A stretch of 64,000 nucleotides of DNA from a bacterium (lineage in GTDB: Bacteria > Spirochaetota > Spirochaetia > Treponematales > Treponemataceae). Below, piece after piece: positions 1 to 64,000 of the stretch; positions within the stretch are counted from its first letter, which is position 1, and each line of letters begins with the position of its first letter. The translations under genes were made by a program, and so were the position numbers. The stretch covers positions 2,749-66,748 of the forward strand of contig CAVJCY010000005.1 in NCBI GenBank assembly GCA_963648145.1. Reading direction: 5' to 3'. The notes under the pieces are model-generated. The model ran no database searches and was not told the origin of the DNA. It saw only the letters and a program-made list of their open reading frames with translations.

Positions 1-2
1 CT

Positions 3-2057
3 ATGTCACTAGACAAAATGCGTAACATTGGCATTATGGCTCATATTGATGCCGGCAAAACTACAACTACCGAGCGTATTCTTTATTACACAGGAAAAAT
101 TCATAAAATTGGCGAAATTGACGACGGACAGGCAACAATGGACTGGATGGCGCAGGAACAGGAACGTGGAATTACAATCTGTTCGGCTGCAACAACAACT
201 TATTGGAAAAATTATCAGATAAATATTATTGATACTCCCGGTCACGTTGATTTTACGGCGGAAGTTGAACGCTCCCTTCGCGTTCTTGACGGTGCTGTTG
301 CGGTAATTTGTGCTGTGGACGGTGTTCAGCCACAGACAGAAACAGTTTGGAAGCAGGCAGATGAGTTTAAAGTTCCGCGAATCTGTTTTATGAACAAAAT
401 GGATCGCATTGGTGCCGATTTTTTTGGCAGCATGGAAGATGTTGCACAGAAATTTGGAGTTGAAACACTCGCACTGCAGATTCCTATTGGACAGGGGGCT
501 GATTTTGAAGGCGTAATTGACCTTTTGCAGATGAAAGAAATCCGCTGGCATGAAGAAGATGAAGGCGAAACTTTTGATATTACGGAAATTGATTCTTCCC
601 GCGTTGAAGAAGCAAAGAAATGGCGTGAAAAATTAATAGATCAGGTGGCTTCTTCTGATGATGAACTTGCAGAAATTTATCTTGAAGGCGGAGAAATTTC
701 TACTGAGCAGTTAAAAGCGGCAATCCGCAAAGGAACGATAAACCGAACCTTTATTCCTTTTGTGATGGGAAGTGCACGGCATAATCAGGGTGTTCAGCCT
801 TTGATTGACGCAGTTATAGATTATCTTCCGTGTCCGACTGATGTTCCTCCTGCTGAAGGTTTGCGTTACAAAAAAGATGATGCTGAAAAAGTTTTAGTAC
901 CCTGTGAGTCTTCAAAGATGGCACTTGGACTTGTTTTTAAAATTCAATATGACCGCGAAATGGGGCCTTTGTGTTATGTTCGTATGTATTCCGGAAAAAT
1001 AGCAAACGGTACTCAGATTTTTAACGTGAATAAGAAAAAACGCGAACGGGTAAACCGAATTTTGCGAATGCATGCCGATAAATCTGAGCCGCTTGATAGT
1101 GTTTCTGCCGGTGATATTGCAGTGTTCATTGGGTTAAAACTTGCCCAGACTGGCGATACTGTTGGAACGGAAGCGTTCCCGGTTTTGCTTGAACAGCCAA
1201 AATTCCCACAACCTGTAATTTCTGTTGCACTTGAACCTGAATCAATGTCAGAAAAAGACAAAATGAACGAAACTCTTGCAATTTTAAGTCGCGAAGATCC
1301 GACTTTTACATATCACGAGGATGCAGAAACCGGACAGTTGATTATTTCCGGCATGGGAGAACTTCATCTTGATGTCCTTGTTACTCGAATGCGTGATGAT
1401 TTTGGCGTAAAATGCAACGTCGGTGCGCCTCAGGTTACTTACCGTGAATCGATTACTTCTACTGCTTTGCACAGCGAAGAATTCAGCAAAGTTCTTGCCG
1501 GCAAAGAAAATACCGCCGGCCTTACTATTGAAGTTTCGCCACGTGAACAGGGAACCGGAAATTCTTATGAGAACACGGTTAAACAGGGAAATATTCCTGA
1601 TGAAATTTTTGATGCAATTAAAAATTCTCTGCAAAGCTGCTTAAATTCCGGAATAAAATATGGTTATCCTTGCGCTGATGTTGGTGTAAAGGTAACTGCA
1701 ATTGACTGGAACGAACTTACATCAACTCCGTTTGCTTTTGAAGCCTGTGCCGCCTTGGCTTTTGACAAGGTTTGTACTCAGGCAGGACCTAGTATTCTTG
1801 AACCGGTTATGAATGTTGATATTTCCTGTCCAAAAGAATTTGTTGGGCCTGCTTCTTCTCAGCTCACTCAGCGTGGCGGAAATATTATGGGTCAGGATTC
1901 TAAAATTTCCGGCGAGATTATTCACGCTCAGGCTCCAATGGCAAAAATGTTCGGATTTAGTACAAATCTGCGTTCTGCAACTCAAGGCAGGGCAAGTTTC
2001 AGTATGGAATTCAGTCATTTTCAGTTAAAAGTCGGCGGGCTTGACGCAGGATATTAA
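3..2057 (+). CDS. fusA2: Elongation factor G, spirochete EF-G2 (recycling-type) paralog
   Basis: [19 protein letters not shown] and NKMD G-domain motifs. Domain IV lacks the QSGG and YHxVDSS motifs of translocating EF-G. No rps/tuf genes follow it. Confidence 0.9.
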
Positions 2058-2186
2058 GGGCATCTCTAAAAAATCATTTTCAATGCTTTTTTAAAGACTT
2101 TCTAGTTTTAATTCGGTGATATAGCACGAATTAAAACATCGTATTTTCAGAGTTACCTCTAAAAATTGCAATTTTTAGAGGTTTTC
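2058..2186. mobile_element. MITE, long three-hairpin form
   Basis: Begins GGGCATCTCTAAAAA right after the fusA2 TAA. Contains GTTTTAATTCG..CGAATTAAAAC and CTCTAAAAATTGCAATTTTTAGAG palindromes. Flanks TTAA/TTGA. Confidence 0.8.
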
Positions 2187-2214
2187 TTGAGTGTATTTTT
2201 AAGAGGAGAATATT

Positions 2215-3546
2215 ATGGGACTTTTAAAAGCGGTTTTTGGTGCGACAGGTGGTGTTCTTGCTGATCAGTGGAAAGAATATTTTTATTGTGAATCATTAAG
2301 CACTGATGTTCTTCTGCAAAAGGGAGTTAAAAAAACTTCCGGACGTTCTAGCAATACAAAAGCTACGGAAAATATCATTACAAGTGGTTCTGTCATTGCC
2401 GTTGCGGACGGTCAGTGTATGATTATTGTTGATCAGGGAAAAGTTGCAGAAATTTGTGCAGAACCTGGTGAATATAAATATGATGCTTCTACTGAACCGT
2501 CAGTTTTTGCCGGCAGTTTTGGAAAAGGTCTTAAAGAATCATTTAAAAATATTGGAAAAAGATTTACTTTTGGAGGGGAAACTCCAAAAGATCAGAGAAT
2601 TTACTACATCAATACAAAAGAAATTACCGGAAATAAATATGGAACACCAAGTCCAGTTCCTTTTCGCGTTGTAGATCAGCGTGCCGGAATTGATATTGAT
2701 GTTTCTATCCGTTGTTTTGGTGAATACAGTTACAAAATTGTTGATCCTGTTGTTTTTTACACAAAACTTTGCGGAAACGTTAGCGAATCTTACACACGAG
2801 ATAATATTGACAGTCAGCTTAAAACTGAACTTCTTACTGCATTGCAGCCTTCTTTTGCAAAAATTTCTGAACAGGGAATAAGATATTCTTCTTTGCCGGG
2901 ACATACAATAGAAATCACACAGGCATTAAAGCAGGAACTTTCTTCAAAATGGAAAGAACAGCGCGGCATTGAAATTCAAACAGTCGGAGTTTCTTCTGTA
3001 AAGGCGGAAGATGAAGACGAAAAAATGCTAAAAACTCTTCAGCGCGACGCCGCTTTTAAAGATCCTACGATGGCCGCTGCGCACCTGGTTGGCGCTCAGG
3101 CCGAAGCAATGAAAACTGCCGCCGGAAATCAGGGCGGAGCAGCAATGGCATTTATGGGTATGAATATGGCTCAGCAGTCCGGCGGTATAAATGCACAGAA
3201 TCTTTATCAGATGGCTCAGAAAAATACCGAAAAAGCTGAAAATGCAAAAGTTGCCGGCGGGACTGAAAATTATTCTGTTACCTGGAAATGCAGTTGTGGG
3301 GCGGAAAATAGCGGAAAATTCTGCATGGAGTGCGGAAATCCAAAACCAGAACAGAATTTCTGGATTTGTTCGTGCGGTTCTAAAAACAAAGGAAAATTCT
3401 GTCCGGAATGTGGATTAAAAAAGCCTGCTGGAATTCCTCAGTACAAATGTGATAAATGTGGGTGGGAAGTTGAAAAAGGCGCAAAACCTCCAAAATTCTG
3501 TCCTGAATGTGGAGATTCTTTTGATGAGGGAGACATCGTAAAGTAA
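2215..3546 (+). CDS. SPFH/band-7 domain protein with C-terminal zinc ribbons (YdjI-like)
   Basis: SPFH-type core (ADGQCMIIVDQG, KYGTPSPVPFRVVD). Repeated WxCxCG..KFCxECG ribbons. SD GAGGAG. Confidence 0.85.
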   Translation: MGLLKAVFGATGGVLADQWKEYFYCESLSTDVLLQKGVKKTSGRSSNTKATENIITSGSVIAVADGQCMIIVDQGKVAEICAEPGEYKYDASTEPSVFAGSFGKGLKESFKNIGKRFTFGGETPKDQRIYYINTKEITGNKYGTPSPVPFRVVDQRAGIDIDVSIRCFGEYSYKIVDPVVFYTKLCGNVSESYTRDNIDSQLKTELLTALQPSFAKISEQGIRYSSLPGHTIEITQALKQELSSKWKEQRGIEIQTVGVSSVKAEDEDEKMLKTLQRDAAFKDPTMAAAHLVGAQAEAMKTAAGNQGGAAMAFMGMNMAQQSGGINAQNLYQMAQKNTEKAENAKVAGGTENYSVTWKCSCGAENSGKFCMECGNPKPEQNFWICSCGSKNKGKFCPECGLKKPAGIPQYKCDKCGWEVEKGAKPPKFCPECGDSFDEGDIVK

Positions 3547-3548
3547 AA

Positions 3549-4640
3549 ATGGCTGAGTCAACAAATTATCAGTGTCCGTCCTGCACGGCTCCGCTTCATT
3601 TTTCTGCAAAAACAAACAGACTTGAATGTGATTATTGTGGTTCTTCCTACGAAATCTCAGAAATTGATAAACTTTATGCAGAAAAAATAAAAAAATCAGT
3701 TGATAAGGGAATGGATTCTTCTGGTGCTGAAAAAGCACAGACTGAAGCTTTAGGCACGGATTCTTATAAAACTTACACATGTTCATCCTGCGGGGCACAA
3801 CTTTTTTGCGATACAGTCACGGTTGCTGCTGCGTGTCCTTGTTGCGGAAATCCAAATGTAATTGCTGGAAAATTTCATGGCGGAGAAATGCCGGATTTTG
3901 TAATTCCTTTCAAAATGGAAAAAAAAGATGCCGTGAAAAAGCTTTCTGAATTTTACAAAGGCAAAAAACTGCTTCCAAAAGTCTTTTCTGCAGAAAATCA
4001 TATTGAAGAGGTCAAGGGCGTTTATGTTCCGTTTTGGCTTTTTTCTGGCAAAGCTGATGTAAAACTTGACTGTGACGCTCAGAATTCTGAAGTAATAACT
4101 ACTGCAAACGAAAGAATTGAACGAATTTCGCATTATAAACTGTATCGAAGCGGCGTTATTCCGTTTGAAAAAATTCCTGTGGATGCTTCTAAAAAAATGG
4201 ACAATGCAATAATGGATTCTCTTGAACCTTTTGATTATTCTGATATAAAGAATTTTACACCGTCTTATCTTCCCGGATTTTTTGCAGAATCTCATGATGA
4301 AACTGATGAAGATTGTATTCCGCGCCTAAAAAAAAGGCTTTCTGAATCTTCTAAAAATGTTCTGCTTTCTGGTGCTGCTTACGATAGTGTTCAGATAAAA
4401 AGTCTTGAAATGAATCTGGATATGAATTCAAAACCCGCTTATACGTTTCTGCCGGTTTGGCTTTTAAGTACAAAATGGAAAGATAAGAACTATCTTTTTG
4501 CAATGAACGGTCAGACTGGAAAATTTGTCGGAAAATTGCCGGTGGACGGTGGAAAAGTCACAAGAATTGTTCTGACGGTGCTTTCTGTCGGGGTGCTGAT
4601 TCTTACACCTCTAATTTATTTTATTCTGATGAAACTTTAA
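3549..4640 (+). CDS. Zinc-ribbon membrane protein (YdjG-like)
   Basis: CPSC/CDYC/CSSC/CPCC pairs, YVPFWLF motif, NGQTGK motif and a C-terminal TM helix. Confidence 0.8.
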   Translation: MAESTNYQCPSCTAPLHFSAKTNRLECDYCGSSYEISEIDKLYAEKIKKSVDKGMDSSGAEKAQTEALGTDSYKTYTCSSCGAQLFCDTVTVAAACPCCGNPNVIAGKFHGGEMPDFVIPFKMEKKDAVKKLSEFYKGKKLLPKVFSAENHIEEVKGVYVPFWLFSGKADVKLDCDAQNSEVITTANERIERISHYKLYRSGVIPFEKIPVDASKKMDNAIMDSLEPFDYSDIKNFTPSYLPGFFAESHDETDEDCIPRLKKRLSESSKNVLLSGAAYDSVQIKSLEMNLDMNSKPAYTFLPVWLLSTKWKDKNYLFAMNGQTGKFVGKLPVDGGKVTRIVLTVLSVGVLILTPLIYFILMKL

Positions 4641-4650
4641 AAGGCTTTTT

Positions 4651-5484
4651 ATGAGATATAATTTTTTGAGAAACATTCTCTGTTTTCTTTTTTTGATTTT
4701 GCTTCCGCTTTCACTTTTTGCAAAAAATTCGGTTTATGATTATGCTGAAATTCTTTACGATGATGAAAAAGAACTACTTGAATCAAAAATTTTAGAAATT
4801 GAAAATGCTCACAATAATAAAGTTGCGTTTTATATTGTTACGATTGAATCGCTTCCAGAAACTTCATTTTATCAAAATGAGGAAGTTCTGCTTCAAAATA
4901 CTTCCGAAGATTTTTTTAATCAACTGAATATGGGCTACGGTGCCGAAAAAAACGGTGTCATGATTTTTTTGACCATGAAAGAGCGCATGGATAATATTTG
5001 TGTTCACGGCGATACTGCGTTTTACGCTTTTACAGATTTTGGTCAGGATAAAATGCGCGAAGCTGCCGAAAGTAAATTTGAATATGATGCCTGGTATTCG
5101 GGTTTTAAGGCTTTTCTTGAAAAATGTGACAAATATATGACAATGGCAGAAAATAAAGAGCCATTCGATGTTGGAACTATGTATTTTGATTTAGAAATTT
5201 TTATTATTGCTCTTTGTGTTGCCTCATTCATTTCTATTGTTGTAGCTCTCATAATTGTTTTTACATTCAAACATAAAATGAGTAATATTCGCAATGCATC
5301 TGATGCCGATTCGTATATTGATGTAAGTGATGCAAAAATCACAGAAAGTAATGATGTTTTTTTGAACGTTACAGAAACTCATACTCCAATAGTTCATGAA
5401 ACTTCCAATCATGGTGGAGGTCATAGTAGCGGAGGAACATCCGTTAATTCCAGCGGATTTTCACATTCTAGTGGGCGTTTTTAA
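4651..5484 (+). CDS. TPM domain membrane protein (YdjH-like)
   Basis: Signal peptide, VYDYAEIL TPM start, NGVMIFL, a TM helix and a Gly/Ser-rich tail ending GRF. Confidence 0.85.
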   Translation: MRYNFLRNILCFLFLILLPLSLFAKNSVYDYAEILYDDEKELLESKILEIENAHNNKVAFYIVTIESLPETSFYQNEEVLLQNTSEDFFNQLNMGYGAEKNGVMIFLTMKERMDNICVHGDTAFYAFTDFGQDKMREAAESKFEYDAWYSGFKAFLEKCDKYMTMAENKEPFDVGTMYFDLEIFIIALCVASFISIVVALIIVFTFKHKMSNIRNASDADSYIDVSDAKITESNDVFLNVTETHTPIVHETSNHGGGHSSGGTSVNSSGFSHSSGRF

Positions 5485-5488
5485 TTTT

Positions 5489-5592
5489 GGGCATCTCTGA
5501 AAAATCATTTACAATGTTTTATTTAGAGATACATGCGAGTTTTAATTCGTTAAAATACAACGAATTAAAACATCGCGTTTTCAGAGATTCCC
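5489..5592. mobile_element. MITE, long form
   Basis: Ends GGGCATCTCTGAAAA...TTTTCAGAGATTCCC. Internal palindrome. Flanking TTTT/TTTT. Confidence 0.8.
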
Positions 5593-5632
5593 TTTTAAGT
5601 GAAGAAAATTTTTAATAAAGCCAATTGTGTTA

Positions 5633-5661
5633 TTGACACAAAATAGGATTTCAAATATATT
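5633..5661 (+). promoter_or_regulatory. sigma70 promoter of tRNA-Leu
   Basis: TTGACA-17 nt-TATATT. Confidence 0.8.
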
Positions 5662-5673
5662 ATTAACCATTCC

Positions 5674-5755
<82 letters not shown>

Positions 5756-5756
5756 T

Positions 5757-5786
5757 AAAGACAGCCTGAAAGGCTGTCTTTTTTTT
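5757..5786 (+). terminator. Intrinsic terminator after tRNA-Leu
   Basis: AAAGACAGCC-TGAA-AGGCTGTCTTT followed by a T run. Confidence 0.85.
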
Positions 5787-5803
5787 ACCCAATTTCCTTT
5801 TTA

Positions 5804-5832
5804 TTGTCAAATTTGCACCGCTATGTTATAAT
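5804..5832 (+). promoter_or_regulatory. sigma70 promoter (extended -10) of fliFGHIJ
   Basis: TTGTCA-17 nt-TATAAT, with TG one base before the -10 box. Confidence 0.75.
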
Positions 5833-5897
5833 CGGATAGATTAACTGAAAATTTCTTTAAATTCGTTCACGGAAGGCTGTCTTCTGGTGGGGGGGAT

Positions 5898-7610
5898 ATG
5901 AACGAATGGTTTAAAAAAGTTACCGGTAAGATTAAAGACTTGTGGTCTAAATGGAAACTGGTACAAAAAATCATTTTTTTTGCAATTATCGTTGTTATAA
6001 TCATAGTCATTATTGTTGCGGCAAAGTCTTCTGCAAAGCCTACAACCGTAAAAGTTTTTTCTCAGGCTGTTACAGATTCAGCTCAGTTGACTAAAATTGT
6101 AGACCGTCTCGATTCCGAAAATATTACGACTTATGTATCAGATACCGGTTTTATTTCCGTTGATAACGAAACTACTGCTAGAAAAGTCAGGGCACTTTTA
6201 GTCAGTGAAAATCTTGTTCCTTCTGGGGTGGAACCTTTTTCCGCATCTTTTTATAACAGAAACTGGTCTACGACGGATGCAGATCAACTTGTAAAATTAA
6301 ATAAAGAATTACAGAGCGAACTTAGAAATATGATTATTTCTCTTGGTGGCATAAGGGATGCAAAGGTCATTATTGTTCGCCCTGAAGATAAACTTTTTGC
6401 CTCTGAGCAAAGACCTGTTTCTGCAGCAATCACAATTTTTCCTTCTGCTGGCAGTGATATTCTGTCAGACAGAAAACGAGTGCAGGGAATTCAACGTCTT
6501 ATTCTTTCTGCTGTAGAAGGACTTACGGAAGACAATATTGTAATTTCCGATGAACAAGGAAATCAAATTAATGATTTTGCCGGAATGGCAGATTTTGACC
6601 GTCTTTCTCTTACTGAACGCGAACAGAAATTCATAAGAAATCAGGAAACTTATTACACAGGAAAAATTCTTGAATCATTACAAAATCAGTTTTCTACAGA
6701 CCGAATAAGAAATTTAAACTTAAAGATAGATATGGATTTTTCTGAAAAACAGAATAATCGTACGATTTATTCCCCAATACAAATAAAAGCAGATAATCCT
6801 GATACTCCTTATGACGACTCTGAATACCGCGAAACGTTGCCTATTAGTCAGCAGACTGTAACAAAAGAATGGCAAGGTACTGGTTATAATCCTGAAGGTC
6901 CTGCTGGTACGGAAGGGCAAACTCCTCCTGTTTATTCTGATATGTCAAATGTAATTGGAAAGTCTACAGAAACTGGCGTCACTCAAAATAATGTTATAAA
7001 TACGACTTTAACTTCAGAGATTATACACCCGTCAATTCAGAAAATTTCTGTTTCTGTAAACGTTGACGGTTACTGGAAAACTCGTAAAGAGCCCCAGACA
7101 GGAAAAGTTGTTTTAGATGATTATGGTTCTTTTGTCCGTGATTATGTTGAAGTTACGCCAAAAGAATTGGATGATGTAAAATCACTGATTGAAGGAGCAA
7201 TTCTTTTTGATTCTAATCGTGGTGATATAGTAAATGTAACGAGCATTTCTATTGATCATCGTGCAGAATGGGAAAAAGAAGAAAATGCATATTGGGCAGA
7301 ACAAAATCGTAAGCGTACTATACTTCTTGTCTTGATAGTTGTTTCTGCAATTCTTGTGATTTTTGTTCTTGCAAGGATTATTTCTAAGGAATTGGAAAGA
7401 CGTCGACGTGAACGCGAGGCACGACTTCTTGCGGAACAGCAGGCAGCACGCGAAAAGGCTCTTTGGGATGCAAACGAAGAAGGTATGCAGGTTTCTATGT
7501 CTGTTGAAGAAACAAGACGAATGGAACTTCAAGAAAATGCAATTACAATGGCAAAAGAGCATCCTGAAGATGTTGCAATGCTCATAAGAACGTGGCTTAT
7601 GGAGGAATAA
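5898..7610 (+). CDS. fliF: Flagellar MS-ring protein
   Basis: Two TM helices, periplasmic ring domains (AVEGL..NIVISD), C-terminal PEDVAMLIRTWL. Precedes fliG. Confidence 0.95.
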   Translation: MNEWFKKVTGKIKDLWSKWKLVQKIIFFAIIVVIIIVIIVAAKSSAKPTTVKVFSQAVTDSAQLTKIVDRLDSENITTYVSDTGFISVDNETTARKVRALLVSENLVPSGVEPFSASFYNRNWSTTDADQLVKLNKELQSELRNMIISLGGIRDAKVIIVRPEDKLFASEQRPVSAAITIFPSAGSDILSDRKRVQGIQRLILSAVEGLTEDNIVISDEQGNQINDFAGMADFDRLSLTEREQKFIRNQETYYTGKILESLQNQFSTDRIRNLNLKIDMDFSEKQNNRTIYSPIQIKADNPDTPYDDSEYRETLPISQQTVTKEWQGTGYNPEGPAGTEGQTPPVYSDMSNVIGKSTETGVTQNNVINTTLTSEIIHPSIQKISVSVNVDGYWKTRKEPQTGKVVLDDYGSFVRDYVEVTPKELDDVKSLIEGAILFDSNRGDIVNVTSISIDHRAEWEKEENAYWAEQNRKRTILLVLIVVSAILVIFVLARIISKELERRRREREARLLAEQQAAREKALWDANEEGMQVSMSVEETRRMELQENAITMAKEHPEDVAMLIRTWLMEE

Positions 7611-7613
7611 AAA

Positions 7614-8726
7614 ATGGCAGGAGAAGATAATATTTCACAATCATCATCAAGTCCAAAAACGGCTCCAAAACCAGGTCAGTTAAAACCTGCGAATTTGAAT
7701 AGTTCAAAGAAAAATCAGAAAGATTATAAAAGTTTAACGGGAAGGCAAAAGGCAGCAATCTTTTTAATTTCGCTTGGACCGGATGTTTCTTCAGAAATCA
7801 TGAAGCATTTGCGTGAAGATGAAGTTGAAACAATCACTTTTGAAATTGCCCGCCAAGAAAAAGTAAATCCTGAGTTTAAAGATGCAGTTCTTGAAGAATT
7901 CCAGGAATTGATGAACGCTCAGAATTTTATTACAACCGGCGGTATTGATTATGCCCGTGAACTTCTTGAAAAATCACTTGGTTCACAAAAGGCTATTGAT
8001 ATTATCAACCGTTTGACTTCAAGTCTTCAGGTTCGTCCATTTGATTTTATCCGTCGAACAGACCCGGCGCATCTTTTAAACTTTATTCAGCAGGAATATC
8101 CTCAGACTATTGCTTTGATTCTTGCTTATCTTGAACCAAACAAAGCGGCACAGATTCTTTCCAGTTTACCGGAAGATATGCAGGCGGAAGTTTCTAAGCG
8201 TCTTGCAAAAATGGATCGAACATCTCCGGATGTTTTACGTGAAGTTGAGCGGGTTTTGGAAAAGAAACTTTCAACACTTTCTTCTGAAGATTATACAACT
8301 GCCGGTGGTGTTGACGCTATTGTTGAAATTTTGAACCTTGTAGACCGTTCTTCTGAAAAAACTATTATTGAATCTCTTGAAGAAGATGATCCTGACTTGG
8401 CAGAGGAAATCAAGAAACGAATGTTCGTATTTGAAGATATTGTTATGCTTGATGACCGTGCTATTCAGAAAGTCCTGCGTGATGTTGATCAGCAGGAAAT
8501 GGCTAAGGCACTCAAATCTGTTGATACGGAAGTTCAGGATAAAATTTTCCGTAATATGTCAAAACGTGCGGCTTCTATGCTCAAAGAAGATATGGAGTTT
8601 ATGGGTCCTGTTAGGCTTAAAGATGTTGAGGAGTCTCAGCAGAAGATTGTTTCTATTATAAGACGTCTTGAAGATAGCGGAGATATTGTAATTGCACGTT
8701 CTGGCGAAGACGAATTAGTTTCATAA
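7614..8726 (+). CDS. fliG: Flagellar motor switch protein
   Basis: [31 protein letters not shown] and GPVRLKDVE motifs. Confidence 0.97.
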
Positions 8727-8743
8727 TTTTTCTGGAGGATAAA

Positions 8744-9676
8744 TTGGCAAAATCAGTATTTCGTCCTGGTGAAGCAAAACAGTGCGAAGGCAAGGTAATG
8801 CTTCCTGTAATAAAAGATTATTCCCCAGAAGTTGAAAAAGTAGAAGAAGTTATTGAAGAATACACTGGACCTACCGCTGACGACTTAAGAAAAGAAGCAG
8901 AACTTTTTAAAAAGAATTTTGAAGCTGAAAAACAGAAAATGTTTGCGGACGCTCAATCAAAGGCTGACGAAATTATAAAAAATGCGGAAACCGCAGCATT
9001 TGAAGAAGTAAAACGTCAAACTGATCAGGCAGCAATTGCAAAAACGGAAGCTGAAAAGCAGGCCGAAGAAATTATTACAAAAGCAAAATCAGAAGCAGCT
9101 CAGATTATTGCAGATGCGCAAGCTGAACGTGATAAATTAAAACGAGATGCGCATAAGGAAGGTTTTGAGCAGGGGCAGGAAGAGGGGTTTGAAAAAGGTC
9201 ATGCCGAAGTGGACCGCCTTATTGAGCGTATGCACAAAATCCTTGATGCGGTAATGCAGCGCCGTGAAGAAATTTTGCAGGATACAGAAAGTCAAATTGT
9301 TGAACTTGTGATTTTAATGGCCCGCAAAGTTATAAAAATCCTTTCTGAAAATCAGAAAAACGTTATCATGGCTAATACAGTGGCTGCACTCAAAAAAATA
9401 AAAACTCGCGGGGATGTTATTTTGCGCGTAAATCTTGAAGACGTAAAACTTGTCACTTCTCATACTCAGGAATTTATTGAACATGTTGAAAATGTAAAGG
9501 GAATTACGGTTCTGGAAGATTCTTCTGTAGAAAAAGGCGGTTGTATTGTTGAAACTGACTTTGGTGCAATTGATGCCCGAATTTCTAGTCAGCTTACGGA
9601 ACTTGAGAATAAGATTATTGAAATTTCCCCTGTAAAAAATATAAAACGTTCTGATTTGCTTTCTTCTTCTGACTAA
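8744..9676 (+). CDS. fliH: Flagellar assembly protein
   Basis: Coiled coil with GxxxG repeats and [17 protein letters not shown] start with SD GGAGG. Confidence 0.95.
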
Positions 9677-9691
9677 TTTTGAGAGGCATTT

Positions 9692-11107
9692 ATGAAATCT
9701 TCATATCAGAGACAATTTAATTTTACAAAATATCTTGATACAGTTGTAAAATCTGAGACTATAAAATACACAGGTCGGGTTGTTGCAGTAAAAGGACTTG
9801 ATATAGAAAGTCAAGGACCTCGTTGTATTATCGGTGAAATGTGTACAATTGTTCTTCGTGACGGAACACAATTGCCGGCGGAAGTTGTCGGTCTTGAAGA
9901 AAAAATCGTGCGTCTTACAGCTTTTGGCGAAACAAAAGGAATTGAAGTTGGTTGCGAAGTTATTGCAAGCGGCACGGAATTAAAAGTCCCAGTCGGATAT
10001 TCCCTGCTTGGCAGAACAATTGATGCAACCGGTCATCCGTGCGATAAACTTGGCGAACTTGTCCCAGATTCTTATTATCCGGCCGAGTCAAATCCTCCTG
10101 ACCCAATGACAAAACTCCCTATAAATAAAAGAATTACGACGGGGGTGCGCGCAATAGATTCCATGCTGACGATTGGTAAAGGACAGCGTGTTGGAATTTT
10201 TGCCGGTTCGGGAGTTGGAAAATCAACTTTGCTTAGTATGATTGCCCGAAATTCTAATGCGGACATAAACGTAATTGGTTTGATAGGCGAACGAAACCGT
10301 GAAGTACTTGATTTTATAAATCGTGATTTGGGTAAAGAAGGTCTTGCGCGTTCTGTTGTAGTTGTTGCGACTAGTGATACACCTTCAATTTGTCGACTTC
10401 GGGCAGCTTACGTTTGTACTGCGGTTGCAGAATATTTTCGTGATCAGGGAAAAGACGTTGTCTTGATGATGGATTCTGTTACGAGATTTGCTCAGGCTCA
10501 GCGCGAAATTGGACTTGCAAATGGGGAACCTCCGGCACAAAAAGGTTATCCGCCGAGTGTTTTTGATATGATTCCGAAATTGCTCGAACGGAGCGGCACG
10601 AATTCAAAAGGTTCAATCACAGCGTTTTATACAGTCCTTGTTGATAATGATGATATGAACGAACCGATTGCATTCAATGTCCGCGGTACACTTGATGGTC
10701 ATATTGTCTTGAACCGTAAACTTGCAGAAAGTTTTCACTATCCGGCAATTGATGTTCTTGCATCTATAAGTCGTTTGAGTAAACGAATTACCGGACGTCA
10801 AACTCAAAAAGCGTGCGGAAAAATCAGAACTCTGATGGCAACTTATCGCGATAATCAAACAATGATAACTGCCGGAATTTATCAAAAAGGAAATTCTTCT
10901 CAAATTGATGAAGCAATAGATAAACATCAGGCAATAGAAGAATTTTTGATGCAGGAAGAATATGAACCGTCATCAATGAAAGACACGCTGGATAAACTTG
11001 CACTTCTTTCTGAAATTGAAATTCCTCAGGAAGAATATGTTGAACAACCTGCACCGGAATTTATTGAAAAAAACTCAGAATCTGAAGAAAAATCAGAAAG
11101 TTCATAG
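9692..11107 (+). CDS. fliI: Flagellar export ATPase
   Basis: GSGVGKS Walker A, DSVTRFA, GYPPSVF and LDGHIVL motifs. Confidence 0.96.
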   Translation: MKSSYQRQFNFTKYLDTVVKSETIKYTGRVVAVKGLDIESQGPRCIIGEMCTIVLRDGTQLPAEVVGLEEKIVRLTAFGETKGIEVGCEVIASGTELKVPVGYSLLGRTIDATGHPCDKLGELVPDSYYPAESNPPDPMTKLPINKRITTGVRAIDSMLTIGKGQRVGIFAGSGVGKSTLLSMIARNSNADINVIGLIGERNREVLDFINRDLGKEGLARSVVVVATSDTPSICRLRAAYVCTAVAEYFRDQGKDVVLMMDSVTRFAQAQREIGLANGEPPAQKGYPPSVFDMIPKLLERSGTNSKGSITAFYTVLVDNDDMNEPIAFNVRGTLDGHIVLNRKLAESFHYPAIDVLASISRLSKRITGRQTQKACGKIRTLMATYRDNQTMITAGIYQKGNSSQIDEAIDKHQAIEEFLMQEEYEPSSMKDTLDKLALLSEIEIPQEEYVEQPAPEFIEKNSESEEKSESS

Positions 11108-11113
11108 TTAAAA

Positions 11114-11545
11114 ATGAAAAAATTTAAGTTTGATTTACAGGAAATTCTTGATTATCGTAAATACGAAGAACAGCAGGCACAGGTTGAACTTGGAAAAGCA
11201 CTTGCAGTGGAAAATGAAATTCAAGAAAATCTGAATACTATTGCAAGGCAATATGCCGAACTCAATGCATCAATGAAAAATTCAAAAAATTTTGAAGATA
11301 TTTTAGCTCAAAGTCGGAATATAAATTTTTTGAATTATCAAAAGGAAGAACTTTTAGAACAACTCGCCGCTGCAAAAATAGAAACTGAAGAAAAAAGGCA
11401 GATTTTGCAGGAAATAATGAAAAAAACAACTTCTCTTGAAAAAGTTAGGGAACAAGAAGCAGCGGAATATACCGCCGCCTCTGAAGCAGAAGAAGAAAAC
11501 GAGGTTGAAGATTTAACTACAACCCGTTATAAATTTCAATCATGA
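11114..11545 (+). CDS. fliJ: Flagellar export protein FliJ
   Basis: MKKFKFDLQEIL start, coiled coil, position after fliI. Confidence 0.88.
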   Translation: MKKFKFDLQEILDYRKYEEQQAQVELGKALAVENEIQENLNTIARQYAELNASMKNSKNFEDILAQSRNINFLNYQKEELLEQLAAAKIETEEKRQILQEIMKKTTSLEKVREQEAAEYTAASEAEEENEVEDLTTTRYKFQS

Positions 11546-11552
11546 ATAAATC

Positions 11553-13223
11553 CTAATAATGAAAAATACTTCCACCAATAAATTCGCGGATTATAGATCT
11601 GTCCGGTACTTGCGTTGGCGGAATTGGTGCAAAATTTTCAAGAAATGATAAAAGTCGGCGAGCTTCGCCAAATTCTTTCATAGCCGGAGTTACGCGCCGC
11701 AAAAGTGGTACAGCATAAGTGCTCAAAACCGAAAGTTCATAGTCCAAGGCTGTATTCAGCACGGCATCAGCATTATTCTGGAACGGAAAAATATGAAGTT
11801 CTTCGCCTTTGCGCACGCCCGGCCACATTGCAATCGTGCTTTCCGCGGATTTTCCACGGAAGTTATAATCACGAACGATGCGCCGTATAAGTCGGTTGTC
11901 GCTTGTAGAAATTCGATTGTGTTCATCAAGATTTAATTGAGTTAATGCCGAAAGATAAATCTTAAATTTATATTCAGCAGGAATTTTGGGAGTAAGTTTA
12001 TCGTTCAGACCATGAATTCCTTCCATGATGAGAATTTCATTTTCCTTTAGCGACATTGTGTTTTTTTCATCAAAATAACTGATTCCCGTGTGAAAATCAT
12101 AAGTCGGAAGTATAACCTCTTTGCCGGCAAACAAATCAATCAGATTTTTGTTCAAAAGTTCAATATTCAACGCTTCAAGGCATTCAAAATCAGGATTTCC
12201 GTTTTCGTCCAGCGGAGTTTTGTCGTGTCCAACATAATAGCAGTCAAGAGAAATAATTTTTGGAACATAGCCCATTGCCTGCAGTTCCAGGGCAAGTTTT
12301 TTTGCGGAAGTCGTTTTACCGGAAGATGAAGGCCCTGCAATCAAAACTACCCGGACGGTTTTTCTTTCAACAATCTGACTTGCAATTTTAGAAATATTTT
12401 TTTGCTGGAATGTTTCCGTAATATCAATAAAATCGTTGAATTTTCTGTTTGCAGCAAGCTCATTCAAAGAGGCTGCCGTAGTTACACCAACTCTCCGTCC
12501 CCATTCTTTATAACGTTTGTAAACTTCAAAAAGTTTTGGCTGATCCACAAATGGTTCCAGTTTGTCCGGAGAAGAATGTTTTGGAAATCGCAGTAAAAAT
12601 CCGTCCGAATATTTTTTTAGTTCAAAAGTCTTTAAAACTTTCGTATTTTGAACTAAAGGTCCAAAGTACATATCAGAAAAATTGCCAATAGTGTTAATTT
12701 TGACCGACGGCATTCCAGTGTATTTTAATTGCTTTTCAGTTTCTTTTAATCCAAGATTTTTGAACAGTGCAATCGCCGCTTTCCAGGAAATTACAGAAGT
12801 TGTAACTGGAAGTTTCTGTCTGACCATTTCTTCCATTTTTGCGCGGATTTTATTGATTGTATCTTCCGAATCTTCATCGCAATTTTCAAGATTGTAATAA
12901 TACCCGTAACCAAGACTGTGACCAACAACCAGCTGCTTTTCCGGGAATAATTCGTGAGCCGCAGAAGCCAGCAAAAGACAAAGTGAACGGCGATAAATTG
13001 CGGCACCGTCCTTTGTATTATTCAAAACCGGTTCAATTTCGCAGTCAAATTGCAAAATTGTGTCATCAATGGAACAAATTTCGTTGTTTATTCTTAAGGC
13101 AAAAATCGTATTTTTATCCAGATTAAACAAATCTATGACCTTAGATGACGGAACACCTTGAGAAAGTGTAATTTTCTCTAAATTTTTTCCGTCTTTTTTC
13201 AGCGTAACAGTAATTTCTTTCAT
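11553..13223 (-). CDS. Nucleoside (uridine) kinase with ThrRS-like N-terminal domain
   Basis: IAGPSSSGKTT, MEGIHGLN and RLIRRIVRD motifs. N-terminal YRRSL and GHSLGYGYY. Confidence 0.88.
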   Translation of the reverse strand: MKEITVTLKKDGKNLEKITLSQGVPSSKVIDLFNLDKNTIFALRINNEICSIDDTILQFDCEIEPVLNNTKDGAAIYRRSLCLLLASAAHELFPEKQLVVGHSLGYGYYYNLENCDEDSEDTINKIRAKMEEMVRQKLPVTTSVISWKAAIALFKNLGLKETEKQLKYTGMPSVKINTIGNFSDMYFGPLVQNTKVLKTFELKKYSDGFLLRFPKHSSPDKLEPFVDQPKLFEVYKRYKEWGRRVGVTTAASLNELAANRKFNDFIDITETFQQKNISKIASQIVERKTVRVVLIAGPSSSGKTTSAKKLALELQAMGYVPKIISLDCYYVGHDKTPLDENGNPDFECLEALNIELLNKNLIDLFAGKEVILPTYDFHTGISYFDEKNTMSLKENEILIMEGIHGLNDKLTPKIPAEYKFKIYLSALTQLNLDEHNRISTSDNRLIRRIVRDYNFRGKSAESTIAMWPGVRKGEELHIFPFQNNADAVLNTALDYELSVLSTYAVPLLRRVTPAMKEFGEARRLLSFLENFAPIPPTQVPDRSIIREFIGGSIFHY

Positions 13224-13291
13224 ATTCTTAAATTATAAGACGGAATTTTTGAATTGTAATTATAATTTTTTGTTGATGATTTCTTTTTTAT

Positions 13292-13424
13292 GGGGCCAGT
13301 GCCTCGTGTAACTCGCCTTCCACAGTTCACTCACGCTCAAAGTCCTCGGCACGCAAATGGCGTGCCTGCGGTCTTTCGTTTCGTTTGCTCAAGCAAACTT
13401 CACGCCTGTTCCAGCCTCGGGCCG
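13292..13424. repeat. Multibranch structured repeat, copy A
   Basis: GGGGCCAGT...GGCACG-CAAATGG-CGTGCC...GTTTG-CTCAAG-CAAAC...CCAGCCTCGGGCCG. Aligns with copies at 18695 and 57087. Confidence 0.85.
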
Positions 13425-13445
13425 TGTTTTTCGTCCAGAAATTAA

Positions 13446-13497
13446 GAGTATCTCTAAAAAATCATTTACAATGCTTTATTTAATTTTAGAGATGCTC
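13446..13497. mobile_element. MITE, single-hairpin form
   Basis: GAGTATCTCTAAAA...TTTTAGAGATGCTC. Confidence 0.75.
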
Positions 13498-13498
13498 T

Positions 13499-14149
13499 TT
13501 ATAAAATATTTTCAATTTTTTTTAAATTTTTACAGATTTTCCAGACCATTTTTTTTACATCATCGTCCGGTTGAATTTTATCCGGCACCATAATTACTTT
13601 CATTCCTGCGTCAAAAGCACTTTTTACTCCGTTCGGGCTGTCTTCCACCGCGACACATTTTTCTGTACTAACATCAAGAGATTTACAGACCATAATGTAA
13701 ATGTCCGGAGATGGCTTACTGTGACTGACCATATCGCCAAATGTAAAAGTTTTAAAAAAATCATAAAGGCCGGCAGTCTTCATTTGTCGGCTAGCAGTAA
13801 GTTTCCGTGTAGAAGAGGCAAGTCCCAGCGGATATTTTTTACTTAAATATTCAAGAATTTCCTTTGCATAAAACATCAGTGGAATACCGTTTTTTTCTTC
13901 AATCTGATGAAAAAGTCTGGAAGTTTTGTTTAAAAAATCACTGGCTTTAAAGTCCTGTCCGTAAATTTTTTTTAAAATCAGTTCTGTATCAGTTTTATTA
14001 CAACCTCTGCACTTTTGAATGGAATTTTCAGTATTCGGAATACCAAAAATTTCACCTGCAATTTTCCAGGTTTGGTCACAAATGCTTTCAGAATCAAGCA
14101 AAACGCCGTCCATATCAAAAATTACCGCTTCTGGAATAAAGTCACTCAT
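13499..14149 (-). CDS. HAD-superfamily phosphatase (subfamily IA)
   Basis: FDMDGVLLDSE, ASST, KPSPDIY and VEDSPNG motifs. Confidence 0.9.
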   Translation of the reverse strand: MSDFIPEAVIFDMDGVLLDSESICDQTWKIAGEIFGIPNTENSIQKCRGCNKTDTELILKKIYGQDFKASDFLNKTSRLFHQIEEKNGIPLMFYAKEILEYLSKKYPLGLASSTRKLTASRQMKTAGLYDFFKTFTFGDMVSHSKPSPDIYIMVCKSLDVSTEKCVAVEDSPNGVKSAFDAGMKVIMVPDKIQPDDDVKKMVWKICKNLKKIENIL

Positions 14150-14152
14150 ATT

Positions 14153-14917
14153 TTACAACCTTACCGGAATTCCTTTTGCTGCAAGTTCTTTTTTAATTCC
14201 GGGAACAGTGTAGCCCATTGAATGAACCATGCTCGCAATCAGTGCCGCATCCGCTTTGCCTTCCGTCAAAACATCACACAAATGTTGAGGAGTTCCGCCA
14301 CCGCCACTTGCAATTACCGGAACAGGAACATTTTCTGCAACCATTTTTGTAAGAGGAATTTCATATCCAGTTTTCATGCCATCCGCATCAATTGAATTTA
14401 AAACGATTTCGCCTGCTCCCAAAGAAACAGCCCTTTTTGCCCATTCAAGAGCGTCTAAATCGGTTTTTGTACGCCCTCCGTTAATAAAAACTCTGTAACC
14501 ACTTGGCATTTGCGAATCTCGTGCGGCATCCATTCCAAGTACAATGCACTGATTTCCAAAAATTCTCGCACCTTCCGTAATTAAATCAGGATTTTTTACA
14601 GCCTGAGAATTTAAACTGACTTTTTCCGCTCCTGCAAGAATTGTGGAACGAATGTCATCAATACTACTAATTCCGCCACCAACACAAAAAGGAATAAAAA
14701 CTTCAGACGCGACGCGTGCAATAAGGTCAAGAATCGGACCACGTCCGCGCGCGCTTGCAATAATGTCATAAAAAACAAGTTCATCAACGCCCTGACGATA
14801 ATATTCCGCCGCCATTTCTACGGGATCTCCAATATCCATATTGTTCTGGAACTTTACACCTTTAGTCGTTCTTCCATCTTTTACGTCAAGACAGACAATA
14901 ATTCTTTTTTTTATCAT
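14153..14917 (-). CDS. hisF: Imidazole glycerol phosphate synthase cyclase subunit
   Basis: KRIIVCLDV, GAEKVSLNS, GAGEIVLNSIDADG and VIASGG motifs. Confidence 0.97.
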   Translation of the reverse strand: MIKKRIIVCLDVKDGRTTKGVKFQNNMDIGDPVEMAAEYYRQGVDELVFYDIIASARGRGPILDLIARVASEVFIPFCVGGGISSIDDIRSTILAGAEKVSLNSQAVKNPDLITEGARIFGNQCIVLGMDAARDSQMPSGYRVFINGGRTKTDLDALEWAKRAVSLGAGEIVLNSIDADGMKTGYEIPLTKMVAENVPVPVIASGGGGTPQHLCDVLTEGKADAALIASMVHSMGYTVPGIKKELAAKGIPVRL

Positions 14918-14928
14918 AACAAACGCTC

Positions 14929-15552
14929 TTATAACTCACAGAAATTTTTTAATATTTTTAGACCACTTTCGCCGCTTTTTTCCGGATGAAACTGACAGGC
15001 AAAAATATTTCCACTTTGAATTACTGCAGGAACTTTTATTCCGTAATCAGTGGTTGCTTTTATGACGCAGTCATCTTCAGGGCAGATAACATACGAATGA
15101 ACAAAGTAAAAATCAGCATTTTCAAGGACATTTTTTAAAATAGGGCAGTCACCATTTTTTCTCTGAAGATTATTCCAGCCAATTTGAGGAACTTTAAAAC
15201 CTTCATTTTTCATTCCCGGCCTAATATTATAAAAATACCGGATTTTTCCTTTTATAAGGCCAAGACAGTTTGTGTTGCCTTCTTCCGACCAGTCAAAAAT
15301 AATTTGCGATCCAAGACAAATTCCAAGCAACGGTTTATTTTCTTTTGTCCAGTTTTGTAAAAAATCATCAAATCTGGTGATTTTTAACTGTTCCATGGCA
15401 TAAGAAGCGTCTCCAACGCCCGGAAAAATCAGTTTTTCGCAATCTTTTAATTCTTCAGGATTTTTTGAAAGAATAAAATCAATATTAATGCTTTTTAGCG
15501 CACGTTCTACACTGGTGATGTTTCCAGCGTTGTAATCAACAATTCCTACCAT
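14929..15552 (-). CDS. hisH: Imidazole glycerol phosphate synthase glutaminase subunit
   Basis: PGVG, GICLG, YFVHSY and QFHPEKS motifs. Confidence 0.97.
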   Translation of the reverse strand: MVGIVDYNAGNITSVERALKSINIDFILSKNPEELKDCEKLIFPGVGDASYAMEQLKITRFDDFLQNWTKENKPLLGICLGSQIIFDWSEEGNTNCLGLIKGKIRYFYNIRPGMKNEGFKVPQIGWNNLQRKNGDCPILKNVLENADFYFVHSYVICPEDDCVIKATTDYGIKVPAVIQSGNIFACQFHPEKSGESGLKILKNFCEL

Positions 15553-15622
15553 ATTTAAACGATACAGTACAGAAAGATTGCTTTCAAGTCATTTTTTTTG
15601 CAACTTTGCCGATAAATACAAT

Positions 15623-15868
15623 ATGAGCAGTGATTTTAACGAAGCTTTAAAAATCGCAATGGAAGTTCTAAAAGACTGGCGGGTAATAGTTATTACAGTC
15701 GCCATGATTTTAGTAATTTCTTTTACAAAATATATAACAAGCTATCACAAAAAAAAGCCTACAAAATTCAAAAAAAAGAAAGTACCTGTACAACCGGTTG
15801 TTGCCCCTCCTTCTGATTCTGAAAAAAAATCGGAAGAAATAGAAACAGACAGTCCAGAAAATTATTAA
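15623..15868 (+). CDS. Small single-pass membrane protein, unknown function
   Basis: TM segment followed by a Lys-rich then acidic tail. ATG at 15623 preferred over the upstream TTG. Confidence 0.7.
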   Translation: MSSDFNEALKIAMEVLKDWRVIVITVAMILVISFTKYITSYHKKKPTKFKKKKVPVQPVVAPPSDSEKKSEEIETDSPENY

Positions 15869-15870
15869 AA

Positions 15871-15906
15871 GGGAACCTCTAAAAATTGCAATTTTTAGAG
15901 GTGTCT
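15871..15906. mobile_element. MITE, 36-bp minimal form
   Basis: GGGAACCTCTAAAAATTGCAATTTTTAGAGGTGTCT between convergent genes. Confidence 0.8.
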
Positions 15907-15914
15907 TTGAAAAA

Positions 15915-17561
15915 TCAGACCGTTGCAGGTGAATTTTTTACTTGCCGGTCATTTTTTTTAGAAAAATGCTTGTATTTCAGTCTGTTTTTCCACAAAAATT
16001 TGCTTACAGAAACACTTTTATTTTCTATCAGTTGATTAATTATCTGTTGGACATCCGCATGGTTCCATATTCGTTTTTTTAATAGTTTTATTGACTCTGA
16101 ATTAAATTTTTCAAAAAGATTTTCTTCAAGACTTTCTGCGTCATAATAATGCGGATTTTTTTTAATTTCCTGCAAGGCATATTCCCAATCGCTTTTGGGA
16201 TATAATTTTTTCAGTTCATTTTTGAATTTAATTTTTTTTAGCCCCCTAAAATTCTTTCCTTCTTCCAGGACTTTTCTTTTATTACAAAGATCGCAGCCAC
16301 TGCAAACCGCTTGTTCTGCCCCCAACGCATCCAAAAGAACTTGTCTCCTGCAGTCTTTTGTTTCCGCAAATTCCTTTAAGGCTGCTTTTCTTGAACCTGC
16401 CGGATAAGCAGAAAAATCGACAGAATCCTTTGGACTCCAGATTAGAATTGCTTTTGCAATGCTACCATCTCTTCCGCCGCGTCCAGCCTCTTGCAAATAT
16501 GCTTCTGCCGTGTCCGACGGTTCTAAATGCACGACAGTTTTTATATCCTTTTTATCGACTCCCATGCCGTATGCACATGTCGCGCACAAAACACCATCTT
16601 TTGAATTGTAAAACCATTTTTCTACATTTTCTTTTTCAGATTTTTCCAGTCCTGCGTGATAAAATTTAGCAGTTTCTTGTCCAAAGCATAAATTTAATTC
16701 CAAAGCCATATCTTCAGATTTGTGTCTTGTTCCACAAAAAATAATCATAGGATGCGCTTCTCTTGCCACAAGTTTCAAAGCCATTTTCTTTTTCGCGGCC
16801 GCGTTTTCAACAAAATAATGTATGTTTGCCCTGTCACTTTCGCTTCGGACAACATGCGCCTCGCCTTCAAAAAGAATTTCAGAAACTCTTGCCAGTACAG
16901 AAGGCGAGGCTGTTGCCGTAAATGCCGTTATTACCGGCGGATTAATTTTTTTTATTACTTTTCCCAAATTTAAATAACTGGGACGGAAAGAATCTCCCCA
17001 CTCGCTGACACAATGACTTTCATCAATAGCAATATGAATAATTCCCGTTTCAGCAAGCTGGTTTAAAAGGTCTTCAGATTCAAGCACTTCCGGATTCGCA
17101 AGAATAATTTTTGCACCATTCCTGATTTTTTCAAAATTTTCTTCCCGTTCTTCAGTCGACTGTCCACCTCTGAAAGTAACCGATCTCAAACTTCCTTCTT
17201 CCATTCTTCGCTGTTGATCGCTCATCAGTGCAAGCAGCGGATAAATAACTAAAGTCGGACCATCCAGCAGCAATGCCGGAACCTGAAAACACAAAGACTT
17301 CCCAGCCCCAGTAGGAAGCAGTACAATCTGCCGCCCCTTGCAAAATGAATCTTTATTTTCCGCATCCGCTTCTTTTTTTTCTTCATCCGTAAGACTTGCG
17401 TATTTTTTTTGATACTCACAGGCTTCTAGAATATTAGAAACAACTAGCCGTTGCCACGGAAACATATATCGTATTCCAAAATTTTTCCAGGCAGTTTTAG
17501 CCGCAAGATCATCAGCGTAAAGTTCATCTTCGTCGGCATCAATTCTTGTAATTTCTTCCAT
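15915..17561 (-). CDS. recQ: RecQ-family DNA helicase
   Basis: PTGAGKS, DESHCVSEWGDSFRP, TATA, QEAGRGGRDG and the CRR..CSGCDLC zinc site. Confidence 0.9.
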   Translation of the reverse strand: MEEITRIDADEDELYADDLAAKTAWKNFGIRYMFPWQRLVVSNILEACEYQKKYASLTDEEKKEADAENKDSFCKGRQIVLLPTGAGKSLCFQVPALLLDGPTLVIYPLLALMSDQQRRMEEGSLRSVTFRGGQSTEEREENFEKIRNGAKIILANPEVLESEDLLNQLAETGIIHIAIDESHCVSEWGDSFRPSYLNLGKVIKKINPPVITAFTATASPSVLARVSEILFEGEAHVVRSESDRANIHYFVENAAAKKKMALKLVAREAHPMIIFCGTRHKSEDMALELNLCFGQETAKFYHAGLEKSEKENVEKWFYNSKDGVLCATCAYGMGVDKKDIKTVVHLEPSDTAEAYLQEAGRGGRDGSIAKAILIWSPKDSVDFSAYPAGSRKAALKEFAETKDCRRQVLLDALGAEQAVCSGCDLCNKRKVLEEGKNFRGLKKIKFKNELKKLYPKSDWEYALQEIKKNPHYYDAESLEENLFEKFNSESIKLLKKRIWNHADVQQIINQLIENKSVSVSKFLWKNRLKYKHFSKKNDRQVKNSPATV

Positions 17562-17698
17562 ACTTTATTAATAGATTTGTTTTTCCATTTTTTCCGCATT
17601 TTCAGAAATTTTTTCAAAATTTATTGGATTTAAAATCATTTAAGGATATACTGATAGTACTACTATCAATACTTTTGTGATTTTTATTGGAGTTTAAA

Positions 17699-18688
17699 AT
17701 GAAAAAAATTAAAACTTTGATTTCATATGCTGCTGCATTCGTTTTTGCCACAGCCTCTTTAAGTGCCTATGAACTTCCAGAAAACTGGTCATTCTACATT
17801 GGAACAGATATGGCTTATTACCCGCTTTCTGCAAAAATTTCTGCTAATACTTATGATCACTTTGCAACAATTACTGGTCCTTACAGTGGATTAGAAGGCC
17901 GCGTTACTGCTCACGCTGATTACAAAATTACAACACCGCTTGGTTCATCATGGCTTGTAAAAAATGCAAATGTAGTTCTTGGTTCAGCATTAGAAATTTC
18001 TCCGGTTTCCGTAAAACCTCAGTTAAGCATTTCCTTTACACCGCTTCCATTTCTTGTTTTTAGCGCAGGTGCACAGGCCGGAACAGGCTGGAATTTGTTC
18101 GGTCTTCAGGGCATGGCTGCTTACAACGGTGGGGATGGTTATGAAGATTTAACTCCGTTTAAAAATTATTTTTTAAAGTGGTGGGCACAGGGAACTTTCC
18201 AGTTTGATACAGGCGCAATTTTTGCAGGCGACTGGACACACGTAGTCCTTCAGTATTCATATCAGGTTTATTACGAAGGAATTTCCGGCGTAGATAATCA
18301 GACCGTTTGGAACTGGCAGTGTTCCGGCAACAAAGTAAACGGACTTAAAAATTATCAGTGCGGAATTATTGCTTATCAGATGCCTTTAGTTTTGTACCGT
18401 GCAGGTGTTATGTTTGAACTTGACGGATATTATGATTCTGCCGTTTACGCTAATCCAGATTACTATGGCGATTTCAAACAGATTTCCATTAGTCCTTTGG
18501 TTCAACTCAAATTTAATGAACACAACACACTTTCAATACTTTTCGGATTTTCTAGTCGCCGTGCATACAAAGTTCAGACTTCTTCAAATGCTCCAGAAAT
18601 TTACGATTATACACATTCAAACAGCGTTTACACTTCTCGCGAATGGTATTTCAACAGAATTGCTTTAAGCTGGACATTCACATTCTAA
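17699..18688 (+). CDS. Putative outer-membrane beta-barrel protein
   Basis: Signal peptide, alternating aromatic strands and C-terminal WTFTF. SD GGAG before ATG 17699. Confidence 0.7.
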   Translation: MKKIKTLISYAAAFVFATASLSAYELPENWSFYIGTDMAYYPLSAKISANTYDHFATITGPYSGLEGRVTAHADYKITTPLGSSWLVKNANVVLGSALEISPVSVKPQLSISFTPLPFLVFSAGAQAGTGWNLFGLQGMAAYNGGDGYEDLTPFKNYFLKWWAQGTFQFDTGAIFAGDWTHVVLQYSYQVYYEGISGVDNQTVWNWQCSGNKVNGLKNYQCGIIAYQMPLVLYRAGVMFELDGYYDSAVYANPDYYGDFKQISISPLVQLKFNEHNTLSILFGFSSRRAYKVQTSSNAPEIYDYTHSNSVYTSREWYFNRIALSWTFTF

Positions 18689-18694
18689 AAATTT

Positions 18695-18827
18695 GGGGCC
18701 AGTACCGTGTGTAACTCGCCTTACGCAGTTTGGTAACCCTCAAACAAAAAAAGTGTGCAAATGGCACACTTTTTTTGTTTTGCTCGTTTGTTCATACAAA
18801 CTTCGCAACTGCTTCAGCCTCGGGCCG
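18695..18827. repeat. Multibranch structured repeat, copy B
   Basis: Same frame as copy A with covarying stem AAGTGTG-CAAATGG-CACACTT. Confidence 0.85.
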
Positions 18828-18879
18828 TTTTTTTGTAAAAAATATAATTTTCCGCAAAAAAGTCAGTTCAAAGTTTTTT

Positions 18880-20079
18880 TTAGTCCATAATTGTAATTTC
18901 TACGCGGCGGTTTTTTGCTCTTCCAGATTCAGTTTCATTGCTTGCAATCGGCTCTGTAGAACCTTTGCCCTGAGTAAAAATATGATATTCATCGCGCACG
19001 CCAAGAATCTGCAGATAGTCTGCAACTGCCTCTGCCCGCGATTCAGAAAGTTTTTGCCGTGCGTTTACAGTTCCCCTTTCGGCACAATGTCCTGTAATCA
19101 AAAGATCATTATTGTATTCTTTCAAAAGATTTGCAATTTTTCGTAATTTTGTTTTTTCACTTGCACGCAATTTATCAGAATCAGCTTCAAACTGAATGTT
19201 TTCAATGCTGATTGTAAGTCCTTTTTCACTTTTCTGTACAGAAACATCATCAAGTTTCATTTTTTTTATGCTTTTTTCAAGTTTTTTAAGATTTTCATCA
19301 TCATTTACAGAATGATATTCCGTAACCTTTCCTTCCGCTTCAGAAATGAACGTATAAGAATTTCCGTAAACATCATACATCTGAATCTGGAATTCTTCTG
19401 TGTAATGGTCAAGGTCGCCTTTTTTCTGGTCCCAGTAGATTTTTTGCTTTGCATAACCTTCCGCTCCGGCATAAAGACTGCCGCGGTAATAAGAATCCTG
19501 CTGTGCATCTTGAAAAATTTCGTAATAACATTCAATTACGTTCAGATTTTCTTCATCCCCAATGTAAGTATAATTTGCGCTAAAAGGAATTTTTACAGCC
19601 CGGTTCATATTAAAAAGTTCACAAAGGTCATGAACTTCTATTCCATCTGCCTGCCATGAATCCCCTGGTGCAACTTTATAATCTGGAAAACACGGAACAT
19701 TTCGCACTGTCGGCATAAAGTCATTGTCAGGGTCAATAATTTCACCGTTTTTTGTTCTGTAAGTCTGAACTGTTGTTTCTTCCTGCTTCCATTCAAGGGT
19801 AGTGCCCTGGCGTTTTTCTGTTGTCATATAATGAGTTTCAAGAAGTGCCTTGTCGTCTTTGTCTTTTTCCAGGATAGTTGTTGCAATTCTGTTGATAAAT
19901 TCAATTTTATTCACAAGACGATTATTAAAATAGGCTTCTTCGTTTACCGTTGTAATATGAACTACAGAATCACCTTTTTTTTGTTTAAACTCAAACTGAA
20001 TTTTTGAATCAGCGAAAACAAGGTTAAAAAGTCCGGCACAAAGAAAAACGAACGGCATGGTAAAATTTATTTTTTTCAT
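18880..20079 (-). CDS. OmpA C-terminal domain (peptidoglycan-binding) protein
   Basis: Signal peptide. IQFEADS, GHCA, LSESRAEAV and NRRVEI motifs. Confidence 0.9.
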   Translation of the reverse strand: MKKINFTMPFVFLCAGLFNLVFADSKIQFEFKQKKGDSVVHITTVNEEAYFNNRLVNKIEFINRIATTILEKDKDDKALLETHYMTTEKRQGTTLEWKQEETTVQTYRTKNGEIIDPDNDFMPTVRNVPCFPDYKVAPGDSWQADGIEVHDLCELFNMNRAVKIPFSANYTYIGDEENLNVIECYYEIFQDAQQDSYYRGSLYAGAEGYAKQKIYWDQKKGDLDHYTEEFQIQMYDVYGNSYTFISEAEGKVTEYHSVNDDENLKKLEKSIKKMKLDDVSVQKSEKGLTISIENIQFEADSDKLRASEKTKLRKIANLLKEYNNDLLITGHCAERGTVNARQKLSESRAEAVADYLQILGVRDEYHIFTQGKGSTEPIASNETESGRAKNRRVEITIMD

Positions 20080-20160
20080 ATAAAATATCCTTTTTCTAGA
20101 GATTTTTTTTATTATCGGGATTAGTTTTATAAAAAATCATTTTTATACGATAATAAATTT

Positions 20161-20583
20161 ATGTATCAGTGGTTACAAAAAACTTTTCCGTTTATAAATT
20201 CAACAAATTTTACCATTTTTTTATTTTTTACCATTATTTTTTTAATTTTACTTATTATTTTTCAGAATATTCATTTTATTAAAGTCAAAAAAAATATCAG
20301 AAAAGACGCCGCAAAACGTTCCCGTGCCGTACGCGATGGGCAAATGGCAGAACAAATTGCACCTTTTCTTCCGGATTTTCCATGTCGTGCCGAAGATGCC
20401 CGTTTTTTAGGAAAACCCGTCGACTTTATAGCATTTCCTGGCCTTGAAGAAAAAAATCAGGTTGACGAAATCCTGCTTATTGAAGTAAAAACCGGTTCGT
20501 CCGTACTTTCAAACCGTGAAAAAGAAGTTTTGCAGGCAGTAAAAGACGGACGAGTCAGATATATTCAGTATAGAATAAATTAA
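20161..20583 (+). CDS. Membrane-anchored PD-(D/E)xK nuclease, Holliday junction resolvase-like
   Basis: N-terminal TM helix. EQIAPFLPDFP, FLGKPVDFIAF and IEVKTG motifs. Confidence 0.8.
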   Translation: MYQWLQKTFPFINSTNFTIFLFFTIIFLILLIIFQNIHFIKVKKNIRKDAAKRSRAVRDGQMAEQIAPFLPDFPCRAEDARFLGKPVDFIAFPGLEEKNQVDEILLIEVKTGSSVLSNREKEVLQAVKDGRVRYIQYRIN

Positions 20584-20627
20584 GGGTATTTCTAAAAAAA
20601 ATCATTTTCAATACTTTATTTAGAGAG
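20584..20627. mobile_element. MITE, single-hairpin form overlapping the 3' end of the EAL gene
   Basis: GGGTATTTCTAAAA..ATCATTTTCAATACTTTATTTAGAGAG directly after a TAA. Confidence 0.7.
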
Positions 20628-22313
20628 CGTATCCAGTGCGTTTAAATCACCGCCAAGAAAAGCGTCACAACTTGCATAAGGCATTGGTTTTCCGCGCAAA
20701 AATCCCTGAATTGCATTGCAGTTAAATTCACTCAAGATTTTCAATTGTTCAGGACTTTCAACACCTTCGGCAATTGTTTCAAGTCCCATATTTTTTACCA
20801 TTGTGATAATTGAATTTGTAATATTTGCCTGAACGCCATCGCAGTCTGTAATATTATTTATAAAGGATTTATCAATTTTAAGAGTATTTAATGGCAGTGC
20901 CTGAAGATAACTTAGAGAAGAATATCCTGTTCCAAAATCATCAAGCGAAACCCTGATTCCGAGTTTTTTAATTTGATTCAGCTTGTCAATTGCCATTTCC
21001 ATATCGTTAATCATAACGCCTTCTGTAATTTCAATTTCCAGATTTTCAGGGTTGATTTCATATTTATTTATGAGACTGGAAAGTTCAGCAATAAAAGAAT
21101 CTTGATTTAATTGCAACGGAGAAACGTTTACGGACATAATTCCTGCAAACTTGTGCTTTGTCTGCCAGTTTTTTAAAGTTGAAATTGCAGTATTCAAAAC
21201 CCATCTTCCAATTGGAATAATAAGTCCAGATTCTTCAGCCATCGGAATAAAAACTGACGGAGAAATCTCACCTAATTCCGTGTCATTCCATCTGATTAAT
21301 GCCTCAAAACCTCGCAAATTACCGGAAGTAACGTCAAACTGTGGCTGATAATATTGATTAAAGTTACATTCAAGAATCGCGTCCGTCATTTTACTTTGCA
21401 AAGTAAGGCGCTGAATGAATGCGCGCTGCATTTCTGGTTCAAAGTAAGTAAAATTATTTCTTCCGTTTTTCTTTGCATAGCGCAGAGCCATATCTGCAAA
21501 GCGGATAAGTTCTTCTTTTTGTTCTGTATTATCCGGGAAAATAGAAATTCCGCCAGAAATTCTTATATTTTCCATCAAGAATCGTTCAAAAATTGCATCA
21601 AGATAATTTGACACTCGGTCATAAGATTCGCAATCAGAAATTAAAATTAAAAATTCATCGTCACCATAACGGAAAATTCTGATAAAATCCCGCTGAAATT
21701 CCTTTAGAATTTCTGCAACATGAAGAATATACGCGTCGCCTTTTGAAGACCCCTGAGATTCGTTTATGCTCTTCATATTATCAATATCAAGAATCAAAAT
21801 ACCAGCATAATTTTTTGAATGACGGCAATTTTCTATAACTTCGTTAAAAATTTCTGTAAATCCTGAGCGGTTTATAAGACCCGTAAAAGGATCTTTTGTG
21901 AGCGAAGGTTTTATTTTGTTCAGATAATTTTTTTCAGAAGTAATGTCGCTTAAAACCACGATAAAAGTATCGTCGTCCGTCATTTGCAAAATAATTTTGA
22001 AATATTTTTTTATTGAGCCAGCATAAAAATCAATATTTTTGTACTGCATTCCGCATTTTACGTTTGCCGCAAGTCCCTGCCACGGAATGTCAAAATCAAA
22101 ATGAGTTTTTACCTCTGACAATTTTGTGCCTTCACAAATAAATTCCGAAAAATAATCTTTCATCATTTGATTTAAAGTAACAAATTCAAAATCAACATAG
22201 TTCGGAATTTCCGGAAAATTTGAATTGTAAGGATTTGTTTGTGAAAGTTCAGGATGGGCAATAAACGCAGGGCAAGGAAGTTTGTCAAAAATAAAGTCAA
22301 AATTGTGTGTCAT
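20616..22313 (-). CDS. GGDEF-EAL protein, probable c-di-GMP phosphodiesterase
   Basis: Degenerate RYGDDEF. Intact EAL, EITE, DDFGTGYSSL, KID and EGVE motifs. Confidence 0.92.
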   Translation of the reverse strand: MTHNFDFIFDKLPCPAFIAHPELSQTNPYNSNFPEIPNYVDFEFVTLNQMMKDYFSEFICEGTKLSEVKTHFDFDIPWQGLAANVKCGMQYKNIDFYAGSIKKYFKIILQMTDDDTFIVVLSDITSEKNYLNKIKPSLTKDPFTGLINRSGFTEIFNEVIENCRHSKNYAGILILDIDNMKSINESQGSSKGDAYILHVAEILKEFQRDFIRIFRYGDDEFLILISDCESYDRVSNYLDAIFERFLMENIRISGGISIFPDNTEQKEELIRFADMALRYAKKNGRNNFTYFEPEMQRAFIQRLTLQSKMTDAILECNFNQYYQPQFDVTSGNLRGFEALIRWNDTELGEISPSVFIPMAEESGLIIPIGRWVLNTAISTLKNWQTKHKFAGIMSVNVSPLQLNQDSFIAELSSLINKYEINPENLEIEITEGVMINDMEMAIDKLNQIKKLGIRVSLDDFGTGYSSLSYLQALPLNTLKIDKSFINNITDCDGVQANITNSIITMVKNMGLETIAEGVESPEQLKILSEFNCNAIQGFLRGKPMPYASCDAFLGGDLNALDTLSK

Positions 22314-22399
22314 AATCTTCTACTTTTTAAAATAATGTTTCCCATAGAATATAGATTTTTTCTAAAATGGTCAAATTTTTCTTATTCTGGGTATCAGGC

Positions 22400-22443
22400 A
22401 AAAAAAATGCCGCGATGAAAATTATCCATCGTGGCATTTTTTT
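22400..22443 (-). terminator. Terminator after potD
   Basis: A-run ATGCCGCGATG...CATCGTGGCAT T-run. Confidence 0.75.
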
Positions 22444-22445
22444 AT

Positions 22446-22481
22446 GGGTATCTCTAAAAATTGCAAGTTTTAGAGGTATCC
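22446..22481. mobile_element. MITE, 36-bp minimal form
   Basis: GGGTATCTCTAAAAATTGCAAGTTTTAGAGGTATCC, flanked by TTTAT on both sides. Confidence 0.85.
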
Positions 22482-22501
22482 TTTATGAAAAGTTCAAGAA
22501 A

Positions 22502-23551
22502 TTATTCAAAACGAATGTCTTGCCATAGTTTATTAAACTTGTCCAGACCTTCACCAATGTCATTTTTAAGTTCACAGTTATCCATCTGAGAAGCAGCATA
22601 AAGCGGAGTTGTAGTCATATATTTTGCAGCTTCAGGAACTATGTAGCACGGAAAATTAAAGTAATCAAGGAATTTTGCATAATTCTGAGGTTCAAGAATA
22701 TAATTTATAAACTTGCAGGCTAAATCATAATGTTTTGAATCTTTCAAAATCATCATGCTGTCAACATAAGATGGACCGCCTTCTTCCGGAATAAAAAAGT
22801 CAATTGTAGAATCCCAGCGGCTTTTTTCAACTTCGCCGTAAACAACTTCTGCATATCCCTGACAGAGCCAAAAATCTCCGCTTGCAAATGATTTTCCAAA
22901 GCCTTCTGCATCAAATTTTACAAGATTCGGCTTCCATTCTTTGATTATTAAATCTGCAGCAGATTTTAACTGAGTATCATCAAGGCTGTTTACTGAACAT
23001 CCCTGATGAACAAGTGCATCGCCAATAACTTCACGCATATCATCCATCATTGTTGCGTGTCCGGCAAATTTCTTATCTGCAAAAATATTCCAGCTTTTTT
23101 CATAAGAATCTTTTTCAACTTTTGAAATATTTACTGCAATTCCTGCCGCTCCGTAATAATAAGGTACTGCATATTTCATTGACGGATCGTAAGTTGTTTT
23201 TTCAAGAATCTTAGGATTTACATTTTTCATATTTGGAACGAGTGAAGAATCAATTTCACGAACCATACCCTGCTGAATCATAATTGAGGCAAAATCCTGA
23301 GAAGGAAAAACAATGTCGTAACCTTTTGCACCCGCACGAAGTTTTGAGTACATTTCTTCGTTTGAAGCGTAGTTATCAATTTTTACTGTAACGCCATATT
23401 CCTTTTCAAACTGAGCTACAACGTCTTCAGGCGTGTAATAAGTCCAATTGTAAAGGTACAATGTCTTGCCATCATCTGATGAACATGATGTAAGACCCAA
23501 AACTGCCCCAAAAAGAGCAGCACAAAGGACAAACTTAGAAATCTTTTTCAT
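22502..23551 (-). CDS. potD: Spermidine/putrescine ABC transporter binding lipoprotein
   Basis: Lipobox LTSC. YNWTYY, SNEEMYSKL, GYDIVFPS and DDMREV motifs. Confidence 0.93.
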   Translation of the reverse strand: MKKISKFVLCAALFGAVLGLTSCSSDDGKTLYLYNWTYYTPEDVVAQFEKEYGVTVKIDNYASNEEMYSKLRAGAKGYDIVFPSQDFASIMIQQGMVREIDSSLVPNMKNVNPKILEKTTYDPSMKYAVPYYYGAAGIAVNISKVEKDSYEKSWNIFADKKFAGHATMMDDMREVIGDALVHQGCSVNSLDDTQLKSAADLIIKEWKPNLVKFDAEGFGKSFASGDFWLCQGYAEVVYGEVEKSRWDSTIDFFIPEEGGPSYVDSMMILKDSKHYDLACKFINYILEPQNYAKFLDYFNFPCYIVPEAAKYMTTTPLYAASQMDNCELKNDIGEGLDKFNKLWQDIRFE

Positions 23552-23658
23552 AAGTTGCTCCTTAATTGTGCAATTTTCTGTTTTTCAGAAAATTTGAGTA
23601 TAAATAAAGCCTGCAACGCAAGCCTTTGGCGTCAGAAAACTGACGGATTTAACTATAA

Positions 23659-23694
23659 GGGTATCTCTAAAAATTGCAATTTTTAGAGGTTCCC
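23659..23694. mobile_element. MITE, 36-bp minimal form
   Basis: Palindrome with ATAA/ATAA duplication. Confidence 0.9.
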
Positions 23695-23735
23695 ATAACT
23701 ACAAAAGTGTTGTTTATGATGTGTAAAAAATTGCA

Positions 23736-24626
23736 TTATCGTGAAGCAGCAAAAGATTTCAGGCTTTTTCGTAAAATAATTGTGATTGTGGCAATTACTA
23801 CAATAATTACAAAGGAAAGTGCATTTATTACCGGGCTGACTCCAAAACGAATCATGGAGTATACGTAAAGAGGCAGAGTTGTGCTTCCAGGACCGCTAAC
23901 GAGAGCTGTAATTACGTAATCTTCCATGGACATTGTAACGCTCATCATAAAACCGGAAATGATTCCTGGCATTATTGAAGGAATAATTACTTTTACCAAA
24001 GTCTGGAATTCAGTCGCTCCAAGGTCGTGTGCTGCCTCAATAATCGAATAATCAAAATTATCAACGCGGGCACTAACCATCAGATAAACAAACGGAAGAC
24101 AGAAAGTCGTGTGTGCAATAAAAATTGTAAAAAGTCCCAGCGGAAATTTTATCATGCTGAAGAAAATAACCATGGAAACACCCATAATTACTTCCGGTAA
24201 AACCATTGGCAAAAATCCGATTGTCTGAATGTAATTGCTGCCCTTGAATTTGTACCAGTTGATTCCAATCGCAGCCAGTGAACCCAAAATTGTAGCAACA
24301 AGTGAAGAACTCAGCGCAATAATAATTGTGTTTAAAAGTGCCTGCCATAAAGGTTCACTTTCCATAAAGAGTTTTTCGTACCAAACAAACGAAAATCTAG
24401 TAAAGTTTGTGTCTTTTGATTCGTTGAATGAATAAAAAACTATTACAAAAAGCGGAACAAACAGAAATAAAACTGTAAGAATCAGTACAAGTTTTGAAAA
24501 ACTGAACGGTTTATTTCGTTTTTTCCACTGACGGCTTGCATGCCGTGAATTTTCTGTATTAATTTTTTTATCTAAAAATAATTTGAACGGATTTCTAAAT
24601 TTTACACCAGTCATTTTTTTCCTCAC
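23736..24626 (-). CDS. potC: Polyamine ABC permease
   Basis: YSFN, EAAHDLGA and TTLPLYVYSMIR motifs. Start GTG 24626 or ATG 24614. Confidence 0.93.
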   Translation of the reverse strand: MRKKMTGVKFRNPFKLFLDKKINTENSRHASRQWKKRNKPFSFSKLVLILTVLFLFVPLFVIVFYSFNESKDTNFTRFSFVWYEKLFMESEPLWQALLNTIIIALSSSLVATILGSLAAIGINWYKFKGSNYIQTIGFLPMVLPEVIMGVSMVIFFSMIKFPLGLFTIFIAHTTFCLPFVYLMVSARVDNFDYSIIEAAHDLGATEFQTLVKVIIPSIMPGIISGFMMSVTMSMEDYVITALVSGPGSTTLPLYVYSMIRFGVSPVINALSFVIIVVIATITIILRKSLKSFAASR

Positions 24627-24637
24627 AAGAAAAAATC

Positions 24638-25732
24638 CTAAACATTTGTAACAGCGTTTGCTTCAAAAGTTTTTGCCAGATTCTGAGCTTTAAGGGAATC
24701 TGCAAGACTTGAACCATCTGAAACACCTGAATCTTCTTTTGCGGAAGATTTTTTGAGGCTAGCTTCTTTTTTGCTTGTTGTAAGCATCCACAAAATTGCA
24801 GCCATAGAAACAATTGTAATGATAACGCTGAATGCAGAGGCAAGTGGCCAGTTTCTTACTTTTTGAACCTGATCCACAATGATATTTCCAAGCATATAAC
24901 TGTCTTTTCCACCAACTAACTGAGGAATTGTGTAGTTACCAAAAATCGGAATAAATGTGAAAATCAGTGCAGAAATAATGCCGGACTTGATTCCCGGAAG
25001 CAGAATTAAAAACATTGACTGCTGTTTATTTGCTCCCAAATCGCGCGACGCTTCCAAAAGACTAAAGTCAAAACGATCAACTGCCGTAAAAACCGGAAGA
25101 ATTGCATATGGAAGATACATGTAAACGCTTACAAGAATTACCGCACCCTGAGAAAACATAAATTTTTTTGGAATATATGGACTAGCAGGATTAAATCCGT
25201 GGAACAAATCATAGAAAAACTTGAACGTGCTATTCAAAAGTCCGTTATCACCAAGAATTGTCATCCAGGCAAAAATTCGGATAAGGCTGTTTGTTAAAAA
25301 TGGTACGATTATCAAAATCAGCCACAAAGTCTGATTTTTACTACGTGCCATTGCATAACCGCACGGAATTGCAATCAAAATTGTGATAAGTGTAGAAATT
25401 ACGGTAATCCAGAGAGTTCTTAAGAAAATTTTGCCGTAAGCAGAAGAAAAAATCTGCAAATATGATCCGAACGTAAAGCCCGATTTTGTGACCATATTTC
25501 CATTTTCGTCCATTTTTTTTACAACAAATTGAACGCCTCCGTAAACATCTCTTGTTAAAAACGAATATACAACAATAATTGCCAGAGGAATTATAAAAAA
25601 TACCGAAAACCAGATTCCCATTGGCCAGGCATAAACAGGACCTGGGTTTGATTTTTTAAATTTATTTGAATAAGCCTTAGACGCAGCCTTTAACTGCGCT
25701 GACTGTGCAGATTCTTTTTTGTTGTTTTTCAA
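24638..25732 (-). CDS. potB: Polyamine ABC permease
   Basis: NSLIRIFAW, YLPYAILP and EASRDLGA motifs. TTG start. Confidence 0.93.
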   Translation of the reverse strand: MKNNKKESAQSAQLKAASKAYSNKFKKSNPGPVYAWPMGIWFSVFFIIPLAIIVVYSFLTRDVYGGVQFVVKKMDENGNMVTKSGFTFGSYLQIFSSAYGKIFLRTLWITVISTLITILIAIPCGYAMARSKNQTLWLILIIVPFLTNSLIRIFAWMTILGDNGLLNSTFKFFYDLFHGFNPASPYIPKKFMFSQGAVILVSVYMYLPYAILPVFTAVDRFDFSLLEASRDLGANKQQSMFLILLPGIKSGIISALIFTFIPIFGNYTIPQLVGGKDSYMLGNIIVDQVQKVRNWPLASAFSVIITIVSMAAILWMLTTSKKEASLKKSSAKEDSGVSDGSSLADSLKAQNLAKTFEANAVTNV

Positions 25733-25775
25733 AGTCTAAATCCTTATAAAGTCCCGGAAAAATTCCGGAGATAAT

Positions 25776-25811
25776 GGGTATCTCTAAAAATTGCAATTTT
25801 TAGAGGTTCCC
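25776..25811. mobile_element. MITE, 36-bp minimal form
   Basis: Identical to the 23659 copy. TAAT/TAAT duplication. Confidence 0.9.
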
Positions 25812-25817
25812 TAATCT

Positions 25818-27005
25818 TTATTTGTTAATATCTTCAACAATATAACCGTCTTCTGAAGACCAGGAAATATAAACTGTATCTTTCCAGGCAATTTCAGGAC
25901 CATCATCAAGATAATTTGTATGCTGTTTGAAAACTTTTACAATTGTGCCGTTTTCAAGACGAACATAGAATTTTGACTGAAAGCCTGTATATACAGGTTC
26001 TTCAACAATACCTTTAAAGACATTGATGTCTTTTCTGCCACCAACGTTAGGAATCTCTGTTGTAATACGGATTTTTTCCGGACGGATTGTAAATGCAACC
26101 TTCTGACCTTTTTCTGTCTGTTCATAATCTGTAACCAGAATATTTTTGTCTTCCTCTCGTGTTGTCTGAGTGTCACCTGGAAGCGGTGTCTGAGTTCCAA
26201 GTGCAGGTGTATTCAGAGTAACATTGTATTCTGTGCCGGTTTTTCCTTGAAATTCATCACACTGAATGACTGTCGATTCAAAGAGGTTAGTTTCTCCAAT
26301 GAACTGAGCAACAAACTGAGTCGCTGGCTGTTCATAAATTTCGTACGGAGTTCCAACTTGAAGAACGTGTCCGGAATTCATAACTGCAATTCGGTCAGAA
26401 ACTGCAAGTGCTTCACTTTGATCATGAGTTACATAAATAAATGTAATTCCAATCTTGTCGTGAAGAGCATCAAGGTCAAGAAGAAGATTTGCACGGAGTT
26501 TTGCATCAAGTGCAGAAAGAGGTTCATCAAGAAGAAGAACTTTCGGTTCATTAATCAATGCACGGGCAATAGCTACACGCTGTTTTTGTCCTCCTGAAAG
26601 CTGATTCGGTTTTTTGTTAATATGCTGCTCCAGCTGAACCAAATGAACATACTCACGTACGCGTCTGTCAATTTCGTCTTTAGGAACTTTCTGAAGTCTC
26701 AAAGGAAAAGCTACATTTTCGTAAACCGTTAAGTGAGGAAAGAGTGCGTAAGTTTGAAAAACAGTATTTGAATGTCTTTTATTCGGAGGAAGACCAATGA
26801 TGTTTGTGTCATCAAAAAGGACTGCTCCAGAATCTGGAAATTCAAAACCAGCAATAATGCGGAGCAAAGTTGTCTTGCCGCAACCAGAAGGACCAAGTAA
26901 TGAGAAGAACTCACCCGGTTTAATAACAAAATTGATGTCATCCAGGGCAACAAAGTCGCCGAATCTTTTGGATACATGATCAATGGTAACCTGACTTTGT
27001 TTCAA
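25818..27005 (-). CDS. potA: Polyamine ABC ATPase
   Basis: GPSGCGKT, LSGGQKQR and LLDEPLSALD motifs. TTG start at 27005 after SD AAGAGG preferred over ATG 27041. Confidence 0.93.
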   Translation of the reverse strand: MKQSQVTIDHVSKRFGDFVALDDINFVIKPGEFFSLLGPSGCGKTTLLRIIAGFEFPDSGAVLFDDTNIIGLPPNKRHSNTVFQTYALFPHLTVYENVAFPLRLQKVPKDEIDRRVREYVHLVQLEQHINKKPNQLSGGQKQRVAIARALINEPKVLLLDEPLSALDAKLRANLLLDLDALHDKIGITFIYVTHDQSEALAVSDRIAVMNSGHVLQVGTPYEIYEQPATQFVAQFIGETNLFESTVIQCDEFQGKTGTEYNVTLNTPALGTQTPLPGDTQTTREEDKNILVTDYEQTEKGQKVAFTIRPEKIRITTEIPNVGGRKDINVFKGIVEEPVYTGFQSKFYVRLENGTIVKVFKQHTNYLDDGPEIAWKDTVYISWSSEDGYIVEDINK

Positions 27006-27055
27006 TTCAAGTAACCTCTTAAAAAAAAATAAACCGCACATACATGCAGGAAACT

Positions 27056-27121
27056 AAAAAAAAGCCCCAGTCCCAGCTGACAGTTGTCCCGCGGCTATTC
27101 AGATGCCACCGGCTTTTTTTT
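27056..27121 (-). promoter_or_regulatory. GC-rich structured leader of potABCD (candidate cis-regulatory RNA)
   Basis: A8GCC..GGCU8 closing stem enclosing a GUGGC-AUCUGAAUA-GCCGC hairpin and GGGACAACUGUCAGCUGGGACUGG. Confidence 0.5.
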
Positions 27122-27171
27122 GTCGGAAGTGTAAAATACACCTCTTAAACGCGACTTTAAGTTTTTTATAA

Positions 27172-27210
27172 GGGAATCTCTAAAAATTGCAATTTTTAGA
27201 GGTAACTCTG
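27172..27210. mobile_element. MITE, short form
   Basis: GGGAATCTCTAAAAATTGCAATTTTTAGAGGTAACTCTG. Confidence 0.8.
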
Positions 27211-27261
27211 CCTATAATCAGGAGCACGCAAAAAACTGAAGTTTTCTTTGTTTTCCAGCAT
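27196..27261 (-). CDS. Candidate 21-aa leader peptide MLENKENFSFLRAPDYRQSYL
   Basis: AAGGA SD 5 nt before ATG. Upstream of and co-directional with potA. Confidence 0.35.
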   Translation of the reverse strand: MLENKENFSFLRAPDYRQSYL

Positions 27262-27391
27262 AAAAATCCTTAAATTCGGCTTTTCTGTAACGATAACGAT
27301 GAAGTAAATAGATAAAATAGTCAATCATTAATTTTAATAAATTCAAAAAAAATCAGATGAGGAAGAAATAAAAAATCACTATAATTGCCAC

Positions 27392-28147
27392 ATGCTTTTT
27401 TCTAAAAAATGTGTCAGCCAGGCTTTTAAAAATTCAATTCCGGTGTTTTTTGGTTATATCGCGCTGGGAATTGCATACGGAATCCTTGTCGTAGAAAAAA
27501 ATTATCCGTGGTGGCTTTCGCCACTTTCAGGGCTTGTGCTTTATACCGGAACCGGCCAGTTTGCTGCAATAGGACTTTTTGCTGCGGGAGCGAGTTTACC
27601 GGTCATTTTAATTACAGAATTTTTGATTGGAATTCGTCATATTTTTTACGGACTTTCTTTGATTACAAAATTTTCTGGTCTAAAAGCATATAAACCGTAT
27701 CTGATTTTTGCACTCACAGATGAAACTTATTCCATTTTAACAACCATTGATGTACCTGACGGAATAGAAAAGAGCTCTTTTTATTTTTGGATTTCTGCTT
27801 TTGATCAATTTTATTGGATTGCAGGAAGTACAATCGGGGCATTAATAGGAACTTTAATTCCTTTTGATTTTGCTGGCGTTGATTTTGCACTTACGGCACT
27901 ATTTGCGGTCCTTCTTGTAAATCAGATTAAAAAAACAAAAGACTGGATTTCTGTTTTATGCGGTGGAATTTCAACTTTTCTTGCAATAATTTTGTGCAGA
28001 GTTTTGAACAAAAACGGTATTTTGCTGGATTCAAGCAATATTCTTCTAGTTGGAATGGCCGCAGGTCTTGTCGTCATGACCGCAATAAAATCGCACAGCT
28101 TATTAAAATCTGAAAAATCAGAATTAACAGAAAAGGAAATAGAATAA
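27392..28147 (+). CDS. azlC: Branched-chain amino acid exporter AzlC
   Basis: PVFFGYIALGIAYG, GQF, RHIFYGLS, LTDETY and DFALTALF motifs. Confidence 0.93.
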   Translation: MLFSKKCVSQAFKNSIPVFFGYIALGIAYGILVVEKNYPWWLSPLSGLVLYTGTGQFAAIGLFAAGASLPVILITEFLIGIRHIFYGLSLITKFSGLKAYKPYLIFALTDETYSILTTIDVPDGIEKSSFYFWISAFDQFYWIAGSTIGALIGTLIPFDFAGVDFALTALFAVLLVNQIKKTKDWISVLCGGISTFLAIILCRVLNKNGILLDSSNILLVGMAAGLVVMTAIKSHSLLKSEKSELTEKEIE

Positions 28148-28148
28148 T

Positions 28149-28487
28149 ATGGAAAATACAAGTTTATCAGTTTTATCAGCCATAATTATAACTTTACTTT
28201 CTGCCTTGATAATAATTTTTGAAAGGGCATTTCCATTCTTGATTTTTGTAAACCGAAAACCGCCAAAAATCATCAGTTTTATAGAAAAATGCATTCCGCC
28301 TCTTATTATGGCGTGCCTCTTAGTTTACAGCCTGAAAGACTTGAATTTTCTCGCTGGTTCTGCAAATTATTTACCGGCAATTATCAGTCTGGTCGTTACA
28401 GTCGCTCTACATTTATGGAAAGACAACAGCCTCTTAAGCATCTTCGGTGGCACAATTTTGTACATGCTCTTAATCCGTGTGATGTAG
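28149..28487 (+). CDS. azlD: AzlD family protein
   Basis: RAFPFLIF, HLWK and LLSIFGGT motifs. Follows azlC. Confidence 0.9.
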   Translation: MENTSLSVLSAIIITLLSALIIIFERAFPFLIFVNRKPPKIISFIEKCIPPLIMACLLVYSLKDLNFLAGSANYLPAIISLVVTVALHLWKDNSLLSIFGGTILYMLLIRVM

Positions 28488-28760
28488 GTGAAAAAAAATC
28501 TGCACAAGCGCAGCGCGGAAGCCTTTTTTTCAGGGCGGGTTCTCGTCGAAGTATTCCGAAAGTAGAAAATATCTCGCGTATATTTTCTCAAACAATTCAA
28601 TATTTTAAAAAATGTTAAGATACAATCTTCCTCAAAACTCTTTTTCAAAGCGCATACTCAAAAAAATAATTTTTACATCGGCACGTCAAAAGTTGAAAAG
28701 CGTCCTGTTCTAGAGTAGAATAAAATTCACAAATTTTATCAAAATTATGGGGAAATCAAA

Positions 28761-29393
28761 ATGAACAATTTTATTTTTTTAGGACCACCGGGAGCGGGCA
28801 AAGGCTCTTTAGCAGTAAAAGTTAAGGAAGAATATAAAATTCCACATATTTCAACTGGTGACATTTTCCGTGCAAATATCAAGGCACAGACTCCGCTTGG
28901 AATAAAAGTTAAGGCAATCATCGATTCTGGTTCGCTCGTAAGTGACGACTTGACTTTTGAACTTGTAAAAGACCGTCTTGCTCAGGACGATTGCAAAAAC
29001 GGTTACATTCTCGACGGTTTTCCGCGCACAATTCCACAGGCAGAAATGCTTGAAAGTCTTGGCGTAGAACTTAAAGTTGTAAATTTTGAAATTAAGGACG
29101 AAATTGTAATTAAACGTCTTTCTACACGACGTGTTTGCAAGTCTTGCGGTGCAAATTACAATATTCTTACCCTTAAGCCAAAAGTAGAAGGCATTTGCGA
29201 TTCTTGTGGTGGCGAACTTTATCAGCGCGACGACGATAAACAGGAATCAATCCTTCACCGAATGGACGTTTACCGCGAACAGACTCAGCCTTTAATTGAT
29301 TTTTACAAGGCAAAGGGAAAAATCACAAATCTTGACGCTTCAATTGAAACTTCAGACCTGCTCAAGATTTTTGAAGAAAAATTCCCACGTTAG
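28761..29393 (+). CDS. adk: Adenylate kinase (zinc-lid type)
   Basis: GPPGAGKG, HISTGD, LDGFPRT and a CxxC..CxxC lid. Confidence 0.97.
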   Translation: MNNFIFLGPPGAGKGSLAVKVKEEYKIPHISTGDIFRANIKAQTPLGIKVKAIIDSGSLVSDDLTFELVKDRLAQDDCKNGYILDGFPRTIPQAEMLESLGVELKVVNFEIKDEIVIKRLSTRRVCKSCGANYNILTLKPKVEGICDSCGGELYQRDDDKQESILHRMDVYREQTQPLIDFYKAKGKITNLDASIETSDLLKIFEEKFPR

Positions 29394-29401
29394 TTTTTTC
29401 C

Positions 29402-29500
29402 GGGCGTTCCCCTGCTTTTAGCAGGGTCAGGCTATCCGCACTTCCGCTGGCGCTTCAAACGCTTCGCGTTCGCCTGCGGCGGTGCTTCTATCCTTAACGC
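29402..29500. repeat. Multibranch structured repeat, compact copy G (possibly Flavo-1-like)
   Basis: GGGCGTT-CCCTGCT/AGCAGGG-TCAGGCTATCC...CTATCCTTAACGC. Confidence 0.75.
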
Positions 29501-29543
29501 GCTGGCGCAAAAACTTTTACCCTCTCTCCATTATTTTACCCCA

Positions 29544-30455
29544 ATGATTTCCGTTTCTGATTTTTACAAAAAAATTTTTGGACAAAAAGTTTATAAAATT
29601 TCACTTGATGCTGGCTGCACTTGTCCAACCCGTGATGGTTCAAAAGGAAAAGGTGGCTGTATTTTTTGCAGTCAGTCAGGCAGCGGAGACTTTGCTTCAA
29701 ATAAAAAGCTTTCCATAACAGAACAGGTAGAAAACGCAAAACTTCTTGTAAATCGCAAATTTTCCCGCGCAAGTGCAAGAGGAATAGAAACTCAAAAAAA
29801 ATACATCGCATATTTTCAGAATTTTACAAACACTTACGGCAATCCTCAAAAACTTTTAAGAAAATATCAGGAAGCACTTTTGTGCAAAGATGTACTGGGG
29901 CTTGCAATTGCGACGCGTCCAGATTGCCTAAATCCAGAAATTTTAAGCGGAATTGCAAAGCTTTCTCAAAAATATTTTATTCAATTAGAATTAGGTTTTC
30001 AGACAAGTAACGAAAAAACGGCGGAATATTGCCGCCGTGGTTTTCCAAATTCAGTTTATGAAGACGCCGTAAAAAAAATTACCGAATTTTCCGATGGCAA
30101 AATCCACATTGTAACTCATTTAATTTTTGGTCTTCCTGGTGACAGCGATGATGATATGGAAAATTCTGTAAAATACGTTTGCAACGTAAATCAAAATAAA
30201 AACTGGGGAATAAAAATCACGTCTTTGTACATTTTAAAAAACACAGATTTAGAAAAAGAATTCCTGCAGAAAAAATTTAACGCTTTAAGCGAAGAAAAAT
30301 ATCTTGAATTATTAAAAACGGCACTTTCAATTTTGCCTCAAAATGTCGTGATTCATCGTCTTACCGGCGACCCTCCAAAAAATCTCTTAATTGCCCCTCA
30401 ATGGACTGCAAACAAAAGGGAAGTTTTAAACAGAATTCAGCAGATTTTTAAGTAG
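29544..30455 (+). CDS. TIGR01212-type radical SAM protein (YhcC/YtqA family)
   Basis: CPTRDG..GGCIFC, YFQNFTNTY, TRPDC and IHRLTGD motifs. Confidence 0.92.
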   Translation: MISVSDFYKKIFGQKVYKISLDAGCTCPTRDGSKGKGGCIFCSQSGSGDFASNKKLSITEQVENAKLLVNRKFSRASARGIETQKKYIAYFQNFTNTYGNPQKLLRKYQEALLCKDVLGLAIATRPDCLNPEILSGIAKLSQKYFIQLELGFQTSNEKTAEYCRRGFPNSVYEDAVKKITEFSDGKIHIVTHLIFGLPGDSDDDMENSVKYVCNVNQNKNWGIKITSLYILKNTDLEKEFLQKKFNALSEEKYLELLKTALSILPQNVVIHRLTGDPPKNLLIAPQWTANKREVLNRIQQIFK

Positions 30456-30474
30456 AGCACAGTCTTTCAAAAAA

Positions 30475-31374
30475 CTAATTTTTAGAAACAGTCTTGATTG
30501 ACCCCATTTTTATGCGTTTTTCGCGGGTGTCTTCAAGTTTTAACTTTAAAGCTTCAGTATTTTCGGTTTGTATCAGATTTTTAAAATCATCCATTTGTTT
30601 TTCAAAATTATTAATGTGCTGAACCAGTTTTTCTTTGTTACTGATAAAAAGCTCTGTCCACAAAGGAGCATTTATCATTGCAATTCTAGTTAAATCTTCA
30701 AAACTTCCGCCACCAAACGCCGTAATTTGTTCATCTTCGGCAGATTCAACAAGTGCACTGGCAATTACGTGGCACAATTGCGAGGTAAATCCAATTTTAT
30801 AGTCGTGAGTGTCGCAATCCGTTTCTGTAATTCGTGTAAATCCCATTTCTGTAATCAGGGATTTTATGATTTCAAGATTTTCAGGTTTATTAAAAGGTTG
30901 TGGCAACAAAATATAATTATGATTTATAAAAAATTTTGCAGAAGAATTCACATATCCTTCTTTTTCTCCCCCTGCCATCGGATGGCCAATTATAAAATCT
31001 GTGTCAGGACGCAAAAGATTGGGAAGTGTATTTTTTAAAATTCCTTTTACTCCGCTGATATCCGTAACAATGGCACCACTTTTAAAAAATAGTCGGTTTG
31101 TGCGCAAAAAATCAAGTGTCGCATGCGGATAAAGACAGATTATAAGAAAATCACATTCAGGAAGCATTTTGCACACTTCGTTAGCGTTGAATCCTTTGTC
31201 AATTACACCTTCGTTTAAGGCTTGCTGTAAACTTGCAGAAGTGTTGTCGCATGCAAGAATCCTGCCGGCCGCATTTGCCTGGCACAAAATATTATCTCTG
31301 ATGGATTTTGCAAAGGAACCGCCCATAATTCCAAGTCCGACGATTCCGTATATCATGTCCTTTAATTTTTTCAT
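30475..31374 (-). CDS. tyrA: Prephenate dehydrogenase
   Basis: GLGIMGGS, DISGVK, HPMAGGE, HD..SQLCH and DLTRIA motifs. Confidence 0.92.
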   Translation of the reverse strand: MKKLKDMIYGIVGLGIMGGSFAKSIRDNILCQANAAGRILACDNTSASLQQALNEGVIDKGFNANEVCKMLPECDFLIICLYPHATLDFLRTNRLFFKSGAIVTDISGVKGILKNTLPNLLRPDTDFIIGHPMAGGEKEGYVNSSAKFFINHNYILLPQPFNKPENLEIIKSLITEMGFTRITETDCDTHDYKIGFTSQLCHVIASALVESAEDEQITAFGGGSFEDLTRIAMINAPLWTELFISNKEKLVQHINNFEKQMDDFKNLIQTENTEALKLKLEDTREKRIKMGSIKTVSKN

Positions 31375-32132
31375 TATCTTCTGTTTCTCTGCGAACGGTT
31401 TGAACGGCTTAAAACAATCAGTAAAAGTCTGAGTAAACTCAAAACGCTTGATAATGCACTGGCAACGTAAGTTAAGGCTGCCGCATTTAAAACTTTTCTG
31501 GTAGATTTGATTTCTTCTTCATCAAAAACGCCGGTTTTTTTAAGAATCACAAGTGCTCTGTGCGATGCATTAAATTCTACAGGGAGTGTTACAATGTAAA
31601 AAAGAACCGAGGCAGCGTATAAAATCAATCCAATGTAGGCAATCAACTGAAAAAGACTTGTGTAAGAATCTGATTGAATACCGGCAGAAAATGCTACGCT
31701 ACCGATTGCAAGAAGCGGCCCCATTTTTGACCCAAAGTTCGCAACTGGAACAAGTGCGCGTCTTATTATGAGTGGCGGATACTTTTTTCTATGCTGAATC
31801 GCGTGTCCTGTTTCGTGGGCGGCAACTCCAATTGCGGCAATTGATGTACTTTGGAAGGTTGAATCACTTAAACTTAACACTCTTGTAAGTGGATTGTAAT
31901 TATCCGTAAGACTTCCGCCGATGTGTGCAATTTTTACGTCTTCAATTCCATTTTTTTTAAGCAGAAACTGGGCGGCTGCGGCACCAGAAATGCCTTTTCT
32001 TGACGGAACTTTGCTGTACTTTGCAAAACGGCTTTTTACCATCATCTGAGCAATTACACCAAGTAAAATTGCCGGCAAAATAAAAATGATGTAAGTGATG
32101 TCTATTGGAAAAATATTTGAACCAAAATACAT
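31374..32132 (-). CDS. Membrane zinc metallopeptidase (YugP-like)
   Basis: AAHETGHAIQH, TLPVEFNAS and AAALTYVA motifs. Confidence 0.92.
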   Translation of the reverse strand: MYFGSNIFPIDITYIIFILPAILLGVIAQMMVKSRFAKYSKVPSRKGISGAAAAQFLLKKNGIEDVKIAHIGGSLTDNYNPLTRVLSLSDSTFQSTSIAAIGVAAHETGHAIQHRKKYPPLIIRRALVPVANFGSKMGPLLAIGSVAFSAGIQSDSYTSLFQLIAYIGLILYAASVLFYIVTLPVEFNASHRALVILKKTGVFDEEEIKSTRKVLNAAALTYVASALSSVLSLLRLLLIVLSRSNRSQRNRR

Positions 32133-32156
32133 AATTTACCTCTCGCTAATTTTTAT

Positions 32157-32250
32157 GGCTCTCTCTAAAAATCATTTACAATGCTTTATTTAGAGAGAGT
32201 TTCGAGTTTTCTTTCGTTACATCTAAAAATTGCAATTTTTAGATGTTCCC
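32157..32250. mobile_element. MITE, internally deleted long form
   Basis: Two terminal hairpins. TTAT/TTAT duplication. Abuts the tsaD stop. Confidence 0.85.
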
Positions 32251-33285
32251 TTATTTTTTTTCTAAATCAAAATTTTTTAATCCACGTTTAAACTGAGGAA
32301 CACGGGCATAAGTAATTTCGTCCCAATCTGTGCGGTCGCCGCGTTTTAAAAAGTGATAGGCTACACCGGCAATCATGGCTCCATTGTCTCCGCAGAGTTT
32401 TAACGGCGGAAAGATGCATTTTAAATCTGTGCGTTCTGCAAGAATCGACCGTAATCTTGAATTTGCCGCAACTCCTCCCCCTGCAACAACAGTTTTTAGA
32501 CCAGTATCTTCAACGGCGCGGAAAAGTCGGCTCGTGAGAGTTTTGCAGGCTGTTTCCTGAAATGCGGCGCACATATTTTCCGTAGAATGTTCATAACCTT
32601 CGTTCCAGAACATATCGCACTGATGAATTACGGCAGTCTTTAGTCCGCTGAATGACATATCGTAGCGATGTTCTTCTCCGTCAAGGTGCGGAACCGGAAA
32701 AGTTGCAGATTTTGCTTCGCCTTTTTTGGCAAGATTATCAATAATCACTCCTCCAGGATAGCCAAGTCCGTAAAATTTACTTACTTTATCAAAAGCTTCA
32801 CCAACCGAATCATCAACGGTGGTTCCTAAAACTTCAAGATTATCAAAATTATTAACTTTACAGATAATAGAATGTCCACCGCTTACTAAAAGTCCCAGGT
32901 AAGGATAGGGAATATCATTTACAAGATGAGCCGCATAAAGATGACCCAGCATATGATTTACGCCCAAAAACGGTTTTTTGCATGCCCACGCAAGAGTTTT
33001 TCCAAAAGTAAAACCTACCATCAAAGACCCCATAAGTCCGGGGCGGTTTGTTGCAGCAATTGCATCCACATCATCAAGATTTAAATTTGCTTCTTTCAGA
33101 GCCTGTTTTACTACCGGTAAAATCCATTCAGCGTGTTTACGACTTGCAATTTCTGGTACAACGCCTTTATAAATCTGATGAAAAGGAATTTGAGTTGCCA
33201 CAACATTACTCAAAATTGTTTTTCCGTCTTCTACAACGGCACAGGCTGTTTCGTCACAAGATGATTCAATTCCTAAAACTTTCAT
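32251..33285 (-). CDS. tsaD: tRNA t6A transferase subunit
   Basis: GIESSCDET, VVPEIASRKH, HMLGH, VSGGH and DNGAMIA motifs. Confidence 0.97.
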   Translation of the reverse strand: MKVLGIESSCDETACAVVEDGKTILSNVVATQIPFHQIYKGVVPEIASRKHAEWILPVVKQALKEANLNLDDVDAIAATNRPGLMGSLMVGFTFGKTLAWACKKPFLGVNHMLGHLYAAHLVNDIPYPYLGLLVSGGHSIICKVNNFDNLEVLGTTVDDSVGEAFDKVSKFYGLGYPGGVIIDNLAKKGEAKSATFPVPHLDGEEHRYDMSFSGLKTAVIHQCDMFWNEGYEHSTENMCAAFQETACKTLTSRLFRAVEDTGLKTVVAGGGVAANSRLRSILAERTDLKCIFPPLKLCGDNGAMIAGVAYHFLKRGDRTDWDEITYARVPQFKRGLKNFDLEKK

Positions 33286-33286
33286 A

Positions 33287-34534
33287 TTAAAATTTTCTTC
33301 CTTTGCATTTGCTTACAGTGGTAAAAGTATAGCCCTTTGATTTTAATTCCGGATAAACTTCATTCAGAAATTCCGGCAGAAAATTTGCAGACCATATATG
33401 TCCAATCATTATAACAACACCATTTTTATTGGCAATATCAAGATTTTTTCTGAGTTCCTTAAGTGCATTCTCCTTTGTTTTTTCATTATCCAGGAAATTT
33501 CCGTTCCGTTCATAATAAGAATATCCAAGTTCATGACACACATAAGGAACCTGAGTGTTAACGTTTGTTCTAGAATCAAGAAAATAAATGCCTTGAGATT
33601 CCGCAACTTTTAAGATAATTTCCATTTTTTCGGCATCTGCGGTAATTGCAGAACCTTCGTGATTGTTAAGACCTGCAATTGGGGCAAGTTCGTTAATATT
33701 GTAAAAAAGCGTATTTTTTATTTCATCTTCCGACATTTCCGGCTTTATTGCGCCAGGACCTGGATTCACGCTTGAATTTATAGCCTGCATAGGCTGATGA
33801 AGCATCAATTCCTTACCGGCGGCTCTGACTGCTTTTGCTGATTCCGCAGAATGTGCAAGGCGAGGCAGAACTGCAACCGTTATCGGAAACGGAAGTTCCA
33901 GAAATTTTTGCAGTTGATTAAGATTTTGTCCGCCGTCGTCAAATAAAAATACAAGTTGCGCGTCATTCACCGCTGACGGGAAATTATACGACGCAGATTT
34001 TTCAGAATTTTCTGATTTTTGATTTTCTTTTACAGCAGGCGTTGTTTTTTTACTTTCAGTTGAATTTTCAGTTTTTTGAACTTGATTTTGTGATTTTTTT
34101 TCTGTCACAGCATCAAGTTTTTGTACTTTTTTTGAATTTTCCGTAGTTGTTTTTGAATTATTTTTTGTTTCCGGAGCAGTTTTTTGTTTTTCAAAATCCG
34201 ATTTTTGAGATTTTTTTACTTCGGCACTTACTGACTTTTCAGAATTATTTTTTTTACTTTCAGAACTTTTTTCAGATTTCTTTGGAGCCACATTTTTTTG
34301 AGGATTTTCCGTTTTGGAATTTTCAGTTTTTGAATCAGATTTTTGGACAAAACGTTCTGCAACGCTTGTATTTTCGCCCGGATTTTTGTTTTCAGGGATT
34401 TTAGCCGTCACAAAAAGCAAAATCATGCAGACTGCAATAATTGCCACACACAAAAAAATAATTTTAATTGCCGGAATATGGACTTTTCCTTTTTTCAGTT
34501 TATTTTTTTTAGATTTGTTAGACTTGCGAGGCAT
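33287..34534 (-). CDS. Divergent polysaccharide deacetylase family protein (YibQ-like)
   Basis: TM anchor, K/E/S-rich linker, FDDGG, LHQPM, NNHEGS, FLDSRT and IGH motifs. Confidence 0.9.
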   Translation of the reverse strand: MPRKSNKSKKNKLKKGKVHIPAIKIIFLCVAIIAVCMILLFVTAKIPENKNPGENTSVAERFVQKSDSKTENSKTENPQKNVAPKKSEKSSESKKNNSEKSVSAEVKKSQKSDFEKQKTAPETKNNSKTTTENSKKVQKLDAVTEKKSQNQVQKTENSTESKKTTPAVKENQKSENSEKSASYNFPSAVNDAQLVFLFDDGGQNLNQLQKFLELPFPITVAVLPRLAHSAESAKAVRAAGKELMLHQPMQAINSSVNPGPGAIKPEMSEDEIKNTLFYNINELAPIAGLNNHEGSAITADAEKMEIILKVAESQGIYFLDSRTNVNTQVPYVCHELGYSYYERNGNFLDNEKTKENALKELRKNLDIANKNGVVIMIGHIWSANFLPEFLNEVYPELKSKGYTFTTVSKCKGRKF

Positions 34535-34573
34535 GGTTTAATTTTATTCTTTTCTTACAGAGTTTTCAATTAA

Positions 34574-34592
34574 GGGCATCTCTAAAAAAAAT
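34574..34592. mobile_element. Isolated MITE end
   Basis: GGGCATCTCTAAAAAAAAA. Confidence 0.55.
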
Positions 34593-34658
34593 CTTCGCTT
34601 TTGACATCTTTCAATAAAAAATGTATTTTTGAAGAAACTAAAAATAAAGGTGTAAAAT

Positions 34659-35261
34659 ATGTACATTACTTGTCTTGATCTTGAAGGTGTTTTGGTTCCA
34701 GAAATTTGGATTGCTTTTGCCGATGCAGTGGGAATTCCAGATTTACGCCGTACAACTCGTGATGAACCTGATTACGATAAATTGATGAAATTCAGACTTG
34801 AAATTTTAAAAGAACATGGACTTGGCTTAAAAGAAATTCAGGATACAATCAGAAAAATTGATCCACTGCCGGGTGCAAAAGAATTTCTTGATGAATTGCG
34901 TTCATTCTGCCAGACAATTATTATCAGCGATACATTCAGTCAGTTTGCCGCTCCTTTGATGGAAAAACTCGGTCAGCCGACAATCTTCTGCAATACTCTT
35001 GAAGTTGCAGAAAATGGCGAAATCACAGGCTTTAAAATGCGCTGTGAAAAAAGCAAACTCACGACTGTAAAGGCTCTTCAATCAATCGGCTTTGAAACTA
35101 TTGCTTCCGGCGACAGTTTTAATGATCTTGGAATGATTCAGGCTTCAAAGGCAGGTTTTTTATTCCGTTCTACAGAAAAAATCATCAAAGATTATCCGCA
35201 ATTCCCTGCATTTACAGAATATGATGAACTTTTGAGTGCAATCAAAAAAATTGTGCTATAA
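34659..35261 (+). CDS. thrH: Phosphoserine phosphatase / homoserine phosphotransferase
   Basis: CLDLEGVLVPEIW, TTRDEPDYD and GDSFND motifs. Confidence 0.95.
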   Translation: MYITCLDLEGVLVPEIWIAFADAVGIPDLRRTTRDEPDYDKLMKFRLEILKEHGLGLKEIQDTIRKIDPLPGAKEFLDELRSFCQTIIISDTFSQFAAPLMEKLGQPTIFCNTLEVAENGEITGFKMRCEKSKLTTVKALQSIGFETIASGDSFNDLGMIQASKAGFLFRSTEKIIKDYPQFPAFTEYDELLSAIKKIVL

Positions 35262-35264
35262 TCA

Positions 35265-35309
35265 GGGCATCTCTAAAAAATCATTTCCAATGCTTTTTTA
35301 GAAATGTCC
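35265..35309. mobile_element. MITE, single-hairpin form
   Basis: GGGCATCTCTAAAAAATCATTTCCAATGCTTTTTTAGAAATGTCC. Confidence 0.75.
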
Positions 35310-35395
35310 ATAATAAAAAAGTAAATATGTGTGTAACTAAAGAGTATTAGAACTTTTTTTACACGAAAGATTTTTTTTATAAGAGAGGTGAATTT

Positions 35396-36034
35396 ATGAA
35401 AAAATTGATTGCTGTTATGGCTACGACCGTTATATGTGCAAGTTCAACTTTCGCTCTTGGTCTTGGATTTGGTGCCCGTGGATTTTTGGGATCTGAATTA
35501 ACTTCTTCGACTATTGCAGAAGTCGGAACCGAATTAAAGAGTTTTAATCTTGATAAAACTTTTAATTACGGTTTTGGTGCTTATGCAGATTTGTCATTGC
35601 TTGGTGGACTTGGAATTCAGGCAGAAGCAAATCTTACCTATGGTACAGTAAAGCTTTCTGATACAGCCAGCGCTACTAGTTATGAAGCATGGAATATTGA
35701 TGTTCCTTTAATGCTTTGGTTGAATCAGGATATTGGAAAATTTGCGGTGGGACTTGGTGCCGGTCCGAATTTTGCAATCAGCATTCCAACTTCAGGATAC
35801 AAAGAAGCAATGGCTGCTGCCGCTCAGGATTTTAAAAACAAACAGTTCAATATTGGTGTTGCAGTAGGACTTGACGTTAAATTCTATCCTACAGACCATT
35901 TTGGTATTGTTCTTGGCGGTCGTTACATCACAGATTTTACAACAACAAATGCAAGCAGCACAGTACGGAAAGATGTTGAATTTACACGAAAATCTCTGTA
36001 CGCAAACGTCGGCGCAGAAATAAAATTGTTCTAA
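35396..36034 (+). CDS. Small outer-membrane beta-barrel protein
   Basis: Signal peptide, about 8 amphipathic strands, GAGP motif and C-terminal F. Confidence 0.75.
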   Translation: MKKLIAVMATTVICASSTFALGLGFGARGFLGSELTSSTIAEVGTELKSFNLDKTFNYGFGAYADLSLLGGLGIQAEANLTYGTVKLSDTASATSYEAWNIDVPLMLWLNQDIGKFAVGLGAGPNFAISIPTSGYKEAMAAAAQDFKNKQFNIGVAVGLDVKFYPTDHFGIVLGGRYITDFTTTNASSTVRKDVEFTRKSLYANVGAEIKLF

Positions 36035-36058
36035 TTCGTACGCAATTATTTTAGCAGG

Positions 36059-36095
36059 AAAGGGCAGACTGAAATATTCGGTCTGCCTTTTTTTT
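36059..36095. terminator. Bidirectional terminator
   Basis: AAAGGGCAGACTGAA-A-T-A-TTCGGTCTGCCTTTT between convergent genes. Confidence 0.8.
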
Positions 36096-36142
36096 GTGCC
36101 TGATAGCGTGCATTGCCGGTGTTCACGCTTGATTTTCGTTGT

Positions 36143-38011
36143 CTAAAACTTCACTTTACATCCGAGTGTTAAACTTATTCCCGGCATAGGATAATCTTCA
36201 ACGGTTTCATAATCCCAGTTCAAAACATTATCTATCTTCAAATAAGGTTTTACTTTCTGCCATTTTGTACATTCTGCGCTCAAATTCAGCAAAACGTAAG
36301 GCTCAAGATAATACAAATTCTTATTTGAAGTGTAGCGTCTGCCAGTGTAATTTACGTTTGTCGTCAAAACCGCATATTTTAAGTTAAAAACCGCTGTCAA
36401 ACTGGCTGTCAAATCCGGTGTCCACATAATTTTTTTGCCGTAAGTCAGATTATTATTTTCGTTCAAAAGTCTTGTAAAAAGATATTCCGCACTGCCAGCC
36501 AAAATTATTTTTTCATCCAAAAAAGATTTTTTGAAATTCAAATCCGCACCAAAATAAAACGCCGACGAAACATTCTGAGGAGTCCATTTTCCACTGTCAT
36601 CCGGTGCCCACTGAATTTTACTTTCATAATAATTTGTAAAAAGAGTAAAGCTGAACGGAAAGTATTTATTTTCTGTCATAAAAGTAATTTCTCCGCCAAT
36701 TCCTTTTTCAGGCTTCAAATCAGGATTCCCAGAATAAGAATTGCCCTCCCAGTATAAATCGTCCATATTCGGAAATTGAACCATTCTATATGTGTTTATC
36801 AAAATACAAAAATCAAAAAATTTTGCACTAAAACCAATTTTTGGCGTAAAAGCAAAATTTGAACCGCAAATTTTAATTCCAATCGGAATACTCAAGGCAA
36901 AATGGCGGTTAAATTCAATTTTTGAAGTTTCGTTCAATGCAAAACTAAACTGATTGTGTTTTCCATCATTACTAGAATCAAGATGAACAAAATCCACAGT
37001 CAAACCGGCAGTTTCAGTAAATTTCACAGTTTTTCCGATTTCAAAAAAATCAGTTCTAAGACAGTATTTTAAAGTGTCAATAAAGTGCTGACTATTTTCT
37101 CCAATTGAATCATAAAAACGCACATCTTTTAGCCACGCAAAAGAATTTTCCATCTTAAAAAGATTAAAACAGTTCGGAATTTCAAAATTCAAAATCAGTT
37201 TATTGTTAAAATCCTTTTGCTTTCCCGTAACAGTTTCAGTTTCTTTTCCAGGAGTATTTTTATTTCCGGCATAAAATAAATCAGAAGCGGTGAAAGAATT
37301 TCCGTTTTTAAAATAATGTGAAATTTTTAAATCCGCGTTGCCGTCAATAACTTCGCTGTTTTTTTGCGCCACAACGTTTCCTTTGTCATTTTTGTAAAGA
37401 AAATGATTTTGAGCAAAACTTCCTTTAAGTCCGCCCTGCAAAAAAGTATTTTCGCCGGTTTTTACATTCCAGCCAAGATTTTGAAAAAAACTGTCCACTG
37501 GAACATTTTTATAAAAGTAAGTTTTTATTGCAGAATCACTGAAAAATTCATTTTTTTTGTGCGTTTTTTTAGTCGTAATGTAAACCACGCCGCCAACCGC
37601 ACCTTCATCCGTCACATTTTCGCTGAATCCGCCCTTAATAATTTCAATTTTTTCAATATCTTCTATATTTAGGCTCGTAAAATCAAAAGTTCCGTACTGG
37701 GCATTGTTCACGCATATTCCGTCAAGAACAACGCGCACTGTTTCGTCCGTAAATCCTCGCAGCGAAGGATTTTTCTGCAAACCGTAAGCACCGTACTCCA
37801 GAATCTGAATTCCCTGGGCAGTTAAAAGCGACGCCACATCATTTACATGCAGACTTTCAATATCTTCTTTATAAAGTGTAATTTTATTTTCAGTTACAAC
37901 GGGGTCAAGAAAAACCGTAATTTCCGGCAAAAGGATTAAATCTTCGCTATAAAGTCTGAAGAGACAAAGGAATATAAAAAGAAAATTTATAAAAACTTTT
38001 TTTCTAAGCAT
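36143..38011 (-). CDS. TonB-dependent receptor, probably BtuB-like
   Basis: Plug motifs SLRGF..VLDG and IEKIEIIKGG..GAVGGVVYITTK. GNPDLKPE, DNVLN and C-terminal F. Lies downstream of a cobalamin riboswitch. Confidence 0.85.
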   Translation of the reverse strand: MLRKKVFINFLFIFLCLFRLYSEDLILLPEITVFLDPVVTENKITLYKEDIESLHVNDVASLLTAQGIQILEYGAYGLQKNPSLRGFTDETVRVVLDGICVNNAQYGTFDFTSLNIEDIEKIEIIKGGFSENVTDEGAVGGVVYITTKKTHKKNEFFSDSAIKTYFYKNVPVDSFFQNLGWNVKTGENTFLQGGLKGSFAQNHFLYKNDKGNVVAQKNSEVIDGNADLKISHYFKNGNSFTASDLFYAGNKNTPGKETETVTGKQKDFNNKLILNFEIPNCFNLFKMENSFAWLKDVRFYDSIGENSQHFIDTLKYCLRTDFFEIGKTVKFTETAGLTVDFVHLDSSNDGKHNQFSFALNETSKIEFNRHFALSIPIGIKICGSNFAFTPKIGFSAKFFDFCILINTYRMVQFPNMDDLYWEGNSYSGNPDLKPEKGIGGEITFMTENKYFPFSFTLFTNYYESKIQWAPDDSGKWTPQNVSSAFYFGADLNFKKSFLDEKIILAGSAEYLFTRLLNENNNLTYGKKIMWTPDLTASLTAVFNLKYAVLTTNVNYTGRRYTSNKNLYYLEPYVLLNLSAECTKWQKVKPYLKIDNVLNWDYETVEDYPMPGISLTLGCKVKF

Positions 38012-38027
38012 AATTTTTATTTTTTTA

Positions 38028-38157
38028 GGGCATCTAAAGTCCCACCGGCCTTGCGCAGTTCGCTACCGCTCAAAATCCTCGGTGTGCAAATGGCACACCT
38101 GCGGGTTTCAGGAAAGTTTGTTCAAACAAACCTTCCTGCTGCTCCACGCCGGGCCCG
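38028..38157. repeat. Multibranch structured repeat, copy C
   Basis: GCAGTTCGCTACCGCTCAAA...GGTGTG-CAAATGG-CACACC...GTTTG-TTCAAA-CAAAC...CTGCTCCA. Confidence 0.85.
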
Positions 38158-38197
38158 TAATTTTTCGTAAAAAATTAAATCCAAAAACCTCAGGAGT

Positions 38198-38680
38198 TTA
38201 TTGTTTTACACATTCAGAATACCAGGTAAAATATCCATTATCTACAGTAAATTCTGTTTTTGCTTCCTCAAGACTTTTTGTAGAAGTTCTACCGCCATCT
38301 TTATAAGCTCCAGAAATTTTTACACTGTTTGAAGTTAAATCCTTAAAACTAACTGCGTACCATTTTCCTACATCAGGTGCATTTTCAGAATAAGTCCAGT
38401 CTCCACTTTCAGATGTCATATAAGCTTTTGTGTATATAAAATAGAGGTAACCAGCGGTGCAAGAATCATCTGTATAATTTATTTCAAGGTTTTTACCCTC
38501 GTAATAAAGGTTAGAAAATGTTTTTTCTTCTGTGTCGACTATGTAAGTTTCATACTCTGTAACCCATGTTCCGTTGATGGTTCCTGTATCAGCATTTTGC
38601 TGACATCCTGTAAAGAATAATGATGTTACAAAAGCCAATGTTAAAATCAGCTTTGCCCAAAAAAACTTTGAGTTTTTCAT
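38198..38680 (-). CDS. Lipoprotein of unknown function under cobalamin riboswitch control
   Basis: Lipobox FTGC, GTW motif, aromatic-rich beta content. SD GGAG. Confidence 0.8.
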   Translation of the reverse strand: MKNSKFFWAKLILTLAFVTSLFFTGCQQNADTGTINGTWVTEYETYIVDTEEKTFSNLYYEGKNLEINYTDDSCTAGYLYFIYTKAYMTSESGDWTYSENAPDVGKWYAVSFKDLTSNSVKISGAYKDGGRTSTKSLEEAKTEFTVDNGYFTWYSECVKQ

Positions 38681-38760
38681 AATGTTCTCCAGAAGCCGGT
38701 TCTGCGCAGCTTCTAAAATAAAAGTTTGCCTTCCATACGGAAAAGCAGGACAAAATGTCC

Positions 38761-38915
38761 GCAGTTACCAGAGTTTCCTGACTTTCTGTGCGGATTATGT
38801 CTTCCCAGTTTCCCAGTGACATTTTTATAATCCGTTTTTTTTTAGAGATGCCCTATACAGACTACAGTTGCGCATCCAGTTCAGGCTTTAGACCTGATTC
38901 CACTGAAATAACTGC
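38761..38915 (-). promoter_or_regulatory. Cobalamin riboswitch
   Basis: Minus strand: GGAATCAGGT..AAAGCCTGAACTG..GCAACTGTA..GTCACTGGGAAACTGGGAAGAC..AAGTCAGGAAAC. Closing GCAGTTA/TAACTGC. Confidence 0.9.
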
Positions 38916-38985
38916 TTTTGAGTATAACAGATTTTAAATAAAAATAATTGTAACAGTTCACTTAAATCATAGTTATATTTATAAA

Positions 38986-39021
38986 GTGTACCTCTAAAAA
39001 TTGCAATTTTTAGAGATACCC
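38986..39021. mobile_element. MITE, 36-bp minimal form
   Basis: Palindrome with TAAA/TAAA duplication in the htrA upstream region. Confidence 0.88.
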
Positions 39022-39078
39022 TAAATAAAGGGGCAGAAAAGAACTCCTTAAGATTGTAATTTTATAAGAGGTGATAAT

Positions 39079-40506
39079 ATGATGAAATTCAGAAAAATTA
39101 TGGCAGTTTCGCTGTCATTACTGATGACAGCCGGTCTTTTTGCGGATCCTCCTGCTGCAAAAAAATCAAATTCGGATCTTGCAATTGTAGAAGCATTCCA
39201 AAATACATTTCGCTCAGTTTCGGATTCAATGCTTCAGGCAGTTGTTGAAGTTGACGTTACGGAAAAGAAGACCTATCAGGATCCTTTTGAAAATTTTGGC
39301 TGGCCTTTTGGTGATTTTTTTGGAAACAATAACAGAAGTAGAACTCCAAAAGAATATGAATCAAAAGGACTTGGTTCAGGTGTAATTGTGCGCCACACAG
39401 GAAATACTTTTTATGTTTTGACAAACAATCACGTGGCCGGCACGGCAACAACAATCACAGTAAAATTAAACGATAAACGTGAATTTGATGCCAAACTCGT
39501 TGGTTCTGACGAAAGAATGGATATTGCACTACTTTCTTTTGAATCTAATGACAAGACAATTCCTGTTGCAGAATTGGGCGATTCGGACGCCGTTCAGCCG
39601 GGAGATATTTGTCTGGCATTTGGTGCACCGCTTGGCTTTAGTCAGTCTGTAACTCAGGGTATAGTTTCTGCAGTTGGAAGAAATCAAAGTCAGATGTCTT
39701 CTATCAGCGATTATATTCAGACAGACGCTGCAATCAATCAGGGAAATTCTGGTGGTCCGCTTGTAAATATCTACGGTCAGGTTATCGGAATTAACACTTG
39801 GATTGCTTCTCAGTCTGGTGGTTCTGTAGGTTTGGGCTTTGCAATTCCTATCAATAATGTAAAAAGCGCAATAGATTCTTTCATTAAAAACGGAAAAATC
39901 GCATACGGTTGGCTTGGAGTTTCTTTACTTGATTCTACTGCAGAATATAAAAAGGAACTTGGCGTAGAAAATATCAACGGTGCCTTTGTTGCAGAAGTTT
40001 TCCAGGGTTCACCGGCATATAAAGCTGGAATCAAGGCCGGCGACTATATCATCAAGATGAACGGAAAAGATGTAAAATCTGTAAATCAGCTTGTACGCGA
40101 TGTAGGAAACATTGCCGCAGGAACAACCGCAAAGTTCAATGTAATCCGTGGTGGTAAAACCCTGCCGGAAATTTCTGTAAAGATTGATGAACGCAAAGAT
40201 GATGTTGAAAAGTCAAACAATAAACTCTGGCCGGGCTTTATTGCTTCTCCGTTGAATGACGAAGTGCGCAAAGAACTCAATATTGATGACAAGAGAGTAA
40301 AGGGAGTTGTTGTTTCTAATGTTCAGGAAAGATCTCCTGCCGCAAGTTTAAGACTTCAGAATGGCGATGTAATTACCGCAGTAAACGGTAAAAAAGTTTC
40401 TAACCTTGCAGAATTCTATAGTGAACTTGCAAATGCTACAAAATCTGTAAATTTTGATGTTTACACAAACGGTAATACAATTGTTACAGGAACATACAGA
40501 TTTTAG
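39079..40506 (+). CDS. htrA: HtrA/DegP serine protease with two PDZ domains
   Basis: GSGVI, TNNHV and QTDAAINQGNSGGPL motifs, plus two PDZ domains. Confidence 0.95.
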   Translation: MMKFRKIMAVSLSLLMTAGLFADPPAAKKSNSDLAIVEAFQNTFRSVSDSMLQAVVEVDVTEKKTYQDPFENFGWPFGDFFGNNNRSRTPKEYESKGLGSGVIVRHTGNTFYVLTNNHVAGTATTITVKLNDKREFDAKLVGSDERMDIALLSFESNDKTIPVAELGDSDAVQPGDICLAFGAPLGFSQSVTQGIVSAVGRNQSQMSSISDYIQTDAAINQGNSGGPLVNIYGQVIGINTWIASQSGGSVGLGFAIPINNVKSAIDSFIKNGKIAYGWLGVSLLDSTAEYKKELGVENINGAFVAEVFQGSPAYKAGIKAGDYIIKMNGKDVKSVNQLVRDVGNIAAGTTAKFNVIRGGKTLPEISVKIDERKDDVEKSNNKLWPGFIASPLNDEVRKELNIDDKRVKGVVVSNVQERSPAASLRLQNGDVITAVNGKKVSNLAEFYSELANATKSVNFDVYTNGNTIVTGTYRF

Positions 40507-40874
40507 TGGAGCATCGTACTACAAAACAAACCGGTGACGAAGGTGAAGAACGTGCTGCAAATTTTTTGCAGGAAAAAGGATATAAAATTACTGCTCGCAA
40601 ATGGCGGACAAGAGAAGGTGAAATTGATATAATTGCAGAAAAAGATGATTATCTGGTTTTTGTGGAAGTAAAAACCTTGCCGAATGCAACTTATGATATG
40701 CTTAAAAAAGTTTTAAATTCACAGAAACAGCAGAGAATTGTAAAAACTTCTAAATGTTTTTTGTTAAATCATCGAGAATATATTAGCAGTTACATAAGAT
40801 ATGATGTGATTGTACTTGATATGCAGGGCTTGCCTTCTGTTTATCATATTGAAAATGCATTCTCGGAAGAATGA
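40506..40874 (+). CDS. yraN: YraN family nuclease-like protein
   Basis: GEIDIIA, LVFVEVKT, RYDV and HIENAF motifs. Confidence 0.92.
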   Translation: MEHRTTKQTGDEGEERAANFLQEKGYKITARKWRTREGEIDIIAEKDDYLVFVEVKTLPNATYDMLKKVLNSQKQQRIVKTSKCFLLNHREYISSYIRYDVIVLDMQGLPSVYHIENAFSEE

Positions 40875-40896
40875 AAATCAGAAAGTGGGAGTTTTT

Positions 40897-41097
40897 ATGA
40901 TTTCTGGTGGAAAATCATCTTCAGCTGCAACTCTTGTACTGGAAAAAGAGCAGGATTACGAGCTGTCACCGCGTTTACTTGAATTGCGGGAAAAAATTAA
41001 AAGTCAGGAATATCTTGAAAATGCTATTCTTAGAATTGCCACGGTAATAAGTGGCAGGTTGCTTGAAGATAACGAGGAACTGAAATTCAGAGATTAG
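40897..41097 (+). CDS. Small hypothetical protein with FlgM-C-terminal-like pattern
   Basis: SD GGGAG before ATG 40897. Pattern RLLELREKIKSQEYL..IA. Confidence 0.6.
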   Translation: MISGGKSSSAATLVLEKEQDYELSPRLLELREKIKSQEYLENAILRIATVISGRLLEDNEELKFRD

Positions 41098-41132
41098 ATT
41101 TTCTGTCTAGTGGCTAAAATCAGGAAAAAGAA

Positions 41133-41612
41133 ATGGATAGAAATCGCCGACATAAAAAAAACAATCAGAACTGGAAAGCTCAAAAAAGTCAGCAGGCAGT
41201 TGAGCGCAACGTTCCCCCCGTTGATGAACCGAAAAAAACGTTTCATTTTAATGGTTCAAACTATGTAGGCGATAAAGAAACAAAGCAGGCAATTCTTGAA
41301 ATTAAATGCCGGGAGGTAATTTGCCCGTGTTGTGGTCAGCAGATTACTGATATTGCAAGCGCACTTACAGATAAAGAAACTCAAAAACCGGCTCATTTTG
41401 AATGTGTTTTAGAAAAAGTTTCTTCTGCGGAAAGTTTGGGCGAAAACGAAAAAATCGCTTACATTGGACAGGGGCGTTTTGGAATCCTTTATTTTGAAAA
41501 TCCGCGTGATCAACGAAAATTTACTATAAAAAAAATAATTGAATGGGAAGAGCGCGATAAAGTTTCGCCGTGGCGCGCCGAACTTAGTGAACTTTACAGT
41601 AAAGTAAAATAA
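41133..41612 (+). CDS. Hypothetical protein with CxxC..HxxC metal site
   Basis: CPCC..HFEC and YIGQGRFG. Confidence 0.75.
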   Translation: MDRNRRHKKNNQNWKAQKSQQAVERNVPPVDEPKKTFHFNGSNYVGDKETKQAILEIKCREVICPCCGQQITDIASALTDKETQKPAHFECVLEKVSSAESLGENEKIAYIGQGRFGILYFENPRDQRKFTIKKIIEWEERDKVSPWRAELSELYSKVK

Positions 41613-41648
41613 GGGAACCTCTAAAAATTGCAATTTTTAGAGATGCCC
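41613..41648. mobile_element. MITE, 36-bp minimal form
   Basis: Immediately after TAA. Flanks ATAA/AGAA. Confidence 0.85.
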
Positions 41649-41706
41649 AGAATTTTTACAAGAGGTCGTGAATGCGGCCTTTTTTTTTTGCTAAAAGGAT
41701 TTTTAT

Positions 41707-42822
41707 ATGGAAATTACAGTTTTGTGCAAAGTTGTAGATAATTTTGGTGACATAGGAGTTTGCTGGCGGCTTTGCATGCAGTTAAAGAAAAAATATCCGG
41801 AAATAAAATTAAATCTTGTGGTTCAGGGCTTGGATTCCTTTAAAAAAATCTGGAATGAGGTTCGTAAAACGTTTTCTTTCCAAAAAATCTGCGGAATTAA
41901 CGTTTATGACTGGAATAATTTTGATTTTTGCTACAAGGAATTTTCAGAAAATCAAAATCGTCTGCAAGTAATTTTGGAATGTTTTCAGTGCGGACGTCCT
42001 GATTGGCTTGAAAAAATCCTTTTTGACGATGATTTAACACATACGGTTCAAATTATTATGATTGACTACCTTACCGCAGAAAAATATGCTGAGGATTTTC
42101 ATAAACTAAAGTCACTTACAAGGCGCGCAAAAGTCCAGAAAGTTAATTTTATGCCCGGTTTTACAGAAAAAACCGGAGGGCTCATTATTGACCAAAATTG
42201 GCAGACTTTAAAACCTCGTAATAAAAACGGCGGAGTTTTGTTTTTTACCTACGATAAGCCTCAAAAATTCTGGATTAGTTTTTTTAAAGGGACTGGAAAA
42301 TCAGGATTTGAAAAAAAAATAATGATAGCACAGGGAAATGGTGCTGAATCTCTAAAAAAATCTCTTGAAGAATTTAATAAAAAAAATCAGCAGAAAATTG
42401 ATTTTGAAATTCTCCCCTTTTTAAATCAGAATGACTGGGATATTTTGATGCAAAATTGTTCTTCGCTTGTAATCCGTGGTGAAGAATCTATGAGCCGGGC
42501 CTGTCTTGCCGGTTTGCCTTTTATCTGGCACGCTTATCCTCAGACAGACGAATATCAGATTGTAAAAATGAATGCACTTTTGGAAAGAATGAAAAGGCAT
42601 TTTTCTGATTCTGATTTTGAAATTGTTTCAAAAATGTGGACGATTTTTAATTCCCCGGCCGAAAATTTAATGGAAAATGAAATTGAAGAAGTCGCTTTTT
42701 TGTGGTTCGCGAATATAGAAAAACTGCTTCCGGGATTTTTTGATTTTTCAAAAAGTTTAATAAACAACGGCGACCTTGTTTCAAAACTGATGACTTTTAT
42801 AAATCAAATTTATATAATGTAA
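41707..42822 (+). CDS. earP: EF-P arginine rhamnosyltransferase
   Basis: CKVVDNFGDIGVCWRL, MPGFTEKTGGL, IRGEESMSRA and PFIWHAYPQ motifs. Directly upstream of efp. Confidence 0.92.
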   Translation: MEITVLCKVVDNFGDIGVCWRLCMQLKKKYPEIKLNLVVQGLDSFKKIWNEVRKTFSFQKICGINVYDWNNFDFCYKEFSENQNRLQVILECFQCGRPDWLEKILFDDDLTHTVQIIMIDYLTAEKYAEDFHKLKSLTRRAKVQKVNFMPGFTEKTGGLIIDQNWQTLKPRNKNGGVLFFTYDKPQKFWISFFKGTGKSGFEKKIMIAQGNGAESLKKSLEEFNKKNQQKIDFEILPFLNQNDWDILMQNCSSLVIRGEESMSRACLAGLPFIWHAYPQTDEYQIVKMNALLERMKRHFSDSDFEIVSKMWTIFNSPAENLMENEIEEVAFLWFANIEKLLPGFFDFSKSLINNGDLVSKLMTFINQIYIM

Positions 42823-42855
42823 ATATTCTTTTCTAAAATTTTAGAGGTATTTTTT

Positions 42856-43425
42856 ATGTTAATGACATCACAGTTAAAAGTCGGAACAGCTTTCTTATAT
42901 GAAGGTAATGCTCTTATTGTTCAGAAAATGCTTGGTCAGCGTTCTGGACGAGCAGGAATGGTAACTAATCTTCGCGTAAAGAATCTTGTAACAAACTCAA
43001 CAATGGATCTTGGTATTGATGCCGGCGAAAAATTCGATGAAGTTGATCTTGAACCACATTTAACAAAACTTTCTTACATTGATGGTGATACATTTGTATT
43101 TATGGATCAGGATACTTTTGAACAGTTTGAACTTCCAAAAGAAGACCTTGGTGATTATGCAGGTTACATTACTCCGGATGATGACCTTGAAGTAAACCTT
43201 ACATTCTATGAAGGAAAACCAGTTGGTATAGATCTTCCAGTTCGTGTTACACGTACTGTTACTTATTGTGAACCTGGTATCAAAGGAGATACTTCTGGAA
43301 AATCTATGAAACCTGCAACTCTTGATACAGGAATTGAAGTTCGTGTTCCTTTGTTCATCAATACAGGTGATAAGATTGTTATTGATACTCGCGACGGTTC
43401 ATTCCTTGAAAGAGCAAAGAACTAA
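42856..43425 (+). CDS. efp: Elongation factor P, arginine type
   Basis: Loop RSGRAG. FMDQDTFEQ, PGIKGDT, KPATLDTG and VPLFI motifs. Confidence 0.96.
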   Translation: MLMTSQLKVGTAFLYEGNALIVQKMLGQRSGRAGMVTNLRVKNLVTNSTMDLGIDAGEKFDEVDLEPHLTKLSYIDGDTFVFMDQDTFEQFELPKEDLGDYAGYITPDDDLEVNLTFYEGKPVGIDLPVRVTRTVTYCEPGIKGDTSGKSMKPATLDTGIEVRVPLFINTGDKIVIDTRDGSFLERAKN

Positions 43426-43448
43426 AGTGAAAATCTGAATTTTTCTGA

Positions 43449-43479
43449 AAGGCAGCTTTTTGTGGCTGCTTTTTTTTTT
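43449..43479 (+). terminator. Terminator after efp
   Basis: AAGGCAGC...GCTGCTT plus T run. Confidence 0.75.
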
Positions 43480-43480
43480 A

Positions 43481-43612
43481 GGGAACCTCTAAAAATTGCA
43501 ATTTTTAGAGATAACTCTGAAAACGCGATGTTTTAATTCATGCTATATCAACGAATTAAAACCCGCACGTTTATCTAAATAAAGCATTGAAAATGATTTT
43601 TTAGAGATGACT
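43481..43612. mobile_element. MITE, full three-hairpin form
   Basis: GGGAACCTCTAAAAA...TTTTTAGAGATGACT with TTTA/TTTA duplication. Confidence 0.9.
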
Positions 43613-43644
43613 TTTATTTAATGGCAGTTTTTTGGTTTTGAATG

Positions 43645-44337
43645 CTAATCAAGAGACTGAAGTTCTATGGCAATTTCTTCCATTTCGCGGTCAGTCATGG
43701 CAATTGTTTCTGCAACGCGGTAAAGTTCGCGTCGAACACTGTCCGGGACTTTTGCAGAATTTTTATATTTCAGTTCATGCTCAAGAGTTGCCCAGAAATC
43801 CATTGCAATTGTGCGCAACTGAATTTCCACGTGGACGTTGTGTTCTGTTTTTGAAAGATAAACCGGAGTTTCCACGACCAAATGAAGACTTCTGTATCCT
43901 GATTGTTTAGGTTGCTGAATATAGTCTTTTTCTGTAATGAGTTTTATGTCTGGCTGTTTTAAAAGCATGTTTTTTACTGAATAAATATCAGAAATGTAAG
44001 GACATATGACGCGCACACCCGCTATATCATCAAGATTTTCTGTCATACATTCAAAACTGACGGGAAGATGTTTCTTTTCAAGTTTTGCGACAATGCTTTC
44101 TGCAGATTTTATTCTTGTTTTTATTGTTTCAATAGGATTTCTTTGGCGGTTTACTTTACTTTCCTTGTTCAGAATTTCCAGTTTTGTTTCTATCTGTTTG
44201 ATAGCACTTTCGTAAATCATCATAATCTGCTGATATTGCAGTGCCATTTTAAAAAAATCGTTTGATTGTTCCGGATTTTCAATTCCTGCGACAGCCGGAA
44301 GTAAATTTATATCTGTTTCACTGTTGAATTGTTCCAT
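43645..44337 (-). CDS. Small alarmone synthetase (RelP/RelQ-like)
   Basis: RIKS..SI..K, DIAGVR, GYRSLH and EIQLRTIAMDFWATLEH motifs. Confidence 0.93.
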   Translation of the reverse strand: MEQFNSETDINLLPAVAGIENPEQSNDFFKMALQYQQIMMIYESAIKQIETKLEILNKESKVNRQRNPIETIKTRIKSAESIVAKLEKKHLPVSFECMTENLDDIAGVRVICPYISDIYSVKNMLLKQPDIKLITEKDYIQQPKQSGYRSLHLVVETPVYLSKTEHNVHVEIQLRTIAMDFWATLEHELKYKNSAKVPDSVRRELYRVAETIAMTDREMEEIAIELQSLD

Positions 44338-44406
44338 AATTTATAATTAAAGATAGTAAAATCAAAATGGTAATTCAAGTAAAAAATCTGTTGTAAGTTT
44401 TTTTGA

Positions 44407-44437
44407 GGGAACTTTGATTGTATTTTTAGAGGTTCCC
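44407..44437. mobile_element. Degenerate minimal MITE
   Basis: GGGAACT...TTTTTAGAGGTTCCC. Confidence 0.6.
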
Positions 44438-44456
44438 ATAACTTTGTCCTAAATAC

Positions 44457-44492
44457 AAAAAGGCTGCTGAAAAAAATCAGCAGCCTTTCTTT
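44457..44492 (-). terminator. Intrinsic terminator
   Basis: AAAAAGGCTGCTGA...TCAGCAGCCTTT. Confidence 0.8.
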
Positions 44493-45305
44493 TTAGTCTT
44501 CTTTCCATGGGAAAATGAGAGATTTAAATGTTCTTTGCCCTAAAAGTTCTTTGTCGTTGTAAATTAACTCTTCCCAAGGAATTTTACGGCGCTGACGTTT
44601 AGACTGCAATTCCGGATGTTCGTCCAGGTAATCATATTTGTAAAGGCGGAGTTTTAGAGCATTTGTTTTTGCAACAAGAATTCCGCCGAAAGATGGAATA
44701 AAACCAACTGCAATAACAGAAATTGCCGTGAGCAACAGAGAGTATAAAAACATCAGAATTGAAAATCCGGTATTGTCAAAAAATATGATAAAGGATTTTT
44801 TAAAGCACTTTTTAAAATTATTGTTCATAAGAGAACGGATTGGCAAAAACCACTGAATTGAAAGGTAATAGAAAAAATCAATCCAAATTACGACGGCACC
44901 AAGAAAAACTCCTAAAAGCGAATATCTTGTAAGGAATTCTTCGCCCCAGTACTGGGAAACTGCAATATAAGAGCCAATACCCACAACGGAATTCATAAGT
45001 CCAAAAAGAGCACCGTCCTTTATACAATGTGGAATGGCCTTAAAATAATCAACAATTTTAACACTGTCAAAATCTGCCATTTTTGCACAGGAATCGCCGA
45101 ATGCAAAAATCAAAATTGAAATGAACATTGAAGCAATAATAATTATTCCAAAAAGAATCCAATCATTTTGAAATTTATTTGCCATTGCTGTCAAAAGCCA
45201 CAAAAAACCGACAAGCGAAAAAACACAAAGCACATTTGTAATGATTACAGAAACAAGATTGTCCCAGGCATCAAAAAAACTTTTCTTCATCATGAATCTA
45301 AACAT
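44493..45305 (-). CDS. Multi-pass membrane protein, unknown function
   Basis: About 6 TM helices and a charged C-terminal tail. Confidence 0.8.
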   Translation of the reverse strand: MFRFMMKKSFFDAWDNLVSVIITNVLCVFSLVGFLWLLTAMANKFQNDWILFGIIIIASMFISILIFAFGDSCAKMADFDSVKIVDYFKAIPHCIKDGALFGLMNSVVGIGSYIAVSQYWGEEFLTRYSLLGVFLGAVVIWIDFFYYLSIQWFLPIRSLMNNNFKKCFKKSFIIFFDNTGFSILMFLYSLLLTAISVIAVGFIPSFGGILVAKTNALKLRLYKYDYLDEHPELQSKRQRRKIPWEELIYNDKELLGQRTFKSLIFPWKED

Positions 45306-45366
45306 AGTCTAAATTTAGCAGGAAAAAATTGTAAAAACAATATAAAATGAAAAAATCAGGTAAAAA

Positions 45367-45801
45367 ATGGCAGAAGATTCTATTAATCAAAGTATTTCAT
45401 TAGTTTCTAAAATTCATTCGCAGACGGCAGATTTTCTTGTGCAGAAGTTTAAAGAAAAAGGAATGCCGGATTTTGCATCGTCGCACGGAAATATTCTTTT
45501 TCAGTTGAGTAAAAATGAAACTATGACGATGAAAGAACTTTCGCAAAAAATTAACCGTGATAAATCTACGACGACCGTGCTGGTGCGAAAATTAATTTGC
45601 GAAGGTCTTGTAACTTCCGTGCCGGACAAAAATGACCGCCGCAGCCTGAAAATTCAACTGACCGAAAAAGGCCGTGAATACAATATTTGTACTACCCAAA
45701 TTTCTGAAGAACTGATAGAAACTTTTTATAAAAATTTTACGGAAGAAGAAAAACAGAAATTCTTTGAATTTTTAAAACGTGCCGCAGATAATTTTGCGTA
45801 A
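45367..45801 (+). CDS. MarR family regulator
   Basis: KELS..DKSTTTVLVRKL..DRRS..LTEKG motif. Confidence 0.93.
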   Translation: MAEDSINQSISLVSKIHSQTADFLVQKFKEKGMPDFASSHGNILFQLSKNETMTMKELSQKINRDKSTTTVLVRKLICEGLVTSVPDKNDRRSLKIQLTEKGREYNICTTQISEELIETFYKNFTEEEKQKFFEFLKRAADNFA

Positions 45802-45939
45802 ACGATTATGGCAGTTGTGAAGTTTCTTGCGATATTGCATTTTTAAGGAAAGCGGAAGACTGGGAAGCATCATTTATTCATTGCGGACTTTAGATGAAAG
45901 ACAGAACTGCAGAAAATCGCGACACGAAGGGGAACGCCC
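45796..45939. repeat. Degenerate multibranch repeat, copy H (reverse orientation)
   Basis: Minus strand GGGCGTTCCCC...GCAGTTC...CTGC...TTTACGC. Overlaps the marR stop. Confidence 0.55.
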
Positions 45940-45970
45940 GTAAAAAAAAATAGTTTTATATCAAAGTATA

Positions 45971-45999
45971 TTGACATTAGTTTTATATAAAACTATATT
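45971..45999 (+). promoter_or_regulatory. sigma70 promoter of BMP-ABC operon (probably leaderless)
   Basis: TTGACA-17 nt-TATATT, 7 nt before ATG 46007. Confidence 0.8.
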
Positions 46000-46006
46000 T
46001 TTGATT

Positions 46007-47002
46007 ATGAAGAAAATAATTTTAGCGGTTTTAAGTTTGAGCGTTTTGGCTTTTGTGGGTTGTTCTGAAAAAAGTTCTGGAAAAAATATAGCTGTTTTTG
46101 TTCCGGGGATTTGTGATAATTCGCCGGTTTATGCAATGCTTCGTGATGGCGTTGTGCAGGCAGTAGAAAATTACAATGCGCAGTGCTCTGATGATAAAAA
46201 AGTGACTTACCAGGTTATGGAAGCGGGTACGAATCAGGCTGAATGGGGACCTAAAATTACTTCGCTTGCGGCAAGTGGCAAGTATGATGTTATAATTTCT
46301 TCTAATCCTTCGTTGCCGGAACTTTGTCTGCCGGTTTTGCAACAGTTTCCGTCACAGAAATTTATTTTGATGGACGCAAGTCTTGAAGGAAATCCTAATT
46401 TTTATACGCTTTGTTACAATCAGTACGAGCAGGCTTATCTGACTGGTTTTATAGGCGGACTGATGTCTAAGAGTCACAAACTGGGACTGATTGCGGCACA
46501 AGAATATCCAGTCATGAATAATATTTTGTATCCTTATTTTGAAAAAGGAGCAAAGTCCGCTGATTCAAATTCTACCGTGGAATTTAGAATTGTGGGTAAT
46601 TGGTATGATGCAACGAAAGGTGCTGAACTTGCAGATGCTTTAATTGCGGGCGGTGTTGATGTAATTTTGCCGATTTGTGGCGGTGCGGCACAGGGGGTTA
46701 TTAATTCCTGTGTGAATGCCGGCGTTTATGTTACCTGGTTTGATGATAACGGATTTTCAAAGGCTCCGGGTACTGTAATTTCAAGTTCTGTTATGGAACA
46801 GAAAAAAATGACATTGGAAGTTACAGAAAAATATTTAAATAATCAGATTGAATGGGGCAGGGCAGACATGGTTGGTCTAAAAGAAGGATATATAAAATTT
46901 ATTGAAGATGATCCGCTTTACATTTCTGCTGTTCCTGAAAATGTGCGTGATAAAATGCATTCTGAAATTGAAAAAATCAGTTCTTACGGTTTGGAAAAAT
47001 AA
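46007..47002 (+). CDS. BMP family ABC substrate-binding lipoprotein (nucleoside/riboflavin class)
   Basis: Lipobox FVGC. GNWYDATKG and GVDVILPICGGA motifs. Confidence 0.9.
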   Translation: MKKIILAVLSLSVLAFVGCSEKSSGKNIAVFVPGICDNSPVYAMLRDGVVQAVENYNAQCSDDKKVTYQVMEAGTNQAEWGPKITSLAASGKYDVIISSNPSLPELCLPVLQQFPSQKFILMDASLEGNPNFYTLCYNQYEQAYLTGFIGGLMSKSHKLGLIAAQEYPVMNNILYPYFEKGAKSADSNSTVEFRIVGNWYDATKGAELADALIAGGVDVILPICGGAAQGVINSCVNAGVYVTWFDDNGFSKAPGTVISSSVMEQKKMTLEVTEKYLNNQIEWGRADMVGLKEGYIKFIEDDPLYISAVPENVRDKMHSEIEKISSYGLEK

Positions 47003-47005
47003 TTA

Positions 47006-48217
47006 ATGCTGGAACTGAAAAATATTTGCCTTACTTACAGTTATAAAAAAGTTCTTTGTGGTGTAAATGCCAGATTTGAATCAGGAAAAATTTATTCACT
47101 TCTTGGAGAAAACGGTGCCGGAAAATCCACACTTGCGCACATTATCTGCGGAGATTTGCATCAGGATTCTGGAAATTTGATTTTAAACGGCGAAGAAATG
47201 AATTTTTATTCTGCAGGGCAGGCACTAAAAAAAGGAATTGGCTGTGTTCATCAGCGACCACTTCTTGCCGATTCTATTTCTGTCTGGGAAAATCTGCAGC
47301 TTGGAAATAATCATTTGAAAAAAAAGGATGCAGAAACTCTGCTAAAAAGTTTGATTCCCGACATAAAAATGAAAATTTCGGTAAAAAATCTGAATCCTGC
47401 GCAGAAATTTTTTGTTTCTTTGGCAGGAATTCTTTTAAAAAATCCCAAGATACTTATTCTTGATGAACCGACGACGCTTCTGGAGCCTAAACAGGCGGAT
47501 TTTCTTTTTGAAATTTTAAAGCAAAAGACAGCGGCTGGAATGACCATTCTTGTGATTACCCATAATCTGAACGAAGCGATTTTCAAAACGGATGGAATTG
47601 TAATTTTAAAAGACGGCAACGTGATTGCTTCAGGAAATTCCCGCGATTTTACTGAATCAAAAATCCATAAACTGATGTTTGACCAGTTGCCCACGGACGC
47701 TGTGTTTCCGGTGAACACTGAAGTTCCCGGTGTTCACGCTGAATCAACGGTGAACACAGAACTTCCCCTTTCTTTCATTAAAAAACTGTACACAACGGAA
47801 GCAGAAGACAGCCTTACGGGAATGGACAGTGACAAAATCCAAAAGTTGAGAAAAGAGGGTACGGCAATTATTCCTTCAGACAGAACTTTTAGGGCATCAA
47901 ATCCTGATTTGACAATTTTACAATTGACGACAACTTATAAAACTGGATTGTCAAAAAAAGCACTTGCCGAATATGCCTGGAAAATTACTCAAAAAGCTGG
48001 CGTAAATATTCATCTGGATGAAAAAGTTAATTGTCTTTCTGGCGGAATGTTGCAACGCCTTATTTTACAGCGGGAACTTGATTTGAATTCAAAGAAAATT
48101 ATTTTCTGTTCGCCGTATCAGGGATTGGACAGCGATGCCGTTTGCAAACTCAACAAAATTATTGCCGACTTGATAAAAAAAGGAACAAAAATAATTCTTG
48201 CAGGAGAACTTTCGTGA
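47006..48217 (+). CDS. CUT2-type ABC ATPase with shortened second domain
   Basis: GENGAGKST and LILDEPT. Partial second domain IPSDR..LSGG. Confidence 0.85.
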   Translation: MLELKNICLTYSYKKVLCGVNARFESGKIYSLLGENGAGKSTLAHIICGDLHQDSGNLILNGEEMNFYSAGQALKKGIGCVHQRPLLADSISVWENLQLGNNHLKKKDAETLLKSLIPDIKMKISVKNLNPAQKFFVSLAGILLKNPKILILDEPTTLLEPKQADFLFEILKQKTAAGMTILVITHNLNEAIFKTDGIVILKDGNVIASGNSRDFTESKIHKLMFDQLPTDAVFPVNTEVPGVHAESTVNTELPLSFIKKLYTTEAEDSLTGMDSDKIQKLRKEGTAIIPSDRTFRASNPDLTILQLTTTYKTGLSKKALAEYAWKITQKAGVNIHLDEKVNCLSGGMLQRLILQRELDLNSKKIIFCSPYQGLDSDAVCKLNKIIADLIKKGTKIILAGELS

Positions 48218-49158
48218 ATCTTTATTATTTTGGAACAGCACTTTCTCTTTCTGCACTTTATATGATTGCCGGTTGCGGAAGTCTTTTTGCAATAAAAAGC
48301 GGGGAATTTAATATGGGGGGCGAAGGCCAGATTTATGCCGGTGGCTTTATCTGCGCCATTTTTTTGAATTTTGCCACAAAATTTAATCTTCCGGCTATTC
48401 CAGCTGTTTTTCTTGCAATGATTGCTGCTTTTTTACTTTCCGGATTTCTTGCATTTTTAAGTTCAATTTTAAAAAATTACAAAAATGCTTCGCCACTTTT
48501 TACCACTTTTATTGTTTCCGCGACCATTATTCCGTTGATTGACGGTCTTATTGCGGGACCTTTCAGAACAAACGAAGGAAATTTACTTTCCACCGCTTTT
48601 ATAAATCAAAACTATAGATTCCATTCCATTTTGCCGCCATCTTCTTGTAATGCAACTTTGATTTTTGCAGTTTTTTTGTGCATTGCACTTTATTTTTTCT
48701 TTGACCGCTCGTCTTTTGGCAGAAAAATCACGATTTTTGGAATTTCTCCTGAATTTTCAAAATATTCCGGCTATAACAATTTTTTGATGAGAAATTTTTC
48801 CCTGTTTATTTCCGGAGGTTTGCATGGAATTTGCGGTTCAGTGGCTGTTTTGGGAACATATTTTACCTGCCATTCAGGATTTTATTCAGGAATGGGCTGG
48901 AATGCACTGTCAGCTTCTCTTATTGCCTGTTCAAATCCTGTTTTGCTAATTCTGTCTTCTGTAGTGCTTGCATTTATTGTTACTTATGCCGACAAATTTG
49001 CTCTTTTTAATAGTCTGGGATTTGATATTTCGTCTTTAATTCAAGGAATTATACTTTTTATGATTGGATTTTGTTTAAAAGGTTCTGCATTTGCAGATTT
49101 TGCGCAGAAATTTAAAACTTCAAGCCTTAAAAAAAGAAATCAGAGGGGGGAAAAATGA
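48214..49158 (+). CDS. ABC permease (nucleoside/sugar type)
   Basis: FNMGGEGQIYAG motif. GTGA overlap with the upstream stop. Confidence 0.88.
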   Translation: MNLYYFGTALSLSALYMIAGCGSLFAIKSGEFNMGGEGQIYAGGFICAIFLNFATKFNLPAIPAVFLAMIAAFLLSGFLAFLSSILKNYKNASPLFTTFIVSATIIPLIDGLIAGPFRTNEGNLLSTAFINQNYRFHSILPPSSCNATLIFAVFLCIALYFFFDRSSFGRKITIFGISPEFSKYSGYNNFLMRNFSLFISGGLHGICGSVAVLGTYFTCHSGFYSGMGWNALSASLIACSNPVLLILSSVVLAFIVTYADKFALFNSLGFDISSLIQGIILFMIGFCLKGSAFADFAQKFKTSSLKKRNQRGEK

Positions 49159-49976
49159 ATCCTTTGGCAATAGTTTCTTCTGCCTGTCCTTTAATTTTGT
49201 GTTCGACGGGGGCACTTTTTAGCGAATATGCGGGAATTCTTTCTCTTTTTCTTGAAGGTTTGATTTCTTTTTCCGCATTTTTAACATATTTGTTTACAAT
49301 TTTTACCGGAAACGCATTTTTTGGTCAGGTGATTTCTTCCTTGATTTGCGTGATTTTAGTTTTTGGTGCAGCACTTTTGATAGAAAAATTTAAGGCAAAC
49401 CATTTTATATGTTCAATTGCTTTGAATCTTATTTTTTCTGCATTGATTTCACTATTTTCCTTTTTGATTTTTAAAACGCGCGGAGTTTTAACTTCACTGT
49501 TGTTTAGTTTTGATTTAAAAACGCTAAGAATTATAACGATTTTTGTAACCGTGATTTTTGTTGCAGCCGGAATATTTTTTATTTCTAAAACAAAAGGCGG
49601 AATTTACCTTCGTATTACTGGCAGTGATTCTGAAGTTTTAATGGCAAAAGGTGTGAACCCTGAATTTTACAGAATTTTATCCTGGTGCGTGGCAGCGTTT
49701 TATGCAAGTCTTGCCGGCGGATTTTTAGCGTTCAGGATTTCAAGTTTTGTCCCGAATATTGCAAGCGGAAGAGGCTGGATGGCACTGGCGGCGGTTTTTC
49801 TTGGCAAAAAAAAGACATGGAAAATTGTTCTTGCAGTTTTGATTTTTTGTTGTGCAGAATTTTTTTCTTCCGTGATTCAAAATTTTATTTCTGTGCCACC
49901 GGCAGTTTTGCTGAGTTTTCCGTATTTAATTGTAATTTTGATGATTGCCGCAGGCAAAAAACATGGCGAAAATTAA
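49155..49976 (+). CDS. ABC permease (nucleoside/sugar type)
   Basis: SEYAG..LEG and GRGWMALAAVFLG motifs. Confidence 0.88.
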   Translation: MNPLAIVSSACPLILCSTGALFSEYAGILSLFLEGLISFSAFLTYLFTIFTGNAFFGQVISSLICVILVFGAALLIEKFKANHFICSIALNLIFSALISLFSFLIFKTRGVLTSLLFSFDLKTLRIITIFVTVIFVAAGIFFISKTKGGIYLRITGSDSEVLMAKGVNPEFYRILSWCVAAFYASLAGGFLAFRISSFVPNIASGRGWMALAAVFLGKKKTWKIVLAVLIFCCAEFFSSVIQNFISVPPAVLLSFPYLIVILMIAAGKKHGEN

Positions 49977-49990
49977 ATTTTGTGGACTTT

Positions 49991-50191
49991 GCGTAAGGGC
50001 GTGGAGCAGCGGCGAAGGTATTTTCAAATACCGAAGCCGAAGCCCGCAGGCGCAGTGCCAGGCGCCGAAGACTTTGAGCGCATAGCGAACTGCGCAAGGC
50101 CCGACCCCGGCAGGCAATTTTTACTTAAGGGCAAAAAAAATCCACAGCGAAAATTTTAATTCACTGTGGATTGCCTGCCGGGGTTACGCCC
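49991..50191. repeat. Multibranch structured repeat, copy F (reverse), carrying a terminator hairpin inside its first stem
   Basis: Minus strand GGGCGTAA-CCCCGGCAGGCAA[..]TTGCCTGCCGGGG-TCGGGC...GCCCTTACGC. Confidence 0.85.
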
Positions 50192-50199
50192 TAAAAAAA

Positions 50200-51813
50200 T
50201 TAATAAGAGGCAAGAATTTTATTCAACTGTTCTTTACCAATAATTCGCAGGAAACTGCCAAGGCGAGGACCCTGGTCTTTGTTTATGAGTGCTTTGTACA
50301 TTGCATTGAAAAGTGCTTTTGGTTCAATCTGCATTTCCGTTGCAATATCGTACATTGCCTGCTGACATTCCTTATCAACCTGGAATGTGTCAAGTTTTGG
50401 AACAACTTCGTCACGAACGCGTTTAACTGCAAGCAAAAGTTTTTCGTCCAGGTCGGCTTTACTTCCGTCCGTTCTGAGCGCAAAGCAGAAATCCGGGGCA
50501 CAGTCTGGCGCAGAATGTTGAATCCAGAACCAGGCACAAGCGGCACGGCGGCGCAATCTTTCTTCCTGTTCAGGTTTTACATTGCCCAAAGACTTAATTA
50601 CAGAATCAATGTTGCCTGAATGAATTTGCAGCAAAGTAGAAAGCATACGGATTGTAATCTGATAAGGCATAACTTCAGGAATTTTTCCGTCAATCTGAGA
50701 CAGCATATAGATTCGCTTTTCTTTATTGAACTGTTCGTCGTTCTTTGCCTTGTCTACGCCGTAAACAATTCGTTCTGTTTTGTCGTAATCTTCATAAACT
50801 TTAAGAACATCCATATCAAATGAAATGTCAAATTCTGTATTTGGACGTGTTCCTGCAAAAATGTAGCGCAGAACTTCAGCCTGGTAAACATCAAGAGCAT
50901 CCGGCAACGCAATAACTTTTCCTTTTGATGATGACATCTTGCCAGGAACGCCTTTTAAATTTACAAAGTCGTAGCGCATTGTGATTGGCGCATCCCAACC
51001 GTAAATCTGTTTTGAAACAAGTTTTGCAGTATCGTAAGAACCACCCGGAGAAATATGATCTTTTCCGCCCGGTTCAAAAACAACTTTTTCTTCGTTCCAT
51101 CTCATTGGCCAGTCAACACGCCAGCCTAATTTTGCACCCTTGAATGTCCTGATATCCGCAGTTTCGCAGTTGCCACATTCACATTTGTAAGAAATTCCGT
51201 ATTCTCCGTCATAGCCGGTAATTTCTGTAGTATCTTTCTGGCACTTTCCACAGAAAATTGCTACCGGCCAGTAAATATCTTCCGGCTTCATTTTGTGCTG
51301 ATCGTCGCGGTATTCGTTAAGGCAAGCCTTGATTGTTTCGCGGTTCTGCATTGCCTTTTTCATACCTTCTGTGTAGCGGTTTGCGCGGTATCGGCTTGCC
51401 TGGTAAAGAAATTCCGGAGCAATTCCAACGCGCGGCAGTTGAGTTTCAATATCAACTTCGTGATGGCGGGCATAATTTTCGTTACGACCGGTAGTGTCAG
51501 GTACTTCTGTAATTGGGTAGCGCAGATATTTTTCAAGAATTTCAGGATCCGGCATATTTGCAGGAACTTTTCTAAAAACATCATAATCGTCCCAGGAATA
51601 AATAAAACGTACATTTTTGCCGCGGTCGCGCAGGGCACGTACAACTAAATCAACAGTAATAATTTCGCGGAAATTTCCAAGGTGAACAGTTCCCGACGGT
51701 GTAATGCCGGAAGCACAAGTATATAAATCCAAATCACCTTTTTCGCGAATAATTTTGTCTGCCATCTGGTCAGCCCAGTGACACAATAAAGCTTTGTCTA
51801 ATTCTTTTTCCAT
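50200..51813 (-). CDS. lysS: Lysyl-tRNA synthetase, class I
   Basis: SGITPSGTVHLGNFRE, WRVDWPMRW, EPGGKDH, KMSSSKG and GPRLG motifs. Confidence 0.97.
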   Translation of the reverse strand: MEKELDKALLCHWADQMADKIIREKGDLDLYTCASGITPSGTVHLGNFREIITVDLVVRALRDRGKNVRFIYSWDDYDVFRKVPANMPDPEILEKYLRYPITEVPDTTGRNENYARHHEVDIETQLPRVGIAPEFLYQASRYRANRYTEGMKKAMQNRETIKACLNEYRDDQHKMKPEDIYWPVAIFCGKCQKDTTEITGYDGEYGISYKCECGNCETADIRTFKGAKLGWRVDWPMRWNEEKVVFEPGGKDHISPGGSYDTAKLVSKQIYGWDAPITMRYDFVNLKGVPGKMSSSKGKVIALPDALDVYQAEVLRYIFAGTRPNTEFDISFDMDVLKVYEDYDKTERIVYGVDKAKNDEQFNKEKRIYMLSQIDGKIPEVMPYQITIRMLSTLLQIHSGNIDSVIKSLGNVKPEQEERLRRRAACAWFWIQHSAPDCAPDFCFALRTDGSKADLDEKLLLAVKRVRDEVVPKLDTFQVDKECQQAMYDIATEMQIEPKALFNAMYKALINKDQGPRLGSFLRIIGKEQLNKILASY

Positions 51814-51942
51814 AATTCAGCAATTATAATAAATTTTGCCGTTCTACTCCACAAGATATTTTTCAGGAGCTTGCCTTGCGCACGAAGTCTTTGTAAATTG
51901 AATTTAATGGACAGTGATTTTCTAAAAATAAAACGGAAAAAT

Positions 51943-52173
51943 GTCGTGCTTCAGGCCGGGCTATTTACGCTTTGCTCACGAGTTTTGTTTTCTATTTTAC
52001 TTTTGTAAGGAAAACAAAACATCGCGCAGTTCCGCTGTTCGCTTCAAACTTTTGCGCTTAACAGTTATTTGCTTATTGTTTCGTCATCCCGGACTTGTGA
52101 GCCGGGATCTATAAAATCTTATTTCCAGTGGCAAAAGTTCGCACTTTGTGCGCTGCTACAATCCCTAAGCCGC
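51943..52173. repeat. Expanded multibranch repeat, copy I, with an embedded REP-like hairpin (52083-52110)
   Basis: CGGGCTAT...GCAGTTCCGCTGTTCGCTTCAAA...GTCATCCCGGACTTGTGAGCCGGGATCT...GCTGCTACAATCCCTAAGC. Confidence 0.65.
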
Positions 52174-52272
52174 AGAGCATAAAATTCTTATTTCCAGTAT
52201 AAATATGATATTTTTTGTCGTAAAAGTTAAAATAAAAAAGGCCCTCTGCTTTATCAGAAGACCTCTTTTATT

Positions 52273-52345
52273 TGAGCTACACTGGATTCGAACCAGTGAC
52301 CCACGCCTTAAAAGGGCGTTGCTCTACCTACTGAGCTAGTAGCCC
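52273..52345 (-). tRNA. tRNA-Lys(UUU)
   Basis: Acceptor GGGCTAC/GTAGCTC, anticodon arm ACGCC-CT TTT AA-GGCGT, GGTTCGAATCC T-arm. Confidence 0.97.
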
Positions 52346-52370
52346 AACTCATTCTTGCGAATGTTTCTAT

Positions 52371-52399
52371 AATATATAGAAATTGAGATTTTGTGTCAA
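52371..52399 (-). promoter_or_regulatory. sigma70 promoter of tRNA-Lys
   Basis: TTGACA-17 nt-TATATT on the minus strand. Confidence 0.8.
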
Positions 52400-52590
52400 C
52401 AGTGCAACTGCAAGTTTTTGAAAAAAAATTAATTTTTTTCAACGAAGCTGGGGACTCTATTGTAAGGGCGGCGTAGCCGGACTTGCCTAAGCGAAGTGTA
52501 AATACTGCAACACACAGGGAGTCTTGTAAAAATTTAAAAATACTGATGTTCTTTTTATTCCGACTTTAAAAAGCGTGTTATAATACTTTT

Positions 52591-54822
52591 ATGTTCAAAG
52601 CTATTTTAAGAAAGATTTTTTCAGCATGTTTTTTGTCGTTTTTGGTGTTTTCTTCTATTTCCTGTGCAGCAGGCGAACTTGAACGTAAATCTGTAAAAAT
52701 AGACACTCTATGGAAGTTTAAAGCAGGGGATAATCAAACTTACTCTTTGCCGACTTATGATGATTCTTCTTGGCAAATCAGAAATGACCTAAAAAAAATC
52801 AATTTTGACGAAATAGGAAATTATTTTTGGGTTCGTTCTACAATTTCTGTGCCGGAAGAGTTTTCTTGTAAAGATTTGTGGCTTGGTTTTAAAAAATTCA
52901 ATGCGGCGGCGGAAGTTTATGCGGACGGTGTTTATGTAGGTTCGCGCGGAAAAATGCCGCCTGCAGTAAATATCAAAATAGAAGAGGAAGATGACATTCA
53001 CATTCCGGAAAATTGTATTAAGGACGGAAAAATAAATCTTGCAATACGTTTTTATCTTCCTGGTAACAGTTTTACGGATCCTGATTTGCATCTTGATAAC
53101 GGAGACCAGGCATTTTTTCAAAATGCAGTAAAGTCGCAGTTTAATCAGAAGATTTTTATAATGCTGGCGGTTGCTTCACTCTTTTTTATTTTTTATTCGC
53201 TATTGCAGTATCTTGTTGATAACCGGGATTCTGCGTATATTTATTTCATTATAAATGTAAGTTTTATTATTTTTTACTTCCTTGATTTAGGCTCTCAGAA
53301 TCAGTTTTTCAGCAGTTATAATTTTCAGCGTTCCGTTACAAGGTGCTGTCTTGGTATTGGAATGAGTTTTATGATTCTTTTTATGAACCGCTTTTTTAAC
53401 AGAAATCACAAAAAATTTGTTACTCTTCTTACACTTGGCATTTCTGCACTTCTTTTTATTTTATTCATGGCAAATATGGGAAAAGATGCCGTTATTGACA
53501 ATCTTTTTCTTGTAGGACTTGTAGTAGTTGTTGTAACAATTGTTTACGGTTTTGTTTGTACAATACAGGCATTAAAGCGTGGTCAGAAGGGTGTTGCGCC
53601 TATTCTGATTGGTTTTATTCTTGGAACAGCGATTGCTACTCACGACATTATTTGTCAAGCTGTTGGAATTGTGCCTTTTATGTGGATTCAGGGACTTGCA
53701 TTCTTTGTTCTTGATTTTTCAATTTTTATTACACTTGCAATCAGGCAGGTTAAATCAAAGCACGATGTAAAAATTCTTGCTGACGAAACTGCAAAGCAAA
53801 AGGAAAAATTAAGTCAGATTATTGAAAATGCAAAGAAAATGGCAGATGAATCAAATCAGATTGCCGCTGCATTGAATGAATCTGTAGGAATTGTAGTAAG
53901 AACTTCTGAGCAGACTCAGGTAAAAATTAATGATATTAACGTTGCAATTGCAGAACAGACGCGCGTCAGAACAGAAACAGATAACGCTGTTCACAATCTT
54001 ACGAGCTTTCTTGATGAACTTTCGTGCGAATTTGATACTGAAACGGAAATTATTTCTAAAACTGTAAAGCAGACACAGGATGTTATTGACGGAATTACAA
54101 CGGTTGGTGAGGGAGTTTATACTGCGGCAGAATTTACAACTTCTTTAAGCAGTCTTACAAAAGAAAGCAGTGAAGAAACTAAAAAACTCATCAAGGTTAT
54201 GGATCAGGTTCAGGCTTCTTCTAATGAAATTCTAGGTGTTGTAACAACTCTTGATACTTTTGCAAATAAAATTGATTTACTTTCTATGAACGCTAGTATT
54301 GAAGCGGCTCACAGTGGCATTGCCGGTAAAGGATTTTCAGTTATTGCACATGAAATTAAGAAGCTTGCCAGTCAGACTCAGCAATGGTCCGCAAAAATTG
54401 GGGAAATTATTACAAGCGTAATCGGCTCTATTGAAGAAAGTGCACGAATGGCTAAAAAACTAGATGCTGCCCTGTCAAAAATCAACGAAGGTTCTGTAAT
54501 AAGTGCTCAGAAAGTAAATTCTGCATCTGATGGGATGAAAATTCAAAAGCAGGCCGGCGATGCAATTACCGAAGATTCTAAGATTTTGTATCAGTCTGCG
54601 GACAAAATGCAAAAAGAAGTTAAAAATCAGAGTAATTTTTCGGCACAGGTTCTTGGAAATATGGAAGCACTTTCTATTGCGTCAAATTCCGTTAATTCTG
54701 CAAGTGAAGAAATTGCAAAAGAATTTGATTCTTTAAATCAAGAAGCAAAAAAATTGAACGAACTTGCAGAACGAACTTCAATTTCTGCTCAGGAACTTTT
54801 AAAACTTATGGAAGAAGAATAA
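52591..54822 (+). CDS. Methyl-accepting chemotaxis protein with extracytoplasmic sugar-binding-like domain and about 7 TM helices
   Basis: WKFKAGD..YDDSSW jelly-roll start, about 7 hydrophobic segments, and the LLSMNASIEAAHSGIAGKGFSVIAHEIKKLA signalling hairpin. Confidence 0.88.
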   Translation: MFKAILRKIFSACFLSFLVFSSISCAAGELERKSVKIDTLWKFKAGDNQTYSLPTYDDSSWQIRNDLKKINFDEIGNYFWVRSTISVPEEFSCKDLWLGFKKFNAAAEVYADGVYVGSRGKMPPAVNIKIEEEDDIHIPENCIKDGKINLAIRFYLPGNSFTDPDLHLDNGDQAFFQNAVKSQFNQKIFIMLAVASLFFIFYSLLQYLVDNRDSAYIYFIINVSFIIFYFLDLGSQNQFFSSYNFQRSVTRCCLGIGMSFMILFMNRFFNRNHKKFVTLLTLGISALLFILFMANMGKDAVIDNLFLVGLVVVVVTIVYGFVCTIQALKRGQKGVAPILIGFILGTAIATHDIICQAVGIVPFMWIQGLAFFVLDFSIFITLAIRQVKSKHDVKILADETAKQKEKLSQIIENAKKMADESNQIAAALNESVGIVVRTSEQTQVKINDINVAIAEQTRVRTETDNAVHNLTSFLDELSCEFDTETEIISKTVKQTQDVIDGITTVGEGVYTAAEFTTSLSSLTKESSEETKKLIKVMDQVQASSNEILGVVTTLDTFANKIDLLSMNASIEAAHSGIAGKGFSVIAHEIKKLASQTQQWSAKIGEIITSVIGSIEESARMAKKLDAALSKINEGSVISAQKVNSASDGMKIQKQAGDAITEDSKILYQSADKMQKEVKNQSNFSAQVLGNMEALSIASNSVNSASEEIAKEFDSLNQEAKKLNELAERTSISAQELLKLMEEE

Positions 54823-54826
54823 AAAA

Positions 54827-54855
54827 TTTCAGGGGCAATAAAAAAGCCCCTGAAA
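54827..54855. terminator. Hairpin between convergent MCP and SRP RNA genes
   Basis: TTTCAGGGGC/GCCCCTGAAA. Confidence 0.75.
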
Positions 54856-54954
54856 GAGGCCAGATAATCTCCGGCACAAGTAAGATCTTCATACCGTTGC
54901 TTTCTTCCGAATCTAGCGGGGTTTTGAAGGATACTTTGCGGAGCATCTGACCTC
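54856..54954 (-). ncRNA. ffs: Small SRP RNA (4.5S)
   Basis: Rod GAGGTCAGAT/ATCTGGCCTC. Helix 8 AACCCCGCTAGATTC-GGAA-GAAAGCAACGGTA. TGTGCCG motif. Confidence 0.9.
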
Positions 54955-55029
54955 ATTCAGAAGCTCGTTATATATGTAAAGTAACATAAAAAATAAAATT
55001 TTACAATAAGGATATATTGTGCAACTTTA

Positions 55030-55160
55030 AAAACGCAACGTTTTAATTCGTGCTGTATCAAAGATATCTCTAAAAATTGCAATTTTTAGAGATACCCTCA
55101 ACAAATTAAAACCCGAAAGTTTCTCTAAAAAGCATTGAAAATGATTTTTCAGAGGTGTTC
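55030..55160. mobile_element. Long MITE with nested 36-bp MITE (55062-55097)
   Basis: Inner palindrome flanked by TCAA/TCAA. Removing it restores the central hairpin loop of the long form. Confidence 0.85.
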
Positions 55161-55257
55161 ATATATTTTAAAATTTTTTAAGACAAATTGTGTAATTTTT
55201 AAACTGTAGACTAAGGAAGAGCCCCTATAAAATAGGAATAATTATAGGGGAAACTTT

Positions 55258-57063
55258 ATGAAAAAGATTTTAAGGGCAGTTTTGACTGCTTTACTTTTTG
55301 CGTTTTTATTTGCATCTTGTCAGATTGATTCGGGAAGTTCTGGCAGTGGCACGGAGTCCGGCGGAAGTTCTAGTAGTAGTACTGAGTCTGGTGGCAGTTC
55401 TGAAATTACTACAACAGAAAGTGCCATTACTTATGATTGCGGTAACTTTGTAATCAAAAATAGTGGCACTTCCGTAGATTTTGTAAAAAATATGGGAATG
55501 GGCTGGAATTTGGGAAATACCCTGGACGCAACTTATTGGGAAACTTCAACCGTAGACCGCACATCTTCTACAGATATAGAAACTTGCTGGGGTATGCCAA
55601 AAACAACAGAGGCAATGATAAAAGCCGTTCACGCTGCAGGATTTAAAACTATACGTGTTCCTGTAAGCTGGCACGACCATATTTCTTCTGTTTCTGATGG
55701 AACTTACACCATTAATTCTGAATGGATGGCAAGAGTAAAGACTATTGTGGATTGGGCTTACAATGACGGAATGTGCGTTATTATAAACATTCACCATGAC
55801 AATATGCCGATTTCTACTATCAAAAATACAAAGGCTTACGGTTATGCTCTTTCTGACGATTCTGATATTCAAACAACATCAATAAATTACATAACCTCTG
55901 TCTGGAAGCAGATTGCCACGACTTTTGCTTCTTATAGCGACGCCCTTGTTTTTGAAGTTTTAAACGAACCTCGCGACAAAGACGGTGAGTGGAATGGAAA
56001 TGAATGGTGGACAAAATCTTCTGAAATGATAGACGTAATTACAAATTACGAAAATGAAGCAATTAAGGCCATTCGTTCAGTTAGTGGAAACGAAAGCCGA
56101 TATGTCATGGTGCCAGGTTATGCCGCAAGTGGTTCTGATTCCGGGGAACTTTCACTTTACACTTTCCCTACAGATTCAAATACTGATAATGGAACAAACA
56201 AACTTATTCTTTCTGCCCACGCGTATTCGCCATACAATTTTGCTATGTCTGATTTTACAGACACCACTTTTGATTCAAGCGACGCAAAAGACTTGACAAC
56301 GATTTTCAATTACCTTAAAAATAATTACGTTTCAAAGGGAATTGGCGTTGTTATGGGCGAAACTTCTGCTACTGATAAAGATAACACTGCAGAACGCGTA
56401 AAGTGGGCTAAGGATTATTATTCAAAGGCAACAGAGGCCGGAATTCCAGTTGTTTTATGGGATAACATGAACACATACGCAAGTTCTGGTGATTCAAAAT
56501 CTGGCGAAAACCACGGATATTTTAACCGTAAAACTTTAAAGTGGTACTTTCCGGACATTATAAAGGCAATGGGCAGCCAGGTTTATGATGATTATGCAGA
56601 AAAAGTTTTAATTGACAGCGAAACTTCAACTGATACTGATGATTCTGGAACGAGCGGAGATTCTGGCAGTTCAAGTTCTGAAGATTTTGATGATTCTGCA
56701 AAGACTTTGACTTCGCTTTTTTCTGGAACATACGAACTTTCTTGGGGAACAAATAAAACTTTGGAAGCGAGCCTTTTTTCTAATGCAGATGAAAATTCTT
56801 ATTTAAAATTTGAATCAACGGCCACCACTTCTTACACGGCAGATTATGTAAACTTAAAATTACAGGCAGGTGACTGGTCAACAGTCTTTTGTAATGGAAC
56901 ATGTAAAGGCGGAAGTACAGGAAACGAGGTCTTGGAGCCGACATCGGCGGAAGGAACATTATATTACAAGCCTGCAAGTTCTGAGTGGACAGAAATTAAA
57001 TCTAAAGGAATGATAGTTTACGGTTATGGAATGACAGTCACTGCCATAAGTATTGCTTACTAA
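55258..57063 (+). CDS. GH5 endoglucanase lipoprotein (GH5_4-like) with C-terminal CBM-like domain
   Basis: Lipobox FASC, Ser/Gly linker, GWNLGNTLDA, IRVPVSW, NIHHD, NEP, HAY, MGET and WDN motifs. Confidence 0.93.
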   Translation: MKKILRAVLTALLFAFLFASCQIDSGSSGSGTESGGSSSSSTESGGSSEITTTESAITYDCGNFVIKNSGTSVDFVKNMGMGWNLGNTLDATYWETSTVDRTSSTDIETCWGMPKTTEAMIKAVHAAGFKTIRVPVSWHDHISSVSDGTYTINSEWMARVKTIVDWAYNDGMCVIINIHHDNMPISTIKNTKAYGYALSDDSDIQTTSINYITSVWKQIATTFASYSDALVFEVLNEPRDKDGEWNGNEWWTKSSEMIDVITNYENEAIKAIRSVSGNESRYVMVPGYAASGSDSGELSLYTFPTDSNTDNGTNKLILSAHAYSPYNFAMSDFTDTTFDSSDAKDLTTIFNYLKNNYVSKGIGVVMGETSATDKDNTAERVKWAKDYYSKATEAGIPVVLWDNMNTYASSGDSKSGENHGYFNRKTLKWYFPDIIKAMGSQVYDDYAEKVLIDSETSTDTDDSGTSGDSGSSSSEDFDDSAKTLTSLFSGTYELSWGTNKTLEASLFSNADENSYLKFESTATTSYTADYVNLKLQAGDWSTVFCNGTCKGGSTGNEVLEPTSAEGTLYYKPASSEWTEIKSKGMIVYGYGMTVTAISIAY

Positions 57064-57086
57064 AAGTAATTTTTTTACCTGAAAGC

Positions 57087-57219
57087 CGGCCCGAGGCTGG
57101 AGCAGACGCGAAGGTTGTTTGAACAACCGAGCGGAACAAAAAAGACGTGCTGTTTGCGCGTCTTTTTTGTTTGAGGGCTACCGAACTGCGGAAGGCGAGT
57201 TGGAACGATGCACTGGCCC
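57087..57219. repeat. Multibranch structured repeat, copy D (reverse)
   Basis: Reverse complement aligns end to end with copies A and B. Stems covary (GGTTG/CAACC). Confidence 0.85.
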
Positions 57220-57287
57220 AAAATTCTAAAAAAATCTTTTGAATTGTGGAATTTAAAATAAATTGCGTTTGTTGTATACTTTTGAAT

Positions 57288-58469
57288 ATGGAAAAATTAA
57301 TTTTAAACAACTACGGAAGTTTTGACGTTGAATTTGTGAAGGGTAAAGGCGCCATGATGTGGGATGCCAGCGGTAAAAAGTACATTGATTTTATTGCCGG
57401 CATTGGTGTTAATTGTCTTGGTCATAATTATAAACCTTTGGTTCGTGCGGTGCAAAAACAGGCGGCGCGGCAAATTCATATTTCAAATTATTATTTTTCG
57501 GATGTTGGATTAAAATTTGCAAAGGCTTTGCTGGAAATTACTGGTTTTGAAAAAGGATATTTTGGAAATTCCGGGGCGGAGGCTAACGAAGCGGCACTGA
57601 AACTTGCCCGAAAGTACGGTTATTTGAATGGCGGAGAAAAACGACGCACGATTGTGACGCTGAAAAATTCTTTTCACGGAAGAACTCTTGCCACTTTGAC
57701 TGCAACTGGTCAGGATAGATTTCACCCGGATTGTTTTGCGCCTTATGCGGAAGGTTTTAAAACTATTGAAGCAAATGATTTTGAAGCTTTAAAGACTGCT
57801 TTTGATGATACAACTGCGGCTCTTTTTATTGAATGTATTCAGGGCGAAGGCGGAGTAAATCTGATTAGTAAGGAATGGGTACAGGCTGCGGCAAAAGCAG
57901 CACGCAATGCAGGTGCAATTGTTATGGCGGACGAAGTTCAAACAGGTGTTGGCCGTACAGGTGCTTATCTTGCAAGTGACTATCTTGGATTTGAACCGGA
58001 AGTTGTGACTTTGGCAAAGGGAATTGCCGGTGGTTTGCCAATGGGTGCTTGTCTTTTCCGTGGCAAGGTAGCAGATGTTTTTGTTGCGGGCGACCATCAG
58101 TCAACTTTTGCTGGAAATCCCTTGGTTTGTGCAGCAGGGCTTGAAGTTATTAATGCTTTAACGACTCCTGGATTTTATGACAGAGTAAATCACGCCGGAG
58201 ATTATATGCGCGGTCAGATTTCTTCCTGGAATTTGCCGATTGTAAAAGATGTGCGCGGACGGGGGCTTATGATTGGAACTCAGATTGCGCCTGAAATTAA
58301 ACCTTTTGACATTGAACTGCGCTGTTTGGAAAAAGGACTTTGTACTACGACCGCCGGTAAAGATGTAATAAGATTTTTGCCACCACTCACAATTTCAGAC
58401 AAAGAAATTGCAGAAGGTCTTGCGATTTATAAGGAAGTTTTAGAAGAATTCTGTAAAAGTTGCCTCTAA
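57288..58469 (+). CDS. argD: Acetylornithine aminotransferase
   Basis: NSGAEANEAA, SFHGRT, QGEGG, DEVQTG and TLAKG motifs. ATG 57288 preferred. Confidence 0.92.
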   Translation: MEKLILNNYGSFDVEFVKGKGAMMWDASGKKYIDFIAGIGVNCLGHNYKPLVRAVQKQAARQIHISNYYFSDVGLKFAKALLEITGFEKGYFGNSGAEANEAALKLARKYGYLNGGEKRRTIVTLKNSFHGRTLATLTATGQDRFHPDCFAPYAEGFKTIEANDFEALKTAFDDTTAALFIECIQGEGGVNLISKEWVQAAAKAARNAGAIVMADEVQTGVGRTGAYLASDYLGFEPEVVTLAKGIAGGLPMGACLFRGKVADVFVAGDHQSTFAGNPLVCAAGLEVINALTTPGFYDRVNHAGDYMRGQISSWNLPIVKDVRGRGLMIGTQIAPEIKPFDIELRCLEKGLCTTTAGKDVIRFLPPLTISDKEIAEGLAIYKEVLEEFCKSCL

Positions 58470-58499
58470 AAAAAATTGTTCCGTGTATTCCTCCACGAA

Positions 58500-58542
58500 A
58501 AAAAATCCTCCGTGCCACAAAAAATGGTACGGAGGATTTTTT
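58500..58542. terminator. Bidirectional terminator
   Basis: AAAAATCCTCCGTGCCA...TGGTACGGAGGATTTTT. Confidence 0.8.
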
Positions 58543-58560
58543 TATGTTTTTTTACAAAAC

Positions 58561-60453
58561 TTATAGCGCGCCGTCAGCAGGACCGTAATAGAATGAAACT
58601 TCGTAAGTTTTCATTGCAGAAAAGACAACAGCCCCTTTGTCAAAAATGCAGGCACCACAGCCTTCAGTTGAACCGTCTACAGTGCGCACACCGGCCGGGA
58701 TATTTGTTACCCATTCGTTGTAAAGATTTGCACGGGTAGTGTTATTGCCGTCGCTGGTAGTGTAGTTTTTCTTTGTCAGAGGAATTTCCTTGTCATTAAC
58801 CTTTATTGACCTGATTTGAATAATCCAGTCCGGGTGCAGAGCTTCGCCGTTCGCAATCCCTAGTGCAGAAAAAGAAACACCGTTCGCCTTGCCCATGCCG
58901 TTGGCTTTCATTGTAGAAAAATCAAGTTTTACAGAATATTCGCCAGGTTTTTCAATTGCAGTATCGGTTGCAGTCAAATCTTTTGATTTTGAAGAAGGTT
59001 TGTATTCATCACCAACCGAATAATTTACACCCCAGGAAGAATCAGCGTACATCAGATAGGCAATCGCAATGTCCTTACGACCTTCCAGACTATTGCCCGT
59101 TAAAGAAGTCGGGGCATCTTTATAAGCCTTTGCAAAACGCTGATGAGCAGATTCCTTTACGATAGAAGGATTAACCGAATCTTCAAAAGTGAATGCGTGC
59201 GAAAGATAAAGTTTTGCAAAATCTTCGTTAATTAATTTTGCCTTTGATTTATCGTAATAACAGGCAGTTCCTGTATCCCACAAAACAGGACAGAAACCAT
59301 AATAATCACATTCATCAAGGAAAAGAGAGTGATAAAAGTTCGTGGCAGTTTTAAAATCAGGATTTGGAAGAACACCGTATTCGCCAATTACAACACCAAC
59401 ACTTTCATCAACGGTAAAACGAGTAAGCAGTTTGAGCGTAGTGTCCATATCGCCAATATCGCCTTTAGAGCCCCAATCATCGCCCTTGCCAATACAAAGA
59501 GGAGAAGGATCATAATAATGAACTGAAACAATCAGTTTGTCTTGAGCAGAATCCTTAGGCAACTGCCATCTGCTGTCTACAGTTTTGCGCACATCTGTGT
59601 TATATCCCGGAATAAGAAGATAACGTTCAGAATTGTTACCGCCGGTAGACCGTACAGTGTCCACAAAAATCTGATTTATCATATTCGCAGTAGTGTAGAG
59701 TTCTTCCCTAGAAAGATAACCACTGTTCCAGCATGAACGGGTATCGTTTAAGGAATCCCCAGTTTCTTCGTTACCGCCTTCAAAAATCAAATATTCATCA
59801 TAATTTTTAAAACGGTTTGCAATCTGAATCCACATTGCCTTATAAAGTTCCTTTGCACTTTCGCGGATTTCTTCAGTCCAGGAACCAAACATTCCCCACC
59901 AGGCACCATCCCAGTGATCATTTATAATAACGTACATTCCTTCATCAAGAGCCCAGCCGACAATAGTTTCAACCCGGTCAAGATAAGAAGAATTAATCAC
60001 ATAATCGCCCGAATCATAAGCCATGGCATTAGTCCAGGCAACCGGAATTCGCAGAGTGTCAAAACCAGCTTCAACGTACCCCTGAATCATCTTCTGAGTA
60101 GTTACAGGCTGCCCCCAAAGCTGTTCATAATAAGTAGCATCGCGGTTAACCATAGCGGCACTTGAACGATACGCTTCCATAGTATTACCAAGATTAATAC
60201 CATTACCCATAAGACGTGTAATTTCTATAGAAGAAGCACTGCCGTCAAATTCCATCGGCTCAGTAAGAATCTTGCTGGAAGAATCAGGAATTTCCACGTG
60301 TTTAGAAACCATAACCCGCGGAGACAAATCTTTTGTACTAAGATTTCTGCCGTCCGCATCAGTTTTTACAACATCCGTTTTTGCATTAGAAGCACAGCCC
60401 GCCAAAAGCACAGCCAAAATGCCCATAACCAGAATAATTTTACCTTTTTTCAT
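58561..60453 (-). CDS. GH5 glycoside hydrolase lipoprotein with C-terminal beta-sandwich domain
   Basis: Lipobox LAGC. GINLGNTMEA, LRIPVAW, NDHWD, NEE, HYY, IGEYG and LWD motifs. Confidence 0.92.
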   Translation of the reverse strand: MKKGKIILVMGILAVLLAGCASNAKTDVVKTDADGRNLSTKDLSPRVMVSKHVEIPDSSSKILTEPMEFDGSASSIEITRLMGNGINLGNTMEAYRSSAAMVNRDATYYEQLWGQPVTTQKMIQGYVEAGFDTLRIPVAWTNAMAYDSGDYVINSSYLDRVETIVGWALDEGMYVIINDHWDGAWWGMFGSWTEEIRESAKELYKAMWIQIANRFKNYDEYLIFEGGNEETGDSLNDTRSCWNSGYLSREELYTTANMINQIFVDTVRSTGGNNSERYLLIPGYNTDVRKTVDSRWQLPKDSAQDKLIVSVHYYDPSPLCIGKGDDWGSKGDIGDMDTTLKLLTRFTVDESVGVVIGEYGVLPNPDFKTATNFYHSLFLDECDYYGFCPVLWDTGTACYYDKSKAKLINEDFAKLYLSHAFTFEDSVNPSIVKESAHQRFAKAYKDAPTSLTGNSLEGRKDIAIAYLMYADSSWGVNYSVGDEYKPSSKSKDLTATDTAIEKPGEYSVKLDFSTMKANGMGKANGVSFSALGIANGEALHPDWIIQIRSIKVNDKEIPLTKKNYTTSDGNNTTRANLYNEWVTNIPAGVRTVDGSTEGCGACIFDKGAVVFSAMKTYEVSFYYGPADGAL

Positions 60454-60566
60454 AAAACCCCTTTTTACAGAAGCGATTTTTCACTTCCCATAAAAATTCT
60501 GAGCCAAACTACCAAAAATAAAATATAAAATTTTATAGATTTTAATGTGATTTTTAGCATTCATAA

Positions 60567-60702
60567 GGGCGTTCCGGCTAAAGCCGTCGGGCGTTCCACA
60601 CTTCCGCTGCCGCTTCAAAATCCTCAGCACGCAAATAGCGTGCTTCCGGGTTTCCGCTTCGTTTGTTGAAACAAACTTCGCGGGTGTTCCATGCCCTAAC
60701 GC
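60567..60702. repeat. Multibranch structured repeat, copy E
   Basis: GGGCGTT..GTCGGGC..AGCACG-CAAATAG-CGTGCT..GTTTG-TTGAAA-CAAAC..GCCCTAACGC. Confidence 0.85.
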
Positions 60703-60716
60703 AAAGTGCCATGTAT

Positions 60717-61050
60717 TCTGAGGGAGAGAAACCCTGAGAAGAAGCGCCGACAGGCGGTTCGATGATTGATAGCAAAGCGTTAAGAAAAATTGCGAGACAG
60801 CAATTTTTTAGCTTTACCTACTTTCTTCGCAAGCGGTGGTTTTCTCTCCCTCAGACTCCATTCCTTGAAATTCTGCACCGGAAAAAACTTCAGTTTTTGA
60901 GGTGCTGAATTGGTGCGCATGATGCGCACTCGTAAATAAAACTGTTTGCTTGCAAACTGTAGTTAAAATAATACGCGCCATTTTAGCGGATTATTTTAAA
61001 CTCTCTTTCCCAGCACGCGTTTATGGGCACTGCCCCTAAAAACCCTGCTG
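60717..61050. other. Cluster of nested inverted repeats, structured element of unknown type
   Basis: TCTGAGGGAGAGAAACC...GGTTTTCTCTCCCTCAGA followed by five further hairpins. Confidence 0.6.
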
Positions 61051-61127
61051 TTTGGTGGAATTACAAATAAAGCTGACTCTTTACTTGTAATTTTTTTTTA
61101 CTTTTTTGTGTTTTTGGGGGCTAAGCT

Positions 61128-61237
61128 TTTTTTAGATAACTCTGAAAACGCGATGTTTTAATTCGTGCTATATCAACGAATTAAAACCCGCATATATCTC
61201 TAAATAAAGCATTGTAAATGATTTTTTAAAGATACCC
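61128..61237. mobile_element. MITE, long form with truncated left end
   Basis: Close match to 43500-43612. Ends GATACCC. Confidence 0.85.
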
Positions 61238-61282
61238 TAAACACAATTATAACGATTCTCTTATACTTAAAAAATAAGAGTT

Positions 61283-61368
61283 AAAAAAAATATAGCCGCC
61301 TCAGTTTGAACCACGGGCGGCTATTTTGCATATCGTGGAGATAACCCAATATCCGGGCGTTCCCCTTT
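61283..61368 (-). ncRNA. Candidate small RNA
   Basis: Promoter TTGACG-17-TATATT (61403-61375). Terminator ATAGCCGCC/GGCGGCTAT plus T8. Confidence 0.55.
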
Positions 61369-61571
61369 CCTTTTAATATACATCATCTTCCGCCTTTCGT
61401 CAAAGTTTTAACTTCTTAACTTCAATTTTCACTAATCCGTAAGGGATTTTCTGGTGATTTTGTTTTTGTTGTAGGTTCTGGAGTGTGAAAATCTTGTTTT
61501 AATGCACAACCGGTTTTCTGCTTATTTAACTAAAAACTCAAAAAAATTACTTAAAAATTTATTTTTTTTTC

Positions 61572-61599
61572 TTGACTTAGCACATACTCGTGATAACAT
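61572..61599 (+). promoter_or_regulatory. sigma70 promoter (extended -10) of the beta-barrel gene
   Basis: TTGACT-16 nt-TAACAT with TG extension. Followed by 5' hairpin TTTATAC..AGGTC/GACCT..GTATAAA and SD AGGAGG. Confidence 0.65.
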
Positions 61600-61674
61600 A
61601 AAATTATAAGGGTTTTATACACCAAGGTCGTTGACCTGTATAAAGTCTATAACAAAAAAGGAGGATTTTTTCAA

Positions 61675-62802
61675 ATGAAAAAAATCGTAGGAATTTTAGG
61701 CGCAGCAGTAATGCTGGCTTCAAGTGTTTTTGCTGCAGATATGGCTGCCAAAGTTTATATGACAGGCGATCTTGCTAGTGGTGATGCAGATAATGGAGTT
61801 AACTTCTTCAAGCTTAACGCACAGGACCAGAAAGATGCCGATGCACTTGTTGTTTCTGCTAACGGAGATAAAGCTGGTGCTAACTTCCAGTTCTGGTACA
61901 AATATGACGGTATCGGAAAAGCTGACCTTCTAGTACGTTCTACAAAGTTATGGTTCAAACCAATCGATATGGTAAAAATCACTATTGGTGATGTTGAAGG
62001 TGGCGGATACACAGAACAGATTCACTGGTGGCAGGCTGCTACAGGTGCTTCACTTGTACAGGCTTCTGAATGGGATGGAAGATGGTCTAGCTACAACACA
62101 GCTTCTGGTGCAGGTGTTGAAGTAGAAGTAACACCAATTTCTGGTCTTACAGCAAAATTAACAGTTGCTCCTGGTACTGACAAGGTATTTGCTAACACAA
62201 AAGCTGATGGTACGGCTGCTTACGGTGCTAGCCTTGCTTACAGCTTTGCTGATCTTACAGGACTTCCAATCAGTGCACAGTTGGCTTGGCGTGATGAAGG
62301 TGCTAAGAGAAACAGAAGTATTCTTGCTGTAGGTGCTGATTACGGTGCTGCATTTGGTGCAGGTTTCTATGGTTTCTTGAACGCTCGTTTCTACTTTGAC
62401 TCTAGCAACGCTGATTATTCACACAATGGAGACAACAAACTCCGTGGTATCTGTCTTGATAACTACTTGAAATATTCTGTAGGTAATTTGAAAGTAATGG
62501 CTTGTGTTCCAGTTACAATCCGTGTATCTGGCGAAGACGGTGACACGTCATTCATGACATTTGACCTTAAAGCAACATACGGCATTGGTGCTTACACACC
62601 ATATATCGAAATCATGAACAACGGTAATGCAGGTGCTTACAGCCCAATCGCATTTGACGGTTCAACAGACTTCGCAGTAGCAGTAAAACCTGGTGTTACA
62701 TTCAACGTAGGTTCTTGCTCACTTGATGTTGCATTCCTTGCTGAAATTGCTAAAGACTCATTCAAATGGTCTGTACCATTCACAGCTGGCGTAGCATTCT
62801 AG
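61675..62802 (+). CDS. Abundant outer-membrane beta-barrel / outer sheath-type protein
   Basis: Signal peptide VFA-A, amphipathic strands, C-terminal AGVAF, strong SD, codon choice like efp (AAC, TTC, GGT, GCT). Confidence 0.75.
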   Translation: MKKIVGILGAAVMLASSVFAADMAAKVYMTGDLASGDADNGVNFFKLNAQDQKDADALVVSANGDKAGANFQFWYKYDGIGKADLLVRSTKLWFKPIDMVKITIGDVEGGGYTEQIHWWQAATGASLVQASEWDGRWSSYNTASGAGVEVEVTPISGLTAKLTVAPGTDKVFANTKADGTAAYGASLAYSFADLTGLPISAQLAWRDEGAKRNRSILAVGADYGAAFGAGFYGFLNARFYFDSSNADYSHNGDNKLRGICLDNYLKYSVGNLKVMACVPVTIRVSGEDGDTSFMTFDLKATYGIGAYTPYIEIMNNGNAGAYSPIAFDGSTDFAVAVKPGVTFNVGSCSLDVAFLAEIAKDSFKWSVPFTAGVAF

Positions 62803-62822
62803 TCTGAATTAAGGCAATAAAA

Positions 62823-62857
62823 AACAAAGGGCTGTCAGAAAATGGCAGCCCTTTGTT
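62823..62857 (+). terminator. Terminator hairpin
   Basis: AACAAAGGGCTGTCA-GAAAA-TGGCAGCCCTTTGTT. Confidence 0.8.
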
Positions 62858-62934
62858 GTAAAAAGTATTTCAAAAAGTAATTTTTTTTAAACATTTCCAT
62901 GTAAAAACAAAATTAGGATTAAGGAGAAAACTAA

Positions 62935-64000
62935 ATGAAAAAGGTATTATTGACAGTAGCAGCCCTTTTGGCACTTTCTATGGCTTTTGTTGGTTGTAAT
63001 AACAACACAAAAGATGAATCTGGTACTGAAACAACTAAAGCAACAGGTACGTATACAATCAGTGAACTTTCAATTGCAAAAAATTACACTTGGACAGAAG
63101 ATGGTACACAGGATGCAACAACTTTTTCTAATTGGCAGGTAATTGTAAACTTGGATTCTTCTTGGAAACTTGCCGAAGAAGATGAACTTACAGTAACATT
63201 CAGTGGAAAATCAAGCAAAGCATTTAAAGTTGCAAAAGCAAATATAGTAGACAACACAGAAGCTGCCGGCTGGTGGAAACCGTTAGCAGAAGTTGCTTCA
63301 AAAGACGTTGTAATTGCAGGTTCTGCTGCAGATGATGCCGTTGCAACAGATACATTCACAGAAGTAAAATCAACATACAAAATTGACACAGCCGCAACAG
63401 CTGCCGGTGCTGCAAAATTAGTAATTTTCATTGACCCAGTGTCTTTGGGCTATACAGATGCATCAGACGCATACACAAATGGTCCTGCTACAATTGACTT
63501 TGCAGATGTAACAATCAAAGTAGACCTTAACGGTGGTTCTTCAAGTTCAGAAACACCTGCAGAAACTCCAACAGAAACAAGCAAAACGATTGATTTTTCA
63601 AAAGCTACTATAACAGAAGATTACAATGATCCAAAACGAATCTCAGTAGATGATGATGGAGTATTGACAATTACTGCTGGTTCTTGGGATTCATTTACAA
63701 TCGCTTTTGATGCTATGGATTTGTCCTCTTGCACAAAAATGACTATTACAGCAAAAGTTGATGCTGATTTTACGGCTCCAGATGCATTTATTTTTGAAGT
63801 TTCTGATGGAACTAATGCTTCTGGTATGGATAGCTGGACAGATTCAACTTTAACATTTGGAACAGACTATACAGACTGGTCAACAGATCTTTCTAAATTG
63901 AAGTTCGAAGATACTAACTCAAAAATTAGTGCAGCAGCTGCCTTGGATTCATTTGCCGCAATCACAAAAATAAATATCAACCCACGTGGCGCAAAAGGAA
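62935..64000 (+). CDS. Lipoprotein with tandem CBM-like beta domains (partial, runs off window)
   Basis: Not in the ORF track. SD AAGGAG, MKKVLLTVAALLALSMAFVG-C lipobox, open to the window end. Trp-containing Thr/Asp-rich domains joined by a GGSSSSETPAETPTET linker. Confidence 0.85.
   Translation, partial: MKKVLLTVAALLALSMAFVGCNNNTKDESGTETTKATGTYTISELSIAKNYTWTEDGTQDATTFSNWQVIVNLDSSWKLAEEDELTVTFSGKSSKAFKVAKANIVDNTEAAGWWKPLAEVASKDVVIAGSAADDAVATDTFTEVKSTYKIDTAATAAGAAKLVIFIDPVSLGYTDASDAYTNGPATIDFADVTIKVDLNGGSSSSETPAETPTETSKTIDFSKATITEDYNDPKRISVDDDGVLTITAGSWDSFTIAFDAMDLSSCTKMTITAKVDADFTAPDAFIFEVSDGTNASGMDSWTDSTLTFGTDYTDWSTDLSKLKFEDTNSKISAAAALDSFAAITKININPRGAKG

Follow-up and report, generated by a model that had tools for sequence, protein, structure and literature searches.

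What kind of element keeps its pairing while its sequence changes, and recurs between the core genes of a treponeme? The question is raised by a window of 64,000 nucleotides of a Treponemataceae genome (contig CAVJCY010000005.1 of assembly GCA_963648145.1, positions 2,749 to 66,748), in which the first-pass annotation listed nine copies of a multibranch structure and proposed either folded single-stranded DNA, possibly mobile, or a structured RNA. The answer that we favour, tentatively, is a folded single-stranded DNA signal for the conversion of single to double strands, which would have been amplified in the chromosome and reshuffled by gene conversion.

All nine listed copies are real, and each reported start coordinate coincides with an element end; the quoted hairpin variants and their pairing are likewise found in the sequence. 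The GNA loops lie on the strand opposite to the one originally written, and it is this folding strand that is given below. Copies A (13292..13424, minus strand), with a four-way apex, and B (18695..18827, minus), which begins 7 nt past a stop codon and has an A/T-rich hairpin-1 arm, belong to type 1 and occupy sites shared with the relative genome G089. Copy C (29402..29500, minus) is a short form, the nearest to the Flavo-1 motif, and scores 52.9 bits with covariance model R2, in whose training set it was included; the GCGAAGC motif assigned earlier to copy G, the seventh by position, actually lies here (at 29461, minus strand). Copy D (38028..38157, minus) is of type 1, and G089 also has an element at the conserved flank, while copy E (45796..45939, plus) is a degenerate type 1 element deleted in G089 except for a 5' stump. 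The type 1 copy F (49991..50191, plus), shared with genome G167, holds a long cargo hairpin in its side arm P2, and copy G, which had been misread, spans 51943..52173 (minus) with two large cargo inserts, one in the apex and one between P4 and P3, and is reduced to a stump in G089; the proposed acceptance of cargo hairpins is supported. Copy H (57087..57219, plus) is of type 1 with a different hairpin-1 module variant at the orthologous G089 site, and copy I (60567..60702, minus), also of type 1, is the top-scoring copy of the window; model R2, trained without it, gives it 32.6 bits.

The family is far larger than this list. Two iterated profiles identified 269 copies in the genome at E<=1e-4, with no match in the reversed genome used as a control, and one further subtype exists that both profiles missed. 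The copies are intergenic; they lie scattered between core genes in either orientation, with no co-oriented array, which led us to reject integron attC sites. Their flanks are A/T-rich, and logos of the ends show a T-rich 5' flank and a CC-NN-A 3' end. With respect to replication, 80 versus 66 of 146 copies lie on the two strands, with no clear bias, and an apparent replichore bias in genome G204 was a listing artefact. Synteny breaks occur at 15 of 103 gaps with copies and at 32 of 136 plain gaps (p=0.10); given this lack of enrichment, the copies are not hotspots of gene gain.

That the element folds is well supported. In the alignment of 119 type 1 copies, 3224 of 3518 helix cells are Watson-Crick and the top pairs by APC-corrected mutual information show three or four Watson-Crick types, a very strong covariation that upholds the earlier claim of selection on structure. 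The fixed base is built from the closing helix P1, a three-way junction from which the side hairpin P2 branches, helix P3, which contains an A.G mismatch, then a GNA/GNA internal loop and helix P4; on the GNA strand it terminates in CC-NN-A. Above it stands a freely variable apex, which is a four-way junction in type 1 and varies among the other subtypes. Covariation of the basal frame extends to phages and ICEs: 41 copies from these and from treponemes show 54 double changes, compared to 9.1 in shuffled data.

The strand of the fold is distinct, and its loops make it likely that the element acts as DNA, as the annotation had suggested. GNA triloops number 200 on the folding strand versus 46 on the other (153 are closed by C-G), and GNA/GNA internal loops 143 versus 6. 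Minimum free energy prefers the GNA strand in 109 of 119 copies with DNA parameters and in 96 of 119 with RNA parameters. The mismatch comparison proposed for choosing the strand gives the same result, with 78 G.T versus 43 A.C on the GNA strand, as well as 93 G.A versus 15 C.T. A conserved C.A pair, found in 73 of 118 copies, counts against this reading, as it would be G.U on the opposite strand. GNA hairpins and G/A zippers are described as DNA motifs in the portion of the literature available to us (PMC11014236).

The annotation had suggested a resemblance to Flavo-1 (Rfam RF01705; Weinberg 2010, PMC2864571), which is filed as an sRNA of unknown function. Its seed rows share the basal helices, the A.G mismatch, the GNA/GNA internal loop and the strand with the treponeme element; however, Flavo-1 has a single apical stem-loop, whereas type 1 has a modular four-way junction and the treponeme family comprises about 270 copies. 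The Rfam check gave no family on any copy of the window, at the gathering threshold or at E<=10, and the best Flavo-1 covariance score in the genome, 32.9 bits, is below the threshold of 42. Phage homologs exceed this cut-off. We place the element in the Flavo-1 lineage as a large relative with a four-way apex. No DNA role is proposed in the parts of the Flavo-1 literature that we consulted, although Additional File 1 of Weinberg may treat strand or DNA.

The annotation missed that plasmids and single-stranded DNA phages carry homologs, and that these sit at conserved positions. Model R2 gave 19 matches in 15 plasmid and phage loci, and the same frame occurs in leading-type regions of conjugative plasmids. 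In the F plasmid the T-strand bears both copies (2 of 2), some 90 nt to the 3' side of the ssiD/Frpo repeat, where the unit has no Rfam annotation; the F unit is present in 4072 plasmid records, 3100 of them conjugative. Each plasmid uses a single strand for all of its copies (two in F, three in Shewanella, four in M. bovoculi, two in Acinetobacter and two in pMMCAT), and nearby genes of the ArdA/ArdC/ssb type have the GNA strand as their template. Counting against the favoured reading, the GNA strand is the relaxase-sense strand in pMMCAT, in pS18501 of Shewanella, in pvh2 of Vibrio and in pTJ187-2. Placement on the T-strand is observed for the F homologs and is putative for the plasmids with an unmapped oriT, which are the majority. 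ArdC lies downstream of the unit in six viral or ICE loci, and in Bacteroides elements the unit occurs upstream of ArdC.

A permissive viral pattern returned mostly chance matches; the structure filter retained 16 of 80, and L298, L318, L323 and L245 were added by eye. In another search 20 of 55 passed, plus one alphaproteobacterial-type variant. BLAST of locus L208 against phages and of L218 against plasmids found nothing. At 10 of 12 single-stranded DNA phage loci the GNA strand is the virion-sense strand, and it has the sense of the core genes at 5/5 loci of the inovirus-like type and at 5/7 loci of microviruses. Of the five microvirus loci that agree, three represent one clade, and L173 and L298 have the opposite orientation. 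Many double-stranded DNA phage loci also carry the unit, which counts against the favoured reading.

Conjugative plasmids and small phages have the same fold on the strand that is single-stranded in transit, which suggests a DNA signal in the copying of incoming strands. In plasmids, ICEs and single-stranded DNA phages the element would sit on whichever strand comes into the cell in single-stranded form, where its fork-like fold would most likely serve as a site of the single-strand initiation type, at which host restart and priming proteins of the PriA type may start the complementary strand; PriA is present in the host genome. An ancient amplification in the treponeme chromosome may then have given rise to the roughly 270 intergenic copies, which now keep their places, with apical hairpins swapped by gene conversion that would be anchored in the conserved base. 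The primosome assembly site (pas) of phiX174, as described in the available part of PMC5778457, combines a stem that carries a GAA/TGA internal loop and, after it, a GCGAAGC minihairpin; the likeness is one of architecture only, and pas lacks the three-way base. Model R2 found no match in the phiX174 F-G region, ColE1, ColIb-P9 (1-48 kb) or R46, so the unit is not a known pas and is not needed for all Frpo-type regions. A bolder form of the proposal, which we regard as rather unlikely, is that Flavo-1 is not an RNA but an unrecognised, widespread ssi DNA signal of F-type and other conjugative plasmids, ICEs, inoviruses and microviruses in at least four phyla, and that in some treponemes it became a protein-free selfish replicator, in which loading of the host restart machinery yields local extra copies that seed new sites and swap modules among the old ones.

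Flavo-1 has been without a function since 2010. The present evidence connects the motif with single-stranded DNA, and one homolog now stands next to Frpo in F, the best-studied plasmid. Through its presence in thousands of enterobacterial plasmids the unit may bear on the conversion and establishment of incoming plasmid strands. The chromosomal family offers a rare natural experiment, with hundreds of fixed copies exchanging hairpin modules while retaining non-canonical DNA motifs.

As folded single-stranded DNA, the unit could instead assist single-stranded promoters and have no part in priming. Placed before Frpo-like hairpins, it would form a roadblock or a landing structure for proteins and prolong early transcription, with the chromosomal copies as passengers. 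The Frpo/ssiD promoter of F is a fold of the leading-region T-strand (PMC9849209, PMC11541004), and the F homolog belongs to the same duplicated repeat; in F, Shewanella, Vibrio and Moraxella the unit immediately follows Frpo-like hairpins on their 3' side, at 250-470 nt from the starts of genes. A stem-loop roadblock has been demonstrated at ssp2 of F, but the available part of that report (bioRxiv 10.64898/2026.01.09.698686) maps the stall to the promoter stem itself. The start of the unit is some 90 nt past the ssiD fragment as published, and inspection by eye suggested no consistent -35/-10 boxes, with one TTGACA at L208 and none in the consensus. No Frpo-like neighbour was noted at the A/T-rich flanks of the chromosomal copies, and a roadblock would be costly in single-stranded DNA phages. 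We consider this role unlikely.

Unlikely, too, is a non-autonomous REP- or MITE-like element, cut and transposed by a HUH or other single-stranded DNA enzyme that is not linked to it, and acquired by the mobile elements from their hosts. Sharp ends with no target duplication, copy numbers that vary within the genus between 0 and 128 pattern matches, and a location within restriction-modification islands in low-copy genomes all agree with it. REP/RAYT systems likewise comprise dispersed intergenic folded repeats, often directly past stop codons (Quentin 2018, PMC6006769); however, the treponeme element differs from REP/REPIN with TnpA-REP in having no GTAG foot or linked tnpA, in being rarely paired and in its multibranch rather than single-hairpin fold, and it is unlike the published subclass 2.6 REPs. 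The enzymes proposed in the annotation, HUH Y1/RAYT or a reverse transcriptase, found no support. A search for PF01797 gave no Y1 gene in the source genome; no full copy adjoins any of 50 Y1 loci of the genus (one partial match of 17.5 bits), and model R2 gave no match at 36 of them. Only G160 among the ten genomes with at least 40 pattern matches is Y1-positive, in a sample that took in part of the ten. The reverse transcriptases of the source genome look DGR-type and none is linked to copies; one of its four tyrosine recombinases has a copy nearby, again with no linked enzyme. The single GIY-YIG match, in a 677-aa frame, is probably UvrC. These searches brought up no enzyme that could have amplified the family, a point that also weighs against the favoured reading. 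No half-elements, unpaired and possibly flanking an ORF, were found.

Mobility itself, as suggested earlier, is weakly supported. Orthologous sites are occupied at 98 of 110 positions in a close relative, from which we conclude that the copies have long been in place and hardly relocate. About one near-clean empty site was seen among 21 differing sites, which, together with the missing target-site duplication, does not fit a MITE; there is none inside the source genome, and many copies decay by deletion. That unrelated plasmids keep the unit on one strand and at a set position speaks for a function.

In the Rfam view, the family would be a multi-copy structured RNA acting as a transcript stabiliser, processing site or protein-binding element. 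The GNA strand is sense in 84 versus 46 codirectional intergenic gaps of the source genome, 89 of 110 GNNA tetraloops are GNRA, and 30 cUNCGg loops occur on the opposite strand. Yet GNA triloops and GNA/GNA loops predominate, and the orientation to transcription in single-stranded DNA phages is opposite to that in plasmids and double-stranded DNA phages. In F. psychrophilum, moreover, the accessible part of PMC9723704 describes Flavo-1 matches as indistinctly sense or antisense, many of them untranscribed. An RNA role thus appears improbable.

In-place exchange of modules, which the annotation had missed, is a prominent feature of the family. Among 42 orthologs (1158 pairs) we counted 83 double versus 69 single changes, with 11.9 doubles expected, and divergence is 16% in the apex versus 2.7% in the base, where the G and A of the basal loops are nearly unchanged. 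Apical hairpins have been exchanged in place with those of paralogs: changed modules are closer to paralogs than simulated modules are (H1, p=6e-8; H2, p=0.002), the distances of the modules are uncorrelated with one another, and entire subtypes are swapped at orthologous sites. Covariation as mostly a mutational by-product, with template switching making inverted repeats perfect while copies without function decay, fits the deletions and an overall copy divergence (8.5%) similar to that of flanking intergenic DNA (7.5%), but is very improbable given the retained mismatches and internal loops, the near-invariant basal G and A, and the paralog-matching modules and replaced subtypes.

All nine window copies (A-I) reported by the first-pass annotation are genuine, with its coordinates marking element ends, but the genome-wide family is far bigger than its figure of about nine, comprising 269 copies in the merged set from the source genome G000 (2.96 Mb, 164 contigs, 99.9% complete), whose proteins suggest a gut treponeme. 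Iterated nhmmer profiles assigned 119 G000 copies to type 1, the subtype with a four-way apex, and 144 to other subtypes, with zero matches in the reversed G000 genome; the profiles overlook or split one more subtype, whose apex differs (G000 C7:35872, C14:32784, C24:18632 and C112:983-1222). Within the genus, 294 of 338 genomes contain a 16-base end pattern (reversed-pattern controls, 0-2 per strand), and its counts peak in the related genome G089 (128) and in G000 (110). In 12 other, mostly low-copy genomes of the genus (20 loci, L360-L379), accessory islands are a frequent setting for the element; of the 17 loci scanned with Pfam, six have adjoining restriction-modification genes, and in three cases the element lies within a type I operon. 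Sequence flanking copy I (window 60703-60850) recurs on G000 C1 and C120.

On the folding strand, here termed the GNA strand, helix P1 closes the base, hairpin P2 forms a variable side arm at a three-way junction, and helices P3, which bears an A.G mismatch, and P4 flank a GNA/GNA internal loop; the 3' end reads CC-NN-A, with the final A in 94% (n=103). Type 1 adds a four-way junction: its P5 arm bears a GAA/GAA loop and hairpin 2, its P6 arm bears hairpin 1 along with a C.A pair and a GCA/GA loop, and P7 is small. Other subtypes have an arm cut down to a GAA triloop or carry cargo of 50-150 nt. Copy G holds palindromic cargo (window 52040-52100) that resembles CGTC-tagged REPs, with similar cargo at G089 L144. 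As first described, stems keep their pairing, which is Watson-Crick in 3224 of 3518 helix cells.

Among 1158 base pairs compared in 42 orthologous type-1 pairs, 83 double changes (71 Watson-Crick to Watson-Crick) were observed versus 11.9 expected, along with 69 single changes. Divergence was 2.7% in basal columns, 16% in the hairpin-1 module and 12.9% at third codon positions. Altered modules were nearer to paralogs than to their own ortholog (hairpin 2, 13/13; hairpin 1 stem, 14/14) and than to simulated compensatory changes (p=0.002 and 6e-8, respectively). Across copies, the distance in one module hardly predicts that in another (rho -0.09 to 0.23), and some loci have switched subtype in place, with varying boundaries. 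These patterns point to modules being swapped through gene conversion among the copies, with the conserved base as anchor, and not through a site-specific swap.

Plasmid searches returned matches from Bacteroidales, Moraxella, Vibrio, Shewanella and Acinetobacter. Model R2 of the basal frame, built from 41 sequences (54 double changes versus 9.1 shuffled), gave 19 matches in 15 loci and zero in ColIb-P9 1-48 kb, R46, ColE1 and the phiX174 F-G region. The F plasmid has two T-strand copies, which are located upstream of ssb and the next leading operon and lie ~90 nt (read by eye) 3' of the ssiD repeat given in the PMC11541004 supplement; this unit, devoid of Rfam annotation, occurs in 4072 of 72,556 plasmid records. 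All copies in a given plasmid lie on the same strand, which serves as template for the antirestriction-type genes nearby; two matches, L380 and L382, have no such gene on the 5' side. Relative to relaxase or coupling-protein genes, the GNA strand is opposite in five of nine plasmids and the same in the other four, in which oriT is unmapped.

In viral scans, the full frame was present at 20/55, 14/14 and 16/80 loci. At 15 distinct loci (L178, L183, L195, L201, L213, L218, L222, L223, L230, L233, L234, L247, L282, L286, L291) it lies just 3' of a gene for a 500-570 aa ATPase, always on its template strand; this ATPase is called terminase-like by resemblance only, and the proteins tested had no Pfam, PHROG or PDB match. 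The ATPase is widespread in Bacteroidota-type phages, and the element next to it is frequently accompanied by a cassette of ArdC or DUF932; ArdC lies downstream of the element in six loci. Core-gene sense in inovirus-like and microvirus genomes is the virion strand. The GNA strand matches it in 5/5 inovirus-like and 5/7 microvirus loci (opposite in L173 and L298), with L171, L209, L298 and L318 assigned to phage class by resemblance only. GC-rich temperate phages (L174, L179, L186, L189, L191, L192, L210, L211, L219) have a variant whose apex is distinct and which frequently overlaps small ORFs close to an integrase.

How the element is oriented in plasmids, and in most ssDNA phages, is explained by a single variable, namely which strand enters the cell single-stranded. 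Transcription fails as an explanation, for the element is sense in one of these groups but antisense in the other. The fixed base and free apex would suit a protein that reads the junction. The phiX174 F-G region is the primosome assembly site (pas). Its plan (PMC5778457) is similar to that of the element, and PriA is present in G000. Orientation, fixed base, pas-like plan and PriA together lead us to favour over its rivals, tentatively and at somewhat less than an even chance, a single-strand initiation-type signal.

A promoter accessory or roadblock (compare preprint 10.64898/2026.01.09.698686) heads the alternatives but is unlikely.

Next, and also improbable, is a REP-like element moved by an enzyme. 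The suggested link to HUH enzymes found no backing: G000 has no Y1 transposase, a search of 50 Y1 loci of the genus gave one partial match, and 36 of these rescanned with R2 gave zero. Subclass 2.6 REPs, as presented in PMC6006769, are unlike the element. The two reverse-transcriptase genes of G000 (L003 on C92, L004 on C111) have neighbours that suggest diversity-generating retroelements. Against G089, 89-97% identical over window segments, and within the 1.56 of 2.8 Mb of G089 plus 20 kb of genome G167 that were compared, 98 of the 269 copies were shared, 12 absent and 159 without a mappable ortholog; in reverse, 98 of 175 were shared and nine absent. Most absent cases are internal deletions with stumps left or subtypes missed by profiles, and one is a near-clean empty site. 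The copies are therefore old and static. They show no enrichment at synteny breaks.

A structured RNA is less probable again, since the element's orientation to transcription differs between plasmids and ssDNA phages. A mutational by-product is very improbable.

Mismatch tallies, leaving out three conserved mismatch columns, favour the GNA strand (G.T 78 versus A.C 43; G.A 93 versus C.T 15), opposite to the one first written. In the 269 copies, GNA triloops number 200 on this strand versus 46 on the other and GNA/GNA loops 143 versus 6; of 713 C-GNA-G sites, 272 pair in the triloop register compared with 113 in the UNCG register. Both GNA hairpins and zippers of sheared G.A pairs are described as DNA motifs in PMC11014236. 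Counting against DNA, 89 of 110 GNNA tetraloops are GNRA; the opposite strand has 30 cUNCGg loops, and the conserved C.A pair would read G.U on it. Gene orientation of 263 G000 copies, from crude ORF calls, is mixed (codirectional sense 84, antisense 46, divergent 59, convergent 46, edge 28), and the GNA strand falls on the G-rich replication strand in 80 copies versus 66 on the other.

The resemblance to Flavo-1 (RF01705) noted earlier holds for base and strand; Rfam gave no match on any window copy, and the only G000 match, at 32.9 bits, is sub-threshold and falls on the GNA strand of a short copy. Seed rows in PMC2864571 display the same base, and phage homologs reach the cut-off in 4/20 loci scanned. 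Sharing the basal frame but scoring below the cut-off, the element belongs to the Flavo-1 lineage as a variant without qualifying as a formal member. In PMC9723704, Flavo-1 matches occur sense or antisense indistinctly and are often untranscribed; the literature within search scope, which excluded most subscription papers, contained no report tying Flavo-1 to ssDNA or plasmids. The family is real and strongly structured, and the evidence favours seeing Flavo-1 anew, as a likely folded-ssDNA element belonging to mobile DNA. STAXI, classed as RNA from its UUCG loops in PMC2864571, may also be an ssDNA element; the reverse complement of such loops is a GAA-type DNA loop.

The window also encodes, on the minus strand, a cobalamin riboswitch (38773-38901), a tRNA (52273-52345) and SRP RNA (54855-54952). 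Another repeat present in many copies is ~134 bp long, is bounded by terminal inverted repeats and contains a 24-bp palindrome; it occurs at window 13447, 43481-43612, 55062-55097 and elsewhere, and genome-wide (255 exact palindromes, 942 end matches). It is inserted in hairpin 2 of Flavo-like copies (G000 C32:24413-24724, C1:55597-55789) and is thus younger, and it often differs between G000 and G089.
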